Assembly (NCBI GenBank): GCA_043818335.1
Contig: JBDRFV010000019.1
Location: 1 to 41,460, forward strand
Source of the DNA: Patescibacteria group bacterium
GTDB taxonomy: Bacteria; Patescibacteriota; Minisyncoccia; Phycocordibacterales; UBA9973
Direction: 5' to 3'
Length of the DNA stretch: 41,460 nt
In this document: positions 1-41,460 of the stretch, one piece after another
Position numbering within the stretch: position 1 is the first letter of the stretch
Layout: every line of letters starts with the position of its first letter
Made by a program: the position numbers and the translations under genes
Notes under the pieces: generated by a model
Told to the model about the DNA's origin: nothing
Databases searched by the model: none
The model's input: the letters and a program-made list of their open reading frames with translations, nothing else

Positions 1-1527
1 ATGAAATTAACAAAAACTGATTATTTAATATATAAAGACTGTGCTAAAAATGCTTGGTTGAAAATTCACAAGAAAGATATTTATTACGAAAAGCAGTTGT
101 CCGTTTTTGATCAAACCATAATAGAAACTGGAAATGAAGTAGATAAATTAGCACGGGATTTGTTTCCTAATGGAATTGAGGTAGAAGATAGAAATGATTT
201 TTCTGGTACGATGAAGTTGGTTGAAGCTAAAACACCTGTGATTTATCAGCCTGTTTTTGAGACTGATTTGTATAAAATTGTTTGTGATATTTTGGTTTGG
301 AACGAAAAGCAAGAAGTGTATGATTTATATGAAGTAAAAGCTTCTAATAGTGGTGAAAATAAAAAAGCAAAAGATGAATTATATAGTTATGATATAGCTT
401 TTCAGTATTTAGTTATGAAAGAATTAAACATGCCAATTGGTAGATTGAATTTAATTAGATTTAATAATGAATATATTAGAGGGGCTGAATTAGATTTAGA
501 AGAATTATTTATAAAAGAAGATTTTACGGAAAGAGTTTTTGAAATAAGAGATATCGTTGCTCACGAAATGGAAATTGCTCAGGATTTTTTATCTCAAGAA
601 AAAGAGCCATTTGGAAATTGTAAATGCATAACTCGTGGTAGAAGTTCGCATTGTACGACTTTTTCTTATTCAAATCCAAACGTGCCAGATTACAGTGTTC
701 ATGATATTTCACGAATTGGCATGTCTAAGAAAAAATTAGCAGAATTAATAGACAGCAGTATTTTTTTGATAGAAGACGTGCCAGAAGATTTTAAATTAAG
801 CGAAAAACAGAGAAATCAAGTTGAAGCTGTGCAATTAGATAAAGTTTATATAAATAAAGAAGAAATAAGAGAATTTATGAAAAATATAACTTTTCCAATT
901 TCTTTTTTAGATTATGAGACTTTTGCTGCTGGTGTGCCTAGGTTTGCTGGTTTTAGTCCTTTTAATCAAATAACTTTTCAGTTTTCTTTGCACATTTCTG
1001 AAGCCTCGCACGTGGCCGGACTACGGCCGAGGGATGAAAAAACAGAGCCAAGGCATGAAGAATTTATTTATACAGAAGATAAAAATCCAGATGAGCAGTT
1101 TGTTTTAGCTTTGAAAGAAAAATTACCAAATAGTGGAACCGTTATTGTTTGGAATAAAAGTTTTGAAATTGGTAGAAATAAAGATTTGGCAAAAAGAAAT
1201 CCTGAGTATAAAGATTTTCTTGATTCAATAAATACAAGAGTTATAGATCTAATGGATGTTTTTTCTGAACAGCATTATATTCACTCAAAATTTAAAGGAA
1301 AGACTTCTATAAAATATATTTTGCCGGTTCTTGCACCTGAATTGTCTTACAAAGTTTTAGATATTCAAGAAGGCGCGACTGCTTCGGATACTTGGAATAA
1401 AATTGTAAGTGATGAGTTTGATGAAAAAGAAAAGAAAGAAAAAATAGAAAGTTTGAAAACTTACTGCAAATTAGATACTTATGCAATGTATGCGATTTGG
1501 AAGCATTTAATTGATTTATTGGAATAA
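1..1527 (+). CDS. DUF2779-family protein (PD-(D/E)XK-like N-terminal module plus RNase H/exonuclease-like C-terminal module)
   Basis: 508-aa ORF. It has an N-terminal D...E-x-K-like block (CDILVW...YDLYEVKAS), a Cys cluster (CKCITRGRSSHC), then FLDYETF...PFNQITFQFSLH. This matches DUF2779 as I recall it; not searched. Confidence 0.7.
   Translation: MKLTKTDYLIYKDCAKNAWLKIHKKDIYYEKQLSVFDQTIIETGNEVDKLARDLFPNGIEVEDRNDFSGTMKLVEAKTPVIYQPVFETDLYKIVCDILVWNEKQEVYDLYEVKASNSGENKKAKDELYSYDIAFQYLVMKELNMPIGRLNLIRFNNEYIRGAELDLEELFIKEDFTERVFEIRDIVAHEMEIAQDFLSQEKEPFGNCKCITRGRSSHCTTFSYSNPNVPDYSVHDISRIGMSKKKLAELIDSSIFLIEDVPEDFKLSEKQRNQVEAVQLDKVYINKEEIREFMKNITFPISFLDYETFAAGVPRFAGFSPFNQITFQFSLHISEASHVAGLRPRDEKTEPRHEEFIYTEDKNPDEQFVLALKEKLPNSGTVIVWNKSFEIGRNKDLAKRNPEYKDFLDSINTRVIDLMDVFSEQHYIHSKFKGKTSIKYILPVLAPELSYKVLDIQEGATASDTWNKIVSDEFDEKEKKEKIESLKTYCKLDTYAMYAIWKHLIDLLE
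1003..1033. repeat. GC-rich hairpin element inserted in frame in the DUF2779 gene
   Basis: The sequence is GCCTCGCACGTGGCCGGACTACGGCCGAGGG. It contains CCTCG/CGAGG and GGCCG/CGGCC stems and is far more GC-rich than its flanks. It encodes ..EASHVAGLRPRD.. and shares CCTCG and CTACGG blocks with the elements at 21750 and 23020. Confidence 0.6.
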
Positions 1528-1577
1528 AAAAAGGGCTTATTCTATTACGAATAAAACCCTTTGCACCTTTATGGTGC
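1526..1577. terminator. Hairpin pair; intrinsic terminator whose U-tract lies on the minus strand
   Basis: An imperfect stem AAGGGCTTATTC / GAATAAAACCCTT spans 1531-1561. It is preceded on the + strand by A7 (1526-1532), which reads as U7 after the hairpin on the minus strand. A second hairpin GCACC-TTTAT-GGTGC lies at 1563-1577. Confidence 0.5.
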
Positions 1578-1639
1578 CAGTTAACTTTTCTGAACAATAA
1601 TTTTTTGTGTTTGCCGATTAGCGTTGCAATTTTTTCCCA

Positions 1640-1897
1640 AGAGTATTCCAGCTTTTAAATATCTTTAGCTGTTTTCCACTAGGTACTCTGATGCTTCATT
1701 TCCCTAAGTTTCCCTCCTTATCTAATAAGGATGACCGATCTCATTGGTCAGGTTGCCCCATTCGGAAATCTTCGGATCATAAGCTATTAGCGCCTTCCCG
1801 AAGCTTATCGCAGCTGGTCACGTCCTTCATCGTTGCTCTTAGAATCACAAATAATTATCTTTCAGATAATACTTCAAAGAACGAATATAGTTTAACT
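1640..1897 (-). rRNA. 23S rRNA 5'-domain fragment (truncated or interrupted); boundaries approximate
   Basis: The minus strand reads ..CGATGAAGGACGTGACCAGCTGCGATAAGCTTCGGG..TGATCCGAAGATTTCCGAATGGGGCAACC..GGGAAATGAAGCATCAGAGTACC... This matches, from memory, conserved bacterial 23S blocks (E. coli about 45-215: CGATGAAGGACGTGC, GATTTCCGAATGGGGAAACC, GGGAACTGAAACATCTAAGTACC). Similarity fades below about 1660, and the region abuts a protein gene instead of the remaining 2.6 kb of 23S. Confidence 0.6.
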
Positions 1898-2069
1898 ACA
1901 AGTTTATATTAGAAAATTTCAGGCCCATTGTCTAGCCAGCCCAAATAAATGCCGACAAATAAAAACACAGCAGTTATAATTATTAGAAATATAATAGTTT
2001 TTCGCATGTGTATATTATACTCTTTTTGTGATATATTTTAAGTATTAGAATTTAATTTAAATAAAATAT

Positions 2070-2300
2070 ATGGAAAAGAAAATAATACGTAATATTGAGT
2101 TTCATTTTGATAGTAGCACTGATGATGCTAGAAGATGGTTAGAATATGGATTAACGAGTGAGGGTTTTGAAAAACTTTTTAGTAATGTAAAAAAAGGACA
2201 AAAAAATCTGTTTACAGATGGGTATTTTAAAAAATATGATCTGGAGTCTGACAGTGAGGATGAAAGTAAAAAAACTTATAGTGTAAAAAGACATTATTAA
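2070..2300 (+). CDS. hypothetical small protein
   Basis: 76-aa ORF with an acidic C-terminal half. It overlaps the pheS 3' end by 4 nt, tail to tail. No family recognised. Confidence 0.35.
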   Translation: MEKKIIRNIEFHFDSSTDDARRWLEYGLTSEGFEKLFSNVKKGQKNLFTDGYFKKYDLESDSEDESKKTYSVKRHY

Positions 2301-3439
2301 CGAATTTCTGCGTTGAAAGATTTTTTTGTTGCTTCTTCTATTTTTTTATGAAGTTCGTCTATTTCTGTTGAAATTAAAGTTCTATCTAAAGATCTATATG
2401 TAATTCTAAAAGCATAACTTATTTTGTCTACTCCAAATTTTTCCGCATTTTCATATTTATCTAAAAGTTCTACTTGTTCAACTAAATCTGGTGCGTTTTC
2501 TCTAACTAAATCAAAATAATCATTTAGTATAAAAGTTTTTGGAACAACAAAAGAAATATCACGCACTATAGCTGGATACTTACTGACTTCTATAAATTTA
2601 TTTCCGAGCTTTAATTGTTTTTTTACACGTTCGTCATTGGACCAAAGTAATCTAATATCTGGTAGTTCCATAGAAACCATGGCCAATCTTTCAATACCAG
2701 GTCCAAAAGCCCAACCATTCCATTTTTTTGAATTAATACCAAATTTTTCCAATACACTTCCTTTTACAACACCACTACCTAAAACTTCCAGCCATTTTCC
2801 GTTTTTTTCAATTTCCATTTGAAGAGACGGATCGGTGTATGGGAAAGTATCATCAAAAATTTTAATATTAGCACTAGAACCGAAAACTGCTTTTGCTATA
2901 TTTCGTAATTCAGCATCTAGTTCTTCTTTGCCGATTATTTTTTTATCTTTTAGCGCTAAATACCAACCATCAATTTGATGAAAAACATTCATGTGATTTC
3001 TATCAATTTCATCTTTTCGATAAACTTTTCCATATGAAAAACAACCAACTGGTTCTCCACGAGCCATTCGAGCTTTTACATCTTCCTGTTGCAAATAGTA
3101 ATACCACATGACGGTGGTGTGTGTTCGGAGAATATGATTTTCGTCAACATAATAAGTATCAGATTTTGAGCGGGCTGGATGATCTGCAGGAAAATCAAAT
3201 AAATCAAAACTTATATCTGCTGGTACTATTTCCGGCACTTCAATAATATCTAAATCCTTAAATTCTGGTAAATTAGTAACTCTTTCAACAACTTCAGCAA
3301 TTGGACTACCGATAGTGCGAGATAAATCAGGCATAGCTAAATAACGTTTTATTCGCATTGAATCCACATCGTTTCTGGATTCTAAATTTTTTATTATTTT
3401 TTCGTTTTCTGGAAGAGTCACTTTGTAATTTTTCCGCAT
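2297..3439 (-). CDS. pheS: phenylalanine--tRNA ligase, alpha-type catalytic core fused to a C-terminal FDX-ACB anticodon-binding domain (monomeric, mitochondrial-like architecture)
   Basis: PheS class II motifs are present: FPADHPARSKSDTYYV, RTHTT, GWAFGPGIERLAM. The N-terminal coiled coil is missing. The last 95 aa or so (SKYPAIVRDISFVVP...LLDKYE...ISYAFRITYRSLDRTLISTEIDELHKKI...AEIR) fit the FDX-ACB pattern. Confidence 0.9.
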   Translation of the reverse strand: MRKNYKVTLPENEKIIKNLESRNDVDSMRIKRYLAMPDLSRTIGSPIAEVVERVTNLPEFKDLDIIEVPEIVPADISFDLFDFPADHPARSKSDTYYVDENHILRTHTTVMWYYYLQQEDVKARMARGEPVGCFSYGKVYRKDEIDRNHMNVFHQIDGWYLALKDKKIIGKEELDAELRNIAKAVFGSSANIKIFDDTFPYTDPSLQMEIEKNGKWLEVLGSGVVKGSVLEKFGINSKKWNGWAFGPGIERLAMVSMELPDIRLLWSNDERVKKQLKLGNKFIEVSKYPAIVRDISFVVPKTFILNDYFDLVRENAPDLVEQVELLDKYENAEKFGVDKISYAFRITYRSLDRTLISTEIDELHKKIEEATKKSFNAEIR

Positions 3440-3473
3440 CTTTCTAATATAAAGAAAAATTGATCAAAAGTAA

Positions 3474-3546
3474 ACCCAGTAGTGAGTTTTGACGAAGCAC
3501 CTTTGGTGTGCGATGAAATCGCATCGTCAAAATCTACTAACTGGGT
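3474..3546. other. 73-nt imperfect palindrome folding as a three-way junction (structured RNA or palindromic element)
   Basis: The outer stem is ACCCAGT/ACTGGGT, followed by AGT/ACT and TTTTGACGA/TCGTCAAAA. Two inner hairpins are enclosed: GCAC..GTGC and TGCGAT-GAA-ATCGCA. It lies 35 nt upstream of the pheS start, in the divergent pheS/gyrB spacer. Confidence 0.45.
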
Positions 3547-3579
3547 AAAGATTTTTAGATAAAATAAGCCATAAAATAA

Positions 3580-5769
<2,190 letters not shown>

Positions 5770-5771
5770 AA

Positions 5772-7664
5772 TTATTTTTTCTCTTCAATTTCTTTTTTTA
5801 GTTTTTCTATAAAATCTTTAATAGAAATATTTTCTAATTTTTCCCCGCCTGCATCAGCTGTGTTGAAAGCATTGCGGGCAGGAGTTCTAGTTTCTACTGT
5901 TAGTTTTTCAGATTCTTTTTCTTTATCACCAATTACTATTACATACGGAATTTTTTGCATTTTTGCAGTACGAATTTTTTTACCCAAAGATTCATTTGAA
6001 GAATCTAATTCTACTCTAATATTTTCATTTTTTAATTCTTTATAAATTTTTTCTGCATAATCAGTTTGTTTTTCACTTATTGGAAGAATTACAACTTGCA
6101 CAGGTGATAACCAAAGAGGGAAGGCGCCAGCATAATGCTCTATCAAAACTCCCATAAATCTTTCAAACGAACCAAGAATTGCAACATGGAGCACAACTAC
6201 GCGATGTTTTTTGCCGTCTTCGCCTGTATAGTCCATATTAAAATTTTCTGGCTGGTTGAAATCAAGTTGGATTGTAGTTAGTTGCCATTCTCTGCCGATA
6301 GAATCTCTGACTTTTATATCAATCTTTGGTCCATAAAAAGCAGCTTCGCCTTCTTTAATTTCAAAAGGTACACCCCATTTTTTTACTGATTCTTCCAAGA
6401 TAGCTTCAGCTTTTTCCCAAATTTCATCTTTTCCAAAATACGCTTTTTTATTTTTTTTATCTCTAACAGAAATTTCTACTTTATAATTATTGAAACCAAA
6501 AATTTCATAGGTTTCGCGCATTAGACCAAAAATCATTTCAATTTCTGATTCAATTTGGTCTTCAGTAACAAAATGGTGAGTATCATCTTGAGTTATATTT
6601 TTAACACGCAATAATCCAGACAATTCTCCACTTTTTTCATTTCTGTATACAGTTGTATTTTCAGCTATTCTATATGGAAGATCTTTGTAACTATGAAGCT
6701 CAGAATTATAAATTTCAAAATGATGCGGACAGTTCATTGCTTTCATTACAAATTCATCACCGTTTTCATCTTTCATAACTGGCATCATGGCGTCATATTT
6801 TCCCATGTGACCACTTTTTATATAAAGTTCTTTTTTTGCAATATGTGGAATTGTTACAAAAGAATATCCTAGCGCTTCTTTTCTTGAGTAAATAAATCTT
6901 TCTAGCTCGTTTTTTATTATATTTCCTTTTGGTAAAAGCATTGGCAGACCTTTTCCTACTAATTCAGAAATTGTGAATAATTTTAATTCTTTTCCCAATT
7001 TTTTATGATCTCGTTTTTCTGCTTCTTCGCGCATTTTTTCATAATCTTCTAATTCTTTTTTATTTTCAAAAGCTAAACCGTAAATTCTAGTTAGCATTTT
7101 ATTTTTTTCATCTCCACGCCAATATGCACCAGCAACTCTATCTAATTTAAAACTGTCTGGATTTATCTCTTTTGTAGGATTTTCAGAATGTCCACCTCGA
7201 CATAAATCAGTAAACCCCGCCTTTGACGGGGCAAGCTCTCCAAAAGTGTATAAAGTAATTTTTTCCCTAAACGCTTCTTTAGAAGCGTCGGGCGATCCAG
7301 CTTTGCTGGATTTAGCCTCTTTATCTTTTATCTCTTTTATTAATTCTGTTTTGTATTCATTATCAGCGAAATATTTTAGCGCTTCTTTTTGTGTTTTTTC
7401 TGAGACTTTAAAACTTTTCCAGCTTTTCAAAATTTCTCGCATTTTCTTTTCAATTTTTGGCAGATCTTTATCAGAAATAGGGGATTTAAAATCAAAATCA
7501 TAATAAAAGCCATTTTCAATAACTGGGCCGATAGTGACTTTAGTTTCTGGATATAAATTTATTACGGCAGTTGCTAAAAGATGCGCAAGTGTGTGTCTAA
7601 TATTGTGTAGTTTTTCATTTGTTTCCATAAGTTTAATAATATCATATTCTTTTGCTTTTTTCAT
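5772..7664 (-). CDS. thrS: threonine--tRNA ligase (no N-terminal TGS domain)
   Basis: It has the editing-domain HxxxH (HNIRHTLAHLLA), GPVIENGFYYDF, DLCRGGH, a class II core and an anticodon-binding C-terminus (PLWLSPVQVVILPIS). The protein starts directly at the editing domain. Confidence 0.95.
   Translation of the reverse strand: MKKAKEYDIIKLMETNEKLHNIRHTLAHLLATAVINLYPETKVTIGPVIENGFYYDFDFKSPISDKDLPKIEKKMREILKSWKSFKVSEKTQKEALKYFADNEYKTELIKEIKDKEAKSSKAGSPDASKEAFREKITLYTFGELAPSKAGFTDLCRGGHSENPTKEINPDSFKLDRVAGAYWRGDEKNKMLTRIYGLAFENKKELEDYEKMREEAEKRDHKKLGKELKLFTISELVGKGLPMLLPKGNIIKNELERFIYSRKEALGYSFVTIPHIAKKELYIKSGHMGKYDAMMPVMKDENGDEFVMKAMNCPHHFEIYNSELHSYKDLPYRIAENTTVYRNEKSGELSGLLRVKNITQDDTHHFVTEDQIESEIEMIFGLMRETYEIFGFNNYKVEISVRDKKNKKAYFGKDEIWEKAEAILEESVKKWGVPFEIKEGEAAFYGPKIDIKVRDSIGREWQLTTIQLDFNQPENFNMDYTGEDGKKHRVVVLHVAILGSFERFMGVLIEHYAGAFPLWLSPVQVVILPISEKQTDYAEKIYKELKNENIRVELDSSNESLGKKIRTAKMQKIPYVIVIGDKEKESEKLTVETRTPARNAFNTADAGGEKLENISIKDFIEKLKKEIEEKK
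7215..7236. repeat. GC-rich hairpin element in frame in thrS
   Basis: CCCCGCCTTTGACGGGGCAAGC has a CCCCG/CGGGG stem. On the minus strand it encodes the extra ..ELAPSKAG.. just before the conserved FTDLCRGGH. It shares GGGCAAGC with the elements at 22650 and 23020. Confidence 0.6.
7271..7311. repeat. Second GC-rich double-hairpin element in frame in thrS
   Basis: Two perfect 7-bp stems, ACGCTTC-TTTA-GAAGCGT and ATCCAGC-TTTG-CTGGAT, are joined by CGGGCG. It encodes ..SSKAGSPDASKEAF... Confidence 0.55.
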
Positions 7665-7724
7665 GTTAAAGCGTATAATACGATTAAGTAAGTTAAATTA
7701 TTAATAAATTTAGAAATTAAATAT

Positions 7725-8648
7725 ATGGAAAAGAATAAAGGATTTATAGGAATTGGTTTGATAATAGCGATAATCGTTGGTGTTTTGGTAGTCGGTGGTG
7801 GAGCGTATTATATTGGAACAAAAAATGATATTGTTCCTGAAAATATAAATATGGAAGAAAATAATCTTCCGCAAGATAATGTTGTAGATAAAAACACTAT
7901 AACTAACCAACAGACAAAAGACGAACAAGCATCTGTTCCAGAAAAAACAACAGGTCCTAGTTCACCTTGCGCTTCAACAGCTCAACCTTCAATTACGATT
8001 CTTTCTCCAAATGGAGGAGAAACTTATACAGCTGGTCAACAAATTACAATAAAGTGGACAAGTTGCAATCTTCCTTCCACAACACCAGTTGATATTTTAT
8101 TACAGGCTCAATTTTCTTCAGGACCATGGTTCGGCCCTTCTGGTTTGGCAACTTATGGATTACAGTCAACTCATACATTAAATTCTGGATCAACAACAAT
8201 TACTCTTCCAATACAAGGTTCTGGGCAATGGTATGGAAGTGCTACGGATATGACTTATGGCACATATTATAAAATATGGATTTCAGAAGGTACTATAATA
8301 CAAGGTCCTGGTATTAGCGATGTTTCTGATAATTTATTTACAATTCAAACACAAAAAAATCCAATTCTTACTCAAACTCAAGCAGAAAATCTTGTTCTAT
8401 TAAATTGGGGTGGTTGCACCCTAGATACTTGTGGGTCCGTTGTTGTAACAGTTCAACAAAATACTGAAGGACAATATGTTGTGACTGCAATTTACAAAGA
8501 ACTTCGAGATGATTCTATAGGATCACAAAAAAAAGAAGCAATTGTTTTATATCAAAATGGAGTTTGGGTGCTTGGACAACCAACTTTAACATGGGCATGT
8601 CAGTTAAATCGCGGGCATCAAGATTTTAGTACAGTTTTTTGTATTTAA
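7725..8648 (+). CDS. membrane-anchored or secreted surface protein with an SPNGGE...IxW Ig-like module
   Basis: 307 aa with an N-terminal hydrophobic anchor. The conserved block TGPSSPCASTAQPSITILSPNGGETYTAGQQITIKWTSCN is shared with the next gene. Confidence 0.7.
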   Translation: MEKNKGFIGIGLIIAIIVGVLVVGGGAYYIGTKNDIVPENINMEENNLPQDNVVDKNTITNQQTKDEQASVPEKTTGPSSPCASTAQPSITILSPNGGETYTAGQQITIKWTSCNLPSTTPVDILLQAQFSSGPWFGPSGLATYGLQSTHTLNSGSTTITLPIQGSGQWYGSATDMTYGTYYKIWISEGTIIQGPGISDVSDNLFTIQTQKNPILTQTQAENLVLLNWGGCTLDTCGSVVVTVQQNTEGQYVVTAIYKELRDDSIGSQKKEAIVLYQNGVWVLGQPTLTWACQLNRGHQDFSTVFCI

Positions 8649-8676
8649 TTTTATTAATAATTAAAATAAAAAAATT

Positions 8677-9630
8677 ATGAAAAATAACAAAGGTTTTGGA
8701 ATGATAGCAGTATTAATAATAGTTGTTGCATTATTAGCATCAGGTGGAGTTGTGTATTATCTTAATAAAGATTTAAATAAAACTCCTGTAAATTTAGAAG
8801 ATGAAAATGTTTTGTTAGAAGAACAGGAACAGCAAAATGATTCAGAAGAAGTTTCTATTTTAGACGAATCAACTGGACCTAGTTCGCCTTGTGCGTCAAC
8901 GGCTGCGCCTTCAATAACTGTTTTGTCTCCAAATGGGGGAGAAACTTATACTGCGGGACAGCAAATTACAATAAAGTGGACAAGTTGTAACGGTGCTTCA
9001 AATTCTCAAGTAATGATTTCTCTTAAATCATCACAATCAGCTGGAAGTGAGATGGCAACTGTATCTGATTCCGGAATGGCTACTATTACTTTACCAACAG
9101 CATTGTATAGTGGAACAATTCCATTGGTGTCAGGAAAATATTATAAAATTGTTGCTCAATTAGGTGGAAGTGCAATGGGCCACATAGCTCCAACTGACGA
9201 ATCTGATAATTTATTTACAATAAATTCAAATTTGGCAGATGAAGATTGTTCTACATGGTTATCTTTTAATGATTTTGGAAATATTAAATATCCAAGTTGC
9301 TGGATAGCAAGTAATACAAAAGGAGGCAGTTATGGTACTTCCAACTTAACTGTTGGTATGTTATTAAAACCATCAGTAAATAGTCCAACAAGTGACAGTA
9401 TTAGTATTGGAGGATGGCAATACGGTTGTGAAAATGTAAATGTTTCTAGTGGAATGAGTCCAGCAACAAAAGCTTACTGCATACAATCAGAAGGAGGAAA
9501 TATTCCATGGACTGGTCAATATATAACTTCTATAAATCAGAACACTATTTACGGTATTCCAATGGTTACTCATTCAACAAATTCACAAGTGTTGAATATG
9601 TTTGATCAAATAGTTCAACATAATATTTAA
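8677..9630 (+). CDS. paralogous membrane-anchored or secreted surface protein
   Basis: 317 aa with the same N-terminal anchor type and the same 40-aa block (38/40 identical). The rest is divergent. Confidence 0.7.
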   Translation: MKNNKGFGMIAVLIIVVALLASGGVVYYLNKDLNKTPVNLEDENVLLEEQEQQNDSEEVSILDESTGPSSPCASTAAPSITVLSPNGGETYTAGQQITIKWTSCNGASNSQVMISLKSSQSAGSEMATVSDSGMATITLPTALYSGTIPLVSGKYYKIVAQLGGSAMGHIAPTDESDNLFTINSNLADEDCSTWLSFNDFGNIKYPSCWIASNTKGGSYGTSNLTVGMLLKPSVNSPTSDSISIGGWQYGCENVNVSSGMSPATKAYCIQSEGGNIPWTGQYITSINQNTIYGIPMVTHSTNSQVLNMFDQIVQHNI

Positions 9631-9645
9631 TAAAATATAAATTTT

Positions 9646-9673
9646 AAAAAGCCCCAAACGGGGCTTTTTGTTT
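9646..9673 (+). terminator. rho-independent terminator
   Basis: AAAAAGCCCC-AAAC-GGGGCTTTTTGTTT lies 16 nt after the stop at 9630. Confidence 0.85.
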
Positions 9674-9699
9674 GCTTTTTAAGACTAATATGCTAATAT
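9672..9699 (+). promoter_or_regulatory. putative sigma-70 promoter of rpmF
   Basis: TTGCTT-16 nt-TAATAT ends 9 nt before the ATG at 9709. It closely resembles the rpsP promoter at 20996. Confidence 0.4.
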
Positions 9700-9708
9700 A
9701 ATTACATT

Positions 9709-9933
9709 ATGGTAATACGAATGAGGCATACAAAATCGCATACGGCTAACAGGCGTTCACATCATGCGCTTAAAAAAACCGATTTTTCTAAGTGTGAAAA
9801 CTGTAAAGAACCAAAAAAGCGACATACAGTTTGTGCTTCCTGTGGTTTTTATCGTGGAATGAAAGTTTTGGATTTGGTTAAGAAAATAGAAAAGAAACAG
9901 AAGAAAGAAAAAGCGAAAAAAGCAAAAACATAA
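9709..9933 (+). CDS. rpmF: 50S ribosomal protein L32 with Lys-rich C-terminal tail
   Basis: MRHTKSHTANRRSHHAL plus a CENC...CASC zinc ribbon. The start may instead be the ATG at 9721. Confidence 0.85.
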   Translation: MVIRMRHTKSHTANRRSHHALKKTDFSKCENCKEPKKRHTVCASCGFYRGMKVLDLVKKIEKKQKKEKAKKAKT

Positions 9934-9950
9934 AAAACGAAATAAATTAT

Positions 9951-9990
9951 CCGCCTTAAGCTCTTCCCTTTGGGGAGAGTTTGAGAGGGG
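9951..9990. repeat. GC-rich hairpin in the rpmF-nusB spacer
   Basis: CCGCCTTAAGCTCTTCCCTTTGGGGAGAGTTTGAGAGGGG contains an imperfect CTCTTCCC/GGGGAGAG stem and has no U-tract. Its composition resembles the other GC-rich elements. Confidence 0.4.
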
Positions 9991-10001
9991 CAAAATCAAT
10001 C

Positions 10002-10901
10002 ATGGCAAATAGGCACCTTTCCAGATCAATAGTTCTCCAGACGCTTTTTGAGTGGGACTTTAATGATGGGGAAAATATAAAACTAAAAGAAGTTGTAAAT
10101 AGAAATTTACAAGAATTTGCGCCTGGATTAGAAGATGACGCTTTTGTTTTTGATTTGATAAATAAAGTTTTAGAAAAACAAAAAGCTATTGATGAAATAA
10201 TAGAAAAAGCTGCTCCAGAATGGCCTATAGATAAAATTTCTATTGTTGATAGGAATATTTTAAGAATTGGATTAACAGAACTTTTGTTCGGAGATAGAAA
10301 ACAAGTGCCTCCGAAAGTTGCTATTAATGAGTCTATAGAATTAGCAAAAACTTTTGGTGGAGAAAATTCTAGTAAATTTATAAATGGAGTTTTGGGCGCT
10401 GTATATAAAGAAATTGGTGAGCCAGGAAAAGATGAGCAAAGTAAAAAGAAAAGAAGCGATGAGCCTATAGATAAAACAAAATTGCCAGTTGAAACACTTG
10501 GTGGGGCATTGGTTTTTGCAAAAAAGAATAATCAAGTTTTTTTTGGTTTAGTTCATGATGTTTTTGGCTATTGGACTTTATCTAAAGGGCATATAGAAGA
10601 AAATGAGGATCCAAAAGTTGGAGTAATTAGAGAAATAAAAGATGAAATTGGGCTTGATATAAAAATAGTTGAAAAACTAGGTGAGAATGAGTATGTTGCG
10701 TCACATCCAGAAAAGGGAAAAATTTTAAAGAAAGTTGTTTATTATTTAGCTGAAAGTGAGTACAGAGAATTACAACTTGAAAGTACTGGTGGCTTAGATG
10801 GTGCAAGATGGTTTCAACTTTCTGAAATTCCAGATTTGCATATTTATAATGATATTATTCCATTAATTTCGAAGGCGATAGAAATTATTAGTAAAAAATA
10901 A
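10002..10901 (+). CDS. nusB: NusB antitermination factor fused to a Nudix hydrolase domain
   Basis: The N-terminal 145 aa or so are NusB-like (RSIVLQTLFEWDF, DRNILRIGLTELLF, AINESIELAKTFG..SSKFINGVLG). A Lys-rich linker follows. The C-terminal Nudix box is GHIEENEDPKVGVIREIKDEIGL. ATG 10002 is preferred over the TTG at 9981. Confidence 0.85.
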   Translation: MANRHLSRSIVLQTLFEWDFNDGENIKLKEVVNRNLQEFAPGLEDDAFVFDLINKVLEKQKAIDEIIEKAAPEWPIDKISIVDRNILRIGLTELLFGDRKQVPPKVAINESIELAKTFGGENSSKFINGVLGAVYKEIGEPGKDEQSKKKRSDEPIDKTKLPVETLGGALVFAKKNNQVFFGLVHDVFGYWTLSKGHIEENEDPKVGVIREIKDEIGLDIKIVEKLGENEYVASHPEKGKILKKVVYYLAESEYRELQLESTGGLDGARWFQLSEIPDLHIYNDIIPLISKAIEIISKK

Positions 10902-10928
10902 TGAGCAAAGCGAATATATTTTTTTAAA

Positions 10929-11029
10929 CCCAGCACATAACTTTATAAAATAAACAAATACGACAATATTATTTTGTAGGTCGAGAATCAAATAATCACA
11001 ATAATATTTTTGTTGAGTTATGTGCTGGG
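10929..11029 (+). promoter_or_regulatory. 14-bp perfect inverted repeat (long stem-loop) in the rnc 5' region
   Basis: CCCAGCACATAACT (10929-10942) pairs with AGTTATGTGCTGGG (11016-11029) around a 73-nt AT-rich loop. It ends 40 nt before the rnc ATG. Confidence 0.5.
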
Positions 11030-11069
11030 TGCGCAAATTTATTATTCACTTCGTTCATATAAATTTGGC

Positions 11070-11765
11070 ATGATAGATTTTTCAGAATTTGAGAAAAAAA
11101 CAAAAATAGTATTTAAAGATAAAGGTTTATTAAAACAGGCTTTTATTCATCGGTCTTTTATTAATGAAAATCCAGCTGGTGATCTTGCCCACAATGAGAG
11201 ATTAGAATTTTTAGGAGATGCTGTTTTAGAACTTATCGTTACTGATTTTTTATATAAAAAATATCCTGGTAAAACAGAAGGGGAATTAACAGCTTTTCGC
11301 TCTGCTTTGGTTAATGCGATTATTCTTTCAGAAATTGCTTCTAAAGTTAAAATGAATGATTTTTTACTTTTATCAAAAGGAGAAACAAAAGATATTGGAA
11401 AAGCTAGGCAGTATATTTTAGCTAATACTTTTGAAGCATACGTTGGAGCTGTTTATTTAGATCAAGGTTATGCGGTTGCAGATAAATTTGTTACGAAAGT
11501 TTTATTGCCTTACACAGAAGAAATCGTTGCAAAAAAACTTTGGCGTGATGCTAAAAGTTCAGTTCAGGAAAAAGCACAGGAATTTGCTGGTTTTACTCCA
11601 GCATATAAAGTTTTAAGTGAGTCCGGTCCAGATCATGATAAGCATTTTACTATTGGAATATTTTTTGGTTCTGATTTAATAGCTGAGGGAAAAGGTAAAT
11701 CAAAACAGGAAGCCGAACAAAAAGCCGCTGAAAACGCATTAAAAGCAAAAAATTGGTTGGATTGA
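11070..11765 (+). CDS. rnc: ribonuclease III
   Basis: It has HRSF...NERLEFLGDAVLE and a C-terminal dsRBD (PDHDKHFTIGIF..GKGKSKQEAEQKAAENAL). ATG 11070 is preferred over the TTG at 11010. Confidence 0.9.
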   Translation: MIDFSEFEKKTKIVFKDKGLLKQAFIHRSFINENPAGDLAHNERLEFLGDAVLELIVTDFLYKKYPGKTEGELTAFRSALVNAIILSEIASKVKMNDFLLLSKGETKDIGKARQYILANTFEAYVGAVYLDQGYAVADKFVTKVLLPYTEEIVAKKLWRDAKSSVQEKAQEFAGFTPAYKVLSESGPDHDKHFTIGIFFGSDLIAEGKGKSKQEAEQKAAENALKAKNWLD

Positions 11766-11766
11766 G

Positions 11767-12264
11767 ATGAATAAAGATAAAAATAATGTTGCTTATATAG
11801 ACGGAGCGAATTTACATAAAGGTATAGAAAGTTTAGATTGGGAATTTGACTACGGACGTTTCAGAATTTGGCTTAAAGAAAAATTTGGCGTTAAGCAAAC
11901 GTATTTATTTTTAGGATTAATTCCTAAATATAAAGATCTTTACACAAAATTACAAAATCAAGGTTATATTCTTGTTTTTAAGGAAGTTATTTTTGATGGT
12001 GAGGGAAAAGCAAAAGGGAATTGTGATGCAGATATTGTGGTTCACGCTATGCAGAATGCTTATGAAAATAATTTTAATAAAGCAATTTTAGTTTCGAGCG
12101 ATGGCGACTATGCTCCTCTGGTAAAATTTTTGAAAGAAAAAGACAAAATAAATTTTATCTTATCTCCCTATGAAACAAAAAAATGTTCGGTTTTATTAAA
12201 AAGAACAGGAGTAAAAATATCTTATATTGCTGAGCAAAAAAATATTCTTAAAAAAATTAGATGA
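11767..12264 (+). CDS. NYN/LabA-like (PIN-related) domain protein
   Basis: Motifs AYIDGANL, CDADIVV and SSDGDYAPLVKFL. It starts 1 nt after the rnc stop. Confidence 0.75.
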   Translation: MNKDKNNVAYIDGANLHKGIESLDWEFDYGRFRIWLKEKFGVKQTYLFLGLIPKYKDLYTKLQNQGYILVFKEVIFDGEGKAKGNCDADIVVHAMQNAYENNFNKAILVSSDGDYAPLVKFLKEKDKINFILSPYETKKCSVLLKRTGVKISYIAEQKNILKKIR

Positions 12265-12273
12265 AAAGAAAAA

Positions 12274-12309
12274 ACCCCCGATGGAGACGAACTCCATAAG
12301 GGTCTTTTT
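12274..12309 (+). terminator. rho-independent terminator
   Basis: ACCC..ATGGAG-ACGAA-CTCCAT..GGGT is followed by CTTTTT. Confidence 0.6.
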
Positions 12310-12412
12310 CGTAAGGATGTTAAAAGTATAGCAAATCAAAACAATGTGTCAAGTAAAAAAAGGGGGGAAAATTAAGCCATTAAAAACCTATAAAATATGC
12401 TATTATTAAACC

Positions 12413-13501
12413 ATGAAAACGTCTTTTAATTTCGAAAAACATAGAAAAGATATTTTAGATAAATTCAAAAAAACTGCAATTGAAAAGGGTTCTTTTGTTG
12501 CTAAGGAAGAATTAAAAAAAGAACAGGAAGATATTAAATACAAAATATCAAAAGATTTAGAATTAACCGAAAGACAAATAAAAAAGGAATATAAAGCACC
12601 ATCTGAAGGATTTGAAAAGAAAATTATTTCAATTGGGAAACAAGATATTACTCAAGAAGTAGATAAATGTTTAAGTTTAAAATATCCCGAAGAAGTTGGT
12701 AAACATGATTTTACACTTGAAACTTTTGATATATCAGACAGGATTCCTGAATCTTTAAAATTATATATTGATACGGAAAGAATGGATGCAGTTGAGTCAA
12801 AAAGTTTTCCTGCTACCTTTGCTTTTCAACGAGGATTAAAACAAATGTTGATAGATGATTTAAAAAAATATGGGGATGGTTGGATTAAAAACGATGATAA
12901 AGAAAATAATTTAGTCAAAACATTAACATATCTACTTGTTAATAAATTAACCGAAGGAGAATTTTCAAACGAAAATAATATTAATCATGTTGTTTTTGGA
13001 GCTTTTGATAGTGAGCCTGTTGGTCCACAAACACCTAGCCGAAAAAAATTTGAAGATGAAAGAGAAAAAAGGCTTTATTGGAGAGATTTAAAAGAAAGAG
13101 ATACAGTTTATGGAATTGGATTTGATCCAAACAGTACAATATTGGGCGAGATACCATTTTCTGATTGTGTAAGCATAGATCGTTACAAAGCAGGAGAACG
13201 TCATAGAGCCGGACATTATCTTTCTTCTCCGTCAAAACCAATAATAATTGTTAATCCACTACAAAAGAGATTTCTTTCTTTGGTTGCAATGGATGAAAAT
13301 TCATTTAAAAATAAAATACAAAAAGAAAAAACAAAAACTGACATGGGAATATATTTTGGATGGAATTATGATGGAATGAATGAATATAAAAACAAAAAAG
13401 GCTTGAGTGGAAGATTTGGTTTAAAGTGGACTGATCTCGCAGACTGGATTGTGGATTTACCAAGTGGAAAATTATATAAAATAACAGAAAAAGAAAAATA
13501 A
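12413..13501 (+). CDS. hypothetical protein (orphan), ending 3 nt before smc
   Basis: 362-aa ORF with normal coding composition. No family recognised. Confidence 0.6.
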   Translation: MKTSFNFEKHRKDILDKFKKTAIEKGSFVAKEELKKEQEDIKYKISKDLELTERQIKKEYKAPSEGFEKKIISIGKQDITQEVDKCLSLKYPEEVGKHDFTLETFDISDRIPESLKLYIDTERMDAVESKSFPATFAFQRGLKQMLIDDLKKYGDGWIKNDDKENNLVKTLTYLLVNKLTEGEFSNENNINHVVFGAFDSEPVGPQTPSRKKFEDEREKRLYWRDLKERDTVYGIGFDPNSTILGEIPFSDCVSIDRYKAGERHRAGHYLSSPSKPIIIVNPLQKRFLSLVAMDENSFKNKIQKEKTKTDMGIYFGWNYDGMNEYKNKKGLSGRFGLKWTDLADWIVDLPSGKLYKITEKEK

Positions 13502-13504
13502 TTT

Positions 13505-15805
13505 ATGCGACTTAAGAATCTTGAAATTAACGGTTTTAAATCTTTTGCTAAAAAAACTAACTTGGAATTTCAAAGTCCAATTGTTTGTGTTGTTGGACCA
13601 AATGGATCTGGAAAATCAAATGTAGTTGAAGCTGTAAGATTTGTTCTTGGTGAGCAGTCCATGAAATCAATGCGTGGAAAAGCTGGGGCCGATCTTATTT
13701 TTAAAGGTTCTAAATCTTTTTCAAAAAGTTCTCGCGCTTCTGTAATTATTTATTTAGATAATAAAGATAAAATTTTTAAGCTGTCTAATGAAATGGGAGA
13801 AAATATTAATTTGAATTTTGATACTATTTCTATTTCTCGTGAAGTTTATTCTGACGGGATAAATAAATACATGCTAAATGGCACGGAAGTTAGATTAAAA
13901 GATATAAATAATTTATTAGCTTCTGTGAGTATTGGTTCCTCTGGACATCATATCATTTCTCAAGGAGAATCAGATAGAATTTTAAATGCTTCACCAAAAG
14001 AGAGAAGGGAAATGATTGAAGATGCTTTGGGTCTTAAAATATATCAATACAAAATAAAAGATGCAGATAGGAAACTAGTTAAAACTAGTGAAAATATGCG
14101 GGAAGTTTCTTTATTAAGAAGAGAGATTTTGCCACACTTAAATTTTCTAAAAAAGCAGGTTGAAAAATTTGAAAAAGCTAAAGAAATGAAAATAGATTTA
14201 ACTAATCTATATCATGAATATTTAAATAAAGAGGATACTTATTTACAAAGTGAGCAGAAAAACTTACATGCAGAAAAAAGCAAAATTTCAAGTGAGTTAA
14301 ACAGCATTTCTAATTTAATTTCTGATAAAGATGATGATCAAAAAATAGAAAAAGAAAGTAAGCATAAAAAAGAATTAGAAAATTTAGAACAAAAAGTTTC
14401 TCAAATTCGTATTGCAAAAAGTGAAATAGAAAGAAAACTTGGAAGAATAGAAGGGATGATTGAGTTAGAAGAAAACAGAAAACCAGCTAATCAGGAAGTT
14501 CAAAAAGCTAAAAGTTCAAATGTATCAATAAATAAAGAAGAATTAGAATCTTTTTTGAAAGAAGCCCATGAATATTTAGAAGAAGCCATGTATATTGATG
14601 TTTTAGAGAATATCGCGCCTCTTTTGGGTAAGATAAAAGATATTTTAGATAGATTTGCTAGAAATTTTGAATACAGAAGTCAGCCTCAAGATAACTATAA
14701 TAATACAGTTTCCAGTGTTAATTTAGATGAATTAAAAAATACACAAGAAGCGATTTTAGTTCAAATGAAAGAGATAGAACAAGAAGAAAAAAAGATTTCT
14801 GAAACTATGCAAATTTTAAAAGATAAAATATCAGAAGAGTTAGAATTAGATCGAGATAAAGAAAGAGAAAAGTTTAATCTAAAAGTAAAACATCAGGAAT
14901 TATCTTCTGCTTTACAAATAATTTTAGTAAAAGAAGAAAATATAACAAAAGAAAAAGATTATTTTGAGAATGAAATAAAAGAGGGAAGCATTTTAGCTGG
15001 TTCTGAGATTTTAGGTTACAAGAATTTTGAAATAGTAGGTTTATTTGATAGAAGTTCTCAAGAAATTTTAAAGAAAAAAATAGAAAGAATTAAAATAAGA
15101 TTAGAAGATGCTGGTTTGGGTGGTGGAAGTGAAGTTGTGAAAGAATTTCAAGAAATTTCTGATAGAGAAAAGTTTCTTACTAAAGAAATGGAAGACTTAT
15201 CTGCAAGCGTAGAATCTCTTAAGAAATTAATGGCAGATTTGAAGAGCAAGATAGATTCTGAATTTAAAGAGGGCATAGAAAAGATTAATATAGAATTTAA
15301 AGAATTTTTCTCGCTTATGTTTAATGGCGGGACTGGTTCTTTGAAAATAGTTTCTGAAGTTAAAAGAAAGAAAATTATAGAAATAGAAGATGAAGAAGAA
15401 CAATCTGAAACAGAATTAGAATTAGAAATAGATGAAGATGAAGTTCCAGAGCAGGGAATTGAAATTAATGTTTCTTTGCCACATAAAAAAGTTAAAGAAC
15501 TAAACGCACTTTCTGGTGGAGAAAGATCTTTAACTTCTATTGCGCTTCTTTTTGCGATGTCTCAAGTAAATCCACCGCCATTTTTAGTGCTAGACGAAAC
15601 TGATGCTGCTCTTGATGAAGCTAATTCTAGAAAATATGGTGATATGCTAGAAAAACTTTCTAAACATTCTCAACTTGTTGTTGTAACTCATAATAGGGAA
15701 ACTATGTCTCGTGCTGATGTTTTGTATGGTGTTACTGTTGGTTCTGACGGTGCTTCTAAGCTTTTGTCTGTAAAGTTTGATGAAGCTACGGCTATTGCGA
15801 AATAA
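13505..15805 (+). CDS. smc: SMC-family chromosome condensation ATPase, shortened (766 aa)
   Basis: The N-terminal head is RLKNLEINGFKSF..GPNGSGKSNVVEAVRFVLGEQSMKSMRG. The C-terminal head is LSGGERSLTSIALLFA..PPFLVLDETDAALDEAN..VVTHNRETM..VLYGVTV. Only about 375 aa lie between the head and the joint, and no canonical Gly-rich hinge is visible. Confidence 0.85.
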   Translation: MRLKNLEINGFKSFAKKTNLEFQSPIVCVVGPNGSGKSNVVEAVRFVLGEQSMKSMRGKAGADLIFKGSKSFSKSSRASVIIYLDNKDKIFKLSNEMGENINLNFDTISISREVYSDGINKYMLNGTEVRLKDINNLLASVSIGSSGHHIISQGESDRILNASPKERREMIEDALGLKIYQYKIKDADRKLVKTSENMREVSLLRREILPHLNFLKKQVEKFEKAKEMKIDLTNLYHEYLNKEDTYLQSEQKNLHAEKSKISSELNSISNLISDKDDDQKIEKESKHKKELENLEQKVSQIRIAKSEIERKLGRIEGMIELEENRKPANQEVQKAKSSNVSINKEELESFLKEAHEYLEEAMYIDVLENIAPLLGKIKDILDRFARNFEYRSQPQDNYNNTVSSVNLDELKNTQEAILVQMKEIEQEEKKISETMQILKDKISEELELDRDKEREKFNLKVKHQELSSALQIILVKEENITKEKDYFENEIKEGSILAGSEILGYKNFEIVGLFDRSSQEILKKKIERIKIRLEDAGLGGGSEVVKEFQEISDREKFLTKEMEDLSASVESLKKLMADLKSKIDSEFKEGIEKINIEFKEFFSLMFNGGTGSLKIVSEVKRKKIIEIEDEEEQSETELELEIDEDEVPEQGIEINVSLPHKKVKELNALSGGERSLTSIALLFAMSQVNPPPFLVLDETDAALDEANSRKYGDMLEKLSKHSQLVVVTHNRETMSRADVLYGVTVGSDGASKLLSVKFDEATAIAK

Positions 15806-15810
15806 TTTTT

Positions 15811-15900
15811 TCTCCTCCTTTTTGAGGAGGAGTGCCCGAAGGGCGAGGTGGTGATTTTAATTACCACCCCCAACCCCCTCCCTTGTTAAGGGGGAGGGGA
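15811..15900 (+). repeat. GC-rich multi-hairpin repeat, copy 1
   Basis: It contains four hairpin modules: CTCCTCC-TTTTT-GAGGAGGAG, GCCC-GAA-GGGC, GGTGGTGATTTTAATTACCACC and CCCCTCCC-TTGTTAA-GGGGGAGGGG. Blocks of 27 nt and 44 nt are identical to copy 2. Confidence 0.9.
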
Positions 15901-15947
15901 ATAAAAATCACTTATTTCTCAAGTGATTGAACCGTTACTTTTTACTA

Positions 15948-15976
15948 TTGACTTTTTAGCTCAAATTATATATTAT
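15948..15976 (+). promoter_or_regulatory. putative sigma-70 promoter
   Basis: TTGACT-17 nt-TATTAT lies upstream of the ORF at 16049. Confidence 0.4.
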
Positions 15977-16048
15977 AAAAACAAGAAAATTCACTCGAGT
16001 ATAAATTAGAAAGAGTGGATAAAATCTGCTCTTTTAAAATTCTAAAAA

Positions 16049-16285
16049 ATGAGAACAGTGATAATATTTTGGATTGGTTTATCGGTTTTTTTAACCGGAT
16101 TTTTTGGTGGAGTTTTTAGTTTTGTCTTGAGCACGGAGAGTTTAAACTCCACGTTACGGTTATGCATTTTATCTACAGGTCTAAGTGCAAGGGATATTTT
16201 TCTTGTCTCACTTTCAGTCCTAGTTTTGGGATTCTTATTTATCATCATAGCATTCTATAAAATGTTATGTAAAAATGATATGTAA
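16049..16285 (+). CDS. small hydrophobic membrane protein (hypothetical)
   Basis: 78 aa with 2-3 hydrophobic helices. It has a promoter-like motif upstream and a strong terminator 27 nt downstream. Confidence 0.45.
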   Translation: MRTVIIFWIGLSVFLTGFFGGVFSFVLSTESLNSTLRLCILSTGLSARDIFLVSLSVLVLGFLFIIIAFYKMLCKNDM

Positions 16286-16311
16286 ACATGTTATACATAG
16301 GTTAATTTATT

Positions 16312-16342
16312 CCGTTGCGGCTTTCGTTGCAACGGTTTTTTT
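16312..16342 (+). terminator. rho-independent terminator
   Basis: CCGTTGC-GGCTTTCGTT-GCAACGG is followed by T7. Confidence 0.75.
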
Positions 16343-16356
16343 ATTACATTTTTATC

Positions 16357-16453
16357 TCTCCTCCTTTTTGAGGAGGAGTGCCCTGAGCTTTGCGAAGGGC
16401 GAGGTGGTGATTTTAATTACCACCCCCAACCCCCTCCTTGAAAAGGAGGGGAG
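16357..16453 (+). repeat. GC-rich multi-hairpin repeat, copy 2
   Basis: It has the same modules as copy 1 in the same orientation. It carries a 10-nt indel (TGAGCTTTGC, 16384-16393) and a different terminal loop. Confidence 0.9.
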
Positions 16454-16476
16454 TAAAATGCAATAACCCCCTAAAT

Positions 16477-16522
16477 CCCCCTTGTCAGGGGGACTTTTAT
16501 TTTTTCCTCCCCTGACAAGGGG
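16477..16522. repeat. GC-rich inverted repeat
   Basis: The 14-nt CCCCTTGTCAGGGG within CCCCCTTGTCAGGGGG (16477-16492) is the exact reverse complement of CCCCTGACAAGGGG (16509-16522). It is related to the terminal module of copy 1. Confidence 0.75.
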
Positions 16523-16577
16523 AGGTTAGGAGGGGTTTGATTTTATAAACAGCCCTTATTTTCCAAGCTATTTAAGC

Positions 16578-16606
16578 TTGACTTTTCTATTTATACATGC
16601 TATACT
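16578..16606 (+). promoter_or_regulatory. putative sigma-70 promoter
   Basis: TTGACT-17 nt-TATACT lies about 130 nt upstream of the ORF at 16736. Confidence 0.5.
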
Positions 16607-16658
16607 ATGCAGGTATTTAGTACGTTAAAAAACCCGTATTTTTTAGTTTTAATAAATA

Positions 16659-16708
16659 GTGAATTGTCTTAAGTTATTAATTAATTTTGATGATTTGGGA
16701 CAATTCAC
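16659..16708 (+). promoter_or_regulatory. 10-bp perfect inverted repeat in the 5' leader of ORF 16736
   Basis: GTGAATTGTC and GACAATTCAC are separated by 30 nt. Confidence 0.4.
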
Positions 16709-16735
16709 ATAAATATTAATTTAAAATTTACGACG

Positions 16736-17050
16736 ATGAAAAAAATAAAATTAGTGCTTTCCAGATTTTTCGATTTGGGTAGTGATTATCAATTGGGGCC
16801 AGCTGAGCTGTTTACTTTGGAGGCTTTTCTCAAGGAGAACCTTTTAAAGGAAGAAGATGTGGCTAAACTTATTGAGGAGAAAGAATTTTCTCTTTGCTCC
16901 TACGATGCAGATGAAATTCCTGACGGTTCTATGGTGTACGATATTATTGATGCTGTAGAAATTGAAGGAGTTTTGTTTATTGATGTTGAAAGAGTTAGAA
17001 AAATTGAATCTTTTGACGTTTTATTTTTTCCTAAGGAAATTCAAAAATAA
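16736..17050 (+). CDS. hypothetical acidic protein
   Basis: 104-aa ORF flanked by a promoter-like motif and a terminator. No family recognised. Confidence 0.5.
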   Translation: MKKIKLVLSRFFDLGSDYQLGPAELFTLEAFLKENLLKEEDVAKLIEEKEFSLCSYDADEIPDGSMVYDIIDAVEIEGVLFIDVERVRKIESFDVLFFPKEIQK

Positions 17051-17072
17051 GGAATATGGATAGTAATAACAA

Positions 17073-17098
17073 TCCGCGATTGACATCGCGGAATTTTT
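17073..17098. terminator. terminator between convergent genes
   Basis: TCCGCGA-TTGACA-TCGCGGA is followed by ATTTTT. Confidence 0.7.
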
Positions 17099-18968
17099 AT
17101 TGCACTTTTATTTCTATTTCTCCTAAATCTAATTTAAGTTTTTCCTCCTTGCCTTTAATTATAGTTTCAGGTTGGTATGATTTTGATAATTTAAGAGTAT
17201 TTTTTGTAATAAACATTGAGCCGTCTTTGTTTAATTTCATTTCTAATAACATTCCCTGCATAGTATCTTCAGAAAAATGCTGATCAAAAATAAAGTTTCC
17301 TAACGAGTATGCAATAAAGCCGTCTTTATAAACTTCTGTATCTTGAACTACATGTGGATGTTGGCCGATAACTATTTTTGCGCCATTGTCTATTGCGCTG
17401 TGAGCCAAATATTCTTGCCTGCTGTTGTGTACTTTTTTATATTCATCGCCGAAATGGAAAGTTATTATTAGATAATCAACTTTAGTAGCAGCGTTTTTTA
17501 CTATTTCTGTAAATCGTGGATTGCTTACTAGAAGAACTCCAGATTGAGTTTCTGTAGCTTTCATCCAATCTGGTCCCGTATCAGTAAATGCTAAATAGCC
17601 AATTTTTATTCCATATTTTTCTATAATAGTTGGATTTTCAGCTGCTATGCTATTTAATCCTCCACCAGTATAAAGTATTTCGTTTTCTTTTAATCTTCCT
17701 AAAGTATCTATAAATGCTTCTTTGCCCCAGTCGCCGATGTGGTTATTCGCAACAGAAAGAATACTAAAACCAGCGCCTTTTAGTGCTGGAATTACGGATG
17801 GATCCATTCTGAAAGAATATAGATTTTTTCTGTCTACGCCTTTATCTGAAGCTGAGCCTTCTAAATTAGCAAAAGCAATATCAGCTTTTTCTATTATGTC
17901 TAAATTTTTAAACAGTAAAGAATAATCGCCATTAAAATTTTTCATGACAGAATTTTTTACACCTCTGTCTAGCATAATATCTCCAGCAAAAACTAGTTTT
18001 ACAAAATCTGGATCTTTTTCTGCTAAAATATTCGGATCTTGTTTTGTCCAAGCTATGCTCGCTTCTTTTTCTGTGCCGTAAAATATATTTTTTCTTAGAT
18101 AATTTATTATATTTTGCATATCTTTTAATCTATCTGTGCTTCGTAATAAAGCAATTCCAATATTTCTTGGTTCTTCTCCGCCTAATGGTAGAGAAAAGAT
18201 GGATAATGCAGTTTGTAATGATTCATCTATATAACCTCTTTTTCCACCTAAATAGCCTTCTAGTTTAAGAAACTGACTGTTATTAAACCAACTATGTTTT
18301 TTATTATTAAAACTTTTTAAAGTTGTAATATCTAATAAGTCTTTATGATTTATATTTAGATATTTAGCGAATAAGAATAATTCAGAAGCTGTTGATAAAT
18401 TCTTTTCTGAAAGTCCGCTTGGGTCAGCAAATGAAGTAGAAGTTAATTTTAAATCTTGAACTTTTTGATTAAGTTTTTCTATAAAATTAGTTCTGTCAAA
18501 GCTTTCTGCAATTATTTCTGCTGCATCATTACTTGATTCAAGAAGTAGGGGATAAATCAAATCAGAAACTTTAATTTTTTCACCTAAATAAAATCCACCG
18601 TTTTCGCCTTCTGTGGATAATGCTTTTTGTGATACTTTTGCGATTTTATCTGTTTCTTTACTTTCTGTAGAAACAGTTGCAGTAAATAATTTAGAAATAG
18701 ATGCTATGGGTAAAATAACATCTTTGTTTTTTTCTAATATTATTTTACCTGTATCTAGATCTCCAACTAAAAATGCCTCGGCTTTTACTTTTGGTGGATT
18801 AGTATTAGCTTTTGTAAAATAAAAAAGTTCTTCTGTTTTTTCTTTATTTAAATTATTACTACTGTAAGTATTTATAGATTCGTAATTTAAAGCTATAAAA
18901 CTAAAAAATATCCAGATTATTCCAGTTATAATTAAGCTTATTATTAAAAATTTATACTTTTTTTGCAT
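17097..18968 (-). CDS. fusion of a D-alanyl-D-alanine carboxypeptidase (S11-like) with a CapA/PGA_cap metallophosphatase-like domain
   Basis: An N-terminal TM helix is followed by SxxK (ASISKLF) and SxN (SSND), with KRG in place of KTG. The C-terminal half carries CapA-type motifs: FAGDIMLDRGV, FANLEG, VANNHIGDWG, HFGDEY, GQHPHV, YSLGNFIFDQ. Confidence 0.8.
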   Translation of the reverse strand: MQKKYKFLIISLIITGIIWIFFSFIALNYESINTYSSNNLNKEKTEELFYFTKANTNPPKVKAEAFLVGDLDTGKIILEKNKDVILPIASISKLFTATVSTESKETDKIAKVSQKALSTEGENGGFYLGEKIKVSDLIYPLLLESSNDAAEIIAESFDRTNFIEKLNQKVQDLKLTSTSFADPSGLSEKNLSTASELFLFAKYLNINHKDLLDITTLKSFNNKKHSWFNNSQFLKLEGYLGGKRGYIDESLQTALSIFSLPLGGEEPRNIGIALLRSTDRLKDMQNIINYLRKNIFYGTEKEASIAWTKQDPNILAEKDPDFVKLVFAGDIMLDRGVKNSVMKNFNGDYSLLFKNLDIIEKADIAFANLEGSASDKGVDRKNLYSFRMDPSVIPALKGAGFSILSVANNHIGDWGKEAFIDTLGRLKENEILYTGGGLNSIAAENPTIIEKYGIKIGYLAFTDTGPDWMKATETQSGVLLVSNPRFTEIVKNAATKVDYLIITFHFGDEYKKVHNSRQEYLAHSAIDNGAKIVIGQHPHVVQDTEVYKDGFIAYSLGNFIFDQHFSEDTMQGMLLEMKLNKDGSMFITKNTLKLSKSYQPETIIKGKEEKLKLDLGEIEIKVQ

Positions 18969-18969
18969 T

Positions 18970-20952
18970 CTAAATTAAAATATAATCTATAGTTTTTCTT
19001 TCTAAATCAACGTCTTTAACTTTTATTTTTACTGTGTCTCCTATTTTATATCTTTTTTTATTTTTCTGTCCTACTAGTTCAAACTTTTTCTCATCAAAAC
19101 TATAAAAGTCATCTTTTAGATTTCTAAGCTGTATTAAACCTTCACATTTTGTTTCTTTTTCTTCTACATATATTCCCCATTTTGTAACACCACTTATTAT
19201 TCCATCAAAATTTTGACCAATTCTTTCTGACATATACTCTACCTGCTTGTATTTTATAGAAGCTCGTTCTGCGTCTGATGCTTTTTTTTCTTGTTCAGAA
19301 GATTTTTGTGAAATTTTTTGGTAGCTTTCTAATTTATCTTTTGTAATTTTTTTACCGGATAAATAATCTTGCAAAAATCTATGCACTACTATGTCTGGAT
19401 ATCTTCTAATGGGTGAAGTAAAATGTGTGTAATATGCAAAAGCTAAACCGTAATGTCCGATATTTTCAGTAGAATAAATTGCTTTTGCCATGGATCTAAT
19501 TACAGCTTTGCTGATAGTTTCTTGTTCGTTTTTACCTTTTAATTTTTCTAAAAGTTTATTTAATTCTTTTGGTGGGATTACACCGTTTTTCATTGGCAAA
19601 TTATGCCCCATGCCTTTTAGAAATAAAGTTAAATCATGCATTTTTTCTTTACTTGGCAAGTCGTGAACTCTGTATACAAAAATTCCTTCTTCTTGGCCCT
19701 TTTTTGTACCTTTTGAAATAAGTTCAGCTACTTTCTTATTAGCTAAAAGCATGAATTCTTCTATTAATCTATTAGAATCACCTCTGATTTTTTTTATAAC
19801 TTTAATCGGCTTTCCATCTTTATCTAAAACAAATTTTACCTCTTCTTGATCCAAAGACATTGCACCGTGCTCAAATCTTTCTTCTGTTAATTTTTTAGCT
19901 AGATTATTTAAAATAGCTAGTTCCTTGTGATAAGCTAACTTGTTATTTTTGATAGCATCTTCAGCTTCTTGATAAGTAAAACGTTTTGCTGAGTGTATTA
20001 CAGTTTTTCCAAACCATTCTGATTTTATTTTTGCATTTTTATCTAAAACAAAAACCGCGCTCATTGTTAGTCTGTCTTTATTTGGAACTAAAGAACACAA
20101 GTCATTAGAAAGTACTTCTGGAAGCATTGGAATTGTTCTGTCTACTAAATAAACAGAAGTCGTTCGCCCTTTTGCTTCTTTGTCTAATTCACTGCCAGGT
20201 TTTACATAATTAGAAACATCAGCAATATGTATGCCTATTTCATATTCACCACCCCCAACCCCCTCCTTAGAAGAGGAGGGGAGTTTTCGAAATGAAATAG
20301 CATCATCGAAATCTTTTGCGTCTTCTGGGTCAATAGTGAAAGTTAAGGTTTTTCTAAAATCTTTTCTATTTTTATAATCTTCTGAACTTATACCGTTTTC
20401 TTTTATAATTTTTGCTTCTTTTTCTGCAGATTCAGATAAGGAATTGTCGAAACCTTTTTCAAGTGCAATAGCGTGCATTTCGGTTTCATTTTCTCCAGGA
20501 TTTCCAATTATTTTTTTTACTTCCCCGATTGGATTTCCTTGACTGTCTTTCCAAGAAATTATTTTCACAAAAACTTTCTGTCCAATTTCTGCATTATTTA
20601 ATTTATTTGGATCAATAAAAATATCAGCATACATTTTTATGTCATCTGGAACTAAAAATATATTTTTTTCTATTTTTTTTAAAACCCCAACAAAGCCATT
20701 TTTTGCTCGGGAAATTATATTCACAACTTTTCCAATTTCGCGACCACGTTTTTTGGAAAGCAATTCTATTTTTACTAAATCGCCATTTAATGCAGTATTA
20801 AGATGATTAGAATCAATTTCTATATCTATTTCTTTATTTTCTAAAGTTACATAGCCCATTCCTTTGCTATTTACAGAAATAACCCCTTCGAGTTTTTGCC
20901 TGCTGTTTTTGTTGGTTTTGTTTTTATTATTAGTTTTTTTCTTTTTTGCCAT
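18970..20952 (-). CDS. rnr: ribonuclease R
   Basis: It has the RNB core (DPEDAKDFDDAISF, HIADVSNYV, YLVDRTIPMLPE, HYGLAFAYYTHFTSPIRRYPD), a C-terminal S1 domain and a Lys-rich N-terminus. Confidence 0.9.
   Translation of the reverse strand: MAKKKKTNNKNKTNKNSRQKLEGVISVNSKGMGYVTLENKEIDIEIDSNHLNTALNGDLVKIELLSKKRGREIGKVVNIISRAKNGFVGVLKKIEKNIFLVPDDIKMYADIFIDPNKLNNAEIGQKVFVKIISWKDSQGNPIGEVKKIIGNPGENETEMHAIALEKGFDNSLSESAEKEAKIIKENGISSEDYKNRKDFRKTLTFTIDPEDAKDFDDAISFRKLPSSSKEGVGGGEYEIGIHIADVSNYVKPGSELDKEAKGRTTSVYLVDRTIPMLPEVLSNDLCSLVPNKDRLTMSAVFVLDKNAKIKSEWFGKTVIHSAKRFTYQEAEDAIKNNKLAYHKELAILNNLAKKLTEERFEHGAMSLDQEEVKFVLDKDGKPIKVIKKIRGDSNRLIEEFMLLANKKVAELISKGTKKGQEEGIFVYRVHDLPSKEKMHDLTLFLKGMGHNLPMKNGVIPPKELNKLLEKLKGKNEQETISKAVIRSMAKAIYSTENIGHYGLAFAYYTHFTSPIRRYPDIVVHRFLQDYLSGKKITKDKLESYQKISQKSSEQEKKASDAERASIKYKQVEYMSERIGQNFDGIISGVTKWGIYVEEKETKCEGLIQLRNLKDDFYSFDEKKFELVGQKNKKRYKIGDTVKIKVKDVDLERKTIDYILI
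20247..20283. repeat. copy of the intergenic repeat's terminal module, in frame inside rnr
   Basis: CACCACCCCCAACCCCCTCCTTAGAAGAGGAGGGGAG compares with ACCACCCCCAACCCCCTCCTTGAAAAGGAGGGGAG at 16419-16453. On the minus strand it encodes ..PSSSKEGVGGGE... Confidence 0.85.
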
Positions 20953-20995
20953 TTATTAAATATAGCATAATTATTTATTAATAATTAGTATTAAG

Positions 20996-21023
20996 TTGCT
21001 TTTTAGAAGGTTTATGTTAATAT
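20996..21023 (+). promoter_or_regulatory. putative sigma-70 promoter of rpsP (near-leaderless)
   Basis: TTGCTT-16 nt-TAATAT ends 7 nt before the ATG at 21031. Confidence 0.4.
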
Positions 21024-21030
21024 AAGCAAT

Positions 21031-21339
21031 ATGTTAAAAATTAGATTACAAAGAATAGGAAGAAAAAATGATCCTGCTTTCCGAGCAGTTTTAACTGATT
21101 CTAAGAACAGCACTAAAAGTGGAAAGTTTTTGGAAATCGTTGGAACTTATAATCCAAAAGCTGGAGAGGCAAATTTTAAGACTGACAGAATAAAATATTG
21201 GATGTCAAAAGGCGCACAGGTTTCTGACACAATGCATAACTTTTTAGTTAGTCAGAAAGTAATAGAAAAAAAGAAAAAGAATGTTTTACCTAAGAAAAAG
21301 CCAACTTTGAAAAGAAAACAGTTGAAAGCTAAAAAATAA
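21031..21339 (+). CDS. rpsP: 30S ribosomal protein S16 with Lys-rich tail
   Basis: The N-terminus is MLKIRLQRIGRKNDPAFRAV. Confidence 0.95.
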   Translation: MLKIRLQRIGRKNDPAFRAVLTDSKNSTKSGKFLEIVGTYNPKAGEANFKTDRIKYWMSKGAQVSDTMHNFLVSQKVIEKKKKNVLPKKKPTLKRKQLKAKK

Positions 21340-21413
21340 TTCTGTATAATTGAAAGAAGCAGTTGCTTTGGTCGGAAAACTGCACCGATTAAAAATATTT
21401 ATCTGAAACACAT

Positions 21414-21734
21414 ATGCAAGATGCTGACAAAGTATTCCTAGAATACGTAGTGAAAGCTCTCGTTGATAATCCGAACGATGTTGTTATCGATCGTACTGTC
21501 GATGAAATGGGTGTTCTCATAAGTCTAACTGTGAACCCAGCTGATATGGGAAAAATCATAGGAAGAATGGGAAACACTGCAAAAGCTATCAGAACTCTTC
21601 TTCGCGTAATTGGTATGAAGAATAACGCTCGCGTTAATCTAAAAATCAATGAACCAGAAGGAAGTACAAGACCAGCTCCAAGCGCTTCAACACAAACTGT
21701 TGATCAAGCTATGGAAGATTTGAAAGGAATTTAA
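21414..21734 (+). CDS. khpA: KH-domain RNA-binding protein (YlqC/KhpA-like)
   Basis: The KH GxxG motif is IGRMGNTAKAIR. It sits directly after rpsP, as in the conserved rpsP-KH-rimM-trmD cluster. Confidence 0.8.
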   Translation: MQDADKVFLEYVVKALVDNPNDVVIDRTVDEMGVLISLTVNPADMGKIIGRMGNTAKAIRTLLRVIGMKNNARVNLKINEPEGSTRPAPSASTQTVDQAMEDLKGI

Positions 21735-21749
21735 ATTAAAGAATTTTAA

Positions 21750-21776
21750 CCCTCGGGCATAGCCCACGGGCGAGCC
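21750..21776. repeat. GC-rich element (CCCTCGG...ACGGGCNAG family)
   Basis: CCCTCGGGCATAGCCCACGGGCGAGCC aligns at about 20/27 with the trmD-internal element at 23020. Confidence 0.65.
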
Positions 21777-21782
21777 AAAAAG

Positions 21783-21808
21783 ACTCAGACTTGTTCTGGG
21801 TTTTTTTG
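21783..21808 (+). terminator. rho-independent terminator
   Basis: ACTCAGA-CTTGT-TCTGGGT (one G-U pair) is followed by T7. Confidence 0.75.
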
Positions 21809-21843
21809 TTTGACTAAATATCTAATAAATGGTATTCTAAAGA

Positions 21844-21863
21844 AAAATTGTTGAACCTTTAAA
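21844..21863 (+). promoter_or_regulatory. conserved 20-nt 5' motif, copy 1
   Basis: AAAATTGTTGAACCTTTAAA ends exactly 10 nt before the ATG at 21874. Confidence 0.5.
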
Positions 21864-21873
21864 TTTTAATATT

Positions 21874-22200
21874 ATGAGTAGCACAGCAGACTGTATTCCG
21901 ACTTTTGCAACAAAAGAATTAAATTCCATGTTTGGAAAAATAAGTGAAAGTGCAGATCATGGAAAAGATCCCAGAACCCACTTCCTTTGGGAAGATTTTT
22001 TGAAAGATCTAAAAAAATATCACCACCGAAAGATAGGTGGAATACTTTTATTTCGTTTCAAACCAAAAACAGCACCAGATGCTTTAGGAGAAAATTCTTT
22101 CGCATTCATGCTGGTTCCCAGAAAAATTACTCCTACCCTTTTACAAAAAGAGATTAAGAAACACATAGGGAAGAGAATCTGTGATTTTATTTCTTTTTAA
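21874..22200 (+). CDS. hypothetical protein
   Basis: 108-aa ORF. No family recognised. Confidence 0.5.
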   Translation: MSSTADCIPTFATKELNSMFGKISESADHGKDPRTHFLWEDFLKDLKKYHHRKIGGILLFRFKPKTAPDALGENSFAFMLVPRKITPTLLQKEIKKHIGKRICDFISF

Positions 22201-22210
22201 TTTAATGTAG

Positions 22211-22230
22211 AAAATTGTTTAACCTTTAAA
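22211..22230 (+). promoter_or_regulatory. conserved 20-nt 5' motif, copy 2
   Basis: AAAATTGTTTAACCTTTAAA is 19/20 identical to copy 1 and ends exactly 10 nt before the ATG at 22241. Confidence 0.5.
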
Positions 22231-22240
22231 ACTTATCAAT

Positions 22241-22549
22241 ATGCCGATGCCTATTATTTCTTTATTAAAAAATCGCAAAGAGCGTAGTTTTTCTGAGAAA
22301 GCGGAAAAGTACGGTTTGATTAAAGGTACTTATATCAAGATAACGAAAGTTAAAGTTAAGAATAAGCTTTCGTATGATGTTGGACTTGGAGATTCAATAA
22401 GTGGTCTCATTTCTTATTGGTTAGAGTTTGGACACCCGATTCATTTTTCTCCAAATGGTCAAACCAGTGGTGTTATAAAAATTTTCAAGAAAAAAGAAAA
22501 AATATATATCGAGACTGAAAATTCGGTTTACGAAGTAATTTTTTTTTAA
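22241..22549 (+). CDS. hypothetical protein
   Basis: 102-aa ORF followed by a terminator. No family recognised. Confidence 0.5.
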   Translation: MPMPIISLLKNRKERSFSEKAEKYGLIKGTYIKITKVKVKNKLSYDVGLGDSISGLISYWLEFGHPIHFSPNGQTSGVIKIFKKKEKIYIETENSVYEVIFF

Positions 22550-22566
22550 AAATTCTTGTATTTTTT

Positions 22567-22592
22567 AGGCTTCTAAAAGAGGCCTTTTTTAT
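22567..22592 (+). terminator. rho-independent terminator
   Basis: AGGCTTC-TAAAA-GAGGCCT is followed by T6. Confidence 0.75.
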
Positions 22593-22649
22593 TTGCATTT
22601 ATGTCTTAAAATTTATACACTAAATCTGTTATGTATTTCCACATAATTA

Positions 22650-22680
22650 CCCTCCTTCGCCTAAGCTTCGTAGGGCAAGC
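22650..22680. repeat. GC-rich element 8 nt upstream of the trmD start
   Basis: CCCTCCTTCGCCTAAGCTTCGTAGGGCAAGC has a CCTA..TAGG stem. It shares the CCCTC and GGGCAAG blocks with 23020 and 7215. Confidence 0.6.
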
Positions 22681-22688
22681 AATTTTTT

Positions 22689-23387
22689 ATGATAAAATTT
22701 CACATTATTACTATATTCCCAGATATGTTCAACTCTTATTTGAATGAGTCTATTATTGGGCGGGCGATTAAGAATAAAAAAATATCTGTTAAATTCTATA
22801 ATCCACGAGATTTTATAAAAAATAATAAAAATAAAACTGGTTACAAACCTGTTGATGATAAACCATACAGTGGCGGACCGGGAATGGTGATGAAAGCTGA
22901 GCCGATTTTGAAAGCAGTAGAAAAAGCTGTTAGTAAAATAAAAAATAAAAAGAAAATTTTAATTATAAATTTTGTGCCCAGTGCTGAAAAATTTACTACT
23001 GATTTCGCGAAAAAAGTTTCCCTCGGCCATGGCTCTACGGGCAAGGCTAAAAAATATACTGATATTATTTTAATCTGTGGCAGATATGAGGGGATAGATG
23101 CGCGAGTTGATAAAATTTTGAAAACAAAAAAAATATCTATTGGTGATTATGTTCTGACTGGTGGGGAAATTCCAGCGATGATTTTGGTTGATTGCATTTC
23201 TCGGCAGATTAAAGGCGTTTTGGGTAAATATGAAAGTTTAGAAGAAGAGAGAATTTCTAGTAGTGAAGTTTACACACGACCAGAAATTTTAAAATATAAA
23301 AATAAGAATTATAAAGTGCCTAAAGTTTTATTGTCTGGGCATCACAAAAATATAGAGAATTGGAAGAAAAATGAAAAACGAAACTAA
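22689..23387 (+). CDS. trmD: tRNA (guanine37-N1)-methyltransferase
   Basis: Motifs IITIFPDMF, DDKPYSGGPGMVM, CGRYEGIDARV and GDYVLTGGEIPAM. Confidence 0.92.
   Translation: MIKFHIITIFPDMFNSYLNESIIGRAIKNKKISVKFYNPRDFIKNNKNKTGYKPVDDKPYSGGPGMVMKAEPILKAVEKAVSKIKNKKKILIINFVPSAEKFTTDFAKKVSLGHGSTGKAKKYTDIILICGRYEGIDARVDKILKTKKISIGDYVLTGGEIPAMILVDCISRQIKGVLGKYESLEEERISSSEVYTRPEILKYKNKNYKVPKVLLSGHHKNIENWKKNEKRN
23020..23047. repeat. GC-rich element in frame in trmD
   Basis: CCCTCGGCCATGGCTCTACGGGCAAGGC encodes the extra ..SLGHGSTGKA.. just before the conserved ILICGRYEGID. Confidence 0.65.
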
Positions 23388-25116
23388 AAATTGTCAAAAT
23401 TGCAAAAAAGATTTTGTTATTGAGCAAGAGGATTTTGATTTTTATGAAAAAATAAAAGTTCCAGCGCCGACTTTTTGTCCGGAATGTAGATTGATAAGGA
23501 GAATGATGACATTTAATGTCAGAAATTTATATAACAGAAATTGTGATAATTGTGGTAAAAAAATGGTTTCTATTTTTAATCCTAGCGCTCCGTACAAAGT
23601 TTGGTGTTTTGACTGTTATTTTTCAGATAAATTTGACCCGTCTTCTTATTATGTAGATTATGATTTTTCAATAGATTTTTTTACTCAATATGAGAATTTT
23701 AGAAGGAATATTCCTTTACTTTGTATGGAACAATCGGGTAATAACAGTGGTGGATGCGAATATGCAAATTATACTTATGGAAGTAAAAACATATATCTTT
23801 CACACAATGTAGCTAAATCAGAAGATGTCTATTATTCAGTATTTGTGAACAGAGACAACAGAATGTGTTTTGATTCTCTAAGTTTTAGAGAGGACGAACT
23901 TTGTTATGAAGTTGTCGATTCTAACCATAATTATCATTGTTCCTACCTGACTAGATCAGATTCGTGTATTGATTCAATGTTTCTTTTTAACTGCGTGAAC
24001 TGCCAGAATTGCTTTATGTCTTCTAACCAGAGGAATCAAAATTATGTTTTTGGGAATAAAAAACTTTCAAAAACTGAATATGAAAAAGCTATAAAAAAAG
24101 AAAATTTAGCGTCTTTTTCTTCGTTGAAAAGGTTAACAGAAGAATATGAACAATTAATGAAAGATACAGTTGTTGTTTTTGCTAAATTGGTAAATGCTGT
24201 AAATTGTACCGGAGATATCATAGAAAATTCCAAAAATTGTCTTTCTTGTTTTTATATTTGGGGTTCAGAAAATATTCGCTATATTTTTTATTCTGTTAAT
24301 GCTTTAAAAGATTCTTATGACATGCTTGATTCTGGACGAGGAGAACGAATGTATGAATCTATTTGTAGTGGGCGAGGGAATTATGAAATTGCTTTTTGTG
24401 CTCGTACTTTTAATACGATGCAAACATACTATTGTGAAGGGTGCATTGATTTAAAAAATGCTTTTGGTTGCATTGGATTAAGAAAAAAACAGTATTGTAT
24501 TTTAAACAAGCAATACTCTAAAGAGGAATATTTTATTTTGTTAGAAAAAATAAAAAAACAAATGGAAGAAATGCCATATATTGATAAAAATAATTGTACA
24601 TATAAATTTGGAGAATTTTTTCCTGCTGAAATTTCTCCTTTTGCTTACAACGAAACAATGGCTTTTGAACAATTTCCATTATCAAAAGAAGAAATTCTTA
24701 AAAAAAATTATAGATGGTTTGATGATGCAGATAGGAACTATGATGCGACGTTAGATAGTAAAAATATTCCGGATGGTATTTCTGATGTGACGGATGAGAT
24801 TTTAAAAGAAACTATTAGTTGTGAACATGGAGGTTTATGTAATCATCAATGTACAAAAGCATTTCGTATCGTTCCAGTAGAATTGCAATTTTATAAACGT
24901 ATGAATTTGCCATTACCGAGGGCTTGTCCGAATTGCCGTTATTTTGTTAGATTAAAAAGGTCGTTGCCGTGGAGATTGTGGCATAGAGTTTGTATGTGTG
25001 AAAATGGGAATCATAATCACAAAGGAAAATGTCAGGTTGAATTTGAAACGCCATATTCTCCAGATAGATCTGAAATATTGTATTGCAAACAATGTTATCA
25101 AAAAGAATTTTTATAG
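23371..25116 (+). CDS. Cys-rich protein with zinc-ribbon modules at both termini (hypothetical)
   Basis: 581 aa, overlapping the trmD 3' end by 17 nt. The N-terminal CQNCKKDFVIEQEDFDFYEKIKVPAPTFCPECR and the C-terminal CTKAFRIVPVELQFYKRMNLPLPRACPNCR are copies of one module. The centre holds repeated Cys-containing short repeats. Confidence 0.7.
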   Translation: MKNETKNCQNCKKDFVIEQEDFDFYEKIKVPAPTFCPECRLIRRMMTFNVRNLYNRNCDNCGKKMVSIFNPSAPYKVWCFDCYFSDKFDPSSYYVDYDFSIDFFTQYENFRRNIPLLCMEQSGNNSGGCEYANYTYGSKNIYLSHNVAKSEDVYYSVFVNRDNRMCFDSLSFREDELCYEVVDSNHNYHCSYLTRSDSCIDSMFLFNCVNCQNCFMSSNQRNQNYVFGNKKLSKTEYEKAIKKENLASFSSLKRLTEEYEQLMKDTVVVFAKLVNAVNCTGDIIENSKNCLSCFYIWGSENIRYIFYSVNALKDSYDMLDSGRGERMYESICSGRGNYEIAFCARTFNTMQTYYCEGCIDLKNAFGCIGLRKKQYCILNKQYSKEEYFILLEKIKKQMEEMPYIDKNNCTYKFGEFFPAEISPFAYNETMAFEQFPLSKEEILKKNYRWFDDADRNYDATLDSKNIPDGISDVTDEILKETISCEHGGLCNHQCTKAFRIVPVELQFYKRMNLPLPRACPNCRYFVRLKRSLPWRLWHRVCMCENGNHNHKGKCQVEFETPYSPDRSEILYCKQCYQKEFL

Positions 25117-25132
25117 TATCCCCAAAATAAAT

Positions 25133-25160
25133 TTGACAAAAATCTGTAAATAAGTATACT
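25133..25160 (+). promoter_or_regulatory. putative sigma-70 promoter of rpoB with about 180-nt leader
   Basis: TTGACA-16 nt-TATACT. The leader contains the 8-bp inverted repeat TTTCGGAT (25183-25190) / ATCCGAAA (25238-25245). Confidence 0.45.
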
Positions 25161-25341
25161 TATCTGTGATTGAATGATTGTGTTTCGGATGAAATCTCCT
25201 GATTATTAATATGGTTTAATTATTAATTTTAATCAATATCCGAAATAAATAATAGGAAGCTGAAAAGAAGAGCGTTTTGTGTTTTTCTTTTTGTCTTTTT
25301 ATTTAATTTAATTTTTGATGTTTTAAATTCTCGTAAAAAAC

Positions 25342-28300
25342 ATGCACAAAGAAACAAAACGTCCTAAGAAGTATTTTTCTAGATATAAGAAGCCGCTAAT
25401 AGAATTTCCTAATTTAATAGAGTCGCAATTAAAATCTTTTGAATGGTTAGTTGAATCTGGCATAAAAGAAGTTTTGAAAGAATTTTCTCCAATAGAAGAT
25501 TATTCTGGAAAAAAGTTTCAGCTTGATTTAACTTCTTTTTCTGTTGAAGAACCAAAGCATGATGAAAATTCTGCAAAAATAAATAAAACTTCTTATCAAG
25601 GACTTTTAAAAATTCGTGTAAAGCTAACAAATAAAATTTTAGGAACTGTTAAAGATCAGGAGATTTTTATGTCTGAACTTCCTTTAATGACTTCGCATGG
25701 AACTTTTATAATAAACGGAGTAGAACGTGTGATAGTTCCACAGCTTGCTCGTTCTTTCGGTGTATTTTTTACAGAGTCTGAAAATAAAGGAAAAAGATTT
25801 TTTGGCGCAAAAGTTATTCCAGCTCGTGGGGTTTGGATTGAAATAGAATCAGAAGCTGATGGTGCAATTTATGTTCGTATAGATAAAAAAAGAAAATTCC
25901 CAGTAATTTCTCTATTTCGTGCGATGGGATATTTAAAAGATGAAGAAATTTTAAAAGAATTTTCCGCCAAAGGCGGATCCGCCTCCGGTGGAAAAGGTAA
26001 TTATGAAGAAATAATAAATATATGTTTAGCTAAAGATTCTGCTAAAACTCCAGCAGATTCTTATGTTGAAATATATAAAAGATTAAGAGACGGTGATATG
26101 GCTACAGCAGACAATGCTAAGGAATTTATTAATTCTTTATTTACTTCAGAAAGATATGATTTATCTCCAGTTGGTAGATTTAGATTTAATAAAAGATTTG
26201 AGAAATCAATGGAAGAAGTTGAGTTAGCTCGTCGTACTATTTCTAAAGAAGATTTAGTTAGTATTATAAAAAACATTATTGATTCTAATAATAATCCAGA
26301 TACAAGAGCTGATGATATAGATCACTTGGGACAAAGAAGAGTTCGTTTTGTTGGAGAAATGCTTCAACAAAAAATCAGAACCGGAATTATGCAGATTAAA
26401 AGAAATATTCAAGATAGAATGTCTATTATTGATGTTGATACTGCAATGCCAATTCAGATTATTAATCAAAGACCATTGCAAGCAAGAATAAAAGAATTTT
26501 TTACTACAAATCAACTTTCGCAGTTTATGGCACAGGAAAATGTGCTTTATGAAATGGAACATTTAAGAACTCTTTCAGCTCTTGGGCCAGGAGGTTTAAC
26601 TCGTGAAAGAGCAGGTCTTGAAGTTCGTGACGTGCATCCTTCTCATTACGGAAGAGTTTGTCCAATTCATACTCCAGAAGGACCAAATATTGGACTTATT
26701 TTGCATTTGGCTACTTATGCGAAAATAAATGATTTTGGGATTATTGAAACGCCTTATGTAAAAGTAAAAAACGGTAAAATTACTGGAGAAGTTCAGTATT
26801 TAAATGCACTTGAAGAAGAAAAATATAATATTACTCATGCTGGTATCTCTTATGATAAAAATGGAAAAATAACAGACGAAAGAGTTCCAGCTAGAATAAA
26901 AACTGAACCTGGGATGATTTCTAAAGAAGAAGTTGATTTTATAGATGTTGCTGCTAATCAGGCATTTTCTATCGCAACTTCTATGATTCCGTTTTTAGAA
27001 CACAATGACGCGAATAGAGCATTGATGGGATCAAATATGCAGAAGCAAGCTGTTCCATGTGTTCTTACAGAGATGCCACTTGTTGCTACTGGAATGGAAG
27101 AACTTACAGCTCGTGATTCAGGAAGATTAGTAATTGCACAAGAAGATGGTGTTGTTTCTTATATAGACGCTAAAAAGATTATAGTAAAAGGTAAAAAAGA
27201 GAAAACCTATGATTTAATTAATTTTTTAAGAAATAATAATTTTTCTGCTTTTCATCAACGTCCAATTGTTAATATGGGTGATAAAATTAAAAAGGGAGAT
27301 GTGATAGCTGATACTTCAAGTACTGTGGATGGACAGATTTCTATTGGACAAAATGCTTTTGTTGCTTTTCTATCTTGGTCTGGATCTAATTATGAAGATG
27401 CTATTATTGTTTCTGAAAGACTAGTAAAAAACAGTAAATTTACTTCTATATATTTAGAAGAATTTATTTGTGCAGTTCGTGATACAAAACTTGGACCAGA
27501 AATTACTACTCGTGATATTCCAAATGTTGGAGAATTAAAATTAAAAGATTTAGATGAAGATGGAATAATCCGTATTGGAGCAGAAGTTAGAGAGAATGAT
27601 ATTTTAGTTGGTAAAATTACACCAAAAGGTGAAACAGAATTAACACCAGAAGAAAGATTACTCAGATCTATTTTTGCGGAAAAAGCTCGTGACGTAAAAG
27701 ATACTTCATTAAGAATGGAGCATGGAAAACGCGGGCGTATTATTGGTGTAAAGATTTTTTCTCGTGATTTGGGGCATAGCCTAGAAGTTGGAATTATTAA
27801 AAAAATTATTATAGAAGTTGCACAGATAAGAAATATTTCAGTTGGAGATAAATTGTCAGGACGTCATGGAAATAAAGGTGTTATCTCGACTGTTTTACCA
27901 GAAGAAGATATGCCATACATGGCAGATGGAACACCGATAGATATTATACTTTCACCACTTGGTGTGCCTTCTCGTATGAACTTGGGACAGATTTTAGAGA
28001 TACATTTGGGCTTGGCTGCTGAGAAATTAGGCTATCAAGCTATTGTGCCATCTTTCTTGGGTGCGACTCATGACGAGATAAAAGAAGAATTAAAGAAAGC
28101 TGGAGTTCCAGAAAACGGAAGAGTAAAACTTTTTGATGGAAGAACTGGAGAAGATTTTAAACAAGATGTTGCAGTTGGTTGTATGTATATGTTAAAACTT
28201 CACCATATGGTTGAAGATAAAATACATATGCGTTCTATTGGGCCATATTCTCTTATTACACAGCAACCGCTTGGAGGTAAAGCTCAAGGTGGAGGTCAGA

Positions 28301-28557
28301 GATTTGGAGAAATGGAAGTCTGGGCACTTGAAGGTTATGGTGCTGCTTATACTTTACGAGAAATGCTTACTATTAAGTCTGACGATATAATGGGTCGTTC
28401 TCAGACTTTTGATTCTATTATTAAGAATGAAACTATCAAGGCACCGAATTCCCCAGCATCTTTTAATGTGATGTTAAATTATTTGAGAGGTCTTGCTCTG
28501 GATGTTAAGTTAGAAAAAAATTCAGATAAAAATAGTGATAATAATTCTGAAAAATAA
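25342..28557 (+). CDS. rpoB: DNA-directed RNA polymerase subunit beta
   Basis: 1071 aa with GRHGNKGVIS, QRFGEMEVWALEGYGAAYTLREMLT and HPSHYGRVCPIHTPEGPNIGL. Confidence 0.97.
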   Translation: MHKETKRPKKYFSRYKKPLIEFPNLIESQLKSFEWLVESGIKEVLKEFSPIEDYSGKKFQLDLTSFSVEEPKHDENSAKINKTSYQGLLKIRVKLTNKILGTVKDQEIFMSELPLMTSHGTFIINGVERVIVPQLARSFGVFFTESENKGKRFFGAKVIPARGVWIEIESEADGAIYVRIDKKRKFPVISLFRAMGYLKDEEILKEFSAKGGSASGGKGNYEEIINICLAKDSAKTPADSYVEIYKRLRDGDMATADNAKEFINSLFTSERYDLSPVGRFRFNKRFEKSMEEVELARRTISKEDLVSIIKNIIDSNNNPDTRADDIDHLGQRRVRFVGEMLQQKIRTGIMQIKRNIQDRMSIIDVDTAMPIQIINQRPLQARIKEFFTTNQLSQFMAQENVLYEMEHLRTLSALGPGGLTRERAGLEVRDVHPSHYGRVCPIHTPEGPNIGLILHLATYAKINDFGIIETPYVKVKNGKITGEVQYLNALEEEKYNITHAGISYDKNGKITDERVPARIKTEPGMISKEEVDFIDVAANQAFSIATSMIPFLEHNDANRALMGSNMQKQAVPCVLTEMPLVATGMEELTARDSGRLVIAQEDGVVSYIDAKKIIVKGKKEKTYDLINFLRNNNFSAFHQRPIVNMGDKIKKGDVIADTSSTVDGQISIGQNAFVAFLSWSGSNYEDAIIVSERLVKNSKFTSIYLEEFICAVRDTKLGPEITTRDIPNVGELKLKDLDEDGIIRIGAEVRENDILVGKITPKGETELTPEERLLRSIFAEKARDVKDTSLRMEHGKRGRIIGVKIFSRDLGHSLEVGIIKKIIIEVAQIRNISVGDKLSGRHGNKGVISTVLPEEDMPYMADGTPIDIILSPLGVPSRMNLGQILEIHLGLAAEKLGYQAIVPSFLGATHDEIKEELKKAGVPENGRVKLFDGRTGEDFKQDVAVGCMYMLKLHHMVEDKIHMRSIGPYSLITQQPLGGKAQGGGQRFGEMEVWALEGYGAAYTLREMLTIKSDDIMGRSQTFDSIIKNETIKAPNSPASFNVMLNYLRGLALDVKLEKNSDKNSDNNSEK
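25964..25991. repeat. GC-rich double hairpin in frame in rpoB
   Basis: CCGCC-AAA-GGCGG AT CCGCC-TCC-GGTGG encodes ..AKGGSASGG.. in a variable loop. Confidence 0.5.
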
Positions 28558-28615
28558 TAATAAAATAATATTTAGAATTAAAAGTTAAAAGACTAAAATA
28601 AAAAATAAAAAATAT

Positions 28616-31600
28616 ATGAAGACTTTAAATATAACAGAATTTGATAAAATTACATTAAAACTTGCATCACCAGAGCAAATAAAAGAATGGTCATATGGTG
28701 AAGTTACAAAACCTGAAACTATAAATTACAGAACAGGACGTTCTGAAAGAGGCGGTCTTTTTGATGAAAAAATCTTTGGACCTGAAAAAGATTATGAGTG
28801 TTACTGCGGAAAATATAGAAGAATAAGATATAAAGATATTATTTGTGAAAAATGTGGAGTTGAAGTAACTCGATCTATTGTTAGACGTGAAAGAATGGGA
28901 CATATTGAGCTATCTACACCAGTTGCGCATATTTGGTTCCTAAGAGGCGTGCCATCAAGAATGAGCACTTTATTAAATATTTCTGTATCTGATTTAGAAA
29001 AAGTTATTTATTTCGCTGGATATATAGTTACAAAAGTTTTTGAAGAAGAAAAAGAAAAAATTCTTGAAAATTTAGAAAAGGAATATAAAAGTAAATTAAA
29101 AAATTGTGCAGATGATGATACTCGTGAAAAATTAAAGAATTTATTCTCAAGTACGAAAAAAGAAATTGGTGAAATATTTGAAGGAAAAGTTCTGAATGAA
29201 ATAATGTTTCATCATTATTCTTTAAAATATGGGACTTGTTTTGAAGCAAATATTGGGGCAGAAGCTATTAATTCTATTTTTAAGAATTTAGACTTAAATA
29301 AGCTTAAAATTCATACAGAAAAAATGCTTGAGAAAGCAAGTGTTGTAGATAAAGAAAAATTACAGAAAAGATTATCTTTAATTAGATCAATGATTTATGC
29401 AGATATTCGTCCAGAATGGATGTTTCTTACTGTAATTCCAGTTATCCCTCCAGTATTAAGGCCAATGGTTGCTCTTGATGGTGGTAGACATGCTACTTCT
29501 GATTTGAATGATTTATACAGAAGAGTAATAAACAGAAATAATAGATTAAAAAAATTAAAAGAAATAAATGCACCAGATGTTATTTTAAGAAATGAAAAAA
29601 GAATAATTCAAGAAGCAGTTGACGCTTTGATAGATAATTCTATTGCGAAACAAAATGACAGTGTCGCAATGAGTCAGTCTCAGAAGAGAGCACTTAAATC
29701 TCTTTCTGATAATTTAAAATCAAAGCAGGGTTTATTTAGACAGAATTTACTTGGTAAGCGTGTAGATTATTCTGGACGTTCTGTTATTGTTGTTGGTCCT
29801 GAATTAAAATTAAACCAATGTGGTTTACCAAAATTGATGGCGCTTGAACTTTTTAGACCTTTTATAATTTCTAAAATATTAGAAGCTGAATTAACTTTTA
29901 ATATTCGTGGGGCTAATAAGCTTATAGAAGAAAGAACACCGGAAGTTTGGGCAATACTTGAAGAAGTAATTAAAGGTAAATATGTTTTACTAAACAGAGC
30001 GCCTACATTGCATAGATTGGGTATTCAGGCATTTAATCCTATTTTAATTGAAGGAAATGCAATTCAAGTACATCCTTTGGTTTGTGCAGCTTTTAACGCA
30101 GACTTTGATGGAGACCAGATGGCTGTTTATGTTCCTTTGTCAGAAGAAGCACAGGATGAAGCTAAAAATTTAATGGCAGCAAATAAAAATTTACTTAAAC
30201 CACAAAACGGAGATCCGATAGTGCACCCAAGAATGGATATGGTTTTGGGGTCATATTGGATGACAAAATCAGTTGATGGTGAAGATGGAGAAGGAAAATA
30301 TTTTTCTAGTCCTAATGTTGCTATTACTGCTTATGAATTTGGAGTTATTTCCCTAAGAGCAAAAATAAAAGTTTTGGCAACTGATACTGTTAAATATAAA
30401 AAATATAGTGGTGAAATGTTTGAAACTTCAGTTGGAAAATTACTATTTAATAGTATTTTGCCAAATGATTTTGCTTTTACAAATGATGAGATGACAGGGA
30501 AAAGACTTTCTGCATTAGTGGATGAATTAATTATACATTACGGCATAGATGAGACTCCTTCTATTTTAGATAAAATAAAACAGTTTGGATTTAAATACGC
30601 AACTGTTTCTGGAACAACTTGGGGATTAGATAATATTAAAGTTCCAGAAGAGAAAATTAAAATAGTGGCAGATGGTAAAAAATTAGCAGAAGAAGTTGTT
30701 TCTCAATGGGAAGAAGGTCTTCTTTCTGAAGAAGAAAGATATCAGAAAGTTATTGAAATTTGGACTCAAGTTAAAAAACAAATAGAAAAAGTTTTACCAA
30801 AAACGCTTGATAAAAATGGTTCTACTTATGATTTATTTACTTCAGAAGCGAGAGGTTCTATGGGTCAACTTATCCAGATGACTGGAATGAAAGGTTTAAT
30901 TCAAAATAATCAAGGTATAGTATTGGAATTTCCGATTATTCCTTGTTATTTAGAAGGTCTTTCTCCAATTGAATATTTCGTTACTACTCACGGTGCACGT
31001 AAGGGAGCATCTGATACGGCACTGAATACAGCAAAAGCTGGTTATCTAACAAGAAGACTGGTTGATGTTGCTCAGGATGTCGTTGTAACTGAAGAAGATT
31101 GTGGAACAAAAGATGGTAAAATAGTTAGAAAAGAAAATGTTTCTGGTGTTGAAATTTCTCTTTCAAAAAATATAAGAGGAAGAGTCTTGGCTAGTGATCT
31201 TAAAGATAAAGACGGTAAAGTACTTTATAAAAAAGGATTTTTAGTTACAAAAGAAGAAGCATGTATAATAGAGGGAATTGGTTTTGACGAAGTTTTTGTT
31301 AGATCTCCACTTACTTGTAAAACTATTCATGGTATTTGTCAGAAATGTTACGGTTTAGATTTAGGTAGAAATAATTTAGTTAAACTTGGTGAAGCTGTTG
31401 GAATTATTGCGGCTCAGGCTATTGGTGAACCAGGAACTCAGCTTACACTTAGAACTTTCCATGCTGGAGGTGTTGCTGGTACAGACATAACTACAGGTCT
31501 TCCCCGTGTTGAGGAAATTTTTGAAAGAAGAATTCCAAAAAATCCAGCAATTATTTCTCAAACAGATGGAGAAGTTATTGAAATAAAAAATAAAGATGAA

Positions 31601-32227
31601 AAAGAAACTCTTATAAAAGTTTTATCAGATTCAAAAGTAGATGGAAAAAAGAATGAAATAGAATATATTGCACCATTTCGCAGAACACCGATAGTTAAAG
31701 TTGGTGAGAAAGTAATAAAAGGAAAATTATTAACAGATGGATCTGCTGACATTGCCGAAATTTTTAAACACGGAGGAAAAGAAATGGCAGAAGAATATAT
31801 TATTAGAGAAATAAATAAAGTTTATGAACTTCAGAGTGCTTCTATTTCAAGAAAACATATAGAAATTATTGTTAGACAGATGTTTTCAAGAAGAAAAATA
31901 AAAGATTCTGGGGAAACTAATTTTTCTACTGGAGATATAGTTGAAAATTCTGCACTTCTTGATGAGAATTTAAGAATAGTTGGCATAAATAAAAAAGAAG
32001 CAAAAGTCGATGTTGTTGCGCTTGGAATAACAGAAGTATCTCTTAGAACTAAAAGTTGGTTGTCTGCTGCTTCTTTTCAAAATACGAACAGAGTTCTTAT
32101 TGAAAATGCTATTAAAGGCGGTGTTGATACATTAAGAGGATTAAAAGAAAATGTTATTATAGGCCGATTAATTCCAGCTGGAACTGGTTTCGTTCAAAAG
32201 GAAAATATTCCAGTTGCAGAAGAATAA
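28616..32227 (+). CDS. rpoC: DNA-directed RNA polymerase subunit beta'
   Basis: 1203 aa with an N-terminal Zn site (CYCGKYRRIRYKDIICEKCGVEV), the catalytic NADFDGDQM and RAPTLHRLGIQAF. Confidence 0.97.
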   Translation: MKTLNITEFDKITLKLASPEQIKEWSYGEVTKPETINYRTGRSERGGLFDEKIFGPEKDYECYCGKYRRIRYKDIICEKCGVEVTRSIVRRERMGHIELSTPVAHIWFLRGVPSRMSTLLNISVSDLEKVIYFAGYIVTKVFEEEKEKILENLEKEYKSKLKNCADDDTREKLKNLFSSTKKEIGEIFEGKVLNEIMFHHYSLKYGTCFEANIGAEAINSIFKNLDLNKLKIHTEKMLEKASVVDKEKLQKRLSLIRSMIYADIRPEWMFLTVIPVIPPVLRPMVALDGGRHATSDLNDLYRRVINRNNRLKKLKEINAPDVILRNEKRIIQEAVDALIDNSIAKQNDSVAMSQSQKRALKSLSDNLKSKQGLFRQNLLGKRVDYSGRSVIVVGPELKLNQCGLPKLMALELFRPFIISKILEAELTFNIRGANKLIEERTPEVWAILEEVIKGKYVLLNRAPTLHRLGIQAFNPILIEGNAIQVHPLVCAAFNADFDGDQMAVYVPLSEEAQDEAKNLMAANKNLLKPQNGDPIVHPRMDMVLGSYWMTKSVDGEDGEGKYFSSPNVAITAYEFGVISLRAKIKVLATDTVKYKKYSGEMFETSVGKLLFNSILPNDFAFTNDEMTGKRLSALVDELIIHYGIDETPSILDKIKQFGFKYATVSGTTWGLDNIKVPEEKIKIVADGKKLAEEVVSQWEEGLLSEEERYQKVIEIWTQVKKQIEKVLPKTLDKNGSTYDLFTSEARGSMGQLIQMTGMKGLIQNNQGIVLEFPIIPCYLEGLSPIEYFVTTHGARKGASDTALNTAKAGYLTRRLVDVAQDVVVTEEDCGTKDGKIVRKENVSGVEISLSKNIRGRVLASDLKDKDGKVLYKKGFLVTKEEACIIEGIGFDEVFVRSPLTCKTIHGICQKCYGLDLGRNNLVKLGEAVGIIAAQAIGEPGTQLTLRTFHAGGVAGTDITTGLPRVEEIFERRIPKNPAIISQTDGEVIEIKNKDEKETLIKVLSDSKVDGKKNEIEYIAPFRRTPIVKVGEKVIKGKLLTDGSADIAEIFKHGGKEMAEEYIIREINKVYELQSASISRKHIEIIVRQMFSRRKIKDSGETNFSTGDIVENSALLDENLRIVGINKKEAKVDVVALGITEVSLRTKSWLSAASFQNTNRVLIENAIKGGVDTLRGLKENVIIGRLIPAGTGFVQKENIPVAEE

Positions 32228-32237
32228 AAAAATAATT

Positions 32238-34019
32238 ATGAACTCTCCCGTTCAAAAAATTAAGGAGAGGCTGTCAATTCAAGAAGTTGTCTCTTCGTAT
32301 ATAAAATTAGAAAAAGCTGGATCTAATTTAAAAGCTAGATGTCCTTTTCACAATGAAAAGACACCGTCTTTTTTCGTGTCAGTAGATAGAGGGAATTATT
32401 ATTGTTTTGGTTGTGGAGCGAAAGGAGACATATTTACTTTTGTAGAAGAATTTGAAGGATTGGATTTTCGAGGAGCGCTTAAATTGCTTGCTGAAAGAGC
32501 GGGAGTAATTTTGGAATCTTATAATCCAAAAGAAGGCGAATTAGTTTTTTCGGAAAAAGAAAAATTATATAGAGTAATGGAAGAAGCTACTAAGTATTAC
32601 ACTAATAATTTAGCCGAAAATAAAGAAGTTTTGGATTATCTTAAAACTAGGGGATTAGAAGATAAAACCATAAAAGATTTTAGAATAGGTTTTGCCTTAC
32701 TTGACTGGAGAACATTATTTGATTATTTAAAATCTAAAAATTTTTCTGATAAAGAAATTGAACTTGCAGGTCTTGTAAAAAAACCTGATGATGCAAATAA
32801 GGCAATGTATGATAGATTCAGAGGAAGAATTATGTTTCCAATTTCTGATTCCAGTGGACGTGTTGTTGCTTTTTCAGGAAGAATTTTTATAGATGATGAA
32901 AAGTCAGCAAAATATTTAAACAGCCCTGATACTCCTATTTTTAATAAATCTTCTGTGCTTTTTGGTTTAGATAAAGCAAAAGAATCTATTCGAAAGAATA
33001 ATTTTTCTATTTTAGTAGAAGGTCAGTTTGATTTAATGTTATCGCATCAGGCTGGATTTAGGAATACTATTGCGACTTCTGGTACTGCGTTAGTTGGTTC
33101 TGATAGATCAAAAGATAATATAATAAACAATCTCGGTGTTGTTAGTCGTTTATCTCAAAATATTATATTTATTTTTGATTCTGATAAAGCTGGTTTTAAT
33201 GCTTCTTTACGTGCGACACCAATTGCACTTGCTTTATTTTCCGATATGAATGTAAAAGCTACACAAGTTCCTGATGGTATGGATCCAGCTGATTTAATTT
33301 CTCAAAAAGGCATTGATGCTTGGCGTGAAGTTATAAGAGATTCAAAGCACATTATTGAATTTCTTGTAGATAAATATGTTTTAATTAATAAAGATAATGA
33401 TATTCTTAAAACTAAATTAGAGATAGATAGTAAAGTGATACCATATATTTCTTTTATAAATAATCCTGTTAAAAAATCTCATTTTATATCTTTAGTGTCA
33501 AATAAATCTGGAATAAGTGAAGATGATATAAGAGCCAATTTAAAAAAGGTAGAACAAGAGTTAAAATATGAAAAAGAAGAAATTAAAGAAGCAAAAAAAA
33601 TAGAAAGTATTTTATTTAAAAAAGATTACATAGAACGTAGATTATTGGGAATAATATTTTGGCAAAATACATTAGGAGACAAGAAGAAGAAGATAAATGC
33701 TGATAAATTACAGACTGAAGTTTTAGAAATTTTAGGCATGACAGAAGTAGAAGTTAATAATAAATTAAAAGATTCGATAGAAGATTTAATTTTTGAAGCA
33801 GAGGTTTTTTATGGAGAAGATGTTAATCTGGAAAAAGAAATTATAGAATTAATTTTTAATTTAAAAGAAGAATGTTTAAAAGAAAGTTTATCAAGAAAAA
33901 TGCAGGAATTACGAATTTTAGAAGAACAAAAAGATAATATATTAGTTACTAAAATTCTAGAAGAAATTAATATTATTAACAATAAGATTCATGAAATTAA
34001 AAATAAGCGTTTAAAATAG
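32238..34019 (+). CDS. dnaG: DNA primase
   Basis: It has a CHC2 zinc finger (CPFHNEKTPSFFV..CFGC) and Toprim motifs (EGQFDLM, DSDKAG). ATG 32238 is preferred over the ATG at 32214, which overlaps rpoC. Confidence 0.9.
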   Translation: MNSPVQKIKERLSIQEVVSSYIKLEKAGSNLKARCPFHNEKTPSFFVSVDRGNYYCFGCGAKGDIFTFVEEFEGLDFRGALKLLAERAGVILESYNPKEGELVFSEKEKLYRVMEEATKYYTNNLAENKEVLDYLKTRGLEDKTIKDFRIGFALLDWRTLFDYLKSKNFSDKEIELAGLVKKPDDANKAMYDRFRGRIMFPISDSSGRVVAFSGRIFIDDEKSAKYLNSPDTPIFNKSSVLFGLDKAKESIRKNNFSILVEGQFDLMLSHQAGFRNTIATSGTALVGSDRSKDNIINNLGVVSRLSQNIIFIFDSDKAGFNASLRATPIALALFSDMNVKATQVPDGMDPADLISQKGIDAWREVIRDSKHIIEFLVDKYVLINKDNDILKTKLEIDSKVIPYISFINNPVKKSHFISLVSNKSGISEDDIRANLKKVEQELKYEKEEIKEAKKIESILFKKDYIERRLLGIIFWQNTLGDKKKKINADKLQTEVLEILGMTEVEVNNKLKDSIEDLIFEAEVFYGEDVNLEKEIIELIFNLKEECLKESLSRKMQELRILEEQKDNILVTKILEEINIINNKIHEIKNKRLK

Positions 34020-34025
34020 AAATAT

Positions 34026-35300
34026 ATGAAAAACAAAAAGAATAAAAAAAATAAGAAACTTAAAAAACCTTTAAAAATAAAGGGCAAAAAGGCTAAAAAA
34101 GTTGTTATAAAAAAAAGTAAAAAGAAGTTAAAAGTTTCTAAAAAAGCAAAAAAGAAAATAAAGAAAATTAAAAAAAGTATAAAATTAGCTAAATCTAAAA
34201 AAAAGAAAGTTAAGAAACTTACTGCCAGTCAAAAAAAGGCGCAAGAGTTAGAGCGGATTTCAGATGAACTTATAGCAAAAGGAAGAAAAAGAGGATTTAT
34301 TACATATGATGAAATATTAAAAACTTTTCCAAATATAGAAAATGATATTTTATTTTTAGATGATCTTTATGAAAAATTTTCAGTTGCTGGTATTGATGTT
34401 TTAGAAGGAGGAAATTTACTTAATTTAGATGCTGGGTTGGATGAAAAAGAATTATTAAAATCTGGAATACACGATTCTATACAGATGTATTTGAAAGAAA
34501 TTGGGCAATATCCACTTATTTATGCAGCTGATGAAAAAGAATTAGCTAAAAGAATTGAAAAAGGAGATGAAGAAGCAAAAAATTTATTAGCTCGAGCTAA
34601 CTTAAGACTTGTTGTTTCTATTGCCAAAAAATATGTTGGCAGAAGTGCAGATTTAACTTTATTAGATTTAATTCAGGAAGGGAACCTTGGTTTGTTTAAA
34701 GCAGTTGAAAAATTTGATTGGACAAAAGGATATAAATTTTCTACATATGCGACTTGGTGGATTAGACAGTCTATTACTCGTGCATTGGCAGATCAATCTA
34801 GAACTATTAGAATTCCGGTGCATATGGTTGAAACTATTTCTAAATATAAACAGACACATAGAAGATTAAGTCAGGATTTGGGAAGAGAGCCATTGGCAGA
34901 AGAAATCGCTACAGAAATGGGACTTCCTATTGAAAAAATTCATGTGATAGAAAATATTAGTCAAGAGACTATTTCTTTAGAACAGCCTGTTGGAAGTGAT
35001 GATGATAAATCTACATTAGAAAACTTTATTCCAGATGATAAAATCTTACGTCCCGACCAAGAATCTTCAAGAAGAATACTTTCTGATCAAATTCGCTCTG
35101 TATTGGATGAGCTTAATCCAAAAGAAAGAAAGATATTAGAAATGCGTTACGGTCTTATAGATGGTATACAGCATACATTGGAAAGAGTAGGGGAGGAATT
35201 TGGAGTTACACGTGAGCGTATTCGTCAAATTGAGGCAAAAGTTCATGAAAAACTTAGACAACATGAGAAGATTTCTAGACTTAAGAACTATTTTGACTAA
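34026..35300 (+). CDS. rpoD: primary sigma-70 factor with about 75-aa poly-Lys N-terminal extension
   Basis: Region 2 is [39 protein letters not shown]. Region 4.2 is [22 protein letters not shown]. Confidence 0.9.
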
Positions 35301-35309
35301 TAAGTTTTG

Positions 35310-35318
35310 TGCTATAAT
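35310..35318 (+). promoter_or_regulatory. putative extended -10 promoter
   Basis: TGcTATAAT lies 10 nt after the rpoD stop. Confidence 0.4.
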
Positions 35319-35394
35319 TAATATATAATATAACCTGATTGGGGTCGTTAAGTTGGGGATTATAAAAAATAATATAATATAATAAAATAAAAAT

Positions 35395-35556
35395 ATGTGT
35401 AAAGATTCTAAATGTGCTGAAGAAAAAAAAAGTTGTGGTTTTTTTAAAAAACTTTTTGGTTGTAAGTGTGAAAAAGATAAATCATGCTGTGGAGGAGGAG
35501 AAAAAAAAGAAAATCCAGCTCCAGAAAATCCAACTGAAGAAAAAGTAAATATGTAA
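35395..35556 (+). CDS. 53-aa Cys-rich, Lys/Glu-rich small protein (not in ORF track)
   Basis: Hand translation gives MCKDSKCAEEKKSCGFFKKLFGCKCEKDKSCCGGGEKKENPAPENPTEEKVNM (7 Cys). It is bracketed by a promoter-like motif and a strong terminator. Confidence 0.5.
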   Translation: MCKDSKCAEEKKSCGFFKKLFGCKCEKDKSCCGGGEKKENPAPENPTEEKVNM

Positions 35557-35563
35557 ATATTTT

Positions 35564-35598
35564 CAAACCCCTGTAGAAATATAGGGGTTTGCTTTTTT
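35564..35598 (+). terminator. rho-independent terminator
   Basis: CAAACCCCT-GTAGAAATAT-AGGGGTTTG is followed by CTTTTTT. Confidence 0.85.
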
Positions 35599-35630
35599 GC
35601 TTTGATATGTTATAGTTTGTCGTATAAAAT

Positions 35631-36911
35631 ATGACTATATTTTCAGGAATAATTTATGTTTTGACGTTTTTGTCTGTGTATGTGCAGGTGTTTTTTTTGA
35701 TTATTTTTTTAGAAAGAAGAAAGAATATTCTTGTTAGAACTGGATCAATTGAGTTAAAAGAATATTTTGGAGTCACCGTAATTATTCCTTGTTATAATGC
35801 AGGAAGCACAATCACAGGAACCATAGATTCTCTTTTAAATTTAGATTATCCAAAAGATAAACTTAAGTTGATTATAATAGACGATGGTAGTAAAGATGAT
35901 ACTTGGGAGGTAATTCAAAAATATAAAGAAGCAGAAAATATAAAAATTTTTCATAAAGAAAATGGTGGGAAATATACTGCTCTTAATGTGGGACTTGAAA
36001 TTACTGAAACTCCATTTGTGGGTTGTTTGGACCCAGATTCTTTTGTTGATTCTCAAGCATTAAAAAGAATCATGTCTTATTTTGAAGACAAAGAAACAAT
36101 GGCTGTCGCTCCTTCTATTTTAGTTGATAGTCCAAAAAATATATTACAAGGTGCACAGAAAGCTGAATATGATATGGCTGTTTATAATAAAAAAATGTTG
36201 GCATTTCTTGGCGGAATTCATGTTGCTCCTGGGCCGTTTTCTATTTTTAGAAAAAAAGTTTTTGAAGATTTAGGACCATATAGACGAGCACACAATACAG
36301 AAGATCAAGAAATAGCTTTGCGTATGCAGGAAAATTATTACAAGATAGAACATTGTCCAGATGCCTATGTTTATACAATTGCTCCAAATTCTGTTAAAAA
36401 ATTATATAGACAGAGACAGAGATGGATTTATGGTTTTATTAGAAATGCAATGGATTACAGGAGACTTTTATTTAAAAAGAAATTTGGTACGGTTGCTTTT
36501 TTTACAATTCCATCAGGTCTTATTTCTGTTATTTCTGTTGTTTTTTTACTTGCAATGTTGTTGTCTAATCTAGTTCAATTTATTCTAAAAAAAGTAGTTC
36601 AGATTAATGCAGTTGGAATTACTAATACTTTTTCTGGTTCTAATTTTAGTTTTGATTTCTTCTTTTTCGACACTAAAACTATTATTTTTATTTCTATTAT
36701 TTTATACACTTCTATCATTACAGCTTTATTAATAGGTAGAACAATAATTGAAGGAAGACCAAGGGTTTCTTTTGATATGTTTTATTTTATGATTATTTAT
36801 AGTGCAATAGCGCCGTTTTGGATTTTTAAAGCTATTATTAATACAATAAGATCTAAAGAAGCTAGTTGGACCTTGGAAATAGACAAAAGAGATGCTAAAC
36901 TAGCTAAATAA
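35631..36911 (+). CDS. membrane-embedded processive family-2 glycosyltransferase (NodC/PgaC/IcaA-like synthase)
   Basis: An N-terminal TM helix is followed by IIPCYNAG, DDGSKDDT, CLDPDS and the processive signature QRQRW. The C-terminus has several TM helices. Confidence 0.85.
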   Translation: MTIFSGIIYVLTFLSVYVQVFFLIIFLERRKNILVRTGSIELKEYFGVTVIIPCYNAGSTITGTIDSLLNLDYPKDKLKLIIIDDGSKDDTWEVIQKYKEAENIKIFHKENGGKYTALNVGLEITETPFVGCLDPDSFVDSQALKRIMSYFEDKETMAVAPSILVDSPKNILQGAQKAEYDMAVYNKKMLAFLGGIHVAPGPFSIFRKKVFEDLGPYRRAHNTEDQEIALRMQENYYKIEHCPDAYVYTIAPNSVKKLYRQRQRWIYGFIRNAMDYRRLLFKKKFGTVAFFTIPSGLISVISVVFLLAMLLSNLVQFILKKVVQINAVGITNTFSGSNFSFDFFFFDTKTIIFISIILYTSIITALLIGRTIIEGRPRVSFDMFYFMIIYSAIAPFWIFKAIINTIRSKEASWTLEIDKRDAKLAK

Positions 36912-36915
36912 TAAT

Positions 36916-37623
36916 ATGCCAAATTCACAACAACAATTTGATTGGAAAAGATATCTGATAGTGTTTTTTATAACACTCGGCCTGTTTTTGACAGCTATTT
37001 ATTTAAGTAATTATTTTAGTAATAAAAAATTAAATCAACTCAAGTCTATTCAAGATACTATTTCTATAGATATACTATCTTCTGAAACACAGTTTTCACT
37101 TCTTTCTGAAATGTCATGTAAAAATGTTTCCGGTTCTATTTTGTCAGGCGAGTTAGGTGAATTAGGTCAGAAAATAGAATGGGGACAAAATAATATTGGC
37201 ACAACAGAAGAGTTAGTTTATTTAAAAAAATACTATTCTTTACTTCAGATTAAAGATTATTTACTCTCAAAAAAGATTTCTTCTAAATGTGGTATAAAAT
37301 CAGCATTTATACTTTATTTTTATACTACTGCACAAAACTGTAGTGAATGTGAAAAAGAAAGTATAGTTCTTTCTACTTTGCGTGATAAGTATCCAGAACT
37401 TCGAGTTTATTCTTTTGACTATAGTACTGATTTGTCTGCAGTAAAAGCCATGCTTGATATTTATAAAATTAAAGACACAGCTTTGCCTGCACTTGTAATA
37501 GATGATAATTTATTGACTGGTTTTCAGTCCATTGAAGATTTAGAAAAGAAAATAAAAGAATCTTTTAAGCTTCAAGAAGCAGAACCAGTAACAGAATCTG
37601 AGACAAATAGTACTAAAAAATAG
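36916..37623 (+). CDS. membrane-anchored thioredoxin-fold-like protein (CxxC)
   Basis: A basic N-terminus and one TM helix imply an outward-facing C-terminus. The C-terminal region ILYFYTTAQNCSECEKE...RVYSFD...TALPALVIDD...TGF fits beta-CxxC-alpha...cis-Pro topology. It starts 4 nt after the GT2 stop. Confidence 0.5.
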   Translation: MPNSQQQFDWKRYLIVFFITLGLFLTAIYLSNYFSNKKLNQLKSIQDTISIDILSSETQFSLLSEMSCKNVSGSILSGELGELGQKIEWGQNNIGTTEELVYLKKYYSLLQIKDYLLSKKISSKCGIKSAFILYFYTTAQNCSECEKESIVLSTLRDKYPELRVYSFDYSTDLSAVKAMLDIYKIKDTALPALVIDDNLLTGFQSIEDLEKKIKESFKLQEAEPVTESETNSTKK

Positions 37624-37635
37624 GTTTATATTTTG

Positions 37636-37708
37636 AGCCGCCTCTCAGATTCGAACTGAGGACCTTCGCTTTACAAAAGCGTTGCTCTACCAACTGAGCT
37701 AAGGCGGC
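37636..37708 (-). tRNA. tRNA-Thr (anticodon UGU), no encoded CCA
   Basis: The hand-folded cloverleaf has acceptor GCCGCCT/AGGCGGC, D arm GCTC-AGTTGGTA-GAGC and anticodon loop TTTGTAA. The T arm is CTCAG-TTCGAAT-CTGAG. There is one A-A mismatch at 27:43. Confidence 0.85.
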
Positions 37709-37746
37709 TTGTTTAAATTATAAATATACTAACAAATTTTTACTTT

Positions 37747-38175
37747 TTATTCAATTCCTTCTTCTTCTTTTATTTTGTCTTTTATTTTTTTGATTTTATT
37801 TTTATAATCTGACATTTTTCTTAAAAAATTAGATACTTCCTTTTGTTCAACTTCTTTTTCTTCTCCCTCGCTTCGTTTTTTGGTAGTAATTTTTTTTATT
37901 TTTTCTATTAAAATTTTACCTATTTCTTTTGATTTCCTTTTTATAAAATGTGAAGAAATTACAGAAAAACGTATAATTAATACTAATAAAATAAAACCAT
38001 ATTTTCTAGAATTTTTTATAAACAGATGTTTAAATTCCTGAAGATCTGGTATTTTTATTACTGGTTTTTCTATTATTACTTGGTTTCCTTCTTTTTGTAA
38101 GATAATTAATTTATTGCCGATCATATATATGATTCCTGAGAGTGAAAGAAAGAATAAAGTTAAAATTATTGCCAT
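37747..38175 (-). CDS. hypothetical membrane protein with Lys/Glu-rich C-terminus
   Basis: 142 aa with two hydrophobic helices. It lies downstream of tsf in the same orientation. Confidence 0.5.
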   Translation of the reverse strand: MAIILTLFFLSLSGIIYMIGNKLIILQKEGNQVIIEKPVIKIPDLQEFKHLFIKNSRKYGFILLVLIIRFSVISSHFIKRKSKEIGKILIEKIKKITTKKRSEGEEKEVEQKEVSNFLRKMSDYKNKIKKIKDKIKEEEGIE

Positions 38176-38210
38176 GATATTTTAATATATTTTAATTTAA
38201 TTAATTTAAT

Positions 38211-38990
38211 CTAAATTGAATAATATTTTACTTCTTTGATTTTAGCACCAGCTTTTTCTAAAAGCTTTCCAATTGTTTCTTCTGGATTTTTAATAAAAGG
38301 TTGTTCTGTTAGGGTTTTTTCTTTGAAATAAGTATTAATTTTACCTTCTAGCATTTTTTTCTTAATATCTTCCGGTTTATTTATTGTAGCCACTTCTTTT
38401 TCAAATATTTCTTGCATAGTCTTTTTTATTTTTTCTGGTATTTCATCTGAAGAAATATATTCAGGTTTCATTGCAGCTATATGCATTGCGATATCTTTTG
38501 CTAATTCTGAAGTTCCACCTTCTAGGCTTACTATTACAGCAGCTCTATTATTATGAACATAATTTCCTAATACAGATCCTTCTATAACGAAAGCGTCTCC
38601 TAATTGTATATTTTCTCCAGTTTTTTGAACAATAGGATCTATTAAATCTTTTGCAGTTTTTTTCATTTTTTCAATACCTTCAGAAATTGCTTTATCTGTT
38701 AGTTTTTGTAATAAATCTATAAAGTCTTGATTTTTTGAAACGAAATCAGTTTCGCAAAGCAATGCAACTAAAGTTGATTTGTTATTTTCGGTTTTTATCA
38801 TAACTGAGCCACTGTTTAGTTGACGCTCAGCTTTTTTGAGTGCAATTTCAGAACTTGTTTTCTTTAAGATAGCTAAGGCTTTATTTTTGTCTCCCTCAGC
38901 TTCTTCTAGAGCTTTTTTACATTGCATAACAGAGATTCCAGTAGAATCTCTAAGTTCCTTGACTAATTCTGTGGTTATTTTTATTGACAT
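38211..38990 (-). CDS. tsf: elongation factor Ts
   Basis: It has the N-terminal UBA-like ELVKELRDSTGISVMQCKKALEEA and follows rpsB. Confidence 0.93.
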   Translation of the reverse strand: MSIKITTELVKELRDSTGISVMQCKKALEEAEGDKNKALAILKKTSSEIALKKAERQLNSGSVMIKTENNKSTLVALLCETDFVSKNQDFIDLLQKLTDKAISEGIEKMKKTAKDLIDPIVQKTGENIQLGDAFVIEGSVLGNYVHNNRAAVIVSLEGGTSELAKDIAMHIAAMKPEYISSDEIPEKIKKTMQEIFEKEVATINKPEDIKKKMLEGKINTYFKEKTLTEQPFIKNPEETIGKLLEKAGAKIKEVKYYSI

Positions 38991-39001
38991 ATTTTTTTAG
39001 A

Positions 39002-39715
39002 TTATTCTTTGCTTGGAGCAGACATTTGTCCTGCTTTATAAGCATTAGAAATTTGAGTAATAAAAAATTTAATCGAAGGTATTGAAGCGTCATTTGCTAC
39101 AATAGGATAATCTAACTGTTTTATGTTTGTATCTGAGTTTGTTAATGTAATTACAGGTATATCACATTTTCTTGCTTCTGTTGCTGCAATATGTTCAGTT
39201 TTTGCATCTACTATAAATAAAGCATCTGGGATTTTTTTAACACCAAGCAATCCAGTATAATATCTTGCGAGTTTTTCCATTTTTTTAGATAAAACTAATC
39301 TTTCTTTTTTTGTATATTTCTGTAATTCACCTGAAGTACTATCTGCTTTATAATTTTCTAATTCTAAAATTCTTTTTTTAATTTCTGTAAAATTACTAAT
39401 AGTTCCACCAATCCAACGTTCGGTAACATATGGCATATTTAATGATTCAGCAGTATTTCTAACAGCTTCTTTTGCTTCTGGTTTTGTGCCAACAAAAAGA
39501 ATAATTTTTTTAGTAGACCCTAGTTTTTTAATAAATTCAGAAGCTTCTTCGAGCATTGAATTTGTCTTTTCTAAATTTATTATGTCTGTTTTGTTTTTAG
39601 TTGTATATATAAAAGGAGAAACAGAAGGGTGTCTTCTAGTTTTTGAATAACCATATTGCGCACCAGTTTTAAACATTTCTTCTACTAAATTTTTGTTATT
39701 TTCTACTTTTTGCAT
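39002..39715 (-). CDS. rpsB: 30S ribosomal protein S2
   Basis: MQKVENNKNLVEEMFKTGAQYGYSKTRRHPS... The start is set at the ATG at 39715. The track's 32-codon extension to 39811 overlaps the proS start. Confidence 0.92.
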   Translation of the reverse strand: MQKVENNKNLVEEMFKTGAQYGYSKTRRHPSVSPFIYTTKNKTDIINLEKTNSMLEEASEFIKKLGSTKKIILFVGTKPEAKEAVRNTAESLNMPYVTERWIGGTISNFTEIKKRILELENYKADSTSGELQKYTKKERLVLSKKMEKLARYYTGLLGVKKIPDALFIVDAKTEHIAATEARKCDIPVITLTNSDTNIKQLDYPIVANDASIPSIKFFITQISNAYKAGQMSAPSKE

Positions 39716-39798
39716 AAGGTTTATTCTAGCAGAAAGAGCTTGTTTTTGCAAATTCTTTAACCTTTGACCAAAAGGGTTTTTTAGGTTAATATAGATGA

Positions 39799-41460
39799 AT
39801 GAGACAATCAAAATACTTTCTAAAAACCAGTAAAACTTTTTCAGAAGATGACAATAAAATTGTTTCGTCTAAGTTGTTAAAACAGGCTGGTTATATTATT
39901 GAGTCTGTAGCTGGACGGTATTATTTTTTACCAATTGGACAAAGAGTTCAGCAAAAAATTATATCTGTAATAAAAAAAGAAATGGATGCTATTGGTGCGC
40001 AGGAAATGGTTACCCCTATTTTGCATCCTTTAGAATTATGGAAAGAAACAAACCGTACTAGTACTACTGGATTTGAACTAATGAAAGTTAAAGATAGACG
40101 TGAAGGTGAGTTTGCTTTAGGTGGTACAGCAGAAGAAATGTTTGTGGATTTAGTTAGAAAATATCAATTAAGCTATAAAGACTTACCATTTCATCTTTAT
40201 CAATTTTCTCCAAAATTTCGTGATGAATTAAGGGCACGTGGAGGGCTTTTACGAGTAAGAGAATTTATTATGAAAGACGGATATTCTTTTCACAGGGATG
40301 AGAAAGATTTTACACAGACTTATGAAGAAATGAAAAAAGTATATAGTAAGATTTTTGAAAAATTAGATTTGAAAACTGATATTGTTGAAGCTGATAATGG
40401 TTATATAGGAGGTGAATACTGCCATGAATTTGTAGTTGAGTCTGAAATTGGTGAGACAAAATATTTTGCAACAGAAGACGGAAGTTATGCTACTCATGAA
40501 GATGTGGCTGAATTTAAAAAAGAAGAAAAAAATCTCAGTGAAAATTTAGAAGAAATGCAGGAAGTTCCAGCGCCACGTGGATCTACTATGGAAGATGGTG
40601 TAAATTTTCATAAAATGCCTCTATGGCAACAAATAAAAGATGTGTTGTTTGTTGATGAGAAAGGAAGGTTTGTATTAGCTATAATACGTGGAGATTTTGA
40701 TGTAAATGAAACTAAGCTTAGAAATCTCGTAAATTCTGTAGAGTTACGTCAGGCTACAGAAGAAGAAATAAGAGAAAAGATAGGTTCAGAACCAGGATTT
40801 ATTTCGCCTGTTGGGATTCGTGATAATTTAACAGAAGATATTGATTTAATAATTGTTGCAGATGATTCTATTAGAACTGTTAAAAATTTTTATGGTGGAG
40901 CAAATAAAAAAAATACTGATTTATTAAATGTAAATATTGATCGTGATTATAAAGTAGATATTGAAGGTAATATAGCTCTAATAAAAGAAGGATGTGTTTC
41001 TAAAAAAGGTGAAAAATTAATTGAAAAAAGAGGTATTGAGGTGGGAAATATTTTTCAGCTTGGTTATCATTATACAAAACTTATGAAAGGTTCTATTTTT
41101 ATTGATGAAGACGGAAAAGAGAAACCTTACTACATGGGATGTTATGGAATTGGAGTTGGGAGAACAATGGCTACTGTTGTTGAAAAATTTCATGACGATA
41201 AAGGAATAATTTGGCCAGAATCTGTTGCGCCATTTTTGGTGCATTTGTTGGTTCTCGGTGATAAAGAAGAAGTAAAGAAAGAAGCAGATAAGTTATATTC
41301 TGATTTAAATAAAAAAAATATAGAAGTGTTATTTGATGACAGAACAGATATTTCTGCTGGAGAAAAATTTGCTGATGCTGATTTATTGGGAATGCCATAC
41401 AGAGTAGTTGTTTCAGAAAGAAGTTTAAAAGAAGGTGGATTTGAAATTAAAAAAAGAAAT
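39799..41460 (+). CDS. proS: proline--tRNA ligase, bacterial type with INS editing domain (3' end beyond window)
   Basis: It is absent from the ORF track because there is no stop in the window. Hand translation gives an open frame of 554 codons. It reads MRQSKYFLKTSKTFSEDDNKIVSSKLLKQAGYIIESVAGRYYFLPIG.., FRDELRARGGLLRVREFIMKDGYSFH, YMGCYGIGVGRTMA. Confidence 0.9.
   Translation, partial: MRQSKYFLKTSKTFSEDDNKIVSSKLLKQAGYIIESVAGRYYFLPIGQRVQQKIISVIKKEMDAIGAQEMVTPILHPLELWKETNRTSTTGFELMKVKDRREGEFALGGTAEEMFVDLVRKYQLSYKDLPFHLYQFSPKFRDELRARGGLLRVREFIMKDGYSFHRDEKDFTQTYEEMKKVYSKIFEKLDLKTDIVEADNGYIGGEYCHEFVVESEIGETKYFATEDGSYATHEDVAEFKKEEKNLSENLEEMQEVPAPRGSTMEDGVNFHKMPLWQQIKDVLFVDEKGRFVLAIIRGDFDVNETKLRNLVNSVELRQATEEEIREKIGSEPGFISPVGIRDNLTEDIDLIIVADDSIRTVKNFYGGANKKNTDLLNVNIDRDYKVDIEGNIALIKEGCVSKKGEKLIEKRGIEVGNIFQLGYHYTKLMKGSIFIDEDGKEKPYYMGCYGIGVGRTMATVVEKFHDDKGIIWPESVAPFLVHLLVLGDKEEVKKEADKLYSDLNKKNIEVLFDDRTDISAGEKFADADLLGMPYRVVVSERSLKEGGFEIKKRN

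What the first reader, a model, noticed from the sequence alone, without database searches (positions are those of the whole stretch)
1003..25991. Family of short GC-rich hairpin elements inserted in frame into essential genes
At least eight patches of 22-49 nt, visibly much more GC-rich than their AT-rich host genes, lie inside conserved ORFs: DUF2779 1003, gyrB 5476, thrS 7215 and 7271, rnr 20247, trmD 23020, rpoB 25964. Each contains perfect or near-perfect 5-8-bp GC stems. Each encodes a Gly/Ala/Ser/Pro/Glu-rich peptide at a position where, from my memory of homologues, the loop is short. Related sequences occur in intergenic DNA at 9951, 15811, 16357, 16477, 21750 and 22650. Shared nucleotide blocks are ACCACCCCCAACCCCCTCC, GGGCGAGG, AGCTTTG, CCCTCGG and ACGGGC(A/G)AG. 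These blocks argue for common descent or mobility rather than independent codon drift. The closest precedent is Rickettsia palindromic elements, which are selfish DNA tolerated in frame. I know of no description of this in CPR-like genomes.
Basis: partly seen in the sequence, partly recalled or inferred. Interest (0 to 1): 0.85.

Follow-up and report, generated by a model that had tools for sequence, protein, structure and literature searches.

The report
GC-rich hairpin repeats inside essential genes
Several families of short GC-rich hairpin-forming repeats have spread through this AT-rich ultra-small bacterium (candidate phyla radiation, CPR) and its relatives, many sitting in frame inside housekeeping genes, and the main family lies next to a small DUF559 endonuclease gene that may move it.

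Summary
Compared with the closest relative genome (RpoB 92% identical), the window carries seven discrete GC-rich insertions, all multiples of 3 nt and stop-free. The gyrB patch is a replaced linker, not a length change.

They are not one family but at least six to eight. Identical modules occur in different genes in other genomes: the thrS 39-mer in a UDG gene, the thrS 51-mer in a gyrB, the rpoB type in ftsK. This shows copy-and-paste mobility.

The main family is a ~90-nt four-hairpin element, with two intergenic copies and a half copy in rnr. It is abundant in CPR metagenomes: 53 of 118 copies lie inside long ORFs (topA, ftsK, uvrA/B, ligA, polA, tgt, mnmA and others), almost always in one orientation.

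Its arms sit beside or around DUF559 (Vsr-like) endonuclease genes in CPR, Sphingomonadales, Spirosoma and Geobacter. This suggests the short elements are gene-less derivatives of a DUF559 cassette.

They work like Rickettsia palindromic elements and intragenic REPs. I found no report of them in CPR. The link to DUF559 is inferred, not shown.

The parts
1003..1032 (+). 30-nt in-frame insert in the DUF2779 gene (peptide ASHVAGLRPR). Family F2, in reverse orientation.
   Evidence: Absent from the L124 and L246 orthologues. Its reverse complement aligns with the trmD, 21748 and L134 copies. It folds as a nested hairpin.
5476..5533 (+). GC-rich segment of the acidic linker of gyrB, made of two modules (about 5476-5501 and 5509-5533). 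It replaces AT-rich linker sequence; there is no length change.
   Evidence: Module 1 is shared with L247, where the stem CCCGCC/GGCGGG is intact. Module 2 (AEGPELVE) is shared with L246 and many other homologues. There is no significant fold in the window copy.
5844..5882 (-). 39-nt in-frame insert near the C-terminus of thrS (PARNAFNTADAGG). Family F4.
   Evidence: Clean insertion relative to L121 and L124. It is 41/42 identical to a copy in the UDG gene of L124/L122, which L246 lacks. Partial copies occur in L164 ftsK and in L239 (two places; the host gene was not checked).
7215..7238 (-). 21-nt single-hairpin insert in thrS (ELAPSKA). Family F6.
   Evidence: Absent from L121 and L124. [quoted passage not shown] Absent from S. 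aureus ThrRS.
7269..7319 (-). 51-nt two-hairpin insert in thrS (EAKSSKAGSPDASKEAF). Family F3.
   Evidence: Absent from L121, L124 and L125. The same element lies in gyrB of L248, with compensatory changes in stem 1 (GAC/GTC against AGC/GCT). Fold z = -3.9.
9951..9991 (.). Intergenic GC-rich hairpin upstream of the nusB-NUDIX gene. Family F8; resembles hairpins nested in L211, L224 and L243.
   Evidence: Fold z = -3.7. The resemblance to the nested copies was seen by eye and was not tested statistically.
15811..15900 (+). Full four-hairpin element (F1): HP1 CTCCTCC/GGAGGAG, HP2 GCCC/GGGC, HP3 GGTGGT/ACCACC, linker CCCAA, HP4 CCCCCTCC/GGAGGGG.
   Evidence: Covariance model R1 scores 93 bits.
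16357..16455 (+). Second full F1 element, with 10 extra nt (16384-16393) in the HP2 loop. It is followed by ATGCAATAA (16458-16466), a possible remnant of a DUF559 start.
   Evidence: The remnant is inferred by comparison with L184.
16465..16539 (.). Double-hairpin element of another family (F7).
   Evidence: 88-92% identical full-length copies in L202, L176, L169 and L170; partial copies in L173, L134, L025 and L167. Fold z = -4.9.
20247..20284 (+). Right arm of F1 (ACCACC-CCCAA-HP4) inside rnr, which is on the minus strand. It is read as LPSSSKEGVGGG.
   Evidence: R1 gives 17 bits, E=0.007. Predicted loop between two strands, pLDDT below 50. Gives an 8-aa insertion relative to B. subtilis RNase R.
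21748..21778 (+). Intergenic copy of family F2, after the KH-domain gene.
22650..22680 (.). GC-rich patch upstream of trmD. Family not established.
   Evidence: No match above shuffled controls. No significant fold. Weak alignment to F2.
23019..23048 (+). 27-nt in-frame insert in trmD (LGHGSTGKA). Family F2, with a decayed stem.
   Evidence: Absent from L122, L125 and L066. The window protein has extra residues at this point in the alignment with H. influenzae TrmD. Family alignment.
25963..25992 (+). 30-nt in-frame insert in rpoB (SAKGGSASGG): two TCCGCC/GGCGGA-type hairpins. Family F5.
   Evidence: Absent from L122, whose RpoB is 92% identical. Copies in L152 (23/23 nt), L126/L144 ftsK and L200/L207. 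It lies at the site of the large lineage-specific insertion of other beta subunits. Fold z = -4.4.

Best explanation
The patches are copies of several families of small, selfish, GC-rich palindromic repeat modules that multiply by copy-and-paste in AT-rich CPR genomes. Insertions into genes survive only when three conditions hold: the length is a multiple of three, the reading frame and orientation are free of stop codons, and the site is a tolerant surface loop or linker. Such copies are translated into short Gly/Pro/Ser/Ala/Glu-rich peptides.

The main family (F1) is a roughly 90-nt element of four hairpins. I infer that it is the gene-less, MITE-like derivative of a cassette that encodes a DUF559 (Vsr-fold, PD-(D/E)xK) endonuclease. 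I also infer that this nuclease supplies the cut that starts copying through repair, which would explain precise insertion without target-site duplication.

Shown here: the insertions, their presence or absence among relatives, the same modules in different genes, the orientation bias of intragenic copies, and the physical link to DUF559 genes.
Inferred: that the inserts are translated, that DUF559 is the mobilising enzyme, and the repair-based mechanism.
For: - Seven clean insertions, all multiples of 3 nt, are missing from orthologues that are 68-92% identical. The chance of all seven being multiples of three is (1/3)^7, about 5e-4.
- The same module sits in different genes in different genomes: thrS against UDG (41/42 nt); thrS against gyrB, with compensatory stem changes; rpoB type in ftsK; F2 in trmD, DUF2779 and intergenic DNA.
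- 53 of 118 CPR copies lie inside long ORFs. 47 of those 53, and all 29 full-length ones, are in the one orientation that has open frames.
- Pfam found domains in 18 of the 20 host ORFs scanned; the named families are TopA, FtsK, UvrA/B, LigA, PolA, IF-2, Tgt, MnmA, PheT, TsaD, LepA and ATP synthase.
- In RNase R, the 10 closest homologues lack the insert. 44 of 120 homologues carry element-derived inserts, which needs at least 20 gains or losses on a neighbour-joining tree.
- The window's rnr copy is closer to the window's own intergenic copies (95%) than to the rnr copy of L125 (85%).
- The closest relatives have no F1 copy at all.
- The rnr insert is predicted to be a low-confidence loop. 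The rpoB insert lies at a known site of lineage-specific insertion.
- DUF559 link: 19 of 20 DUF559 ORFs in the fetched loci lie within tens of nt of a module, in four or more phyla. In L136, L182, L097, L074 and L080 the gene lies between inverted arms.
- Three DUF559 genes chosen by protein similarity alone, each in a different gene neighbourhood, all have the element 9-12 nt upstream.
- Vsr-fold nucleases include a homing endonuclease (PMC3239194, PMC3424549).
- 'DUF559 domain-containing protein' is enriched among predicted programmed-inversion targets (PMC9881135).
Against: - No target-site duplication and no conserved target motif were seen, so the insertion chemistry is unknown.
- No transcript or peptide data are available.
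- Only about 6% of F1 copies have a DUF559 gene next to them. The window itself encodes none.
- The small families F2-F6 have no demonstrated link to DUF559.
- The association could have other causes. The hairpin may simply carry the gene's ribosome-binding site or terminator, or the DUF559 gene may prefer to insert next to hairpins.
- Several of the DUF559 loci are syntenic (six Sphingomonadales loci; L133 and L184 share flanking sequence, and L213 matches the L263 set), so there are fewer independent cases than loci.
- The stems are nearly invariant, so covariation gives little support for the F1 structure.
Confidence: 0.6

Rival explanations
1. The modules are selfish and mobile, but they are moved by something else: an HUH/Y1 transposase of the RAYT/TIRYT/IS200 type acting on single-stranded hairpins, or host recombination and templated repair. 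The DUF559 gene only travels with the hairpins, or uses them as its ribosome-binding site, terminator or insertion site.
For: - REPs and REPINs are thought to be moved by RAYTs, and TIR families by TIRYTs (PMC3733652, PMC3116915).
- Hairpins at both ends and the lack of target-site duplication fit IS200/IS605-type chemistry.
- The 3' arm of HP4 (GGAGG) lies 9-13 nt before the DUF559 ATG, so it could simply be the Shine-Dalgarno site.
- Most copies have no DUF559 nearby.
Against: - No Y1 transposase homologue was found in six-frame translations of any fetched locus, about 1.9 Mb. This is a weak test, using a 3-sequence HMM.
- F1 contains no GTAG or CGTC tag (consensus).
- The DUF559 adjacency recurs in unrelated neighbourhoods and phyla.
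Confidence: 0.25
2. The hairpins are kept because they do something: as intrinsic terminators, mRNA stabilisers or attenuators when intergenic, and as selected flexible linkers or translational pause sites when intragenic. Their spread is then secondary.
For: - The stems are almost invariant across CPR genomes of 32-46% GC.
- Many non-CPR copies follow stop codons and precede runs of T.
- The same site is occupied in tgt (three loci). mnmA carries a full copy in three loci, but whether at the same position was not checked.
- Compensatory changes keep stem 1 of F3 paired.
Against: - The nearest relatives do without the inserts in rnr, trmD, rpoB, thrS and DUF2779.
- The trmD and gyrB copies have decayed stems.
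- Half and full copies alternate at one site.
- CPR copies are not followed by runs of T.
Confidence: 0.12
3. The patches are not mobile. They are ancestral variable loops that drifted towards Gly/Ala/Pro codons, or they are artefacts of assembly.
For: gyrB shows only substitution within a linker that varies in every homologue.
Against: - 38-42-nt near-identity between different genes and with intergenic DNA.
- Identical copies in independent assemblies.
- Clean insertion boundaries.
Confidence: 0.03

Closest known systems
Rickettsia palindromic elements (RPE; Ogata et al. 2000 and 2002, as summarised in PMC10969869)
   Same: - Several families of palindromic repeats in a reduced, AT-rich genome.
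- Many copies inserted in frame in unrelated housekeeping genes.
- Presence or absence varies among orthologues.
- Predicted to lie in surface loops.
- No known transposase.
   Different: - Different phylum and different sequences.
- The modules here are much shorter (21-51 nt for the small families, about 90 nt for F1, against about 100-150 bp).
- Half copies and full copies alternate at one site.
- F1 has relatives in distant phyla and lies next to DUF559 genes.
REP / BIME / REPIN elements, including intragenic GTAG- and CGTC-tagged REPs (PMC3733652, PMC3116915)
   Same: - 20-40-nt imperfect palindromes, occurring singly, as inverted doublets or in mosaics.
- Mostly intergenic, but sometimes inside uvrA/B, ligase, polymerase and tRNA synthetase genes, which is the same kind of host found here.
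   Different: - F1 has no GTAG or CGTC tag, although F2 has a central GTAG/CTAC.
- No RAYT was found.
- About 45% of sampled F1 copies are intragenic, far more than is usual for REPs.
- The neighbouring gene is a PD-(D/E)xK nuclease, not an HUH transposase.
MITEs and the IS200/IS605-derived palindrome-associated elements (PATEs)
   Same: - A short, gene-less derivative that shares its ends with a longer unit carrying a gene.
- Hairpins at both ends.
- Like PATEs, no target-site duplication.
   Different: - The candidate partner encodes a DUF559 endonuclease, which is not known to be a transposase.
- No conserved target tetranucleotide was seen.
Small dispersed repeats of heterocystous cyanobacteria (Elhai et al. 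2008, Genome Res 18:1484; from my own knowledge, the paper is not held in the library), and the GC clusters of yeast mitochondria
   Same: Very short (about 20-50 nt) hairpin-forming units that appear to move without a known enzyme, nest inside one another, and occasionally sit in frame in genes of an AT-rich genome.
   Different: Different hosts and sequences. I made no sequence comparison.
Vsr-fold homing endonucleases (I-Bth0305I; PMC3239194, PMC2677866)
   Same: The DUF559 gene next to F1 belongs to the VSR/DUF559 group of PD-(D/E)xK nucleases (PMC3424549). Its best match among solved structures is 3HRL, E = 1e-19. A free-standing selfish nuclease gene is a precedent for repair-mediated copying.
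   Different: There is no intron or intein here. The nuclease is flanked by hairpin arms, and its activity and target are unknown.

Membership tests
Rickettsia palindromic elements (RPE) | Sequence homology to the RPE-1 to RPE-10 consensus sequences | not tested
The host phylum differs, so I claim a functional analogy, not membership.
Rickettsia palindromic elements (RPE) | Palindromic repeats inserted in frame in unrelated genes, with presence or absence varying among orthologues | tested here: met
Rickettsia palindromic elements (RPE) | Inserts lie at surface-exposed positions that do not disturb the fold | tested here: inconclusive
   The rnr insert is a loop with pLDDT below 50 between two strands. 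The rpoB insert lies at a known lineage-specific insertion site. The other inserts show only as gaps against solved homologues.
REP / REPIN (GTAG- or CGTC-tagged) | A 20-40-nt imperfect palindrome, present in many copies, often as inverted doublets | tested here: met
REP / REPIN (GTAG- or CGTC-tagged) | A conserved GTAG or CGTC tetranucleotide at one end | tested here: not met
   The F1 consensus contains none of GTAG, CTAC, CGTC or GACG. F2 has GTAG/CTAC at the centre of the palindrome, not at an end.
REP / REPIN (GTAG- or CGTC-tagged) | Association with a RAYT (HUH Y1 transposase) gene flanked by the repeats | tested here: inconclusive
   No Y1 transposase in about 1.9 Mb of fetched loci, searched with a 3-sequence HMM. 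Whole genomes were not available.
MITE | Terminal inverted repeats shared with an autonomous, gene-carrying element | tested here: met
   The arms (hairpin, linker, GGTGGT / ACCACC, linker, hairpin) flank DUF559 genes in L136, L182, L097, L074 and L080. Whether that unit moves on its own is not shown.
MITE | Target-site duplication | tested here: not met
   No duplication at the seven filled/empty site pairs compared in the window, nor around 49 full copies.
IS200/IS605-derived PATE | Hairpins just inside both ends, no TIR or target-site duplication, insertion 3' of a fixed tetra- or pentanucleotide, TnpA supplied in trans | tested here: inconclusive
   End hairpins and lack of duplication are met. 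No fixed target was seen; the flanks are merely A-rich. No TnpA was found.
Known RNA families (Rfam 15) | A match at or above a family's gathering score | tested here: not met
   Only one tRNA in the window. Nothing at gathering score in nine non-CPR loci. Only chance-level matches at relaxed E-value.

The most novel reading that the evidence does not exclude
The hairpin arms and the DUF559 gene form a previously unrecognised selfish cassette found across phyla. Its Vsr-like endonuclease would recognise the extruded arms, possibly through the conserved non-Watson-Crick pair next to the GGTGGT/ACCACC stem: G.T in 20 and A.C in 7 of 45 full copies. It would nick there and drive repair-mediated copying of gene-less arms into new sites. 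That would account for precise insertion without target-site duplication and for repeated hits in the same protein loops. It would also give a function to the large DUF559 family, and a new way of remodelling proteins in streamlined genomes.
Probability: 0.25. Interest if true: 0.9.

Novelty: new variant of a known kind. Interest (0 to 1): 0.72.

Why it matters
CPR bacteria have tiny, gene-poor genomes that are thought to be streamlined. Even so, a large share of one repeat family sits inside their most conserved genes, including RNA polymerase, gyrase, aminoacyl-tRNA synthetases, RNase R and DNA repair enzymes.

Three consequences follow:
- Selfish DNA shapes protein sequences even in such genomes, and it explains many of the odd Gly/Pro-rich "CPR-specific insertions" seen in alignments.
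- The inserts are a source of error in alignments, phylogenies and structure prediction for these lineages, and of breaks in metagenome assemblies.
- The tight link to DUF559 genes across phyla offers a testable function for a very common domain of unknown function, and a candidate enzyme for REP-like elements that lack a RAYT.

Tried and rejected
- Rfam: nothing beyond one tRNA.
- Single-family hypothesis: covariance model R1 does not detect the small patches. The k-mer test shows only a weak excess.
- HUH/IS200 transposase search in all fetched loci: no hit.
- Phage vector for the CPR elements: the left arm and the thrS 39-mer are absent from IMG/VR. The 19-mer of the right arm occurs in only 14 viral contigs, all GC-rich and not CPR.
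- Plasmid collection: only 5 unannotated sphingomonad hits.
- Literature: the exact sequence strings and 'palindromic element' combined with CPR names gave nothing. The 22 DUF559 papers listed (of 25 found) showed no title or abstract on repeats, and none was read in full.
- Covariation in F1: the stems are nearly invariant, so there is no information.
- One contig look-up returned no DNA.
- Target-site duplication or a target motif: none found.
- Splicing or ribosomal bypass of the inserts: rejected, because all lengths are multiples of three, all copies are stop-free, and orientation is strongly biased.

Full report
**What is there**

The window is 30.6% GC and comes from a Patescibacteria (CPR) metagenome-assembled genome. 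The RNase R protein is identical to an NCBI 'MAG: Patescibacteria group bacterium' entry on a 41,460-nt contig. A 24-nt sliding window finds eight stretches of at least 70% GC, against about 0.8 in shuffles.

Pfam and PDB searches confirm the host genes. They are DUF2779, pheS, gyrB, thrS, nusB-NUDIX, rnc, SMC, a PBP-CapA fusion, rnr, rpsP, trmD, rpoB, rpoC, dnaG and rpoD.

**Are the patches insertions?**

I fetched syntenic contigs of the closest relatives through RNase R and GyrB homologues. L122 and L124 come from one relative. Their identity to the window is 92% for RpoB, 96-97% for S16 and the KH protein, 89% for GyrB and TrmD, 77% for RNase R and 68% for ThrRS.

Protein and DNA alignments show seven clean insertions in the window:

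| Gene | Coordinates | Length | Note |
|---|---|---|---|
| DUF2779 | 1003-1032 | 30 nt | |
| thrS | 7218-7238 | 21 nt | |
| thrS | 7269-7319 | 51 nt | |
| rnr | 20248-20271 | net +24 nt | 36 nt replace 12 |
| trmD | 23022-23048 | 27 nt | |
| rpoB | 25963-25992 | 30 nt | |

Their GC content is 0.51-0.77. All are multiples of three and free of stop codons, and none shows a target-site duplication. The other indels in the same genes are AT-rich.

gyrB is different. The patch lies in an acidic linker that varies in all 120 homologues, with no change in length. Its two halves recur at the same position in other relatives. CC(A/G)CCGACGCTGAAGCTTTGGCGGG occurs in L247, where the stem is intact. GCCGAAGGYCCYGAGCTTGTYGAAG occurs in L246.

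Relatives carry their own GC-rich inserts at other sites. Examples are RSRLLGDLPER in L125 rnr, and RGGAL and GLLAPGG in L066 trmD.

**One family or several?**

The window holds several families.

- **F1** is a roughly 90-nt element of four hairpins. There are two intergenic copies (15811-15900 and 16357-16455). The right arm also lies inside rnr (20247-20284), where it is read as LPSSSKEGVGGG.
- A covariance model built from 44 full copies scores the two full copies at 93 bits and the rnr patch at 17 bits (E=0.007). It does not detect the gyrB, trmD, thrS, rpoB or DUF2779 patches.
- With the obvious copies removed, the remaining patches share only modestly more 7- and 8-mers than shuffles matched for composition (p<=0.01). 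At k=9 the excess is not significant.

Matches in other genomes nevertheless define real families:

- **F2** has the consensus CCCTCGGCC-GTAG..CTAC-GGGCGAGG. It includes the trmD insert, the DUF2779 insert in reverse orientation, the intergenic copy at 21748, and L134.
- **F3** is the 51-nt thrS insert. It recurs in gyrB of L248, with compensatory changes in one stem.
- **F4** is the 39-nt thrS insert. It is 41/42 identical to an insert in the UDG gene of L124/L122, which L246 lacks. Partial copies lie in the ftsK of L164 and, at two places, in L239; the host gene in L239 was not checked.
- **F5** is the rpoB insert. It recurs in L152 (23/23 nt), in the ftsK of L126/L144, and in L200/L207.
- **F6** is the 21-nt thrS insert. 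It occurs at the same site in L125.
- **F7** (16465-16539) has 88-92% identical copies in many CPR loci.
- **F8** (9951-9991) resembles hairpins nested in other loci. This was judged by eye.

The same module in different genes of different genomes is direct evidence of copy-and-paste.

**The main element at scale**

- Of 118 distinct low-GC copies, 49 have both arms and 69 have only the left arm.
- 53 copies (45%) lie inside open frames that extend at least 40 aa on both sides, often by hundreds of residues.
- 47 of those 53, and all 29 full-length ones, are in the orientation whose frames are open. They read roughly as PLLxEEGxGGG(N/D)SKKNHLALKGTPPQKGGE.
- The consensus has a stop codon in every frame of the other orientation, so this bias is what purifying selection would leave.
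- Pfam identifies the hosts as TopA, FtsK, UvrB (two copies in one gene), UvrA, LigA, PolA, the CCA-adding enzyme, IF-2, Tgt, MnmA, PheT, TsaD, LepA and an ATP synthase subunit.
- The closest relatives of the window (L121-L124) have no F1 copy.

**RNase R as a test case**

In a MAFFT alignment of the 120 best homologues, the ten closest (70-86% identity) have no insert between DDAISF and YEIGIHIADV. Others have the full element (about 33 aa), the right arm, the left arm, another reading frame of the hairpin, or unrelated inserts.

On a neighbour-joining tree the 44 carriers need at least 20 gains or losses, against 36 for shuffled tips. The window protein nests within the insert-free clade. 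Its copy is closer to the window's own intergenic copies (95%) than to the rnr copy of L125 (85%). The site is therefore hit repeatedly, or its copy is homogenised within each genome.

An AlphaFold model places residues 224-236 in a loop between strands 218-223 and 237-244, with pLDDT below 50 at residues 229-233. The rpoB insert falls exactly where other beta subunits carry a lineage-specific insertion of about 120 aa. The thrS and trmD inserts appear as gaps against solved homologues.

**A candidate partner gene**

I looked at what lies next to the intergenic copies. A gene of about 115 aa recurred. Pfam assigns it to DUF559, with E = 1e-28 to 1e-33. Its best match among solved structures is 3HRL, at E = 1e-19.

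- An HMM search of all fetched loci found 20 such ORFs. 19 lie within tens of nt of a module.
- They occur in CPR (L133, L184, L213, L062, L136, L182, L217, L141) and in Geobacter (L056), L097, Kapaibacterium (L074), Sphingomonadales (six syntenic loci) and Spirosoma (L080).
- In L136, L182, L097, L074 and L080 the gene lies between inverted arms: hairpin, linker, GGTGGT | gene | ACCACC, linker, hairpin. The short element, in which GGTGGT and ACCACC form hairpin 3, therefore looks like a derivative that has lost the gene.
- In L141 a DUF559 domain with a left arm upstream and an element-like GTPPQ peptide downstream lies in frame inside a DNA methylase ORF.

All of these loci had been selected because they contain the element. 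As a check without that selection, I searched for DUF559 proteins by similarity and fetched three of them, each in a different neighbourhood:
- after a tRNA synthetase gene (L263 and related loci);
- after gyrA (L273);
- after an RNase T gene in a Berkelbacteria genome (L276).

All three have the element or an arm 9-12 nt before the start codon.

In the window, the second F1 copy is followed by ATGCAATAA. This matches the first two codons of the gene in L184. The relative L121 has a DUF559 gene in the same SMC-PBP spacer. This is only a hint that the gene was lost from the window.

**How it most likely works**

- Shown: the insertions, their polymorphism among relatives, movement between genes, the orientation filter on intragenic copies, and the adjacency to DUF559 genes.
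- Inferred: the inserts are translated. This rests on lengths that are all multiples of three, freedom from stop codons, and the orientation bias.
- Inferred, with less confidence: a Vsr-fold nuclease starts the copying through repair. This would fit the absence of target-site duplication. The precedent is the Vsr-like homing endonucleases (PMC3239194, PMC2677866, PMC3424549). 'DUF559 domain-containing protein' is also enriched among predicted programmed-inversion targets (PMC9881135), which fits genes flanked by inverted repeats.
- The main rival is movement by another enzyme or by host repair, with DUF559 only a neighbour whose Shine-Dalgarno site lies in hairpin 4.
- A functional role for the hairpins is possible for some copies. 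It does not explain their absence from near relatives.

**Comparison with what is known**

The elements behave like Rickettsia palindromic elements (PMC10969869). They also behave like the intragenic REPs reported in uvrA/B, ligase, polymerase and tRNA synthetase genes of other phyla (PMC3733652).

They are not members of the GTAG- or CGTC-tagged REP families, because F1 has no such tag. They also fail the target-site duplication criterion for MITEs. I found no paper describing such elements in CPR, and none linking DUF559 to repeats.

**Limits**

- The element-selected loci are biased samples.
- Many of the DUF559 loci are syntenic, so they are not independent.
- The tree is crude.
- There are no expression data.
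- The rest of the window's genome was not available.

Noticed in passing
L001-L120 (genome contigs) and L249-L262 (viral contigs): The 19-mer ACCACCCCCAACCCCCTCC, followed by its hairpin, occurs in very distant phyla: Sphingomonadales, Spirosoma/Cytophagales, Desulfobulbaceae, Geobacter, Campylobacter, a cyanobacterium, and CPR. It is often found as inverted doublets, and often after stop codons with a run of T. It also occurs in 14 GC-rich IMG/VR contigs. The CPR covariance model aligns end to end with the non-CPR copies at 30-53 bits.
   Followed up: partly
F1 copies in L126-L245; window 15848-15872 and 16404-16428: The base pair next to the GGTGGT/ACCACC stem of hairpin 3 is mostly not Watson-Crick. 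It is G.T in 20 and A.C in 7 of 45 full copies, and a perfect pair in very few. This is intriguing, given that the neighbouring gene is related to the T:G-mismatch nickase Vsr.
   Followed up: partly
window 15901-16356: Two direct F1 copies bracket about 450 nt that hold a small hydrophobic ORF (about 16050-16285, 78 aa). The syntenic SMC-PBP spacer is much shorter in L122. In L121 it holds a DUF559 gene.
   Followed up: partly
window 16384-16393; L135, L143, L211, L224, L243: Elements nest within one another. There are 10 extra nt in the hairpin 2 loop of the second window copy. In other loci, whole hairpin modules are inserted in the hairpin 2 or hairpin 3 loops.
   Followed up: no
L126 7364-9706 (ftsK); L130 7711-9993 (uvrB); L239 8792-11098 (ligA): Single genes carry several element copies. 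L126 ftsK has a full F1, a left arm joined to a right arm in swapped order, and an F5 copy. L130 uvrB has two full F1 copies. L239 ligA has several modules.
   Followed up: partly
L138, L200, L207, L221, L237 (after left-arm-only copies): Several copies that have only the left arm are followed by CTGTGGATAAC, a sequence like a DnaA box, and then AT-rich DNA. The element may therefore sit near replication origins in some genomes.
   Followed up: no
window 7725-8648 and 8677-9630: Two adjacent paralogous genes for putative secreted proteins share a 155-nt block at 79% identity (7923-8077 and 8845-8999). The GC-rich stretch at 8884-8913 belongs to this conserved coding block, not to a repeat element.
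   Followed up: no
window 9981-10901; 17097-18968; 23371-25116: Unusual gene architectures: a NusB-NUDIX fusion; a D-Ala-D-Ala carboxypeptidase (Peptidase_S11) fused to a PGA_cap domain; and a 581-aa Cys-rich protein with only a weak treble-clef zinc-finger match, whose start overlaps the end of trmD.
   Followed up: no
P0241-P0360: Many CPR DUF559 genes lie on contigs shorter than 2 kb, as expected if they and their repeats break assemblies. Some gene calls start inside the upstream element, giving spurious N-terminal extensions (P0244, P0258, P0279, P0284).
   Followed up: partly

Follow-up and report, generated by a model that had tools for sequence, protein, structure and literature searches.

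A 23S rRNA domain I-like insertion between convergent genes of a Paceibacteria genome, probably an orphan pseudogene fragment

A contig of 41,460 nt from a Paceibacteria genome, analysed over its whole length and referred to below as the window, carries near its left end a piece of sequence resembling the 5' domain of 23S rRNA beside a protein-coding gene, which raises the question of what such a piece is doing there. Three options had been put forward in an earlier note on this DNA: (a) a decaying rRNA remnant, (b) a 23S gene interrupted by a large insertion, or (c) a discrete, 5.8S-like 5' fragment of a fragmented 23S. As argued below, the segment 1528-1908 on the minus strand is probably an orphan rRNA pseudogene fragment, as opposed to a 23S gene that is functional or split.

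The minus strand between positions 1660 and 1842 corresponds to positions ~36-232 of bacterial 23S rRNA (E. coli numbering). When the part of the window from 1000 to 2600 was scanned with cmscan in E-value mode, positions 46-232 of the Rfam model RF02541 (LSU_rRNA_bacteria; 2925 positions in full, gathering score 50 bits) were aligned to 1660-1833 (-) with a score of 111 bits (E 9.6e-34) and only four non-canonical base pairs, all predicted helices being intact. Likewise, five real 23S rRNAs from different phyla were combined into an nhmmer profile, which matched 1842-1670 with an E-value of 6.4e-31. The likeness is thus far above chance; the domain I sequence (~45-215) that the earlier note had read on the minus strand is really there, and the covariance-model check with bacterial LSU that it had proposed gives a significant score. 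The RF02541 match was lost, because of a filter effect, when the whole 41,460-nt window was scanned in either gathering or E-value mode, and fragments of this kind can hence evade standard rRNA annotation, a match of this strength being missed by whole-contig Rfam scans.

The quality of the likeness is uneven. Among the columns invariant in the five real 23S rRNAs, 1 of 44 is changed at positions 46-135, 4 of 26 at 181-215 and 9 of 18 at 216-245, the homology fading on its 3' side past position ~222; degeneration ahead of the next conserved block had been correctly noticed before. The CYGAATGGGGVAACC block of 23S is kept intact, and the helix-11 block GAASTGAAACATCTHAGTA, which we take from a primer consensus to be near-universal in 23S, has four mismatches in the core, a variant that the lineage's own 23S may share. 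The G+C content amounts to 45% in the core, 37% in the whole insert and 30.6% in the contig. At the 5' side of the element nothing recognisable was found of the extreme 5' block GGTGGATGCC or of 23S positions ~1-35, in agreement with the earlier impression that this block is poorly recognisable, and any 23S likeness left in the head (1843-1909) falls short of significance, its score being equalled by 76 of 300 shuffles. The helix strands that tie the 23S 5' end to the rest of the molecule lie within this absent stretch. An antisense ORF at 1691-1912 has neither a Pfam match nor homologues, and a 90-aa antisense translation, used as a query for real CPR 23S genes, returned zero matches.

The remainder of a 23S gene is absent from the locus. 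A full-length 23S profile (nhmmer) gave a single 171-nt match in the window, to which cmscan added no other LSU match, and no further 23S sequence was detected either in the 41,460 nt, which are the whole contig, or in 17 related loci (181.5 kb); an LSU gene of ~2.9 kb with all six domains, contiguous or in exons, is thus not found within the contig. The related loci were obtained through six PheRS and three DUF2779 homologues and represent seven distinct relatives (L001-L007, L020-L029). On one side of the element lies a DUF2779/RNase H-like gene (1-1527 on the plus strand, stop codon 1525-1527; Pfam PF11074, E 2e-36), convergent as the earlier note had stated, with its C-terminus and stop codon intact and with homologues in the relatives that are 76-86% identical. 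On the other side is a conserved 32-aa membrane mini-ORF, MRKTIIFLIIITAVFLFVGIYLGWLDNGPEIF (1909-2007 on the minus strand, stop codon 1911-1909), whose translations from four genomes have YLGWLDN in common.

The order DUF2779 / mini-ORF / PheRS is kept in three independent relatives (L001, L023-25 and L027-29), whose flanking proteins are 76-87% identical, and in all three the stop codons of DUF2779 and the mini-ORF abut or overlap with nothing between them. The segment 1528-1908, which lies exactly between these two stop codons in the window, is therefore a lineage-specific insertion of 381 nt. This junction was found only in the three relatives mentioned, the others having a UvrD/PDDEXK gene at the place, and the insert is absent from all relatives fetched, no part of its 23S-like core being detected by blastn in any related locus. 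Beyond DUF2779 the relatives carry genes for SnoaL-like, TerC and DsbA proteins (L023, L027) or AAA-ATPases (L001). As regards the origin of the inserted DNA, the window harbours no other copies or repeats of it, terminal inverted repeats or a target-site duplication are lacking at its ends beyond trivial AT-rich matches, and a blastn search for a donor among phage and plasmid records returned ordinary 23S genes only (75-83% identity). No identical protein entries are on record for the DUF2779 and PheRS proteins of the window.

By its placement between two convergent genes that formerly overlapped at their stop codons, the insert has most probably become the transcribed 3' UTR of the mini-ORF. 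A promoter-like TTAAAA-16-TATAAT precedes the mini-ORF and is conserved in L001 and L023; its TATAAT box (2014-2019) lies only 7 nt upstream of the ATG, so the mini-ORF mRNA is probably leaderless. No convincing promoter was found for the insert itself, the count of promoter-like sites being no higher than in shuffles, and no ribosomal-protein or RNA-metabolism gene that might serve as a regulatory target stands beside it. The far end of the insert is occupied by a terminator-like structure (1526-1562 on the minus strand): RNAfold predicts a hairpin at 1530-1562 with a stem of 13 bp, including three G-C pairs and one bulge, and the loop GUAAUA, while a U7 run at 1526-1532 overlaps the last three stem pairs and, with its final bases, the DUF2779 stop codon. 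The hairpin with U7 on the same strand, already pointed out in the earlier note, has the make-up of an intrinsic (Rho-independent) terminator and is predicted to act as one. The bulge in the stem explains why it was absent from the output of an ungapped consensus terminator scan.

The structure of the insert may be traced beyond the core. The subdomain-closing helix has its 5' strand, UUCUAAGAG, at 1836-1844 on the minus strand (~E. coli 38-46), where the nhmmer alignment reaches CTAAGAG; this strand pairs in the minimum free energy (MFE) fold with 1635-1643, and the helix covaries among the five real 23S rRNAs. On the other side of the gap that opens at ~222, the homology resumes with the universal AAAUACUC block followed by the 3' strand of the closing helix (~418-436). 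Comparison with the five real 23S rRNAs places this AAAGCUGGAAUACUC block and the 3' strand CUCUUGGGA at 1635-1655 on the minus strand (~23S 412-436). The motif AAUACU, when required to precede a stretch of 7 bp or more complementary to the 5' strand, occurred in 219 of 200,000 dinucleotide shuffles of the tail, and the colinear alignment scores for the tail correspond to p ~0.01-0.03. It is thus probable that positions ~223-414 were deleted internally from domain I, a deletion map that we infer and do not see directly. The presence of the 3' strand argues for an internally deleted domain I and not for a clean 5' fragment, and a domain I that is internally deleted and partly decayed would rule out an interrupted 23S gene and make a 5.8S-like split gene very unlikely. 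The tail end AGUUAACUGGCACCAUAAAGGUGCAAAGGG fits three purine-rich blocks of 23S (~340-375, 445-470 and 590-625) and, its mapping being ambiguous, was not used.

Outside the closing helix, the MFE fold contains an AT-rich outer stem formed by UCUGAAAGAUAAUUAUUUGUG (1846-1866, minus strand) and CACAAAAAAUUAUUGUUCAGA (1589-1609, minus strand). The head-tail duplex has an energy of -26.2 kcal/mol compared with -18.5 ± 3.4 for shuffles and is equalled by 16 of 1000 shuffles and 12 of 403 genomic controls, which lends the predicted stem moderate support. The fold of the whole element has a z-score of -2.7. The earlier note mentions neither the insertion status of the segment, nor its location in the mini-ORF 3' UTR, nor the internal deletion.

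The helix-11-type hairpin of the core (1683-1702, minus strand) contains, according to the RF02541 alignment, the 20-mer GAAAUGAAGCAUCAGAGUAC, which differs from the Rfam consensus GAAcUGaAACAuCUaAGUAc at four positions. One of the changes converts a U-U opposition into a U-A pair, two replace an opposed C/A by A/G and one falls in the tetraloop; on our reading of the predicted pairing, they are structurally coherent and do not look random. Phage RNase P-like RNAs have the identical 20-mer, strictly conserved, in the hairpin at their P12 position. Exact scans recovered it in JGI metagenomes from these phage RNAs and from one chance match (L010/L014), in IMG/VR from the same phage RNA family, and in GTDB genomes from one chance match within a coding sequence (L019). 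In an rRNA context, neither a real 23S nor a second orphan fragment with GAAAUGAAGCAUCAGAGUAC was found in the JGI metagenomes and GTDB genomes. The lack of such copies, along with relatives devoid of the insert, does not point to a conserved family. Viral sequences gave zero matches to the universal 23S block GATTTCCGAATGGGGNAACC, IMG/VR thus holding no comparable element, and all that a degenerate viral scan for more helix-11 variants contributed were chance matches in coding sequences, the peptide NEASEY being one example. Outside the ~30-nt hairpin, the window element does not significantly resemble the phage RNase P-like RNA: in the phage RNA the hairpin alone is rRNA-like, whereas in the window it sits in its native 23S context.

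Canonical helix-11 hairpins were also seen to recur as modules in phage tmRNA and other phage RNA-gene regions, with tRNA genes close by in L035 and L047. The recurrence of the module in phage RNAs suggests that the hairpin functions outside the ribosome. The match of the window's helix 11 to phage RNAs is not accounted for by simple decay. A published description of helix-11-like modules in phage RNase P-like RNA or tmRNA was not found, and the literature on phage-encoded RNase P RNA, rRNA decoys and rRNA pseudogenes yielded nothing directly relevant.

Taken as a pseudogene fragment, the insert would have the following history. A stretch of DNA from domain I, at the 5' side of a 23S rRNA gene, would have been copied and inserted between DUF2779 and the mini-ORF, and the copy would since have lost positions ~223-414 and its extreme 5' end and have partly decayed, leaving it presumably without any function as rRNA. 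Within the mini-ORF 3' UTR, the last 37 nt, the hairpin and U-tract, would end the transcript and so keep it from continuing antisense into DUF2779. As in an rRNA pseudogene, the homology is truncated, invariant positions are changed and the presence is lineage-specific, and these features make the decaying remnant the best fit among the options of the earlier note. The apparent signs of truncation and decay are the absent stretch ~1-35, the changes in the helix-11 region and their increase beyond it, and the probable internal deletion. The earlier note also held that the high conservation of the core argues against an old pseudogene. The conservation itself was confirmed, the 46-135 part of the core being near-perfect; it is nevertheless compatible with a remnant, since a lineage-specific insertion could be fairly recent. 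The likeness of the core could also have been kept by gene conversion, and the near-perfect 46-135 region with its intact helices at 31% G+C is compatible with selection, recent origin or gene conversion alike. What counts against the pseudogene is the predicted tidy, self-contained fold made of the native closing helix and the outer stem, together with the coherent helix-11 changes and their identity with the phage hairpin.

The same fold is one argument for regarding the insert as a selected, self-contained 'mini domain I' RNA, either an rRNA-derived small RNA or a 3'-UTR element, which would mimic the 50S-nucleating part of 23S or present the helix-11 hairpin and thereby bind the partner or partners of real rRNA, as a sponge or decoy for early-binding ribosomal proteins or for a helix-11 factor; it may stem from a phage or another mobile element. 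We regard this reading as unlikely, with a good deal nonetheless in its favour. The core helices are intact and 46-135 is near-perfect although the genome is AT-rich, the native helix closes the subdomain and is extended by a stem of ~20 bp that few shuffles equal, the low z-score of the fold points the same way, and the element carries its own predicted terminator. The helix-11 variant is coherent and identical to a conserved phage hairpin, canonical helix-11 hairpins being found in further phage RNAs. Domain I, together with uL22, uL24 and uL29, nucleates 50S assembly, and H11 contacts H37 between domains (PMC9935924). The element is, however, a singleton: the syntenic relatives lack the insert and no second element with the 20-mer was found in JGI metagenomes, GTDB genomes or IMG/VR, and a single sequence makes covariation data impossible. 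The outer stem reaches only p ~0.02-0.03, an own promoter is unconvincing, no adjoining ribosomal or RNA-metabolism gene offers itself for regulation, and the likeness to phage RNA is confined to the ~30-nt hairpin.

In its most specific form, to which we give low credence, the insert would be a working mini domain I, composed of the closing helix, helices ~5-11 and the terminator, and acting as a 3'-UTR-derived decoy or sponge. Since it has its rare, coherent helix-11 variant in common with the phage RNA, both would bind one partner, a host factor or an RNA receptor whose normal target is helix 11. If true, such a decoy could serve ribosome-assembly control or phage-host conflict and might have moved horizontally.

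It is very improbable that the element is a 5.8S-like 5' piece, encoded apart and with its own terminator, that assembles in trans with the rest of a fragmented 23S, and this option of the earlier note finds no support. The element does look like a discrete unit with a terminator and its conserved core is a compact subdomain; split and scrambled rRNA genes do occur in organelles, e.g. in the mitochondria of Chlamydomonas (PMC8660880). A functional piece would nevertheless need the authentic 5' end together with those strands through which it pairs to the remainder of 23S; both are missing along with ~1-35. The element is also absent from the same locus in the three relatives, so that an essential rRNA piece would need another place in those genomes, and it was encountered neither at the syntenic site nor anywhere in the 17 related loci. 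The four mismatches in a near-universal block and the apparent inclusion of the 3' strand ~418-436, indicating an internally deleted domain I, speak against it as well.

That the insert is an assembly chimera, in which rRNA reads of another organism were joined into the contig, seems hardly credible, even if the contig end is 1.5 kb away, misassembly is frequent in rRNA regions, and the core G+C of 45% departs from the 31% of the contig. Two false joins would be needed, returning to exactly adjacent positions of the same genome; moreover, the insert is not bona fide rRNA, being truncated, apparently internally deleted and furnished with AT-rich non-rRNA parts, and no real 23S with such a helix 11 was found in JGI metagenomes or GTDB genomes.

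The remaining option of the earlier note, in which a very large insertion would split a 23S gene and leave the element as its exon 1, draws on the abrupt end of the homology and on insertions that are reportedly established in CPR rRNA genes, and is refuted to the point of being practically untenable: the sequences on either side of the 381-nt segment were adjacent ancestrally and touch in the three relatives, a conserved convergent protein gene lies downstream, past which the relatives have protein genes and zero rRNA, no downstream same-strand exon turned up in the window, beyond DUF2779 in the relatives or elsewhere in the 17 loci, a predicted terminator follows the segment and runs into the stop codon of the convergent gene, and the 23S 5' end is missing too.

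With the pseudogene fragment as the preferred reading, the locus indicates that short rRNA-like pieces can occur in otherwise streamlined CPR genomes, and such fragments should not be taken to show that rRNA genes are split or contain introns. The locus also provides a dated case of DNA gain between tightly packed convergent genes, one that brought along a new predicted terminator. The more interesting, though indirect, lead is the reuse of the 23S helix-11 hairpin as a phage RNA module; of the variant that one phage group uses, the window has the sole copy found in an rRNA context. Should this variant be the native helix 11 of the lineage, it would be a possible host marker for those phages and would point to a helix-11-binding partner that they exploit.

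Among known systems, 23S rRNA is fragmented by intervening sequences (IVS), such as those in helices 25 and 45 of Salmonella or the one that yields the 5.8S-like 5' fragment of Rhizobiales. The likeness lies in the involvement of the 5' domain and in the production of a small 5' RNA; IVS fragments, however, are cut after transcription from one contiguous gene, whereas the window has no downstream 23S and lacks the true 5' end. The insertions in CPR rRNA genes that Brown et al. are said to have established (Nature, 2015) come from the same group of organisms and likewise interrupt conserved rRNA blocks, but there rRNA exons stand on both sides, while here the rRNA-like piece is itself inserted between protein genes. 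Regulatory RNAs that mimic rRNA include ribosomal-protein leaders and the 23S-methyl motif RF01065. Like these, the window element would be a non-ribosomal RNA that looks like part of an rRNA and could serve as a ligand for an rRNA-binding protein. The mimics known so far are short structural look-alikes that lie 5' of the regulated gene and are conserved across species, in contrast to the window element with its ~185 nt of true sequence homology, its position 3' of a membrane mini-ORF and its status as a singleton; unlike a ribosomal-protein leader, it stands neither 5' of nor within the operon of a partner and is not conserved across species.

The closest counterparts are the orphan rRNA pseudogenes of bacteria, which it resembles in being a truncated 23S sequence outside an operon, with changes at invariant sites and a patchy, lineage-specific presence. 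It differs from other orphan fragments in combining ~185 nt of clear homology and an apparent internal deletion with a closing helix that was kept, in lying in what is most probably the 3' UTR of a small gene, to which it would supply the terminator, in belonging to a CPR genome that is very small and streamlined, a setting in which junk DNA is seldom seen, and in carrying a coherent variant of helix 11 that it has in common with phage RNAs.

The 23S domain I sequence that the earlier note had recognised on the minus strand is real. Positions 46-232 of the bacterial LSU rRNA model RF02541 match 1660-1833 on the minus strand with 111 bits (gathering score 50; E = 9.6e-34; cmscan of window 1000-2600), with only four non-canonical base pairs flagged in the alignment, and a profile built from the real 23S rRNAs of Salmonella, Methylomagnum, Priestia, Ilyobacter and Prevotella matches 1842-1670 with an E-value of 6.4e-31 (nhmmer). 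The LSU match was absent from the output of whole-window cmscan in both gathering and evalue mode and appeared only when the 1.6-kb stretch was searched. This is a filter effect, and routine annotation can miss short rRNA fragments. No other rRNA was found in the 41,460 nt, which make up the whole contig, with cmscan or the full-length 23S profile, the only other RNA gene found in the scans being one tRNA-Thr. Going by how their closest homologues are named, the flanking proteins assign the contig to Paceibacteria (Patescibacteria/CPR).

Clear 23S homology spans E. coli positions ~36 to 222, the first ~35 nt of 23S being unrecognisable in the insert. At the columns that do not vary among the five reference 23S sequences, mismatches amount to 1 of 44 at positions 46-135, 4 of 26 in the helix-11 block (181-215) and 9 of 18 at 216-245. 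About 15 nt past the end of the homology lies AAAGCUGGAAUACUC, which resembles the universal 23S block AAGGCUAAAUACUC (~412-425) and is directly followed by CUCUUGGGA, able to form a 9-bp pairing with UUCUAAGAG at the 5' edge of the core. The equivalent helix covaries in the five real 23S rRNAs (CAGUCAGAG/CUCCUGACUG, CGAUGAGAG/CUCAUCG, UAACAAGAG/CUCUUGUUA, etc.). Of 200,000 dinucleotide-shuffled tails, 219 contained AAUACU with 7 bp or more of complementarity to the 5' strand after it, and the colinear alignment scores of the tail correspond to p ~0.01-0.03. Judging from these sequence matches, the insert is likely to be an internally deleted domain I, in which 23S ~36-222 is joined to ~412-436. 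Several purine-rich 23S blocks compete as alignment partners for the remaining tail, and it was not used for mapping.

In the minimum free energy fold, 1846-1866 pairs with 1589-1609 to form an outer stem. Together with the inner closing helix, this predicted head-tail duplex reaches -26.2 kcal/mol, as compared with -18.5 ± 3.4 for shuffles. Duplexes at least as stable arose in 16 of 1000 shuffles and in 12 of 403 genomic controls, and the pairing is suggestive only. The hairpin and U7 run that had been described as reaching the convergent DUF2779 gene (1-1527) are present as well: RNAfold predicts a terminator-like minus-strand hairpin of 13 bp with one bulge at 1530-1562, and the U7 run (1526-1532) overlaps its last stem pairs and extends into the DUF2779 stop codon.

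Syntenic loci were fetched via close PheRS and DUF2779 homologues, and the gene order DUF2779, mini-ORF, (small ORF), PheRS is kept in three relatives: L001 (PheRS 87% and DUF2779 76% identical), L023-25 (DUF2779 86% identical, the sole protein measured in L023) and L027-29 (DUF2779 83% identical). In each of these relatives the DUF2779 stop codon directly adjoins or overlaps that of the mini-ORF. In the window, 381 extra bases (1528-1908) precisely separate these stop codons, and both reading frames are intact beside the insert. No 23S-like sequence turned up in the 17 related loci, which together with the window amount to 181.5 kb, either by blastn with the insert or with the full-length 23S nhmmer profile.

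The mini-ORF (2007-1909, minus strand), located upstream of the rRNA-like piece, codes for a hydrophobic peptide of 32 aa, MRKTIIFLIIITAVFLFVGIYLGWLDNGPEIF. Four genomes share this peptide, and its YLGWLDN motif is the same in all of them; judging by this conservation, the mini-ORF is a real small gene. A TATAAT box lies 7 nt ahead of its ATG, and its mRNA is probably leaderless. The mini-ORF is missing from the collection's gene calls in L001, L023 and L027. PheRS (2297-3439, minus strand) is a single 380-aa protein consisting of a class II core and an FDX-ACB anticodon-binding domain, which is the architecture of the monomeric mitochondrial enzyme. Its close homologues in Paceibacteria number thousands; at the corresponding place, the related locus L026 (8354-10889) carries separate alpha-like and beta-like PheRS genes. 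The neighbour of PheRS varies among close relatives, being a UvrD-PDDEXK helicase-nuclease in L002, L004, L005, L021 and L022 and DUF2779 in the window, L001, L023 and L027, and the PheRS and DUF2779 identity ranks disagree between relatives. The region downstream of PheRS is therefore suggested to be a rearrangement or recombination hot spot.

Most probably, the insert is an ordinary rRNA relic, though an unusually tidy one, within a streamlined genome; the interpretation in the earlier note is right in part, the decaying remnant fitting best of its three options. A piece of 23S gene DNA, derived from the genome's own rRNA gene or from DNA or cDNA taken up at a break, would, in this lineage alone, have been inserted between the two convergent genes, and would later have been shortened and have partly decayed. 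It would now belong to the 3' UTR of that small gene, the mini-ORF, supplying a hairpin and a U-tract absent from the ancestral arrangement, which is the only role that may be assigned to it. Three explanations would account for the high conservation of positions 46-135: the insert may be of rather recent date, it may have been converted by a functional 23S copy, or it may be under selection.

The helix-11 hairpin of the insert, GAAAUGAAGCAUCAGAGUAC, differs from the near-universal sequence, GAAcUGaAACAuCUaAGUAc, at four positions. With A in place of U, a U-A pair forms and the inner stem becomes longer, as is visible in folds; a C-to-A and an A-to-G change affect two mutually facing bases, and the tetraloop AACA becomes AGCA. 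As we read the hairpin, these four changes appear coordinated. Exact scans of JGI metagenomes, GTDB genomes and IMG/VR found the variant 20-mer in no real 23S. It is present in nine loci (three IMG/VR viral contigs and six JGI metagenome contigs, presumed phage) encoding a ~250-nt RNase P-like RNA within tRNA arrays (L008 6156-6371, hairpin 6213-6242; also L009, L011-L013, L015-L018). These RNAs carry the C-domain signatures CR-I, CR-IV and CR-V, match RNaseP_arch weakly (29-32 bits) and have an S-domain (specificity domain) reduced to ~70 nt. By our reading, the hairpin lies between CR-II-like and CR-III-like segments, i.e. at the P12 position, and its stem covaries between phage groups (UAGG/CCUA vs GUUGA/CAAC). 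Literature searches found no published description of a phage RNase P-like RNA with a helix-11-like hairpin. The other exact matches (L010/L014, L019, L051/L065) are chance or coding occurrences in about the expected number. The L010/L014 match (2158-2177 and 596-615, respectively) is judged to be chance because a collection of that size should contain a given 20-mer about once or twice; the contig is GC-rich, and the match closely follows an ORF whose translation looks to us like a Y1 (REP-associated) transposase.

The canonical helix-11 19-mer, GAACUGAAACAUCUAAGUA, is found as an isolated hairpin in several viral contigs without 23S (L035 9433-9451, L036 12036-12054, L037 2791-2809, L038 9027-9045, L040 190-208, L042 1319-1337, L044 5363-5381, L047 4399-4417), and the surrounding stems differ yet stay complementary. 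In L044 it resides within a phage tmRNA (5073-5482; Rfam 74 bits; ARAGORN tag AREKKKITGTSPY-stop), directly 3' of the tag stop codon, and the L040 hairpin is probably also part of a phage tmRNA. That of L047 is flanked by tRNA genes of a 364-kb phage, whose tRNA array includes a tRNA with anticodon CUA (8144-8218; amber suppressor, labelled tRNA-Pyl by ARAGORN), compatible with stop-codon recoding. Helix-11-type hairpins seem to be reused modules in phage RNAs.

In the simplest reading, phage modules would copy their hosts' helix 11, and the variant would be native to the helix 11 of a narrow lineage of hosts that includes this organism. If so, decay does not account for the four mismatches of the window, and the fragment reproduces the organism's own 23S fairly faithfully. 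The shared variant could also mark the insert as a selected or imported rRNA-mimic RNA with a ligand common to the phage RNAs; we regard this as rather unlikely, and what the window has in common with the phage RNAs does not extend beyond ~30 nt. The shared variant and the phage hairpin modules are what merits follow-up.

The two remaining options of the earlier note fit less well. The interrupted 23S is disposed of because the flanks of the insert are ancestral neighbours, not an rRNA gene; there is no downstream exon, and no 23S was found in the 17 related loci. A 5.8S-like piece of a split 23S is made very unlikely by the missing 5' end and the lack of conservation in these loci. An assembly chimera is very unlikely, requiring two false joins back to adjacent bases around a sequence that is not bona fide rRNA.

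When compared with known classes, the insert lacks, on the same grounds, the defining features of a split-rRNA-gene piece and of an interrupted rRNA gene. It is too incomplete for a functional LSU gene and would be unable to serve as rRNA, since it has neither the 5' end nor any domain other than domain I, most of which is missing too. As a mimic of the r-protein-leader type it is wrongly positioned and a singleton. Folding predicts the features of an intrinsic terminator, and the class into which the insert fits is that of orphan rRNA pseudogene fragments.

Follow-up and report, generated by a model that had tools for sequence, protein, structure and literature searches.

The RPE of Rickettsia (Ogata et al., 2000, 2002) are summarised in two articles as palindromic repeats that lie in frame in unrelated housekeeping genes of small genomes, at sites where the protein structure tolerates them (PMC10969869, PMC3733652); the classic RPE-1 measures about 100-150 bp. 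Di Nocera et al. (2013, PMC3733652) described the GTAG and CGTC super-families of REP, which include the intragenic RPE-4 and RPE-6 and the REPs of Opitutus terrae, together with RAYT (Y1/HUH) transposases. Our analysis of a Patescibacteria genome indicates that its threonyl-tRNA synthetase gene, thrS, has in all likelihood been struck three times, by three families of very short GC-rich hairpin repeats, which would be REP/RPE-like selfish elements translated as surface loops; the step that mobilises them is a proposal. In the literature we found no published description of such elements in CPR/Patescibacteria.

As in the Rickettsia RPE, the repeats form multi-copy palindromic families, several per genome, that lie in frame in functional ORFs of a small genome, where the protein structure tolerates them, and encode a conserved family peptide. 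They differ from RPE in their length of 21-51 nt in thrS, in forming islands of high GC within a genome of 31% GC and in their CPR/Patescibacteria host. Also unlike RPE, three families share one gene, and orthologues that are not sisters carry the same element at an identical codon boundary. With REP (20-40 nt, stem of 5-13 bp) they share the short palindrome, the division into many patchy families and the occurrence of some copies in gene loops. However, the terminal GTAG/CGTC tag of REP is absent from the consensus of family C (CCTGCCCGC...GCAGGCGGG) and of family B (CTTGCCCCGCC...GGCGGGG), and REP are mostly extragenic, whereas about 80% or more of the copies of families A and C are intragenic. 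In family A, GCGTC is present at the inner junction alone, on the opposite strand, and its status as a REP tag is ambiguous. MITEs measure 70-300 bp and have terminal inverted repeats and a target-site duplication; this identity was ruled out by the length of 21-51 nt and by the absence of a duplication at the junctions.

The gene occupies positions 5772-7664 on the minus strand of the window, that is, of the whole stretch of 41,460 nt that was analysed, which is otherwise mostly plus-strand. Its 630-codon ORF matches the Pfam families tRNA_SAD, tRNA-synt_2b and HGTP_anticodon and was aligned to PDB 1NYQ and 1QF6. The product, a ThrRS, joins an editing domain (N2) to a class II core and an anticodon-binding domain and has no TGS domain. 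Translation probably starts at Met13 (7628), close to where the homologues begin. The host is a Candidatus Nomurabacteria-like member of the Paceibacteria (CPR), and its genome (G000; 563 kb, 31% GC, 82% complete) yields a single strong thrS match, so that the gene is single-copy. In the alignment to PDB ThrRS the product retains the editing residues HxxxH and DxCxxxH and the zinc ligands in CPHH, DDTHH and LHVAILGS, both assignments following the roles in E. coli ThrRS. Judging from its sequence, the enzyme would stay functional despite the added loops.

When thrS was compared with 28 relatives and 120 database homologues, about 150 ThrRS orthologues, three seamless in-frame inserts were found. 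Insert A (7266-7316, minus strand), encoding AKSSKAGSPDASKEAFR as residues 117-133, is a 51-nt two-hairpin element with the layout GCTAAATCC-AGC-aaa-GCT-GGATCGCCCG-ACGCTTC-taaa-GAAGCGT-TTAGG. Its hairpin 1 (7295-7311) pairs ATCCAGC (7295-7301) with GCTGGAT (7305-7311) around a loop of 3 nt, and its hairpin 2 (7271-7288) pairs ACGCTTC (7271-7277) with GAAGCGT (7282-7288) around a loop of 4 nt, giving a dimer-like pair of 7-bp stems. Insert B (7215-7235, minus strand) is a 21-nt hairpin element, CTTG-CCCCG-tcaaagg-CGGGG, that encodes LAPSKAG (residues 144-150); its stem of 5-6 bp is formed by CCCCG at 7215-7219 and CGGGG at 7227-7231 (plus-strand coordinates). Insert C (5844-5882, minus strand) is the 39-nt element CCTGCCCGCAATGCTTTCAACACAGCTGATGCAGGCGGG, which encodes PARNAFNTADAGG (residues 595-607), forms 13 pairs with internal loops and occupies a beta-turn within the anticodon-binding domain. 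Inserts A and B both fall within the editing domain, and B stands two residues ahead of the Asp of FTDLCRGGH, which aligns to D180-C182-H186 of E. coli ThrRS and to residues 176-185 of S. aureus 1NYQ and is the editing-site motif of the N2/tRNA_SAD domain.

An earlier note on this DNA had placed three stems inside thrS, which are found where it claimed, and the alignment of orthologues that it called for shows that ThrRS relatives lack the inserted residues. Its reading of these residues as inserts of repeated hairpin elements holds, with slightly different peptide boundaries (LAPSKAG and residues 117-133). It counted two separate inserts, a miscount because the stems at 7271-7311 belong to one two-hairpin element and the third insert (C, 5844-5882) was overlooked. 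It also took FTDLCRGGH for the entry to the catalytic core, where the alignment gives the editing site of N2/tRNA_SAD, and assigned the 17-residue insert to the linker, when it is located in the editing domain and not between domains.

All three lengths (51, 21 and 39 nt) are multiples of three and stop-free in the thrS frame, and the GC content reaches 51% in A, 71% in B and 62% in C versus 30% in the remainder of thrS. Each insert falls in a turn or coil that separates secondary-structure elements. An AlphaFold model, only moderate in quality (mean pLDDT 73.7) and of low confidence also at 256-347, which is unrelated to the inserts, draws them as coil with pLDDT below 50 at 104-121, 133-135 and 585-593 (model number is ORF residue minus 12). 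The fold z-score is -3.5 for insert A and -1.5 for the thrS copy of C, whose apical stem is weakened by two substitutions; the family C consensus gives -3.4, and the fold z-scores otherwise lie between -3.4 and -3.9. An Rfam search of thrS returned no family match, only sub-threshold chance matches.

Each insert site is empty in 27-28 of the relatives and in about 115 of the 120 homologues (insert A is missing in 27/28 and 118/120), and in the six closest homologues, 78-82% identical, all three sites are empty. The same elements are found in thrS orthologues that are more distant and scattered, at codon boundaries that coincide with those here. Insert B is matched at 21/21 nt in the thrS of L031 and at 18/21 nt in that of L033; insert A is shared by the thrS of one other carrier alone, P0012, the A junctions being compared at protein level only. 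In a phylogeny of 121 ThrRS sequences the carriers stand as lone tips or very small clades, each next to a sister that lacks the insert. At least 2 changes are needed for A, 3 for B and 4 for C, and SH-aLRT reaches 95 or more on many of the branches that separate the carriers. Inserts at orthologous sites are identical at 109/120 nt (91%) versus 162/240 (68%) in the adjacent 10 codons on each side (Fisher p = 5.5e-7), so that the element is constrained independently of thrS itself. Between G000 and L031 the insert is identical at 21/21 nt, the 10-codon flanks at 23/30 and 21/30, and the whole gene at 71%. The G000 thrS copy is one change away from copy C42 of the same genome, and 5 and 3 changes from the thrS copies of L032 and L034; the L032 copy carries a CT..AG stem variant and is one change from a copy in G187. 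We also observed that the same three thrS sites hold other inserts, differing in sequence and length, some of which resemble decayed remnants (TPARPLEG-AGG in P0050, DLPAVAGAS in P0089).

The three families populate the AT-rich host genome and, patchily, its relatives. G000 contains 126 GC-rich hairpins (stem of 6 bp or more, with 5 or more G/C), versus 0-3 in locally shuffled genomes; it holds 16 copies of family C, 5 of B, and 2 full and 2 partial copies of A. Among 201 related genomes, family A is present in 11 and family C in 21, and family B (CTTGCCCCG-N5-9-CGGGG) in 28 of the 61 genomes of the genus, with no match to reversed control patterns in any of the three. G166, listed as 100% complete, has 4 copies of C and 5 of A. 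Copies of A, B and C are found in dozens of unrelated genes. Those of family C lie within ORFs of at least 100 aa in 13/16 cases in G000 and in 37/41 in five other genomes, those of family A in 13/15. The peptide PARNAxxIAxAGG is encoded by 46 of the 50 in-ORF copies of C, in the one stop-free sense frame, and AKSxxxGSPDxSxExFRE by all 13 in-ORF copies of A, sense and in phase 0; in family A an AGG Arg codon and the unpaired segments are invariant.

The genome scan suggested in the earlier note found both longer units again: ACGCTTC-loop-GAAGCGT recurs exactly at C24:11976 and ATCCAGC-loop-GCTGGAT at C3:2732, and the whole two-hairpin unit of insert A recurs at C24:11944-12000 with 54/57 nt identical, the second full copy of the element itself spanning C24:11948-11999. 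The 9-mer GGGGCAAGC, which the note held to be common to insert B and the trmD-locus elements, occurs exactly beside hairpins on contigs C1, C3 and C43; the trmD-locus element carries ACGGGCAAGGC instead, overlapping insert B in GGGCAAG only. The further suggestion that element orientation is independent of the gene is borne out for family B and the trmD-type family D and fails for A (13/13 sense, phase 0) and C (46/50), which are almost always sense. On a 174-kb contig of G187 the sense copies run + + - - + -, with at least 3 orientation switches that always follow the host gene.

Stems vary in a compensated manner. Hairpin 1 is found in other genomes with AGC/GCT, GCC/GGC, GGC/GCC, GAC/GTC, AAT/ATT and TTC/GAA, and hairpin 2 elsewhere as ACGATTC/GAATCGT, ACAATTC/GAATTGT, ACTCTTC/GAAGAGT and ACGCCTC/GAGGCGT. 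In family C, doubly changed pair cells number 42 versus 13.9 +/- 3.2 in shuffles (0/500 reach 42), and 94% of cells are paired versus 33-46% in slid controls. This covariation freely alters the encoded residues. The counts of G.T and A.C half-pairs (44 vs 32) mark no single strand as that of the functional hairpin.

We propose that the hairpin would be the feature recognised by a copying machinery, and that selection would then retain only the harmless copies, those that sit in permissive loops, are read in the single sense frame free of stops and encode a benign peptide. The elements would be read through by the ribosome, adding short Pro/Gly/Ala/Ser-rich loops to ThrRS, and their presence in thrS would stem from separate insertions in several lineages, at matching codon boundaries, rather than from inheritance. 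Translation, rather than skipping, is suggested by the lengths of 21, 39 and 51 nt and by the open sense frame of 46/50 C and 13/13 A copies. Random insertion followed by purifying selection predicts mostly intergenic survivors, whereas ORFs hold about 80% of the family C copies; such a model therefore needs an extra assumption, either fast intergenic deletion or targeting of purine-rich motifs on the coding strand. A bolder version, to which we give a small chance, makes A and C gene-oriented coding hairpin modules with targeted insertion, homing-like but lacking an element-encoded nuclease. Targeting might rely, for example, on an HUH enzyme that uses the non-template strand where DNA is transcribed, or that uses purine-rich coding-strand motifs, and would, in independent CPR lineages, deliver one element again and again to one codon boundary of one essential gene.

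Each element may instead have entered thrS once, long ago, and been lost precisely in most lineages while selection on hairpin or peptide kept the survivors similar. The inserts of different sequence at the same three sites, some like decayed remnants, would suit such a history, as would the stem covariation, which indicates an element sequence under constraint, and the seamless excision of which IS200/IS605-type Y1/HUH transposases are capable. We regard it as unlikely, since dozens of exact in-frame losses would be required, the carriers are isolated among empty sisters (minimum changes as above) and the copies at one site are not mutual nearest relatives. Exchange of inserts among thrS alleles of co-occurring Nomurabacteria, by DNA uptake and homologous recombination (gene conversion), would account for finding one insert at one and the same codon boundary of thrS genes that are only distantly related. 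Nonetheless, between G000 and L031 the flanks of the insert are no more alike than the rest of the gene, and the copies in dozens of unrelated genes would be left unexplained, which makes this route very unlikely. Domestication, with hairpins working in thrS mRNA (for pausing, or as sites for RNase or RNA-binding proteins) or peptides serving as an interaction loop, agrees with the locking of A and C to the sense strand, with an orientation that tracks the host gene and not chromosome position, with nucleotide conservation above that of the gene and with the invariant AGG codon and unpaired segments of family A. It is nevertheless quite improbable: the elements sit at unrelated positions in dozens of unrelated proteins, the closest relatives manage without them, the apical stem of the thrS copy of C is degraded (z = -1.5), covariation freely changes the residues, the half-pair counts favour neither strand and Rfam gave no match.

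The short, mobile, GC-rich hairpin inserts of yeast mitochondrial GC clusters (PMC4464245, PMC8811140) and of the Magnusiomyces 'byp' (PMC5009743) are also found in very AT-rich compact genomes and in coding genes, but their hosts are organellar where the host here is bacterial. Mitochondrial bypassing acts on GC-rich coding-region hairpins of this kind in an AT-rich genome (PMC5009743), and in principle the thrS inserts could likewise go untranslated, by ribosome hopping as with 'byp' or T4 gene 60, or by RNA removal. We find this extremely unlikely. The preserved frame and the lack of stops lead one to expect read-through rather than bypassing; an open sense frame in 46/50 C and 13/13 A copies would be needless if the inserts were skipped. 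Moreover, the flanking codons do not match as take-off and landing sites (GAG/GAA, GAG/TTT, ACT/GAA), and no stop follows the upstream codon. The identity of translational bypass insert was rejected on these same grounds, namely kept frame, no stops and non-matching flanking codons. That the inserts are native lineage-specific ThrRS residues with coincidental hairpin potential is supported by the open reading frame alone, and is refuted by their absence from the closest orthologues, their repetition in other genes and genomes and their GC content of 51-71% in a 30% GC gene; we see practically no chance for it.

Regarding the mobilising step of the proposed repeated entry of selfish hairpins, the junctions of all three thrS inserts and the sequence around family C copies showed no target-site duplication. 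They also gave no clear target motif or conserved 5' tetranucleotide, the only signal being that GA(A/T) tends to be the next codon and that the flanks are A-rich. The most plausible, if weak, mobiliser candidates would be the Y1/HUH transposase-like genes of about 220 residues that abound in the bacterial family, where Y1_Tnp genes are present in 103/201 genomes. As with REP, recognition of the hairpin by an HUH enzyme would be the most plausible copying route. Y1_Tnp occurs in 18/21 family C carriers versus 85/180 other genomes (p = 0.0009, confounded by relatedness), and within the genus in 11/13 carriers versus 13/19 (p = 0.42). In L035 a distance of 350 nt separates thrS from a Y1_Tnp gene. 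Unlike in REP, repeats are present in G000 (82% complete) and G166 (listed 100% complete), where a Y1 gene was not found, and no RAYT-like gene flanked by thrS-type repeats was found. The elements resemble those moved by the Y1 transposase TnpA of IS200/IS605 (PMC6006769) in their hairpin-defined ends, seamless insertion without target duplication and strand-specific behaviour. They differ in having no conserved target tetranucleotide and carrying no gene, and also from its lagging-strand targeting, as their orientation follows the host gene and not replication, the thrS copies being sense although thrS is a minus-strand gene. DUF559 was discarded as a mobiliser: the sole such gene in G000 (C43:3678-4004) is flanked by other hairpin families, and no link to A, B or C was found.

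Thus, essential conserved enzymes of ultra-small bacteria may be remodelled by selfish hairpins of 21-51 nt, with up to three families possible in a single gene. As insert B stands two residues from the editing-site Asp, it offers a natural experiment on the tolerance of the editing site. Hairpin inserts of this type may be what lies behind many of the odd "lineage-specific loops" of CPR proteins, which matters for annotation and structure prediction. Furthermore, their recurrence at the same boundary in non-sister lineages, together with the locking to the sense strand, would point to a copying mechanism not yet described for REP or RPE.

The window is contig C19 of a 563-kb host genome (57 contigs, 31% GC); homologues in the database search bear the names Candidatus Nomurabacteria or Paceibacterota. 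It carries on the minus strand (5772-7664) the only thrS copy of the genome, a 630-codon ORF whose product combines a tRNA_SAD domain, the class II core and an anticodon-binding domain. The true start is probably Met13 (METNEKL...), 12 codons downstream of the ORF start, a position where nearly all ThrRS homologues begin; the ORF excess would then be window 7629-7664. We found that, against the proteins of 28 related genomes and the 120 best database homologues, three blocks are peculiar to this thrS: insert A (residues 117-133, AKSSKAGSPDASKEAFR, 51 nt, window 7266-7316), insert B (residues 144-150, LAPSKAG, 21 nt, 7215-7235) and insert C (residues 595-607, PARNAFNTADAGG, 39 nt, 5844-5882). 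All three sites are empty in the six closest ThrRS homologues (78-82% identity). The earlier note gave the positions of its three stems exactly. However, it described two separate hairpin inserts, while the stem pair at 7271-7311 forms one element and insert C was overlooked. The GC content is 51% in A, 71% in B and 62% in C, against 30% in the remainder of thrS. Counting stems of at least 6 bp with at least 5 G/C, 126 GC-rich hairpins are present genome-wide and 0-3 in shuffles; the thrS hairpin stems are far beyond chance. In the genome scan that the note proposed, the hairpin units recur: both 17-18-nt units are found exactly on other contigs, and the entire two-hairpin unit of A is repeated at C24:11944-12000 with 54/57 nt identical.

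Alignment to the S. aureus (1NYQ) and E. coli (1QF6) structures places A and B within the N2 editing domain, between residues 165/166 and 175/176 respectively in S. aureus numbering, and the editing and zinc-binding motifs are kept. B lies two residues ahead of the Asp in FTDLCRGGH, which had been read as the catalytic-core entry but is the editing-site motif of the N2 domain, corresponding to E. coli D180, C182 and H186. Insert C occupies a beta-turn in the anticodon-binding domain. An AlphaFold model built from 52 sequences (mean pLDDT 73.7) shows each insert as coil, with pLDDT values under 50.

Each insert belongs to a repeat family. The family C consensus is CCTGCCCGCAATGCTTTCAGCATAGCTGATGCAGGCGGG, with 16 copies in the host genome; two of them, located at contig ends, share their flanking sequence and could represent a single locus. 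Three pairs of contig ends with family C copies are identical (C32:43-81 and C40:61-99; C13 end and C23 start; C12:5081 and C22:43), so the assembly seems broken at or near repeats, and copy counts in this genome may be one or two off. Family C occurs in 21/201 genomes of the taxonomic family and in 13/32 of the genus. A single genome holds as many as 24 copies, and a reversed control pattern gave no matches in the same 201-genome search. Family A, GCTAAATCC-stem-loop-stem-GGATCGCCCG-stem-loop-stem-TTTAGGGAA, occurs in 11/201 genomes with 1-5 copies, and family B, CTTGCCCCG-N5-9-CGGGG, in 28/61 genomes of the genus. Two intergenic relatives of A (C28:617-675 and C3:2709-2755) retain hairpin 1 and the GGATCGCCCG junction but have another sequence as their second hairpin (AACTTTTTTG.../GTCGCC...GGCGAC); they are built modularly. 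Within the window, gyrB (plus strand) has close to its 3' end a GC-rich stretch of 60 nt (5475-5535; containing CGCCCG and GGCCCCGAGCTTG) that looks like one more hairpin insert in frame, from yet another family. Also on the plus strand, two tandem paralogous genes (7725-8648 and 8677-9630), whose products are probably membrane-anchored or secreted, have in common a near-identical block, GPSSPCASTAxPSITxLSPNGGETYTAGQQITIKWTSCN, that follows a hydrophobic segment at the N-terminus.

Consensus elements fold more stably than shuffles (z -3.4 to -3.9). In the predicted 13-pair hairpin of family C, 94% of cells are paired, versus 33-46% in slid controls, and doubly changed cells number 42 versus 13.9 +/- 3.2 in shuffles, none of 500 matching it; we take this covariation as support and not as a probability, since copies are related and the search pattern fixes some stem positions. 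A has several fully compensated variants in each of its two stems. Covarying positions alter encoded residues freely, so the constraint is on the nucleic acid and not on the peptide.

The orientation of A and C tracks the host gene and not the chromosome. Of the family C copies in ORFs of at least 100 aa, all 13 in the host read sense in phase 0, as do 33 of 37 in five other genomes; for family A it is 13/13. On one 174-kb contig of a related genome (G187), sense family C copies follow strands + + - - + -, and thrS itself is on the minus strand of a mostly plus-strand window. In sense, the C consensus is stop-free in phase 0 alone, TGA and TAG closing the other two phases; in antisense two frames are open, yet only 3 copies use them. 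With one of three frames open as the null, the binomial p for frame choice is 6e-19 (C) and 6e-7 (A). The suggestion that element orientation is independent of the gene therefore stands for B and the trmD-type family D, found in ORFs in both orientations, but fails for A and C.

Each element is a structure-constrained repeat ending seamlessly in frame; how A, B and C move we infer. The candidate movers, Y1/HUH transposase-like genes, occur in 103/201 genomes of the bacterial family (up to 10 per genome; Y1 genes about 220 residues long). The closest relative, locus L035, has empty thrS sites and encodes a 215-residue Y1_Tnp (PF01797; 5118-5765) about 350 nt downstream of thrS. No Y1/HUH gene was found in the host genome (82% complete) or in G166, and Y1 enrichment among carriers disappeared within the genus. 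The sole DUF559 gene (PF04480) of the host, C43:3678-4004, is bracketed by a cluster of five or more GC-rich hairpins (C43:3594-4175) that belong to other families (CCCCTCCCT..., GCTCCGAC..., CTCCTCCT...). About 80% of family C copies are genic, a larger share than expected from random insertion followed by purifying selection. To account for it, intergenic copies would have to be deleted quickly in these streamlined genomes, or insertion would have to prefer purine-rich coding-strand sequence.

A few more distant orthologues carry the same elements at codon boundaries identical to those in the host: P0012 has A; P0026 (L031) and P0040 (L033) have B; P0010 (L032), P0037 (L034) and the P0050 group have C. 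When 121 ThrRS sequences were placed in a maximum-likelihood tree built without the insert columns, every carrier proved to be a single tip or a small clade whose sister has the site empty, and the fewest changes are 2 for A, 3 for B and 4 for C. Same-site inserts are 109/120 nt identical between carriers, versus 162/240 for the ten codons on each side (p = 5.5e-7), and insert B is 21/21 identical between the host and L031; a carrier-pair flank comparison found no conversion tract around the inserts. The nearest relatives of same-site copies lie elsewhere and not at the same site in other carriers, and the three sites hold different, unrelated or decayed inserts in L002, L010, L022, P0033, P0042, P0084, P0089 and P0097. 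Comparison of these sequences suggests that the same-site copies are independent insertions into a few permissive turns, probably aided by a weak preference for a GA(A/T) codon directly after the element. One old insertion into thrS, lost exactly many times since, would be a less likely account.

Among the nearest described elements are Rickettsia RPEs (PMC10969869), intragenic REPs (PMC3733652) and yeast mitochondrial GC clusters and byps (PMC4464245, PMC5009743). A, B and C are mostly intragenic and their host belongs to a different phylum; they are shorter than RPE-1 and lack the terminal GTAG and CGTC tags of REPs. Our literature search found no paper on such elements in CPR bacteria. What is new in the thrS case is the presence of three families in one gene, recurrence at the same site in non-sister lineages, and a sense-locking that tracks the host gene.

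Follow-up and report, generated by a model that had tools for sequence, protein, structure and literature searches.

Hairpin repeats at the 3' junction of smc

The DNA analyzed here (the window) is a stretch of 41,460 nucleotides from a Nomurabacteria/Paceibacteria genome with a GC content of 31%. Downstream of smc it carries two direct copies of a modular four-hairpin repeat, termed Type A, whose GC content exceeds 60%, with an open reading frame between them and a second kind of hairpin module after them; a fragment of Type A lies within the RNase R gene. The features, with the means by which they were located, are as follows.

15806-16549, no strand assigned: lineage-specific insertion block of 744 bp at the smc 3' junction, without counterpart in the relatives L186 and L188
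15806-15902, plus strand: Type A copy 1 (repeat search and folding; nhmmer profile match at 15805-15902, E = 1e-27), made up of H1 (15812-15832), H2 (15833-15845), H3 (15847-15868), the linker CCCAA and H4 (15875-15899)
15948-15976, plus strand: weak promoter-like site TTGACT-17-TATTAT (10/12 matches)
16049-16285, plus strand: orphan open frame encoding a hydrophobic product of 78 aa
16312-16345, plus strand: intrinsic-terminator-like hairpin of 10 pairs (16312-16335), then T7 (motif scan and folding)
16352-16458, plus strand: Type A copy 2, sister of copy 1 (repeat search and folding; nhmmer E = 3e-29), made up of H1 (16358-16378), H2 with a 10-nt loop insert (16379-16402), H3 (16403-16424) and H4 (16430-16453)
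16468-16535, no strand assigned: two units of a second mini-hairpin module, arranged as an inverted, REPIN-like doublet (repeat search and folding)
16550-16610, plus strand: block with the hairpin and promoter of the small gene downstream, conserved in L184, L185, L186 and L188
20242-20286, plus strand: Type A fragment comprising the 3' arm of H3, the linker CCCAA and H4 (nhmmer E = 1e-7)

The original prediction described two direct four-hairpin copies that share identical blocks and differ by one 10-nt indel, and the repeat search recovered just this arrangement. The copies have in common a block of 32 nt at 94% identity (15806-15837 and 16352-16383), in which the 27 nt from 15811 and 16357 are identical, and a second block of 45 nt at 100% identity (15837-15881 and 16393-16437); the 10-nt insert, TGAGCTTTGC, lies in the H2 loop of copy 2. 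They are each other's closest relatives, located 546-556 nt apart, and the H3 loop variant GATTTTAATTACC is present only in these two among 42 unique copies. Each folds into four hairpins, with energies of -52.5 kcal/mol for copy 1 (z = -5.6) and -59.2 kcal/mol for copy 2 (z = -8.2), values equaled in neither case by any of 200 shuffled sequences. Perfect GC-rich hairpins number 29 in the window versus 0-3 in shuffles, and are clustered at 15812-16525 and 20260-20281; in motif searches, the chance expectation for Type A matches was 0. The arms formed by H1 and H4 (25-26 nt, 80-81% complementary) give the element the terminal inverted repeats of a MITE, with the consensus ends AATTTCTCYCCTCCTT and AAGGAGGGGAGAAATT, and its length of ~95-105 nt and its three copies in the window (one of them partial) are also those of a small, multi-copy MITE. 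In these arms, anti-SD-like CTCCTCC/CCCTCCTT is paired with SD-like GGAGGAG/AAGGAGG. No T-run of the kind that marks an intrinsic terminator follows the Type A hairpins on either strand. The two open reading frames that cross the repeats (15688-15873 on the minus strand, and 16275-16466) had been regarded as spurious, and their codon scores of -0.15 and -0.33 agree.

The inverted repeat previously placed at 16477-16522 is real and extends further, to 16468-16535, in the layout CCCCCTAAAT-CCCCCTTGTCAGGGGG, spacer, CCTCCCCTGACAAGGGGAGG-TTAGGAGGGG. Its module and the doublet recur in L138, L123, L125, L102 and L197, and other inverted hairpin doublets are present in L045, L060, L063 and L084. One part of the doublet, 16476-16493, is weakly terminator-like, the other site that qualifies as an intrinsic terminator being 16312-16345.

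Comparison of synteny downstream of smc revealed presence and absence of the block. In L186 and L188, whose RNase R proteins are 85% and 78% identical to that of the window, the smc stop codon TAA is followed by 1 nt and then by a conserved sequence, cttattttccaagctatttaagcttgactttt, which corresponds to the window from 16550 on; the missing DNA, 15806-16549, holds both Type A copies, the promoter-like site, the open frame, the terminator and the doublet. At the same junction, L184 carries a hairpin and a DUF559 gene, and L185 carries a 524-aa Por_Secre_tail gene. The junction, empty in two relatives and occupied by other insertions in two, is therefore a hotspot, as had been suggested. The conserved block at 16550-16610, with its promoter TTGACT-17-TATACT with TG, is outside the insertion and marks its right edge. 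Type A had no match in the relatives L184-L186, L188 and L189 (~80 kb in total), and, both for RNase R and for the smc junction, the filled and empty sites that could be paired are too diverged or composite to define a target-site duplication.

A dispersed family between and within genes

An exact-pattern metagenome scan with the strict Type A pattern returned 63 stretches (L121-L183) which, together with L010 and the window, represent 62 distinct occurrences, so the repeats belong to a genuine element family. Compared with the smc locus, the family is much older and wider, and a role of the locus as its source, one of the readings in the original prediction, is not supported. The contigs that matched have a GC content of 31-45%, save for a few higher ones (L129 at 51%, L158 and L162 at 58-60%), and a Paceibacterota MAG has a near-identical copy between its metG and tatD genes. 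In IMG/VR viral contigs the pattern had no match, and thus the search identified no vector by which the element might spread.

Between genes, copies point either way relative to the neighboring genes. Many copies begin 2-9 nt past a stop codon. A large group lies in coding sequence: 27 of the 62 occurrences (44%) are within ORFs of at least 150 aa, where all are antisense and all are in frame, adding ~30 aa (e.g., PLLxEEGVGGGxSKNHHLALKGTPPQKGGE). Reading of the sequence in the forward orientation gives stops in all three frames for the TTTA-loop variant, and one frame that can stay open for the GAA-loop variant. Within the fetched loci, to which the census of host genes applies, the hosts identified by Pfam were TGT (four), TsaD (three) and MnmA (two), and further PolA, TopA, GluRS, AtpD, LigA, Fpg, MurB, PGM and UvrB. 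Orthologous Tgt insertions are ~10 points more conserved than the coding sequence flanking them, and this extra conservation may be a sign of selection for a function and not of selfishness.

The window contains one such case. The fragment at 20242-20286, a third, partial copy that lies 3.8 kb from the pair and did not appear in the original prediction, is in frame and antisense within the RNase R ORF (18970-20952, minus strand), where it encodes LPSSSKEGVGGG. The ten closest RNase R homologs have no insert at this site (an empty target reads, e.g., GAATTAGATAATTC), while in other homologs this site holds the complete insert of 32 aa or different fragments. AlphaFold predicts the full insert to be an unstructured loop between two strands, with pLDDT below 50.

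The hairpins also behave as modules. A permutation, Type B, was found, and in L144 and L153 a second hairpin is nested within the H3 loop. The H4 module with its leader CCACCCCCAA recurs letter for letter at many loci of Nostocales, where it is nested within MITE-like hairpins. A cross-phylum 18-mer gave at least 120 matches in 596 Gb, most of them followed by the matching arm GGAGGGGG. Chance low-complexity matching is unlikely for this 18-mer, because by our own estimate, which assumes uniform base composition, only ~17 matches are expected in 596 Gb, and because of the matching arm; convergence among C-rich hairpin families is possible. The viral matches to the 18-mer resemble terminators.

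Linkage to DUF559 nuclease genes

In a Pfam census of 55 neighbors of the elements, the commonest family was DUF559 (5 of 55), and the 25 most frequent families included no transposase, RAYT or Y1 transposase. The gene in the only gene-bearing variants is DUF559, and no autonomous parent insertion sequence of the kind expected of a MITE, with matching ends and a transposase, emerged from this census. A DUF559 gene is located no more than 100 nt from an element at nine loci (L122, L136, L150, L168, L171, L174, L176, L065 and L092, the last two from the 18-mer locus set), and DUF559 genes adjoin hairpins in L184, at the smc junction, and in L122, L136, L171, L174, L176, L217 and L218. Inverted hairpin modules are found on both sides of the gene in Sphingomonadales, Nostoc, Bacteroidota and Ignavibacteriales. 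Among unselected DUF559 homologs, 21 of 120 have termini that are apparently encoded by the element (e.g., NSSPPCGGGVPEGRGGD and PKGRGGDLLNLELPPPTPSLKRRG), and both of the unselected loci with DNA (L217 and L218) have hairpin modules abutting the gene. The Pfam identity of the family is PF04480 (E = 2e-31), and a CPR DUF559 protein matches PDB 3hrl (E = 1e-19). Previous studies grouped Vsr and DUF559 with a group I intron homing endonuclease, and the group includes a characterized homing endonuclease (PMC3424549, PMC3384342, PMC9403480).

Since DUF559 genes are embedded in hairpins across the CPR and other phyla, we infer that DUF559 is a candidate mobilizer of the hairpins. We tentatively suggest that DUF559 proteins might mobilize or maintain GC-rich mini-hairpins that together make up a pan-bacterial class, and form with them a second nuclease-repeat partnership like that of REPIN and RAYT. 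The class could, equally tentatively, span CPR Type A, the doublets of sphingomonads and Cytophagales, and the SDR-like modules of Nostoc that share CCACCCCCAA-CCCCCTCC...GGAGGGGG, and routinely bring ~30-aa loops into essential proteins of the genome-reduced CPR bacteria. The searchable literature contained nothing on DUF559-linked repeats or on CPR palindromic elements.

It is also possible that DUF559 is not the mobilizer, but a free-standing homing gene that targets existing hairpins, or a resident repair gene with hairpin UTRs, and that the hairpins spread by slippage or template switching, host recombination or another transposase. The hairpins far outnumber the genes, with DUF559 present at ~8% of 18-mer loci and ~13% of Type A loci, near none of the 27 viral 18-mer loci, and nowhere in the window as gene or remnant (15700-16700 was searched with all filters off). 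In addition, the position of DUF559 downstream of metG, after a gap of ~115 nt, is kept in several genomes, and with such stability DUF559 could belong to the resident genes, or could be a homing gene that targets hairpins. Counting against these alternatives are the inverted modules on both sides of the gene in several phyla, the DUF559 ORFs that run into the modules and the lack of enrichment of any other mobility gene next to the elements.

Origin of the interval and comparison with known systems

We consider it likely that selfish DNA, non-autonomous, palindromic and rich in GC, has piled up in this interval, at a hotspot of insertion just after smc. This reading builds on family membership, empty sites, in-frame coding insertions, patchiness at a single site, shuffling and nesting of modules, and physical linkage to DUF559, each of which was directly observed. 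The interval would then consist of two sister, ~100-nt, modular Type A copies, in which H1 and H4 are mutually inverted palindromes that may act as terminal inverted repeats, of ~450 bp of AT-rich DNA between them, presumably foreign or junk, in which the orphan ORF lies, and of the REPIN-like doublet, from a second mini-hairpin family, after copy 2. Elements dispersed across Paceibacteria/Nomurabacteria (CPR) genomes would survive between genes in either orientation, and within genes only in the orientation that is free of stops, where the simplest reading is that they are translated as an extra loop of ~30 aa, in the manner of Rickettsia palindromic elements (RPEs) and of the GC clusters of yeast var1. 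Copying of the modules may take place as DNA, through repair that nicks or breaks induce or through a transposition-like step, with embedded DUF559 genes (Vsr-like, EDxHD-type) possibly supplying the nuclease in trans, and the local pair could be the product of re-insertion nearby or of recombination between elements.

Counting against this reading are the low copy number, with 3 copies in the 41-kb window and 0 in ~80 kb of relatives, the conservation of the Tgt insertions above that of their flanks, the lack of DUF559 in the window and the lack of a match in IMG/VR.

That the block is a mobile gene cassette, with a small membrane-protein gene and its promoter and terminator between the direct copies, appears unlikely, whether it is pictured as a composite-transposon-like unit or as the result of Campbell-type integration of a one-copy circle. 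Such a cassette would suit the absence of the whole 744-bp block from L186 and L188, the mutual closeness of the two copies, the promoter-like site and strong terminator that frame the ORF, the GC3 of the ORF (0.32 vs 0.17), which fits a foreign origin, and the element-gene-element layout around DUF559 in related loci. However, a search of 1.84 billion representative proteins gave the ORF one weak match, to a repetitive protein, and no Pfam family recognized it. Exact-protein look-ups of the ORF and of the window's SMC matched no record. The codon score of the ORF, -0.135, is within the spurious range: spurious ORFs score -0.19, and real genes 0.51 +/- 0.17. Lacking homologs and having non-native codon usage, the ORF is probably not a native gene, and the "tiny membrane-protein gene" of the original prediction is not borne out; of the proposed transcription unit, the ORF and the strong terminator exist, but the promoter-like site is not above chance, since this AT-rich DNA has 9 such sites versus 5.9 +/- 3.3 expected from shuffles. 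The ORF had no similarity in any fetched locus, beside the same repeats or elsewhere, the ~450-bp AT-rich middle segment had no blastn or tblastx match in ~200 fetched loci and the window, and no second instance of the cassette was found.

A functional role for the four-hairpin unit as structured RNA or cis-regulatory element is improbable, too, and with it the structured-RNA locus of the original prediction. Such a role could be that of a switch in the 5' UTR or ribosome-binding site of DUF559, of REP-like 3' hairpins that stabilize mRNA or of a small RNA. The very stable fold is consistent with such a role, as are the SD/anti-SD-like arms of H1 and H4, the location of the H4 3' arm 5-15 nt upstream of the ATG of DUF559, the many copies close behind a stop codon, stems conserved above their coding flanks, and the G-U pair that 30 of 40 copies have in H3 when read on this strand. 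In contrast, Rfam at the gathering threshold recognized only a tRNA in the whole window, its E-value mode added nothing, and the best sub-threshold match in 15700-16700 scored 28.6 bits against a threshold of 55, the sub-threshold matches looking like chance. Compensatory changes were found by RNAalifold in 0 of 30 pairs in 40 copies, a comparison of limited power since the retrieval pattern fixed some stems. Stems are invariant, in part by force of exact-pattern retrieval, and loops are variable; this, with the lack of compensation and the intergenic copies in both orientations, fits selfish DNA of the type of RPEs, yeast GC clusters or REPINs and not structured RNA, against which the 27 antisense copies in unrelated ORFs and the hairpins without a T-run also argue.

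A purely local tandem or segmental duplication without a wider family, which the close spacing of the sister copies might suggest and which the original prediction had allowed for, is refuted by the 63 metagenome stretches that match the strict pattern, and the copy in RNase R, 3.8 kb away, also speaks against it.

If the interval is indeed an accumulation of selfish palindromes, then CPR/Patescibacteria, which are usually called streamlined, would tolerate selfish DNA within core genes (RNase R, PolA, TopA, UvrB, Tgt, TsaD and AtpD). Gene calling would be affected, as the elements make spurious ORFs and extended termini, and so would protein-family alignments and phylogenomic markers. The very large family DUF559 (domain of unknown function) would gain a concrete role, and mini-hairpin repeats a candidate enzyme.

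In REPIN-RAYT systems, a single-copy nuclease gene is flanked by repeats (PMC3116915). The elements described here resemble REPs and REPINs in that their short, GC-rich hairpins are found alone as well as in inverted doublets (16468-16535), and at DUF559 loci, too, repeats flank a nuclease gene. However, the flanked gene is of the DUF559 PD-(D/E)XK/Vsr-like type and not an IS200/IS605-type tyrosine transposase, as a RAYT would be, and REPs are extragenic by definition, whereas Type A elements colonize ORFs. The associated gene (PF04480, matching PDB 3hrl) is like those of EDxHD/Vsr-like homing endonucleases such as I-Bth0305I, but the known enzymes are located in introns and inteins or free-standing in phage, and DUF559 here lies beside GC-rich hairpin repeats.

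The small dispersed repeats (SDR) of cyanobacteria, as Elhai et al. reportedly described them in 2008, are GC-rich modules of ~20-40 nt nested in hairpin loops. Compared with that description, the H4 module with its CCACCCCCAA leader, nested in Nostocales hairpins, is similar; the CPR Type A composite and the in-frame insertions are reportedly not part of it.

Like the GC clusters of yeast mitochondria, Type A elements are GC-rich palindromes in an AT-rich genome, mostly intergenic but also inserted in frame, as the yeast clusters are in var1. In the yeast clusters, loops diverge fastest, and clusters merge, shuffle and act as recombination hotspots (PMC8811140), to which the variable loops, Type A/Type B permutations and nested modules correspond. 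Type A differs in its location on a bacterial chromosome and in its sequences, and AG/TAG duplications of the target at its ends were not observed. Clusters within genes of Magnusiomyces undergo ribosome bypass, whereas in-gene Type A copies always keep the frame open.

In distribution, Type A also resembles RPEs, which at high frequency lie in frame inside unrelated housekeeping ORFs and add a conserved peptide that the fold tolerates (PMC10969869). Both are palindromic repeats (~100-150 nt) of a reduced, AT-rich genome, located between genes and in frame within ORFs, as Type A is in 27 ORFs and at the RNase R site, where the insert is predicted to be a loop. The differences are that the host of Type A is a member of the Patescibacteria/CPR, and that Type A is shorter, far more GC-rich than its host, built of shuffling mini-hairpin modules and linked to DUF559 nuclease genes. 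RPEs are not known to have an established mobilizing enzyme. By analogy of distribution, then, Type A is an analog of the RPEs and not a member of them, with no claim of sequence similarity. If this is true, it would be a second, independent case of the RPE phenomenon, and one in which, unlike RPEs, empty, filled and fragment states coexist at a single site, so that gain and loss can be followed.

Hairpin elements at the smc junction

The window has a GC content of 30.6% and carries two full copies and one fragment of Type A, a GC-rich element of ~100 nt with four hairpins (H1-H4), as well as a member of a second recurrent module family.

GC-rich repeats in the window
15806-15902: Type A copy 1, >60% GC, direct repeat of copy 2
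16352-16458: Type A copy 2, >60% GC, direct repeat of copy 1
16468-16535: inverted-repeat doublet downstream of copy 2 (second module family)
20242-20286: partial third Type A copy, within the RNase R ORF

The full copies share one 32-nt block at 94% (27 nt of it identical) and a further block of 45 nt at 100%, and are set apart by a 10-nt insert in the hairpin 2 loop. Each forms four successive hairpins (folding z = -5.6 and -8.2 for copies 1 and 2), and zero matches to the Type A motifs are expected by chance. The direct copies of the original prediction are real, as is the inverted repeat that follows copy 2. Perfect GC-rich hairpins number 29 in the window, compared with 0-3 in shuffles, and are almost entirely restricted to 15812-16525 and 20260-20281; the partial copy at 20242-20286 was overlooked when the sequence was first read.

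Between the copies, the predicted 78-aa hydrophobic ORF (ORF78, 16049-16285, plus strand) and strong terminator (16312-16335, then T7) are both present. Promoter-like hexamers were also found, though no more of them than chance would give in such AT-rich DNA. The description of ORF78 as a tiny membrane-protein gene is not supported, and it is probably not a native gene. It belongs to no Pfam family, and its codon score (-0.135) lies near that of spurious ORFs (-0.19; native genes, 0.51 +/- 0.17). Its GC3 is 0.32 versus 0.17, and 1.84 billion representative proteins yielded a single spurious hit. Codon scores also mark the ORFs crossing the repeats as spurious, as expected. The middle segment showed no similarity to the fetched loci and no DUF559 remnant; junk DNA and a recent foreign acquisition are the two options for it.

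Judged by its RNase R homologues, the window belongs to Candidatus Nomurabacteria/Paceibacterota, a part of Patescibacteria/CPR. The gene order RNase III, smc, small ORF, peptidase/PGA_cap, RNase R, S16, KH is conserved on contigs of the closest relatives. In two of these relatives, L186 and L188, a single base separates the smc stop codon from a conserved block, cttattttccaagctatttaagcttgactttt, that matches the window from 16550 onward. Because the smc stop nearly abuts this block, window 15806-16549 (744 bp), which is missing as a whole from both relatives, is a lineage-specific insertion. Two other relatives hold different DNA at the same junction, a GC-rich hairpin with a DUF559 gene (L184) and a gene for a 524-aa secreted protein (L185), so the smc 3' junction is a recurrent insertion site, in keeping with the predicted hotspot. 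A Type A profile search of ~80 kb from these close relatives found no copy.

Directly upstream of smc (13505) lie ORFs 11767-12264 and 12413-13501, the latter without a Pfam hit, while RNase III directly adjoins smc in L184, L186, L188 and L189; the 11767-13501 ORFs look like a second lineage-specific insertion. Elsewhere, a 155-nt direct repeat with 79% identity (7923-8077 and 8845-8999) sits in two neighbouring ORFs, 7725-8648 and 8677-9630, probable tandem paralogues. A GC-rich piece at 21747-21792, CCCTCGGGCATAGCCCACGGGCGAGCC, follows the KH-domain gene and has no Rfam match; the T-run after it may belong to a terminator.

A dispersed family with in-frame insertions

Metagenome contigs were scanned for the exact pattern GAGGAGGAGTGCCC-N(3-25)-GGGCGAGGTGGTG, and 63 stretches matched. 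The stated refuting case, a repeat unique to this locus through local duplication only, is contradicted by 62 distinct occurrences (the 63 stretches, L010 and the window), with 42 unique full copies. GC content of the matching contigs was mostly 31-45%, and higher in a few (L129, 51%; L158 and L162, 58-60%). The consensus reads (aatttct)CTCCTCC-loop-GGAGGAG for H1, TGCCC-loop-GGGCGA for H2, GGTGGTGATT-loop-AAT(T/C)ACCACC for H3, a CCCAA linker, and CCCCCTCCT-loop-AGGAGGGGAG for H4. Loops vary freely and stems are invariant, with part of the stems fixed by the search pattern itself. H4 is an imperfect copy of H1 in inverted orientation, and the two hence serve as terminal inverted repeats. A permuted module order is also found (Type B, CACCACC-CCCAA-H4-H1-H2-GGTGGTG), and the H3 loop sometimes holds other nested mini-hairpins. 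No description of the family was found in the searchable literature, although the H4 module could overlap with the published Elhai SDRs.

Of the 62 occurrences, 27 place Type A within an ORF of 150 aa or more, every time in frame and on the opposite strand. This orientation is explained by the TTTA-loop variant, whose forward reading has stops (TGA, TAA, TAG) across all three frames; in the GAA-loop variant, one of the forward frames may stay open. The added peptide is, for example, PLLxEEGVGGGxSKNHHLALKGTPPQKGGE, or ...EGVGGGNSLITTSPFGHSSSxRRR when the H2 loop is one base shorter. Host genes (Pfam) include TGT (four), TsaD (three), MnmA (two) and, among others, DNA polymerase I, topoisomerase I, GluRS, ATP synthase beta, LigA, Fpg, MurB, phosphoglucomutase and UvrB. 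In RNase R, the insertion site lies between DDAISFxxL and YEIGIHIADVS; the window protein carries LPSSSKEGVGGG, an H4 fragment, the ten closest homologues (70-86% identity) are insert-free, and among the listed homologues six have the full ~32-aa insert and others different fragments. The modelled structure of one full-insert protein shows the added peptide as a coil (pLDDT <50) flanked by beta strands on both sides. In Tgt, orthologous insertions share 80-94% identity, versus 70-86% for the coding flanks.

In a Nomurabacteria contig (L102, 1845-1935), H4 and a second-family module apparently lie within a long ORF for a secreted protein (...TPITTPNPLLNQGGGEPSPLNSSSLDKGRLGGV...), in which case translation extends to modules other than Type A. 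Window 5467-5540, in the GyrB ORF (3688-5769), reaches 70% GC against 31% for the genome and encodes the linker that joins the Toprim domain to the C-terminal one; this stretch may represent a further in-frame GC-rich insertion, of a different family.

Linkage to DUF559 nucleases

The commonest neighbour family of intergenic copies was DUF559 (PF04480, Vsr-like nucleases; 5 of 55 neighbour ORFs scanned), and no transposase or RAYT was among the 25 most frequent families of these ORFs. DUF559 starts 5-15 nt past H4 in L122, L136, L150, L168 and L174, and in L171 and L176 it has H4 on one side and H1 on the other. In window copy 2, the H4 3' arm is SD-like and precedes a two-codon mini-ORF, ATG CAA TAA (16454-16466), at the position of the DUF559 start codon in related loci.

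An 18-mer common to all three window copies, CCACCCCCAACCCCCTCC, turns up across many phyla, in at least 120 genome loci, mostly followed by a matching GGAGGGGG arm. Ten of these loci have a DUF559 gene, most with inverted hairpin modules on both sides (Sphingomonadales, Nostoc, Bacteroidota, Ignavibacteriales). Nostocales copies of the 18-mer and its hairpin-closing arm are nested in MITE-like hairpins and Cytophagales/Spirosoma copies form doublets; the hairpin is also found in Sphingomonadales, Chloroflexota, Planctomycetota, Clostridia and 27 viral contigs, and a terminator-like T-run often follows phage and sphingomonad copies.

The association is also seen when starting from DUF559. Among DUF559 homologues retrieved regardless of repeats, 21 of 120 have N- or C-termini that are apparently element-encoded. 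Hairpin modules abut DUF559 in both reverse-sampled loci with DNA (L217 by gyrA, L218 by metG), and in two further loci the gap of ~116 nt after metG would fit an element of such length. Elements are found repeatedly at the metG 3' junction.

Elements at the metG 3' junction
L010: Type A alone, then tatD
L122/L168 and L136/L150: Type A and DUF559
L218: other hairpin modules and DUF559
Two loci without DNA: DUF559 ~116 nt past metG

Many CPR DUF559 genes lie on very short contigs (0.5-2 kb), as expected if a repeated element breaks assemblies. Vsr and DUF559 belong to one PD-(D/E)XK group, which includes a characterised Vsr-like EDxHD homing endonuclease (PMC3424549, PMC3384342, PMC9403480), and a CPR DUF559 protein matches PDB 3hrl.

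Origin of the interval

The best-supported reading of the interval is non-autonomous selfish DNA accumulated at a hotspot. A gene cassette bounded by the direct repeats is possible, but no second instance supports it. The suggested structured-RNA locus is unlikely, because copies are read antisense in coding genes, lie in mixed orientations and lack covariation (compensatory changes in 0 of 30 pairs, in stems partly fixed by the search pattern). The data establish membership of a family, empty sites in relatives, insertions in frame and linkage to the DUF559 gene; from these we infer how the hairpins are copied and a role for DUF559. In behaviour the elements most resemble Rickettsia RPEs (PMC10969869) and yeast mitochondrial GC clusters (PMC8811140), whereas their organisation is closest to REPIN-RAYT (PMC3116915), with a DUF559 nuclease in place of the transposase.

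Follow-up and report, generated by a model that had tools for sequence, protein, structure and literature searches.

The gene for RNase R in the window (the entire 41,460-nt stretch of DNA analysed here) very probably carries 36 nt from a GC-rich palindromic repeat, a single arm that was gained recently, locally and in frame; the repeat would be a small, non-autonomous, REP/REPIN- or MITE-like element dispersed through this Patescibacteria (Paceibacteria-type) genome of ~30% GC. "Protein-coding palindromes" were at first a Rickettsia peculiarity and later included scattered intragenic REPs in a few phyla; they now extend to Patescibacteria/CPR bacteria, whose tiny genomes have little spare DNA and yet harbor palindromes in frame. 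The repeat family is apparently undescribed so far. The literature on the exact sequence, on CPR MITEs and on GC-rich in-frame palindromes held no account of the element, and a blastn comparison with a plasmid collection gave no match. At the gathering score, Rfam recovered only tRNA from the whole window, with no family at the repeats, and no family at 15 cross-phylum loci; the sub-threshold matches of an E-value scan of 15700–16700 were noise. A protein-database search with the doubled element peptide returned only three matches, its word index probably being poor on low-complexity queries.

The host gene is intact. The ORF at 18970–20952 on the minus strand encodes a 660-aa RNase R with Pfam domains OB_RNB, CSD2, RNB and S1, in the order expected of the enzyme (OB/CSD, CSD2, RNB, S1). 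The RNB match (E 1.2e-109) covers profile positions 1–325 of 326, the best PDB match is RNase R of B. subtilis (8cdu, E 4e-127), and the protein is 86% identical to its homologue P0002. The source entry for the identical protein reads 'ribonuclease R [Patescibacteria group bacterium]'. Catalytic motif I (DPEDAKDFDDA) and IHIADV are both kept in the uninterrupted frame, and D208, D214, D216 and D217 are invariant in an alignment of 40 RNase R sequences.

The stretch at 20247–20283 reads CACCACCCCCAACCCCCTCCTTAGAAGAGGAGGGGAG on the plus strand. Its element-derived part, a solo left arm of 36 nt at 20248–20283, is coded on the minus strand as L224–G235, LPSSSKEGVGGG, in the context FRK LPSSSKEGVGGG EYEIGIHIADV, between DPEDAKDFDDAISF and IGIHIADV. 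A sequence-only reading of this DNA had already placed the stretch on the opposite strand, between two RNB motifs, and the translated ORF confirms this. The sense-strand layout is CTCCCCTCC-TCTTCTAA-GGAGGGG-G-TT-GGGGGTGGT, a GC-rich hairpin with a G-rich tail that corresponds to hairpin D and its tail, one arm of the intergenic four-hairpin element. The insert is ~69% GC, as opposed to ~30% for the gene, and folds as RNA at -25.4 kcal/mol (z -3.05). The same reading had likened the stretch to the 3' module of the repeats at 15863–15900 and 16419–16453, except for the loop, and the resemblance is not a matter of chance: with at most one mismatch, the 20-mer CACCACCCCCAACCCCCTCC occurs in the window at three sites only (15862, 16418 and 20247) and in none of 100 dinucleotide-preserving shuffles, so that none would be expected at random. 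Hairpin D and its tail are thus found three times within 41 kb. The RNase R copy most resembles hairpin D with the tail of the second intergenic copy (16418–16454), from which it differs only at the first base and in the hairpin loop (AGAAGA as against GAAAA).

About 11 extra residues had been claimed for this segment, but the correct figure is eight: the spacing from DFDDAI to IHIADV is 21 residues in the window protein and 13 in its nearest relatives, and alignment with B. subtilis RNase R (8cdu) leaves a clean 8-residue gap at the insert. Where the closest relative, L001, has four codons (LDNS), the window has twelve that derive from the element. Unfilled, the site reads in L001 TTT CGA GAA TTA GAT AAT TCA GAA TAC and the window TTT CGA AAA (36 nt) GAA TAT, so that, compared with L001, the event resembles a 12-nt replacement rather than a clean insertion. 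The added residues sit at the tip of the beta-hairpin that joins RNB motif I (DxxxxxDFDDA) to IHIADV. In the AF2 model, strands 217–223 and 237–244 lie on either side of the loop and pLDDT falls below 50 at residues 229–233, so that the insert lies in a loop of low confidence, a location that the sequence-only reading had proposed to examine by modelling; judging from the model, the lengthened loop is probably disordered. If the insert is translated, EGVGGGEYEIGIHIADVSNYVKPGSELDK is an example of the tryptic peptides to be expected.

Two full-length copies of the element occupy intergenic DNA in the window, both with the G-rich strand on the minus strand. The first (15812–15899) starts 6 nt past the stop codon of the ORF at 13505–15805. 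Read on the plus strand, it consists of hairpins A (15812–15832), B (15834–15844) and C (15847–15868), a CCCAA linker and hairpin D (15874–15899), and as single-stranded DNA it forms four hairpins at -25.5 kcal/mol (z -4.6). The second (16358–16453) has a longer hairpin B and is part of a 42-copy alignment (as 'wini'). Next to it, a second GC-rich palindrome family is represented by an inverted pair (16466–16541, AACCCCCTAAATCCCCCTTGTCAGGGGG ... CCCCTGACAAGGGGAGGTTAGGAGGGGTT), recovered by an inverted-repeat search and built alike, with a C5/G5 hairpin, an AT spacer and a G-run.

Dozens of copies are present in related low-GC contigs. The full element, of ~90 nt, is an imperfect inverted doublet, with a left arm followed by an inverted right arm. 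The left arm comprises a CCCCTCC/GGAGGGG hairpin and then GTT-GGGGGTGGT; the right arm comprises ACCACC(T/C)CGCC, a short hairpin and then a C(T/C)CCTCC/GGAGG(A/G)G hairpin. The 42-copy alignment yields a four-hairpin consensus, although part of the apparent stem invariance is forced by the regular expression with which copies were collected. Compensatory changes are seen in hairpin A, where one pair is UA in 30 copies and CG in 12 and never mismatched, and also in hairpin B. Upstream of the hairpin, the consensus in intergenic Patescibacteria copies is aTTTTAg. Among 110 cross-phylum sequences, the tag was AAAG in 20, ATAG in 15, TTAG in 12 and GTAG in 6; AG is conserved and strict GTAG is in the minority.

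Under a strict definition, 23 of 44 full-length copies on low-GC contigs lie inside long ORFs. Removal of duplicates left 22 coding copies to compare with 21 intergenic ones; several of the former occupy orthologous sites and are hence not independent samples. The G-rich strand is the sense strand in every coding copy and the antisense strand in none (binomial p 5e-7, an optimistic value since orthologous sites are included). Seven of 21 intergenic copies contain an in-frame stop, against 0 of 22 coding copies (p 0.004), and the right-arm frame GTPPxxGG is used by 20 of 22 coding and 7 of 21 intergenic copies (p 1e-4), both p values being optimistic for non-independent copies. The 22–23 coding copies, from more than 12 host families, have a peptide in common, (A/L)P(L/S)LxxEGVGGGNSKNHHLALKGTPPQQGGE. 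Pfam confirmed TsaD, FtsK, UvrA, TopA, MurI, LigA, Tgt, PolA, UvrC, MnmA and a PaaX-like protein as hosts, and one further host (P0121) is UvrB by source name only. The hosts are strikingly often nucleic-acid enzymes.

When did the arm enter RNase R? The nine closest relatives (P0002–P0010, 72–86% identity) all have the canonical empty loop, and in a neighbor-joining tree of 120 homologues, for which the insert was masked, the window protein joins them as the sole filled member of the clade. The segment is therefore not a general feature of RNase R orthologues, as the alignment proposed in the sequence-only reading might have revealed. Since a single gain explains the tree more parsimoniously than three or more exact losses would, these data show the insert to be a recent, local gain. 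Over the whole tree, ~40 of the 120 homologues have an element-derived insert at this loop (full-length, left-arm, right-arm or internally deleted), a count made by manual reading of the listed inserts; a script's own classes were 54 empty, 37 short, 4 full and 25 other. The full 93-nt element occurs at the RNase R site in L002, L176, L178 and L187. That in L002 (GCA_023267435.1) is whole and in frame and reads TCA where both intergenic copies in the window read TAA; the earlier proposal, that one element occurs in both non-coding and translated DNA, is upheld by this locus. At least three element variants have been found at the site: the T-type, the C-type and the CTCTCC family, and L304 has a sister family there, CCCCCTCTCC..GGAGAGGGGGCTAGGGGGTGAGG. 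Clusters of homologues such as P0033–P0063 retain decayed versions of the insert, LPSFKGKEGAGGGGDE. The patchy variety of forms at a single site indicates repeated events. Transfer of the insert from a filled allele on a long recombination tract is ruled out by a sliding-window comparison, in which nucleotide identity to L001 is 0.8–0.9 up to both insert edges.

Could the insert be old instead, having entered once in an early Paceibacteria ancestor and descended vertically, with gene conversion from dispersed copies and many precise losses, including those in P0002–P0010? The same site is filled in many distant lineages, the decayed versions in P0033–P0063 demonstrate that persistence is possible, and Y1/HUH-type systems (IS200/IS605) do excise precisely. 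However, at least three independent losses would each have had to restore the canonical 13-residue loop, the site holds at least three different variants, and the empty loops consist of ordinary conserved RNase R sequence (ELxNxEYEIG) of the length found in B. subtilis, so that an old insert is unlikely. It is scarcely credible that a chimeric junction or misassembly put the repeat into the RNase R contig. Repeats do cause misassemblies, the contig is metagenome-assembled, and the identical protein is a single member sequence on one contig and is absent from the gene-position index. On the other hand, the insert measures exactly 36 nt, keeps the frame and has no stop, both flanks continue the same gene at the identity to L001 given above, and a chimera would not swap four codons for twelve and then rejoin the gene. 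Independent assemblies of other samples, moreover, carry either the full element at the same codon or the same arm, the latter in L004, which has the same boundaries as the window copy and comes from a separate assembly and another sample.

On the recent-gain reading, a copy entered RNase R after the split from relatives of 81–86% identity. Read along the G-rich strand in the EGVGGG frame, as the pattern among coding copies suggests, the element would contribute no stops and a Pro/Ser/Gly-rich peptide, so that the host ORF stays intact, and RNase R would tolerate the translated insert as a loop eight residues longer. Selection would purge copies with another orientation or reading frame, as well as those at sites that do not permit an insert, and this filter would account for the finding of open, sense-strand copies alone within genes. 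The solo arm may be an internal deletion of a full doublet or the insertion of a singlet. For RNase R, the insert is most likely neutral or close to neutral. It is highly improbable that the insert goes untranslated, whether by translational bypassing of the kind represented by mitochondrial 'byp' and T4 gene 60 or by removal from the mRNA. A stable GC-rich hairpin in an AT-rich message would suit bypassing, and yeast mitochondria, also AT-rich, are known to have GC-rich bypass elements; but all 22 coding copies are open and in the host frame, while a third of the intergenic ones contain stops, and one frame is strongly favored. The open frame and the frame preference count against bypass, since they would be needless if ribosomes skipped the element. 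Removal from the mRNA would call for ligation after excision, which is not known to occur in bacteria. Co-option is likewise improbable, either of the RNA hairpin as a regulator of RNase R expression (for example, by autoregulation) or of the Gly-rich loop in substrate handling. RNase R degrades structured, REP-bearing RNA, the E. coli enzyme acting on REP-containing mRNAs, and the site and the peptide recur across lineages. The hosts are also often nucleic-acid enzymes, as are those of intragenic REPs (PMC3733652), but this bias may be trivial, because CPR genomes consist mostly of information-processing genes. The closest relatives do without the insert, the loop is predicted to be disordered, and the many unrelated inserts of varied length in this one loop suggest tolerance rather than function.

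How might an element of this kind spread? Probably, to judge from its structure, via its hairpins as single-stranded DNA, which would be handled by a hairpin-recognizing enzyme such as a Y1/HUH RAYT-like transposase. A conserved (T)AG 5' of the hairpin, the lack of a target duplication and cleanly empty sites would fit Y1/HUH-type handling. There is no Y1 homologue in the window, and in ~300 fetched loci only two Y1_Tnp genes were found (L305 and L184), adjoining RNase R in two relatives. The L305 gene has ACTCAGCCTTGCTGGGT on its upstream side and ACTCAGCAAGGCTGAGT downstream, and the L184 gene has GTCAACCTGSCAGGTTGAC; these palindromes differ from the element, and a RAYT link through these two loci was dropped. 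Nor did any gene-sized interval clearly bounded by inverted arms, as expected of a parent IS or autonomous element, appear among the ~300 loci. Neither a target-site duplication nor an exact insertion boundary emerged from the copies, which have no consistent direct repeat beside them. In L001 the empty site contains an AT palindrome, GAATTAGATAATTC, which was considered as a target and rejected, as it is missing from L305.

For the same RNase R loop to be struck in many lineages, the element would have to prefer certain targets, or selection would have to leave very few sites open to it. A 26-nt hairpin-plus-tail core also recurs across phyla, and its cross-phylum identity, together with the reuse of one codon position, points to a targeting or mobilization mechanism not yet described. 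It is possible, if doubtful, that the core (T)AG-CCCCCTCC-loop-GGAGGGGG-TT-GGGGGTGG defines one horizontally spreading superfamily of ultra-small mobile elements in Patescibacteria, Nostocales, Sphingomonadaceae, Cytophagales, Chloroflexota and others, inserting without duplication, directed by hairpin or loop, and "homing" time after time to the same surface loops in conserved enzymes of information processing. If so, the elements would keep supplying CPR bacteria with lineage-specific protein loops and be a major source of them. Essential genes house about half of the copies sampled (among them those for RNase R, TsaD, UvrABC, with UvrB by source name, PolA, LigA, TopA, FtsK, Tgt and MnmA). 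The copies explain odd Gly/Pro-rich insertions in CPR proteins, and such loops are to be expected in annotation and structure modelling. In uncultured lineages the elements are also natural markers of recent DNA mobility. The RNase R tree, in turn, forms a dated series that begins with the fresh insert and ends with decayed loops specific to a lineage, along which one can follow selfish DNA as it turns into protein sequence.

By analogy, the element is the Patescibacteria counterpart of the Rickettsia palindromic elements (RPEs), which are said to have been reported by Ogata et al. in 2000 and 2002, and of intragenic REPs. In-frame intragenic palindromic repeats are well established for RPEs (PMC10969869), which likewise are dispersed palindromes of a reduced, AT-rich genome, situated both in intergenic DNA and in frame in unrelated housekeeping genes (PMC10969869). 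In both cases the encoded peptide is conserved and tolerated in surface regions, and a transposase is known for neither. The sequences, however, are unrelated, and the Patescibacteria element has a different architecture and lacks the CGTC tag of RPEs (PMC3733652), making it an analogue rather than a member. RPEs are also larger (~100–150 bp, as against ~90 nt made up of four short GC-rich hairpins), whereas the present element is found in genes as half-elements too, with the same codon position patchily filled across a gene tree.

With REPs and REPINs (Bertels & Rainey 2011; Di Nocera et al. 2013), including intragenic REPs that bear GTAG or CGTC tags, it shares short, GC-rich, imperfect palindromes with an unpaired (T)AG at the 5' edge (PMC3116915, PMC3733652) and the occurrence of singlets and of inverted doublets able to fold into a longer hairpin. 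REP singlets and dimers also occur in frame, notably in UvrABCD, PolA, ligase and RNA-enzyme genes (PMC3733652). It differs from them in its tag, TTAG or, in cross-phylum relatives, N(T/A)AG instead of strict GTAG, in that no RAYT is flanked by its palindrome at the two Y1_Tnp loci examined, and in its share of intragenic copies, which make up about half of those sampled, far above what is described for REPs; its peptide matched none of those of published intragenic REP families. Like MITEs, the element is small, of non-coding origin, bounded by inverted arms, multi-copy and at times fused in frame to ORFs, but each arm is itself palindromic, and neither a target-site duplication nor, in limited sampling, a parent IS with the same ends was detected. 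Yeast mitochondrial GC clusters are GC-rich hairpins that spread in AT-rich DNA and occasionally into coding sequence (var1), and small dispersed repeats (SDR) of Nostoc were reportedly described by Elhai et al. in 2008. Both differ from the present element in sequence and host, while resembling it as GC-rich hairpins in AT-rich genomes, at times nested in the loops of other hairpins; the Nostocales matches of the core are themselves located in the loop of a larger hairpin.

The RNase R gene of this contig contains 36 nt of a selfish palindromic repeat: a solo arm that has recently become fixed, in frame, in a loop able to tolerate it. The insert is in all likelihood translated and close to neutral. 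Nor is the case a one-off: an apparently undescribed family, resembling the Rickettsia palindromic elements (RPEs), is present in many essential genes of CPR bacteria of the Paceibacteria type.

The sequence-only reading had pointed to a 37-nt stretch that repeats an intergenic module and is read on the opposite strand within RNase R; the observation is real and its interpretation right. The stretch, CACCACCCCCAACCCCCTCCTTAGAAGAGGAGGGGAG (20247-20283, + strand), shares its first 20 bases with only two other places in the 41.5-kb window (sites 15862, 16418 and 20247, at most one mismatch) and with none of 100 dinucleotide-preserving shuffles of it, and differs from 16418-16454 only at the first base and in the hairpin loop. 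The insert is about 69% GC, against about 30% for the window. The surrounding ORF (18970-20952, - strand) has the complete RNase R domain set in Pfam (OB_RNB, CSD2, RNB with E 1e-109, and S1), and the identical database protein is named ribonuclease R (Patescibacteria group bacterium). On the sense strand, the insert (CTC CCC TCC TCT TCT AAG GAG GGG GTT GGG GGT GGT) lies in frame between the motifs and encodes LPSSSKEGVGGG, flanked by DPEDAKDFDDAISFRK and EYEIGIHIADV. The inter-motif spacing is 21 residues versus 13 in close relatives, and aligning the protein with B. subtilis RNase R (PDB 8cdu) opens a gap of 8 residues at the insert; the suspected excess of residues exists, but it is 8 net, not about 11. 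The insert folds stably in the mRNA, into a hairpin of -25.4 kcal/mol (z -3.05). The RNase R copy is the left arm of the repeat alone.

The full-length repeat is found in two intergenic copies, 15812-15899 (copy 1) and 16358-16453 (copy 2), and the same DNA does exist both as non-coding and as coding sequence, as had been proposed. Each copy has four GC-rich hairpins, which on the G-rich strand run from D (CTCCCCTCC-loop-GGAGGGG) through a GTT linker to C (GGGGGTGGT-loop-ACCACC), B (GCCC-loop-GGGC, variable and longer in some copies) and, last, A (C(T/C)CCTCC-loop-GGAGG(A/G)G); the left arm is D plus the G-rich tail. As single-stranded DNA, copy 1 folds at -25.5 kcal/mol (z -4.6). The four-hairpin structure was also returned by RNAalifold from an alignment of 42 copies from the window and related low-GC contigs. 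In hairpin A one pair has changed in a compensatory way (UA 30 times, CG 12 times, never mismatched), and hairpin B has several such changes. The invariance of stems D, C and A is partly by construction, because copies were collected with a regular expression that demanded parts of these stems; the paired changes are not so affected. The left half (D, GTT and G-run) and the right half (ACCACCNCGCC, B and A) are imperfect reverse complements, which makes the whole element an inverted doublet comparable to a REPIN, or to a MITE whose ends are palindromes. Intergenic copies have the consensus aTTTTAg before them and AAAAAt after them. Copies 1 and 2 are direct repeats 556 nt apart (15812-16453). 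Copy 1 starts 6 nt past the stop codon of the ORF at 13505-15805, and the stretch between the copies contains a small, very hydrophobic ORF of 78 aa (16049-16285) and, at about 16313-16345, a hairpin resembling a terminator.

When did the arm enter the gene? The best 120 RNase R homologues were compared. The nine closest (P0002-P0010, 72-86% identity) are without the segment, having the canonical 13-residue loop (e.g., SFRELDNSEYEIG). In a neighbor-joining tree of the 120, made with the insert masked, the window protein is the sole filled member of a clade with these nine empty relatives, a distribution better explained by a single gain than by at least three exact losses. The closest empty site, in the relative's locus L001, reads TTT CGA GAA TTA GAT AAT TCA GAA TAC, and the window has TTT CGA AAA, the 36 nt and GAA TAT. 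Nucleotide identity between the two genes is 0.8-0.9 right to both insert edges, so the insert did not come in with a long tract recombined from some distant allele. The insert is a recent, local gain in the window lineage.

In an AlphaFold2 model of the window protein, built on 40 homologues (mean pLDDT 76), residues 224-236 form the loop connecting strands 217-223 and 237-244, with pLDDT < 50 at 229-233. From this placement, the insert is predicted to lengthen the turn of the beta-hairpin following catalytic motif I. Many of the 120 homologues have other insertions, of 6-30 residues, in the same turn, in support of its tolerance.

Over the rest of the tree, the states of this loop are scattered. 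The whole element is present in frame in RNase R of the related loci L002, L176, L178, L187 and L240 (about 31 residues, e.g., LPSSNEEGFGGGNSKNHLALSGTPPQQGGE), and solo left arms with boundaries identical to the window's are seen, as in L004. The loop is also occupied by solo right arms (RPPRPSGTPPSQGE), by forms with an internal deletion (...GGGKGGEEF), by a sister family (L304, CCCCCTCTCC..GGAGAGGGGGCTAGGGGGTGAGG) and by unrelated inserts. Subfamily differs among the full-length copies, L002 having the T-type and L178 and L187 the C-type, and the TAA codon of both window intergenic copies is TCA in the L002 RNase R copy. One ancient insertion, homogenized by gene conversion and repeatedly lost, is the weaker alternative for this distribution; the scattered forms, differing subfamilies and TCA codon together argue for repeated events at one permissive, perhaps preferred, site. 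The reason for such recurrence, and the mechanism of mobilization, are what we infer.

Metagenomes were scanned for a pattern of D-tail plus hairpin C, which matched at least 120 loci. Among the matches listed, the full element is common in low-GC contigs, and 23 of 44 strictly defined full-length copies are within long ORFs (22 after duplicate removal, the set used in the tests). Besides RNase R, Pfam-confirmed hosts are TsaD, FtsK, UvrA, topoisomerase I, glutamate racemase, NAD-dependent ligase, Tgt, DNA polymerase I, UvrC, MnmA and a PaaX-like protein, and one hit is called UvrB by its source. The coding copies have the common peptide (A/L)P(L/S)LxxEGVGGGNSKNHHLALKGTPPQQGGE. Among the matches listed, the G-rich strand is the sense strand in all coding copies, with 0 antisense (p 5e-7), the EGVGGG frame has stops in 0/22 coding versus 7/21 intergenic copies (p 0.004), and the right-arm GTPPxxGG frame is found in 20/22 versus 7/21 (p 1e-4), although independence is overstated in these tests because the coding copies include orthologous sites. 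The orientation bias arises because the opposite strand of the consensus has stops in every frame. The direction is clear: genic copies are filtered for an open, tolerable frame, as expected if translated. Some proteins hold more than one piece: topoisomerase I of L169 and L234 has a solo right arm (HHPAQKGTPPQVGGEK) plus the full element, UvrA of L161 and L207 also carries SHSPLLRGEKKGG (L161 additionally GPPPSLPLVKGEGKS), and a single protein of L143 has several element-derived stretches, including SPSPKLRGGLGRGAEFTPSQPPPYKGGGE. The pattern also caught ten very AT-rich contigs (L136, L146, L154, L162, L167, L174, L201, L218, L220 and L232) that end with GGGGATT-type telomere-like repeats, then G/C-rich tracts; these are probably from rumen eukaryotes and unrelated to the element.

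How does the element compare with known systems? Its closest analogues are the RPEs, about half of which are in-frame fusions to housekeeping ORFs (PMC10969869), and the REP singlets and dimers that Di Nocera et al. reported within genes of Opitutus, sphingomonads, Xanthomonas and others, especially those for UvrABCD, RecBCD, PolA and ligase (PMC3733652). REPINs are inverted REP doublets, presumably mobilized by RAYT Y1 transposases (PMC3116915). The element acts like an RPE or an intragenic REP, and is filed as such, outside the RPE families. Like REPs and REPINs, it is palindromic, comes as a doublet and conserves an AG or TAG at its 5' edge, but its tag is TTAG or N(T/A)AG, not strict GTAG. 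The two Y1_Tnp genes found in related contigs (L305 and L184) have other flanking palindromes, and membership in the GTAG-REP/RAYT system is at most putative. Such IS200/RAYT-like genes adjoin or neighbor RNase R in L305 (3273-3929, directly upstream), L184 (5034-5687) and the contig of homologue P0094. Those of L305 (ACTCAGCCTTGCTGGGT / ACTCAGCAAGGCTGAGT) and L184 (GTCAACCTGSCAGGTTGAC) each have their own palindrome; REPtron-like units therefore exist, with different repeats. No target duplication was found at the copies, no parent element among the fetched loci, and no match to Rfam families or, for the peptide, to those of published families. Literature searches yielded no description of the sequence, or of MITEs or palindromic repeats in CPR bacteria.

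The hairpin-plus-tail core extends further. One genome per species (596 Gb) was scanned for GAGGGGNTTGGGGGTGG, giving at least 132 matches, and in 110 of the 132 listed the upstream flank, which is not part of the query, is the complementary C-rich arm, making up the same core as in the Patescibacteria element. Chance could give the 16-base matches (a few hundred expected in 596 Gb) but cannot account for the matching arm. The core (L005-L124) is (T/A)AG-CCCCCTCC-loop-GGAGGGGG-TT-GGGGGTGG. In Nostocales it lies within the loop of a larger repeat of about 85 nt, and in Sphingomonadaceae and Cytophagales (Spirosoma) it forms inverted pairs; other hosts among the matches listed are Chloroflexota, Ignavibacteriales, Clostridia, Campylobacter and Paceibacterota. 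Candidate readings are horizontal spread of one superfamily, a shared mobilizing enzyme, or convergence. In Nostoc the core reads GGGGAGGGGGTTGGGGGTGGGG, which is also a G-quadruplex motif of the textbook kind. In L117 (a 37% GC genome), a copy at about 1922-1945 ends right at the start codon (GGGGGTGGTATGAAAGAC...) of a gene that resembles xerC/xerD by eye; the tail of the copy may therefore serve as the ribosome-binding site or interfere with it.

Within the window, a second family of GC-rich palindromes follows copy 2 directly, as an inverted pair (16466-16541; AACCCCCTAAATCCCCCTTGTCAGGGGG / CCCCTGACAAGGGGAGGTTAGGAGGGGTT) of the same build, with a hairpin, an AT spacer and a G-run. This makes the intergenic region a BIME-like cluster of such modules. 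A further GC-rich module occurs once between genes (21749-21781; CCCTCGGGCATAGCCCACGGGCGAGCCAAAAA) and once, about 80% alike by eye, inside the ORF at 22689-23387 (23020-23050; CCCTCGGCCATGGCTCTACGGGCAAGGCTAAAAA, read as SLGHGSTGKAKK), which looks like a TrmD gene from its position beside those for S16 and KH; if so related, the two copies would represent another repeat family both non-coding and coding. Long ORFs also have short islands of at least 70% GC, versus 30% for the genome, at 998-1036, 5484-5528, 7213-7236 and 25963-25993. Some of these form hairpins (CCCCGCCTTTGACGGGG; TCCGCCAAAGGCGGATCCGCCTCCGGTGGA), and the four may represent insertions, in frame, of other elements or of older date.

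Follow-up and report, generated by a model that had tools for sequence, protein, structure and literature searches.

RPEs are palindromic elements of about 100–150 bp that are reportedly confined to Rickettsia; they are said to lie in frame in essential protein genes and to be translated there as extra surface segments, and no transposase is, to our knowledge, known for them. The T-even phages carry free-standing GIY-YIG homing endonucleases, such as SegB in the tRNA gene cluster of T4, and we know of no hairpin plug, split tRNA fragment or dispersed mini-element derivatives that accompany the Seg genes. REPs are tagged at their head by GTAG and accompanied by a RAYT gene. As described by Di Nocera et al. 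(2013, PMC3733652), they are extragenic palindromes, short, imperfect and rich in GC, that contain a GTAG tetranucleotide. The GC clusters of yeast mitochondria, for example GC42, are GC-rich hairpin units, 30–45 nt long, of a genome otherwise very rich in AT (Wu and Hao 2015, PMC4478555); their target duplication is putative and very short, a resident endonuclease is suspected of helping them, and they are transferred by recombination of their flanks (PMC4478555). Finally, the Ssn proteins are single-strand-specific GIY-YIG nucleases described with the NTS/SRM hairpin repeats (Chenal et al. 2025, PMC11893778); NTS repeats are clustered around genes in hundreds of copies, with no in-frame insertions reported (PMC11893778).

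The window, by which we mean the whole stretch of 41,460 nt that was analysed, belongs to a 563-kb MAG (G000) of 57 contigs with 31% GC and 82% completeness, and holds copies of a GC-rich repeat, family A, of which we found no published description in the literature. Like the RPEs, family A is an apparently selfish palindromic repeat of a small AT-rich genome that sits in frame in essential genes whose orthologues lack it, but it differs from them in its length of 27–31 nt, its Patescibacteria hosts, its defined T-C landing site and its tie to tRNA/GIY-YIG cassettes, and it is presumed to have no sequence relation to them. It shares with the yeast GC clusters a copy number that is patchy, units that merge and nest, a tolerance of substitutions chiefly in the loops, a very short putative duplication, suspected endonuclease help and transfer by flank recombination, whereas the clusters are mostly intergenic in an organelle and family A is about 80% intragenic, tuned in length to multiples of three and hosted by bacteria. 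With NTS/SRM it has in common its orientation, its length of about 28 nt, its build from a short hairpin with non-palindromic tails and its dispersal through the genome, and in some cassettes it adjoins genes for single-domain GIY-YIG proteins of about 80–95 aa. However, the published SRM consensus HGTCWY..RNCYNB has 0 matches in G000 and family A does not fit it. The Ssn clade is cd10448; the matches obtained for the CPR nucleases are to Pfam GIY-YIG and to UPF0213 structures. We read the patches of the window, with a probability of roughly 0.6, as independent insertions of two related families of non-autonomous GC-rich mini-element, and family A is most likely a selfish mini-hairpin mobilised in trans.

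Two related families in the window and beyond

All four patches picked out by the sequence-only reading are present. That reading assigned them to one sub-family, and those at 21750, 23020 and 1003 do belong together in family A (TCCCTCGGSCRTAGCCCTACGGGCGAGSC), but the patch at 22650 represents a sister family, B. The copy at 21750..21776 on the plus strand (CCCTCGGGCATAGCCCACGGGCGAGCC, 27 nt, nhmmer E=3e-4) is of variant A2 (GGGC...GAGCC), and the plus-strand copy at 23020..23047 inside trmD (CCCTCGGCCATGGCTCTACGGGCAAGGC, nhmmer E=9e-7) is of variant A1 (GGCC...AAGGC). Their likeness, proposed to be about 20/27, is borne out by a hand alignment in which 21 of 28 columns match with one gap, far beyond chance. 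The insert in the DUF2779 gene, suspected of kinship with the others, is indeed a long 31-nt variant of family A on the minus strand (CCCTCGGCCGTAGTCCGGCCACGTGCGAGGC, 1003..1033), in frame in a host gene that matches DUF2779 in Pfam (E=2e-36) and read there as ASHVAGLRPRD. The family B copy at 22650..22680 on the plus strand, CCCTCCTTCGCCTAAGCTTCGTAGGGCAAGC (CCCTCCTTCGCC..TAGGGCAAGC), lies 8 nt upstream of the trmD start codon, was missed by the family A profile, and has just the end blocks CCCTC... and ...GGGCRAG in common with family A. Further family B copies in G000 lie at C3:187, C7:3044, C8:2929 and C32:15984, with one in C43, and at four other sites of this genome family B is absent from relatives, with inserts of 36, 31, 33 and 30 nt. 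The three copies proposed to fall within 1.3 kb are thus all there, but as two of family A and one of family B, and two family A copies this close are near chance level, since about 1.1 pairs at this spacing are expected from 22 copies in 563 kb.

Across G000, the profile finds 22 family A copies on 12 contigs, 18 of the nhmmer matches at E<0.05, and none in the reversed genome; a genome scan that yields at least 18 significant loci sets aside the proposal's own refuting outcome, a return of chance-level scores. A fixed-spacing pattern matched nothing because spacing varies, and it was replaced by the profile and by a two-block fuzzy pattern that matches 19 times in G000 and 0 times in each of 10 third-order Markov simulations. 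Among the 7-mers that occur at least 25 times in this genome, CCCTCGG shows the strongest over-representation (27 seen, 4.5 expected). The family A pattern also occurs in 17 of 61 genus genomes, at 0–13 copies each and with empty control searches, in 13 of 300 other genomes of the order, spread over 12 other genera, and in 113 stretches of species-representative genomes, whose listed titles are mostly Patescibacteria lineages with a few automated assemblies labelled Gammaproteobacteria. These searches bear on the idea that the patches reflect chance similarity of GC-rich DNA or an artefact of assembly or binning. G000 is a fragmented MAG of 57 contigs, of which C4 and C23 end within tandem copies, as an artefact might have it, but the controls give zero matches and the same 28-mer recurs in those 113 stretches of independently assembled genomes; we regard this explanation as almost certainly wrong. 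No family A copy was found in the viral contigs searched.

The genes around trmD give the copies their context. The KH-domain protein gene khpA (21414..21734, plus strand; Pfam KH_KhpA-B, E=2e-20) is followed by the 21750 copy in its 3′ untranslated region, with a loop one base short and no counterpart in the khpA–trmD spacers of 10 same-genus genomes. Next comes a terminator-like hairpin with a T-run (21781..21809, plus strand), read by eye and not called by a simple terminator scan, with a similar sequence in congeners G023 and G010 (aaaaaactcaRaNNNNtctgagttttttgtttgc). It separates the 21750 copy from two lineage-specific small ORFs of 108 and 102 aa (21874..22549, plus strand), which are absent from this spacer in 10 congeners, have a similar promoter-like block ahead of each, and gave no Pfam family in a Pfam search; the terminator scan places a terminator-like site at 22567–22585. 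Beyond trmD itself (22689..23387, plus strand; Pfam tRNA_m1G_MT, E=7e-39) lies a lineage-specific, Cys-rich and zinc-ribbon-rich ORF of 581 aa (23371..25116, plus strand), for which the Pfam search gave weak treble-clef zinc-finger matches and nothing else. It is absent from the 10 congeners, in which rpoB follows trmD directly, and its borders hold no A or B copy. The ribosomal-protein/trmD cluster, described as rearranged by the sequence-only reading, keeps the genus order of rnr and rpsP-khpA-trmD-rpoB-rpoC intact, and G000 departs from it by two lineage-specific gene insertions, the small ORFs between khpA and trmD and the 581-aa ORF after trmD. The idea that copies mark rearrangement breakpoints is only weakly supported: the family B copy at 22650, which ends 8 nt short of the trmD ATG, is the one copy close to a junction, but the 21750 copy sits between the khpA stop codon and the terminator, upstream of the junction, and the 581-aa gene is unflanked.

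In-frame insertion, landing site and fold

The copy in trmD is an in-frame insertion, as proposed, of exactly 27 nt that is missing from 19 same-genus TrmD genes. It adds LGHGSTGKA and splits a TCT Ser codon; in the nearest relative the empty site reads AAA GTT TCT AAA AAA. The sequence of the empty trmD site is AAAGTTTCTAAAAAA. In an alignment to solved TrmD structures, from which its placement is judged, the insert immediately precedes the conserved LILVCGRYEGID stretch and faces a part of the solved chain that is gapped and poorly aligned. At 12 of 12 other sites in G000 the relatives are likewise empty. In-frame inserts occur in trmD and at 10 other coding sites, with lengths of 27, 27, 27, 30, 30, 33, 33, 36, 57, 57 and 66 nt, all multiples of 3, and the host proteins include TrmD, MurC and AlaRS-like and thioredoxin-reductase-like proteins. 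Long ORFs contain 11 of 19 copies in G000. Of 82 copies of the 28-nt form in other genomes, 66 fall within ORFs that are 120 aa or longer. The 27-nt form does so in 0 of 7 copies, these one-base-shorter variants being restricted to DNA outside long ORFs.

This fit to the reading frame follows from the anatomy of the unit. Family A has a core of 26 nt (29 nt in the long variant), CCTCGGSCRTAGNCCTACGGGCGAGS, with a C on both flanks, and lands at a T-C dinucleotide, the T at position −1 being present in 32 of 47 copies against a background of 35%. Because the empty site holds a single C, as seen in trmD, tRNA-Glu, tRNA-Gln, tRNA-Ile and at C13:516, the net gain is 27 or 30 nt and thus consists of complete codons. 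The target duplication is at most 1 nt, and this apparent duplication could equally be microhomology or an element that includes one terminal C, which cannot be told apart. Overall, family A is an imperfect palindrome with 5-nt arms (CCTCG/CGAGG). A MITE would have terminal inverted repeats, a target-site duplication and a related autonomous transposon; no autonomous relative of family A was found. Copies nest inside their own kind, giving composite copies, and some insertions are common to sister species; the pattern behind the comparison of element and flank conservation at three orthologous sites itself fixed 16 of 28 positions.

Of the 66 coding copies, about 45 are read as xLGHSPTGEA, in a single one of the four frames that are open, and this bias suggests that the inserts are translated as a loop of 9–10 residues rich in Gly, Ser, Pro and Thr. 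The strong preference for one frame and for sense orientation could also point to a module that the host selects, either an RNA hairpin acting in stability or termination or a protein loop of some use, retained because it benefits the host gene, and this would suit the 21750 copy, which lies in a 3′ UTR, and the 22650 copy, which lies in a 5′ leader. Yet unrelated proteins, intergenic DNA and dead tRNA fragments all carry this one sequence, which occurs in either orientation; most orthologues do without it, and an Rfam search returned no match for family A, whose folding energy is weak; host selection is accordingly a very unlikely explanation. For the two window copies, the predicted fold does not surpass that of shuffled sequence (z=−0.66 and −0.67) and the family B copy at 22650 has no significant fold (z=+0.4), whereas the long variant stands out (z=−3.3).

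A short helix, pairing positions 7–9 with 26–28, is maintained by compensatory change. Pair 8:27 is CG in 18 copies, GC in 9, UG in 3, GU in 1, UA in 1 and otherwise in 2, a state reached by 0 of 500 shuffles, and in 82 copies from other genomes, collected with positions 8 and 27 both left free as C or G, it is C-G in 56, G-C in 26 and mismatched in 0; the covariation rests essentially on this one column pair and on two main sub-lineages. Since the helix is kept in this way, the folded single strand probably matters for the spread of the element. The full-length palindrome was also considered as a conserved structure and rejected, having no covariation and 12–13 unpaired cells at two pairs.

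A maintained helix would also suit a REP-like or IS200/IS605-like element moved as a single strand by a Y1 (HUH) transposase, RAYT or TnpA, whose gene would then have to lie on another replicon or in the 18% of the genome that is unassembled. The duplication never exceeds 1 nt and insertion occurs at a short specific motif (T-C), as in IS200/IS605, and family A, like the GTAG-tagged REPs, is a short, GC-rich, imperfect palindrome with an internal (C)GTAG (PMC3733652). However, G000, at 82% completeness, has no match to Y1_Tnp (PF01797), the family of the RAYT genes, in a search that was positive in 6 of 14 control genomes. The GTAG of family A is central and not a head tag, whereas that of REPs heads the stem; REPs are extragenic, whereas about 80% of family A copies are intragenic; and REPINs are inverted pairs of REPs, whereas family A copies are single. 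We consider a Y1-driven origin improbable.

tRNA fragments, GIY-YIG genes and mobility

Family A copies plug broken 5′ fragments of tRNA genes beside GIY-YIG genes or in ORF-less tandem mini-cassettes, as seen in G000, G017, G004 and four other CPR genomes. G000 has six GIY-YIG genes, one of which, on C44, encodes a protein of 79 aa. Four of the six lie in tRNA-linked cassettes, and each of these cassettes has a GC hairpin of one family or another as the plug of its tRNA fragment, as is the case in congeners. The CPR nucleases match Pfam GIY-YIG (E=2e-16), and their nearest solved relatives are UPF0213 proteins. Such a small GIY-YIG gene lodged beside tRNA genes recalls SegB, and homing-type copying of that kind would explain the duplicated 5′ parts of the tRNAs, but the CPR cassettes have, as the Seg genes are not known to, a hairpin plug, a split tRNA fragment and dispersed mini-elements. 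The tandem copies at C4/C23 and C36 of G000 have tRNA 5′ pieces and upstream DNA between their units; a CRISPR array was rejected for them, the ‘spacers’ being identical to each other and made of those pieces.

Within 100 nt of a GIY-YIG gene lie 4 of 82 family A copies against about 0.4 expected, a roughly 10-fold excess, and genomes with family A hold 3.2 GIY-YIG genes against 1.7 in those without, an approximately two-fold difference that ignores kinship and is not decisive. The association is loose: five cassettes have family A at most 100 nt from a GIY-YIG gene, most copies are solo, most GIY-YIG genes carry other hairpins, hairpin families differ between cassettes with no one-to-one pairing of nuclease and hairpin, and GIY-YIG genes occur in 52 of 61 genus genomes, commonly also without family A. 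A DUF559 nuclease was rejected as partner: it shows no association, occurring in 11 of the 17 genomes that have family A and in 26 of the 44 that lack it.

Proximity to single-domain GIY-YIG genes likewise fits a signal linked to DNA uptake or transformation, in the manner of Neisseria DUS or NTS, whereby fragments bearing the signal would be preferentially taken up, protected or processed and then recombined into homologous genes; this protein class acts on NTS and modulates transformation (PMC11893778). Near-identical copies in distant CPR lineages and orthologous insertions shared between species, as expected of alleles spreading by recombination, agree with such a role. Nevertheless, biased uptake leaves the first arrival at a new site unexplained, and family A occurs at 1–22 copies per genome, against the hundreds reported for NTS. 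Its copies are moreover clean insertions of 27–30 nt. Known uptake signals are 9–12 nt long, arise by point substitution and reach copy numbers larger still. An uptake signal is accordingly a poor prospect.

Under our preferred reading of family A as a selfish element mobilised in trans, an enzyme acting in trans would copy the unit into single-stranded DNA or into breaks that a nuclease has made, a role for which the mini GIY-YIG nucleases are the best candidates by analogy with the Ssn nucleases and their hairpin repeats; insertion alleles may then move between genomes through recombination of their flanks. A bolder possibility, which we hold only tentatively and consider unlikely, is that family A and its sister GC-hairpin families are working partners of the tRNA-dwelling mini GIY-YIG nucleases. 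The nuclease would nick or cut T-C where single strands are exposed, in its tRNA target as well as in look-alikes such as TTTC|TAAA in trmD, and the hairpin unit would be copied into the break, so that the same event would plug the spare tRNA fragment, protecting the cassette, and scatter loops of 9–10 residues through essential Patescibacteria proteins. If true, this would be a nuclease-plus-hairpin mobile system of an undescribed kind.

For practical work, family A breaks assemblies, in that contigs end in its arrays, and the lineage-specific indels it leaves confuse orthology and the comparison of protein structures; as a marker, it also points sharply to DNA that uncultured lineages have exchanged recently. 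Its recurrence in tRNA/GIY-YIG cassettes provides a testable route to the mobilising enzyme, which is sought too for RPEs and yeast GC clusters. Because the unit consists of 26 or 29 nt and adds one duplicated base, it inherently leaves the frame intact, a simple route by which selfish DNA can persist. CPR/Patescibacteria have some of the smallest and most gene-dense bacterial genomes, about 90% coding, and even these tolerate a mobile element that adds loops to essential enzymes.

A dispersed family of GC-rich insertions

The source genome, metagenome-assembled from a CPR/Patescibacteria bacterium (563 kb in 57 contigs, of which the window is C19; 31% GC), contains 311 GC-rich patches of several families by a GC-island scan. 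The four noted patches lie exactly where the sequence-only reading had placed them: in the khpA 3′ UTR (21750), 8 nt upstream of the trmD ATG (22650), inside trmD (23020) and inside a DUF2779 gene (1003). Pfam confirms rpsP, khpA and trmD around the patches and the DUF2779 gene at the left end of the window. The proposed sub-family, named for CCCTCGG, the most over-represented frequent 7-mer of the genome, is real. An nhmmer profile made from 34 copies returns 22 matches on 12 contigs (E-values of 9e-7 for the trmD copy and 3e-4 for the khpA copy) and none in the reversed genome, and a fuzzy two-block pattern gives 19 matches versus none in ten Markov simulations. This similarity is far beyond chance and defines family A, with the consensus (T)CCCTCGGSCRTAGNCCTACGGGCGAGSC. 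The claim of three copies near trmD holds for 21750 and 23020, but the patch at 22650 is missed by the A profile and belongs to a sister family B, with the motif CCCTCCTTCGCC...ACGGGCRAG and at least five further copies in the genome. The DUF2779 insert is related to family A as proposed but differs in form, being a 31-nt variant on the reverse strand. The closeness of the copies is not special, as two A copies within 1.3 kb fits chance, with about 1.1 pairs expected from 22 copies in 563 kb. Patches of other families occur in the window at 5476-5528, 7213-7241, 7285-7309, 15822-15899, 16378-16404, 20247-20270 (inside the RNase R-like ORF 18970-20952) and 25962-25997, and several of them finish in GGGCGAG or GGGGCAAG, as family A does; others among these had earlier been assigned to gyrB, thrS and rpoB.

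The A and B patches are insertions. The exact peptide LGHGSTGKA is missing from TrmD of 19 same-genus genomes, and where the nearest relative has the empty site AAA GTT TCT AAA AAA, the source genome reads AAA GTT TC[C CTC GGC CAT GGC TCT ACG GGC AAG GC]T AAA AAA. For 12 of 12 further A and B copies, four of them from family B, the orthologous sites in close relatives are likewise empty. At the five loci with unambiguous empty sites (trmD, tRNA-Glu, tRNA-Gln, tRNA-Ile and contig position C13:516), a single C follows T when the site is empty and C-core-C is found when it is filled. Therefore, the unit consists of a core of 26 nt, or 29 nt for the long variant, and a single C that is duplicated or microhomologous, for a net gain of 27 or 30 nt. 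Position −1 is T in 32 of 47 copies, with a background of 35%.

Family A is an imperfect palindrome with arms CCTCG/CGAGG. Pair counts over 34 copies show no covariation for the full palindrome and clear covariation in a short helix joining positions 7-9 with 26-28. In these copies pair 8:27 is C-G 18 times, G-C 9, U-G 3, G-U 1, U-A 1 and otherwise in 2, a score matched in 0 of 500 shuffles. Among 82 copies from other genomes, retrieved with a pattern leaving positions 8 and 27 both free as C or G, it is C-G in 56 and G-C in 26, with none mismatched. In essence the covariation comes down to a single informative pair and to two main sub-lineages. For two window A copies, the predicted folding energy does not beat that of shuffled sequence, the long (31-nt) variant being the sole form to stand out (z=-3.3), and an Rfam search with family A gave no match.

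Reading frame and the TrmD insert

Coding inserts measure 27, 27, 27, 30, 30, 33, 33, 36, 57, 57 and 66 nt, all multiples of three, with the 57-, 57- and 66-nt inserts being nested pairs. Variants one loop base short (net 26 nt) are never inside a long ORF (0 of 7 copies), and the 28-nt form in other genomes lies within ORFs of at least 120 aa in 66 of 82 copies. About 45 of these 66 coding copies read xLGHSPTGEA, the trmD frame, and about 13 the reverse frame ASPVGLWPRE; this skew appears best explained by selection on the translated peptide. Alignment to solved TrmD structures places the window insert just upstream of the conserved LILVCGRYEGID stretch, facing a region of the solved chain that is gapped and aligns poorly. 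Judged from TrmD topology rather than computed, the site would be a surface-exposed helix-to-strand loop. In TrmD genes of congeners (extracted stretches L004, L009, L012, L013, L019, L005, L006 and L020), at least five different positions are occupied by other in-frame inserts, each lineage-specific, such as PARNAYSIAVAGGALQ, VASKVSSGPQFGARPARKLSS, LRQAQDKF, GRASKDGARHDFA and PFDKTQGKD; trmD has been struck repeatedly by differing insert families in the same genus.

The khpA–trmD spacer

The cluster had been read as rearranged, with the copies as possible breakpoint markers, and comparison bears out neither idea as stated. Ten congeners keep the order rnr / rpsP-khpA-trmD-rpoB-rpoC, from which the source genome differs by inserted ORFs. 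The khpA–trmD spacer, 47-126 nt in 8 of 10 congeners, here holds two genome-specific small ORFs (21874-22549) after the conserved khpA terminator. Downstream of trmD, a 581-aa Cys-rich ORF (23371-25116) that overlaps the trmD end by 17 nt is missing in the ten congeners; it contains many CxxC pairs and has weak treble-clef zinc-finger matches. The 21750 A copy precedes the khpA terminator, off the junction, and no copy flanks the 581-aa gene. Unrelated cargo of 1.0-1.8 kb, lacking A and B, occupies the same spacer in related genomes G022 and G012 (L028:2950-4707, L030:3766-4761). Together with the ORFs of the source genome, this cargo therefore makes the spacer an accessory-gene hot spot, a recurrent landing site of which the A and B elements are not boundary markers. 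A similar block, aaaattgttKaacctttaaaWtt, stands before each inserted small ORF (21840-21876 and 22207-22243) and stops a few bases short of the ATG; it resembles a duplicated promoter that would give transcripts with a short leader or none.

tRNA cassettes, candidate nucleases and spread

Inspection of family A copies with odd flanks revealed insertions that interrupt tRNA genes in their 5′ fragments; in every case the insertion point is in the D-arm, between GTC and TAA or between TTC and AGT. On contig C44 (5592-6012, equal to stretch L051:1400-1820), tRNA-Gln(1-12), family A and tRNA-Gln(13-27) precede a 79-aa GIY-YIG gene and an intact tRNA-Gln(CUG). C20:700-1180 (tRNA-Ile UAU), C54:3890-4290 (tRNA-Ser UGA) and C43:24940-25360 (tRNA-Tyr) share this arrangement, with other hairpin families. 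Of the six GIY-YIG genes in the genome, four lie in tRNA-linked cassettes, and in 4 of 4 of these the spare tRNA fragment is broken by some GC-rich hairpin family, with congeners alike. ORF-less mini-cassettes, each unit comprising a tRNA 5′ piece, the element, a piece of the D-arm and some 15-20 nt of AT-rich sequence, form tandem 64-nt units before intact tRNA-Glu(CUC) (C36:327-531) and 62-nt units before intact tRNA-Ile(GAU) (C4:1-186 and C23:1-131, two contigs that terminate within the array). Repeated insertion, each time regenerating its own target, would account for such arrays. Single ORF-less units are present at tRNA-Gln and tRNA-Glu in related genomes G017 and G004.

Family A also lies within 100 nt of a GIY-YIG gene in four CPR genomes that are unrelated to one another's cassettes above, in one of them at a duplicated target other than a tRNA (4 of 82 copies versus about 0.4 expected). 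The spare tRNA fragments total only about 100 nt and hold five or six plugs, whereas GC islands across the genome average roughly one per 1.9 kb; the link therefore does not reflect neutral accumulation. GIY-YIG genes are present in 52 of 61 genus genomes, at only about twice the per-genome number where family A is present. The connection between family A and mini GIY-YIG nucleases is suggestive. A second mini GIY-YIG type, away from tRNA (C54:4688-4960 and stretches L053, L054, L056, L060, L061 and L062), has inverted repeats of 13-17 nt on either side, such as AGTCCCGTTAGAG ... CTCTAACGGGA or ACCCYGTTAAATGATTT ... TTATTTAAYRGGGT. As other possible movers, no RAYT/Y1 transposase was found, and DUF559 nucleases show no association, occurring in 11 of 17 genomes with family A versus 26 of 44 without. 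Some DUF559 domains sit inside stop-free frames of about 980-1130 aa (G068:C11:4163-4477, G050:C8:3616-3927, G042:C23:2348-2695 and G010:C43:3745-4092 in related genomes), which suggests that these domains are built in frame into large host genes.

The patches belong to a mobile, frame-neutral mini-element family, a variant of the RPE/GC-cluster kind. Rickettsia RPEs are among the nearest known kinds, as are yeast mitochondrial GC clusters (PMC4478555), REPs (PMC3733652) and the coding palindromes of Nematomorpha mitochondria (PMC6649704). The closest published parallel to family A with its mini GIY-YIG cassettes is the Ssn family of single-domain GIY-YIG nucleases, which bind and cut single-stranded DNA and lie beside a dispersed ~28-nt hairpin repeat (PMC11893778). 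Family A departs from the published SRM consensus; by analogy the cassettes may work like Ssn, a possible likeness in action and no claim of clade membership. Our full-text literature search turned up no account of elements like these from Patescibacteria.

Within the genus, 17 of 61 genomes contain the exact two-block pattern (0-13 copies each; reversed control 0), as do 13 of 300 other genomes in the order, which fall into 12 other genera. A 28-mer with four two-fold degenerate positions is found in 113 stretches of a species-representative genome collection, with a calculated chance expectation well below 1. Listed record titles include Nomura-, Adler-, Kaiser-, Giovannoni-, Staskawicz- and Uhrbacteria, Paceibacterota and similar groups, along with unnamed MAGs and some automatically labelled TPA assemblies, a few of these titled Gammaproteobacteria; the viral contigs searched hold 0 copies. 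Some insertions are common to sister species at orthologous sites and others, such as that in trmD, are unique, and copies are nested in copies at the hairpin apex or next to the stem CTA/TAG. Together, the patchy spread, the shared and unique sites and the nesting describe family A as a long-resident element that still occasionally moves and crosses lineage boundaries.
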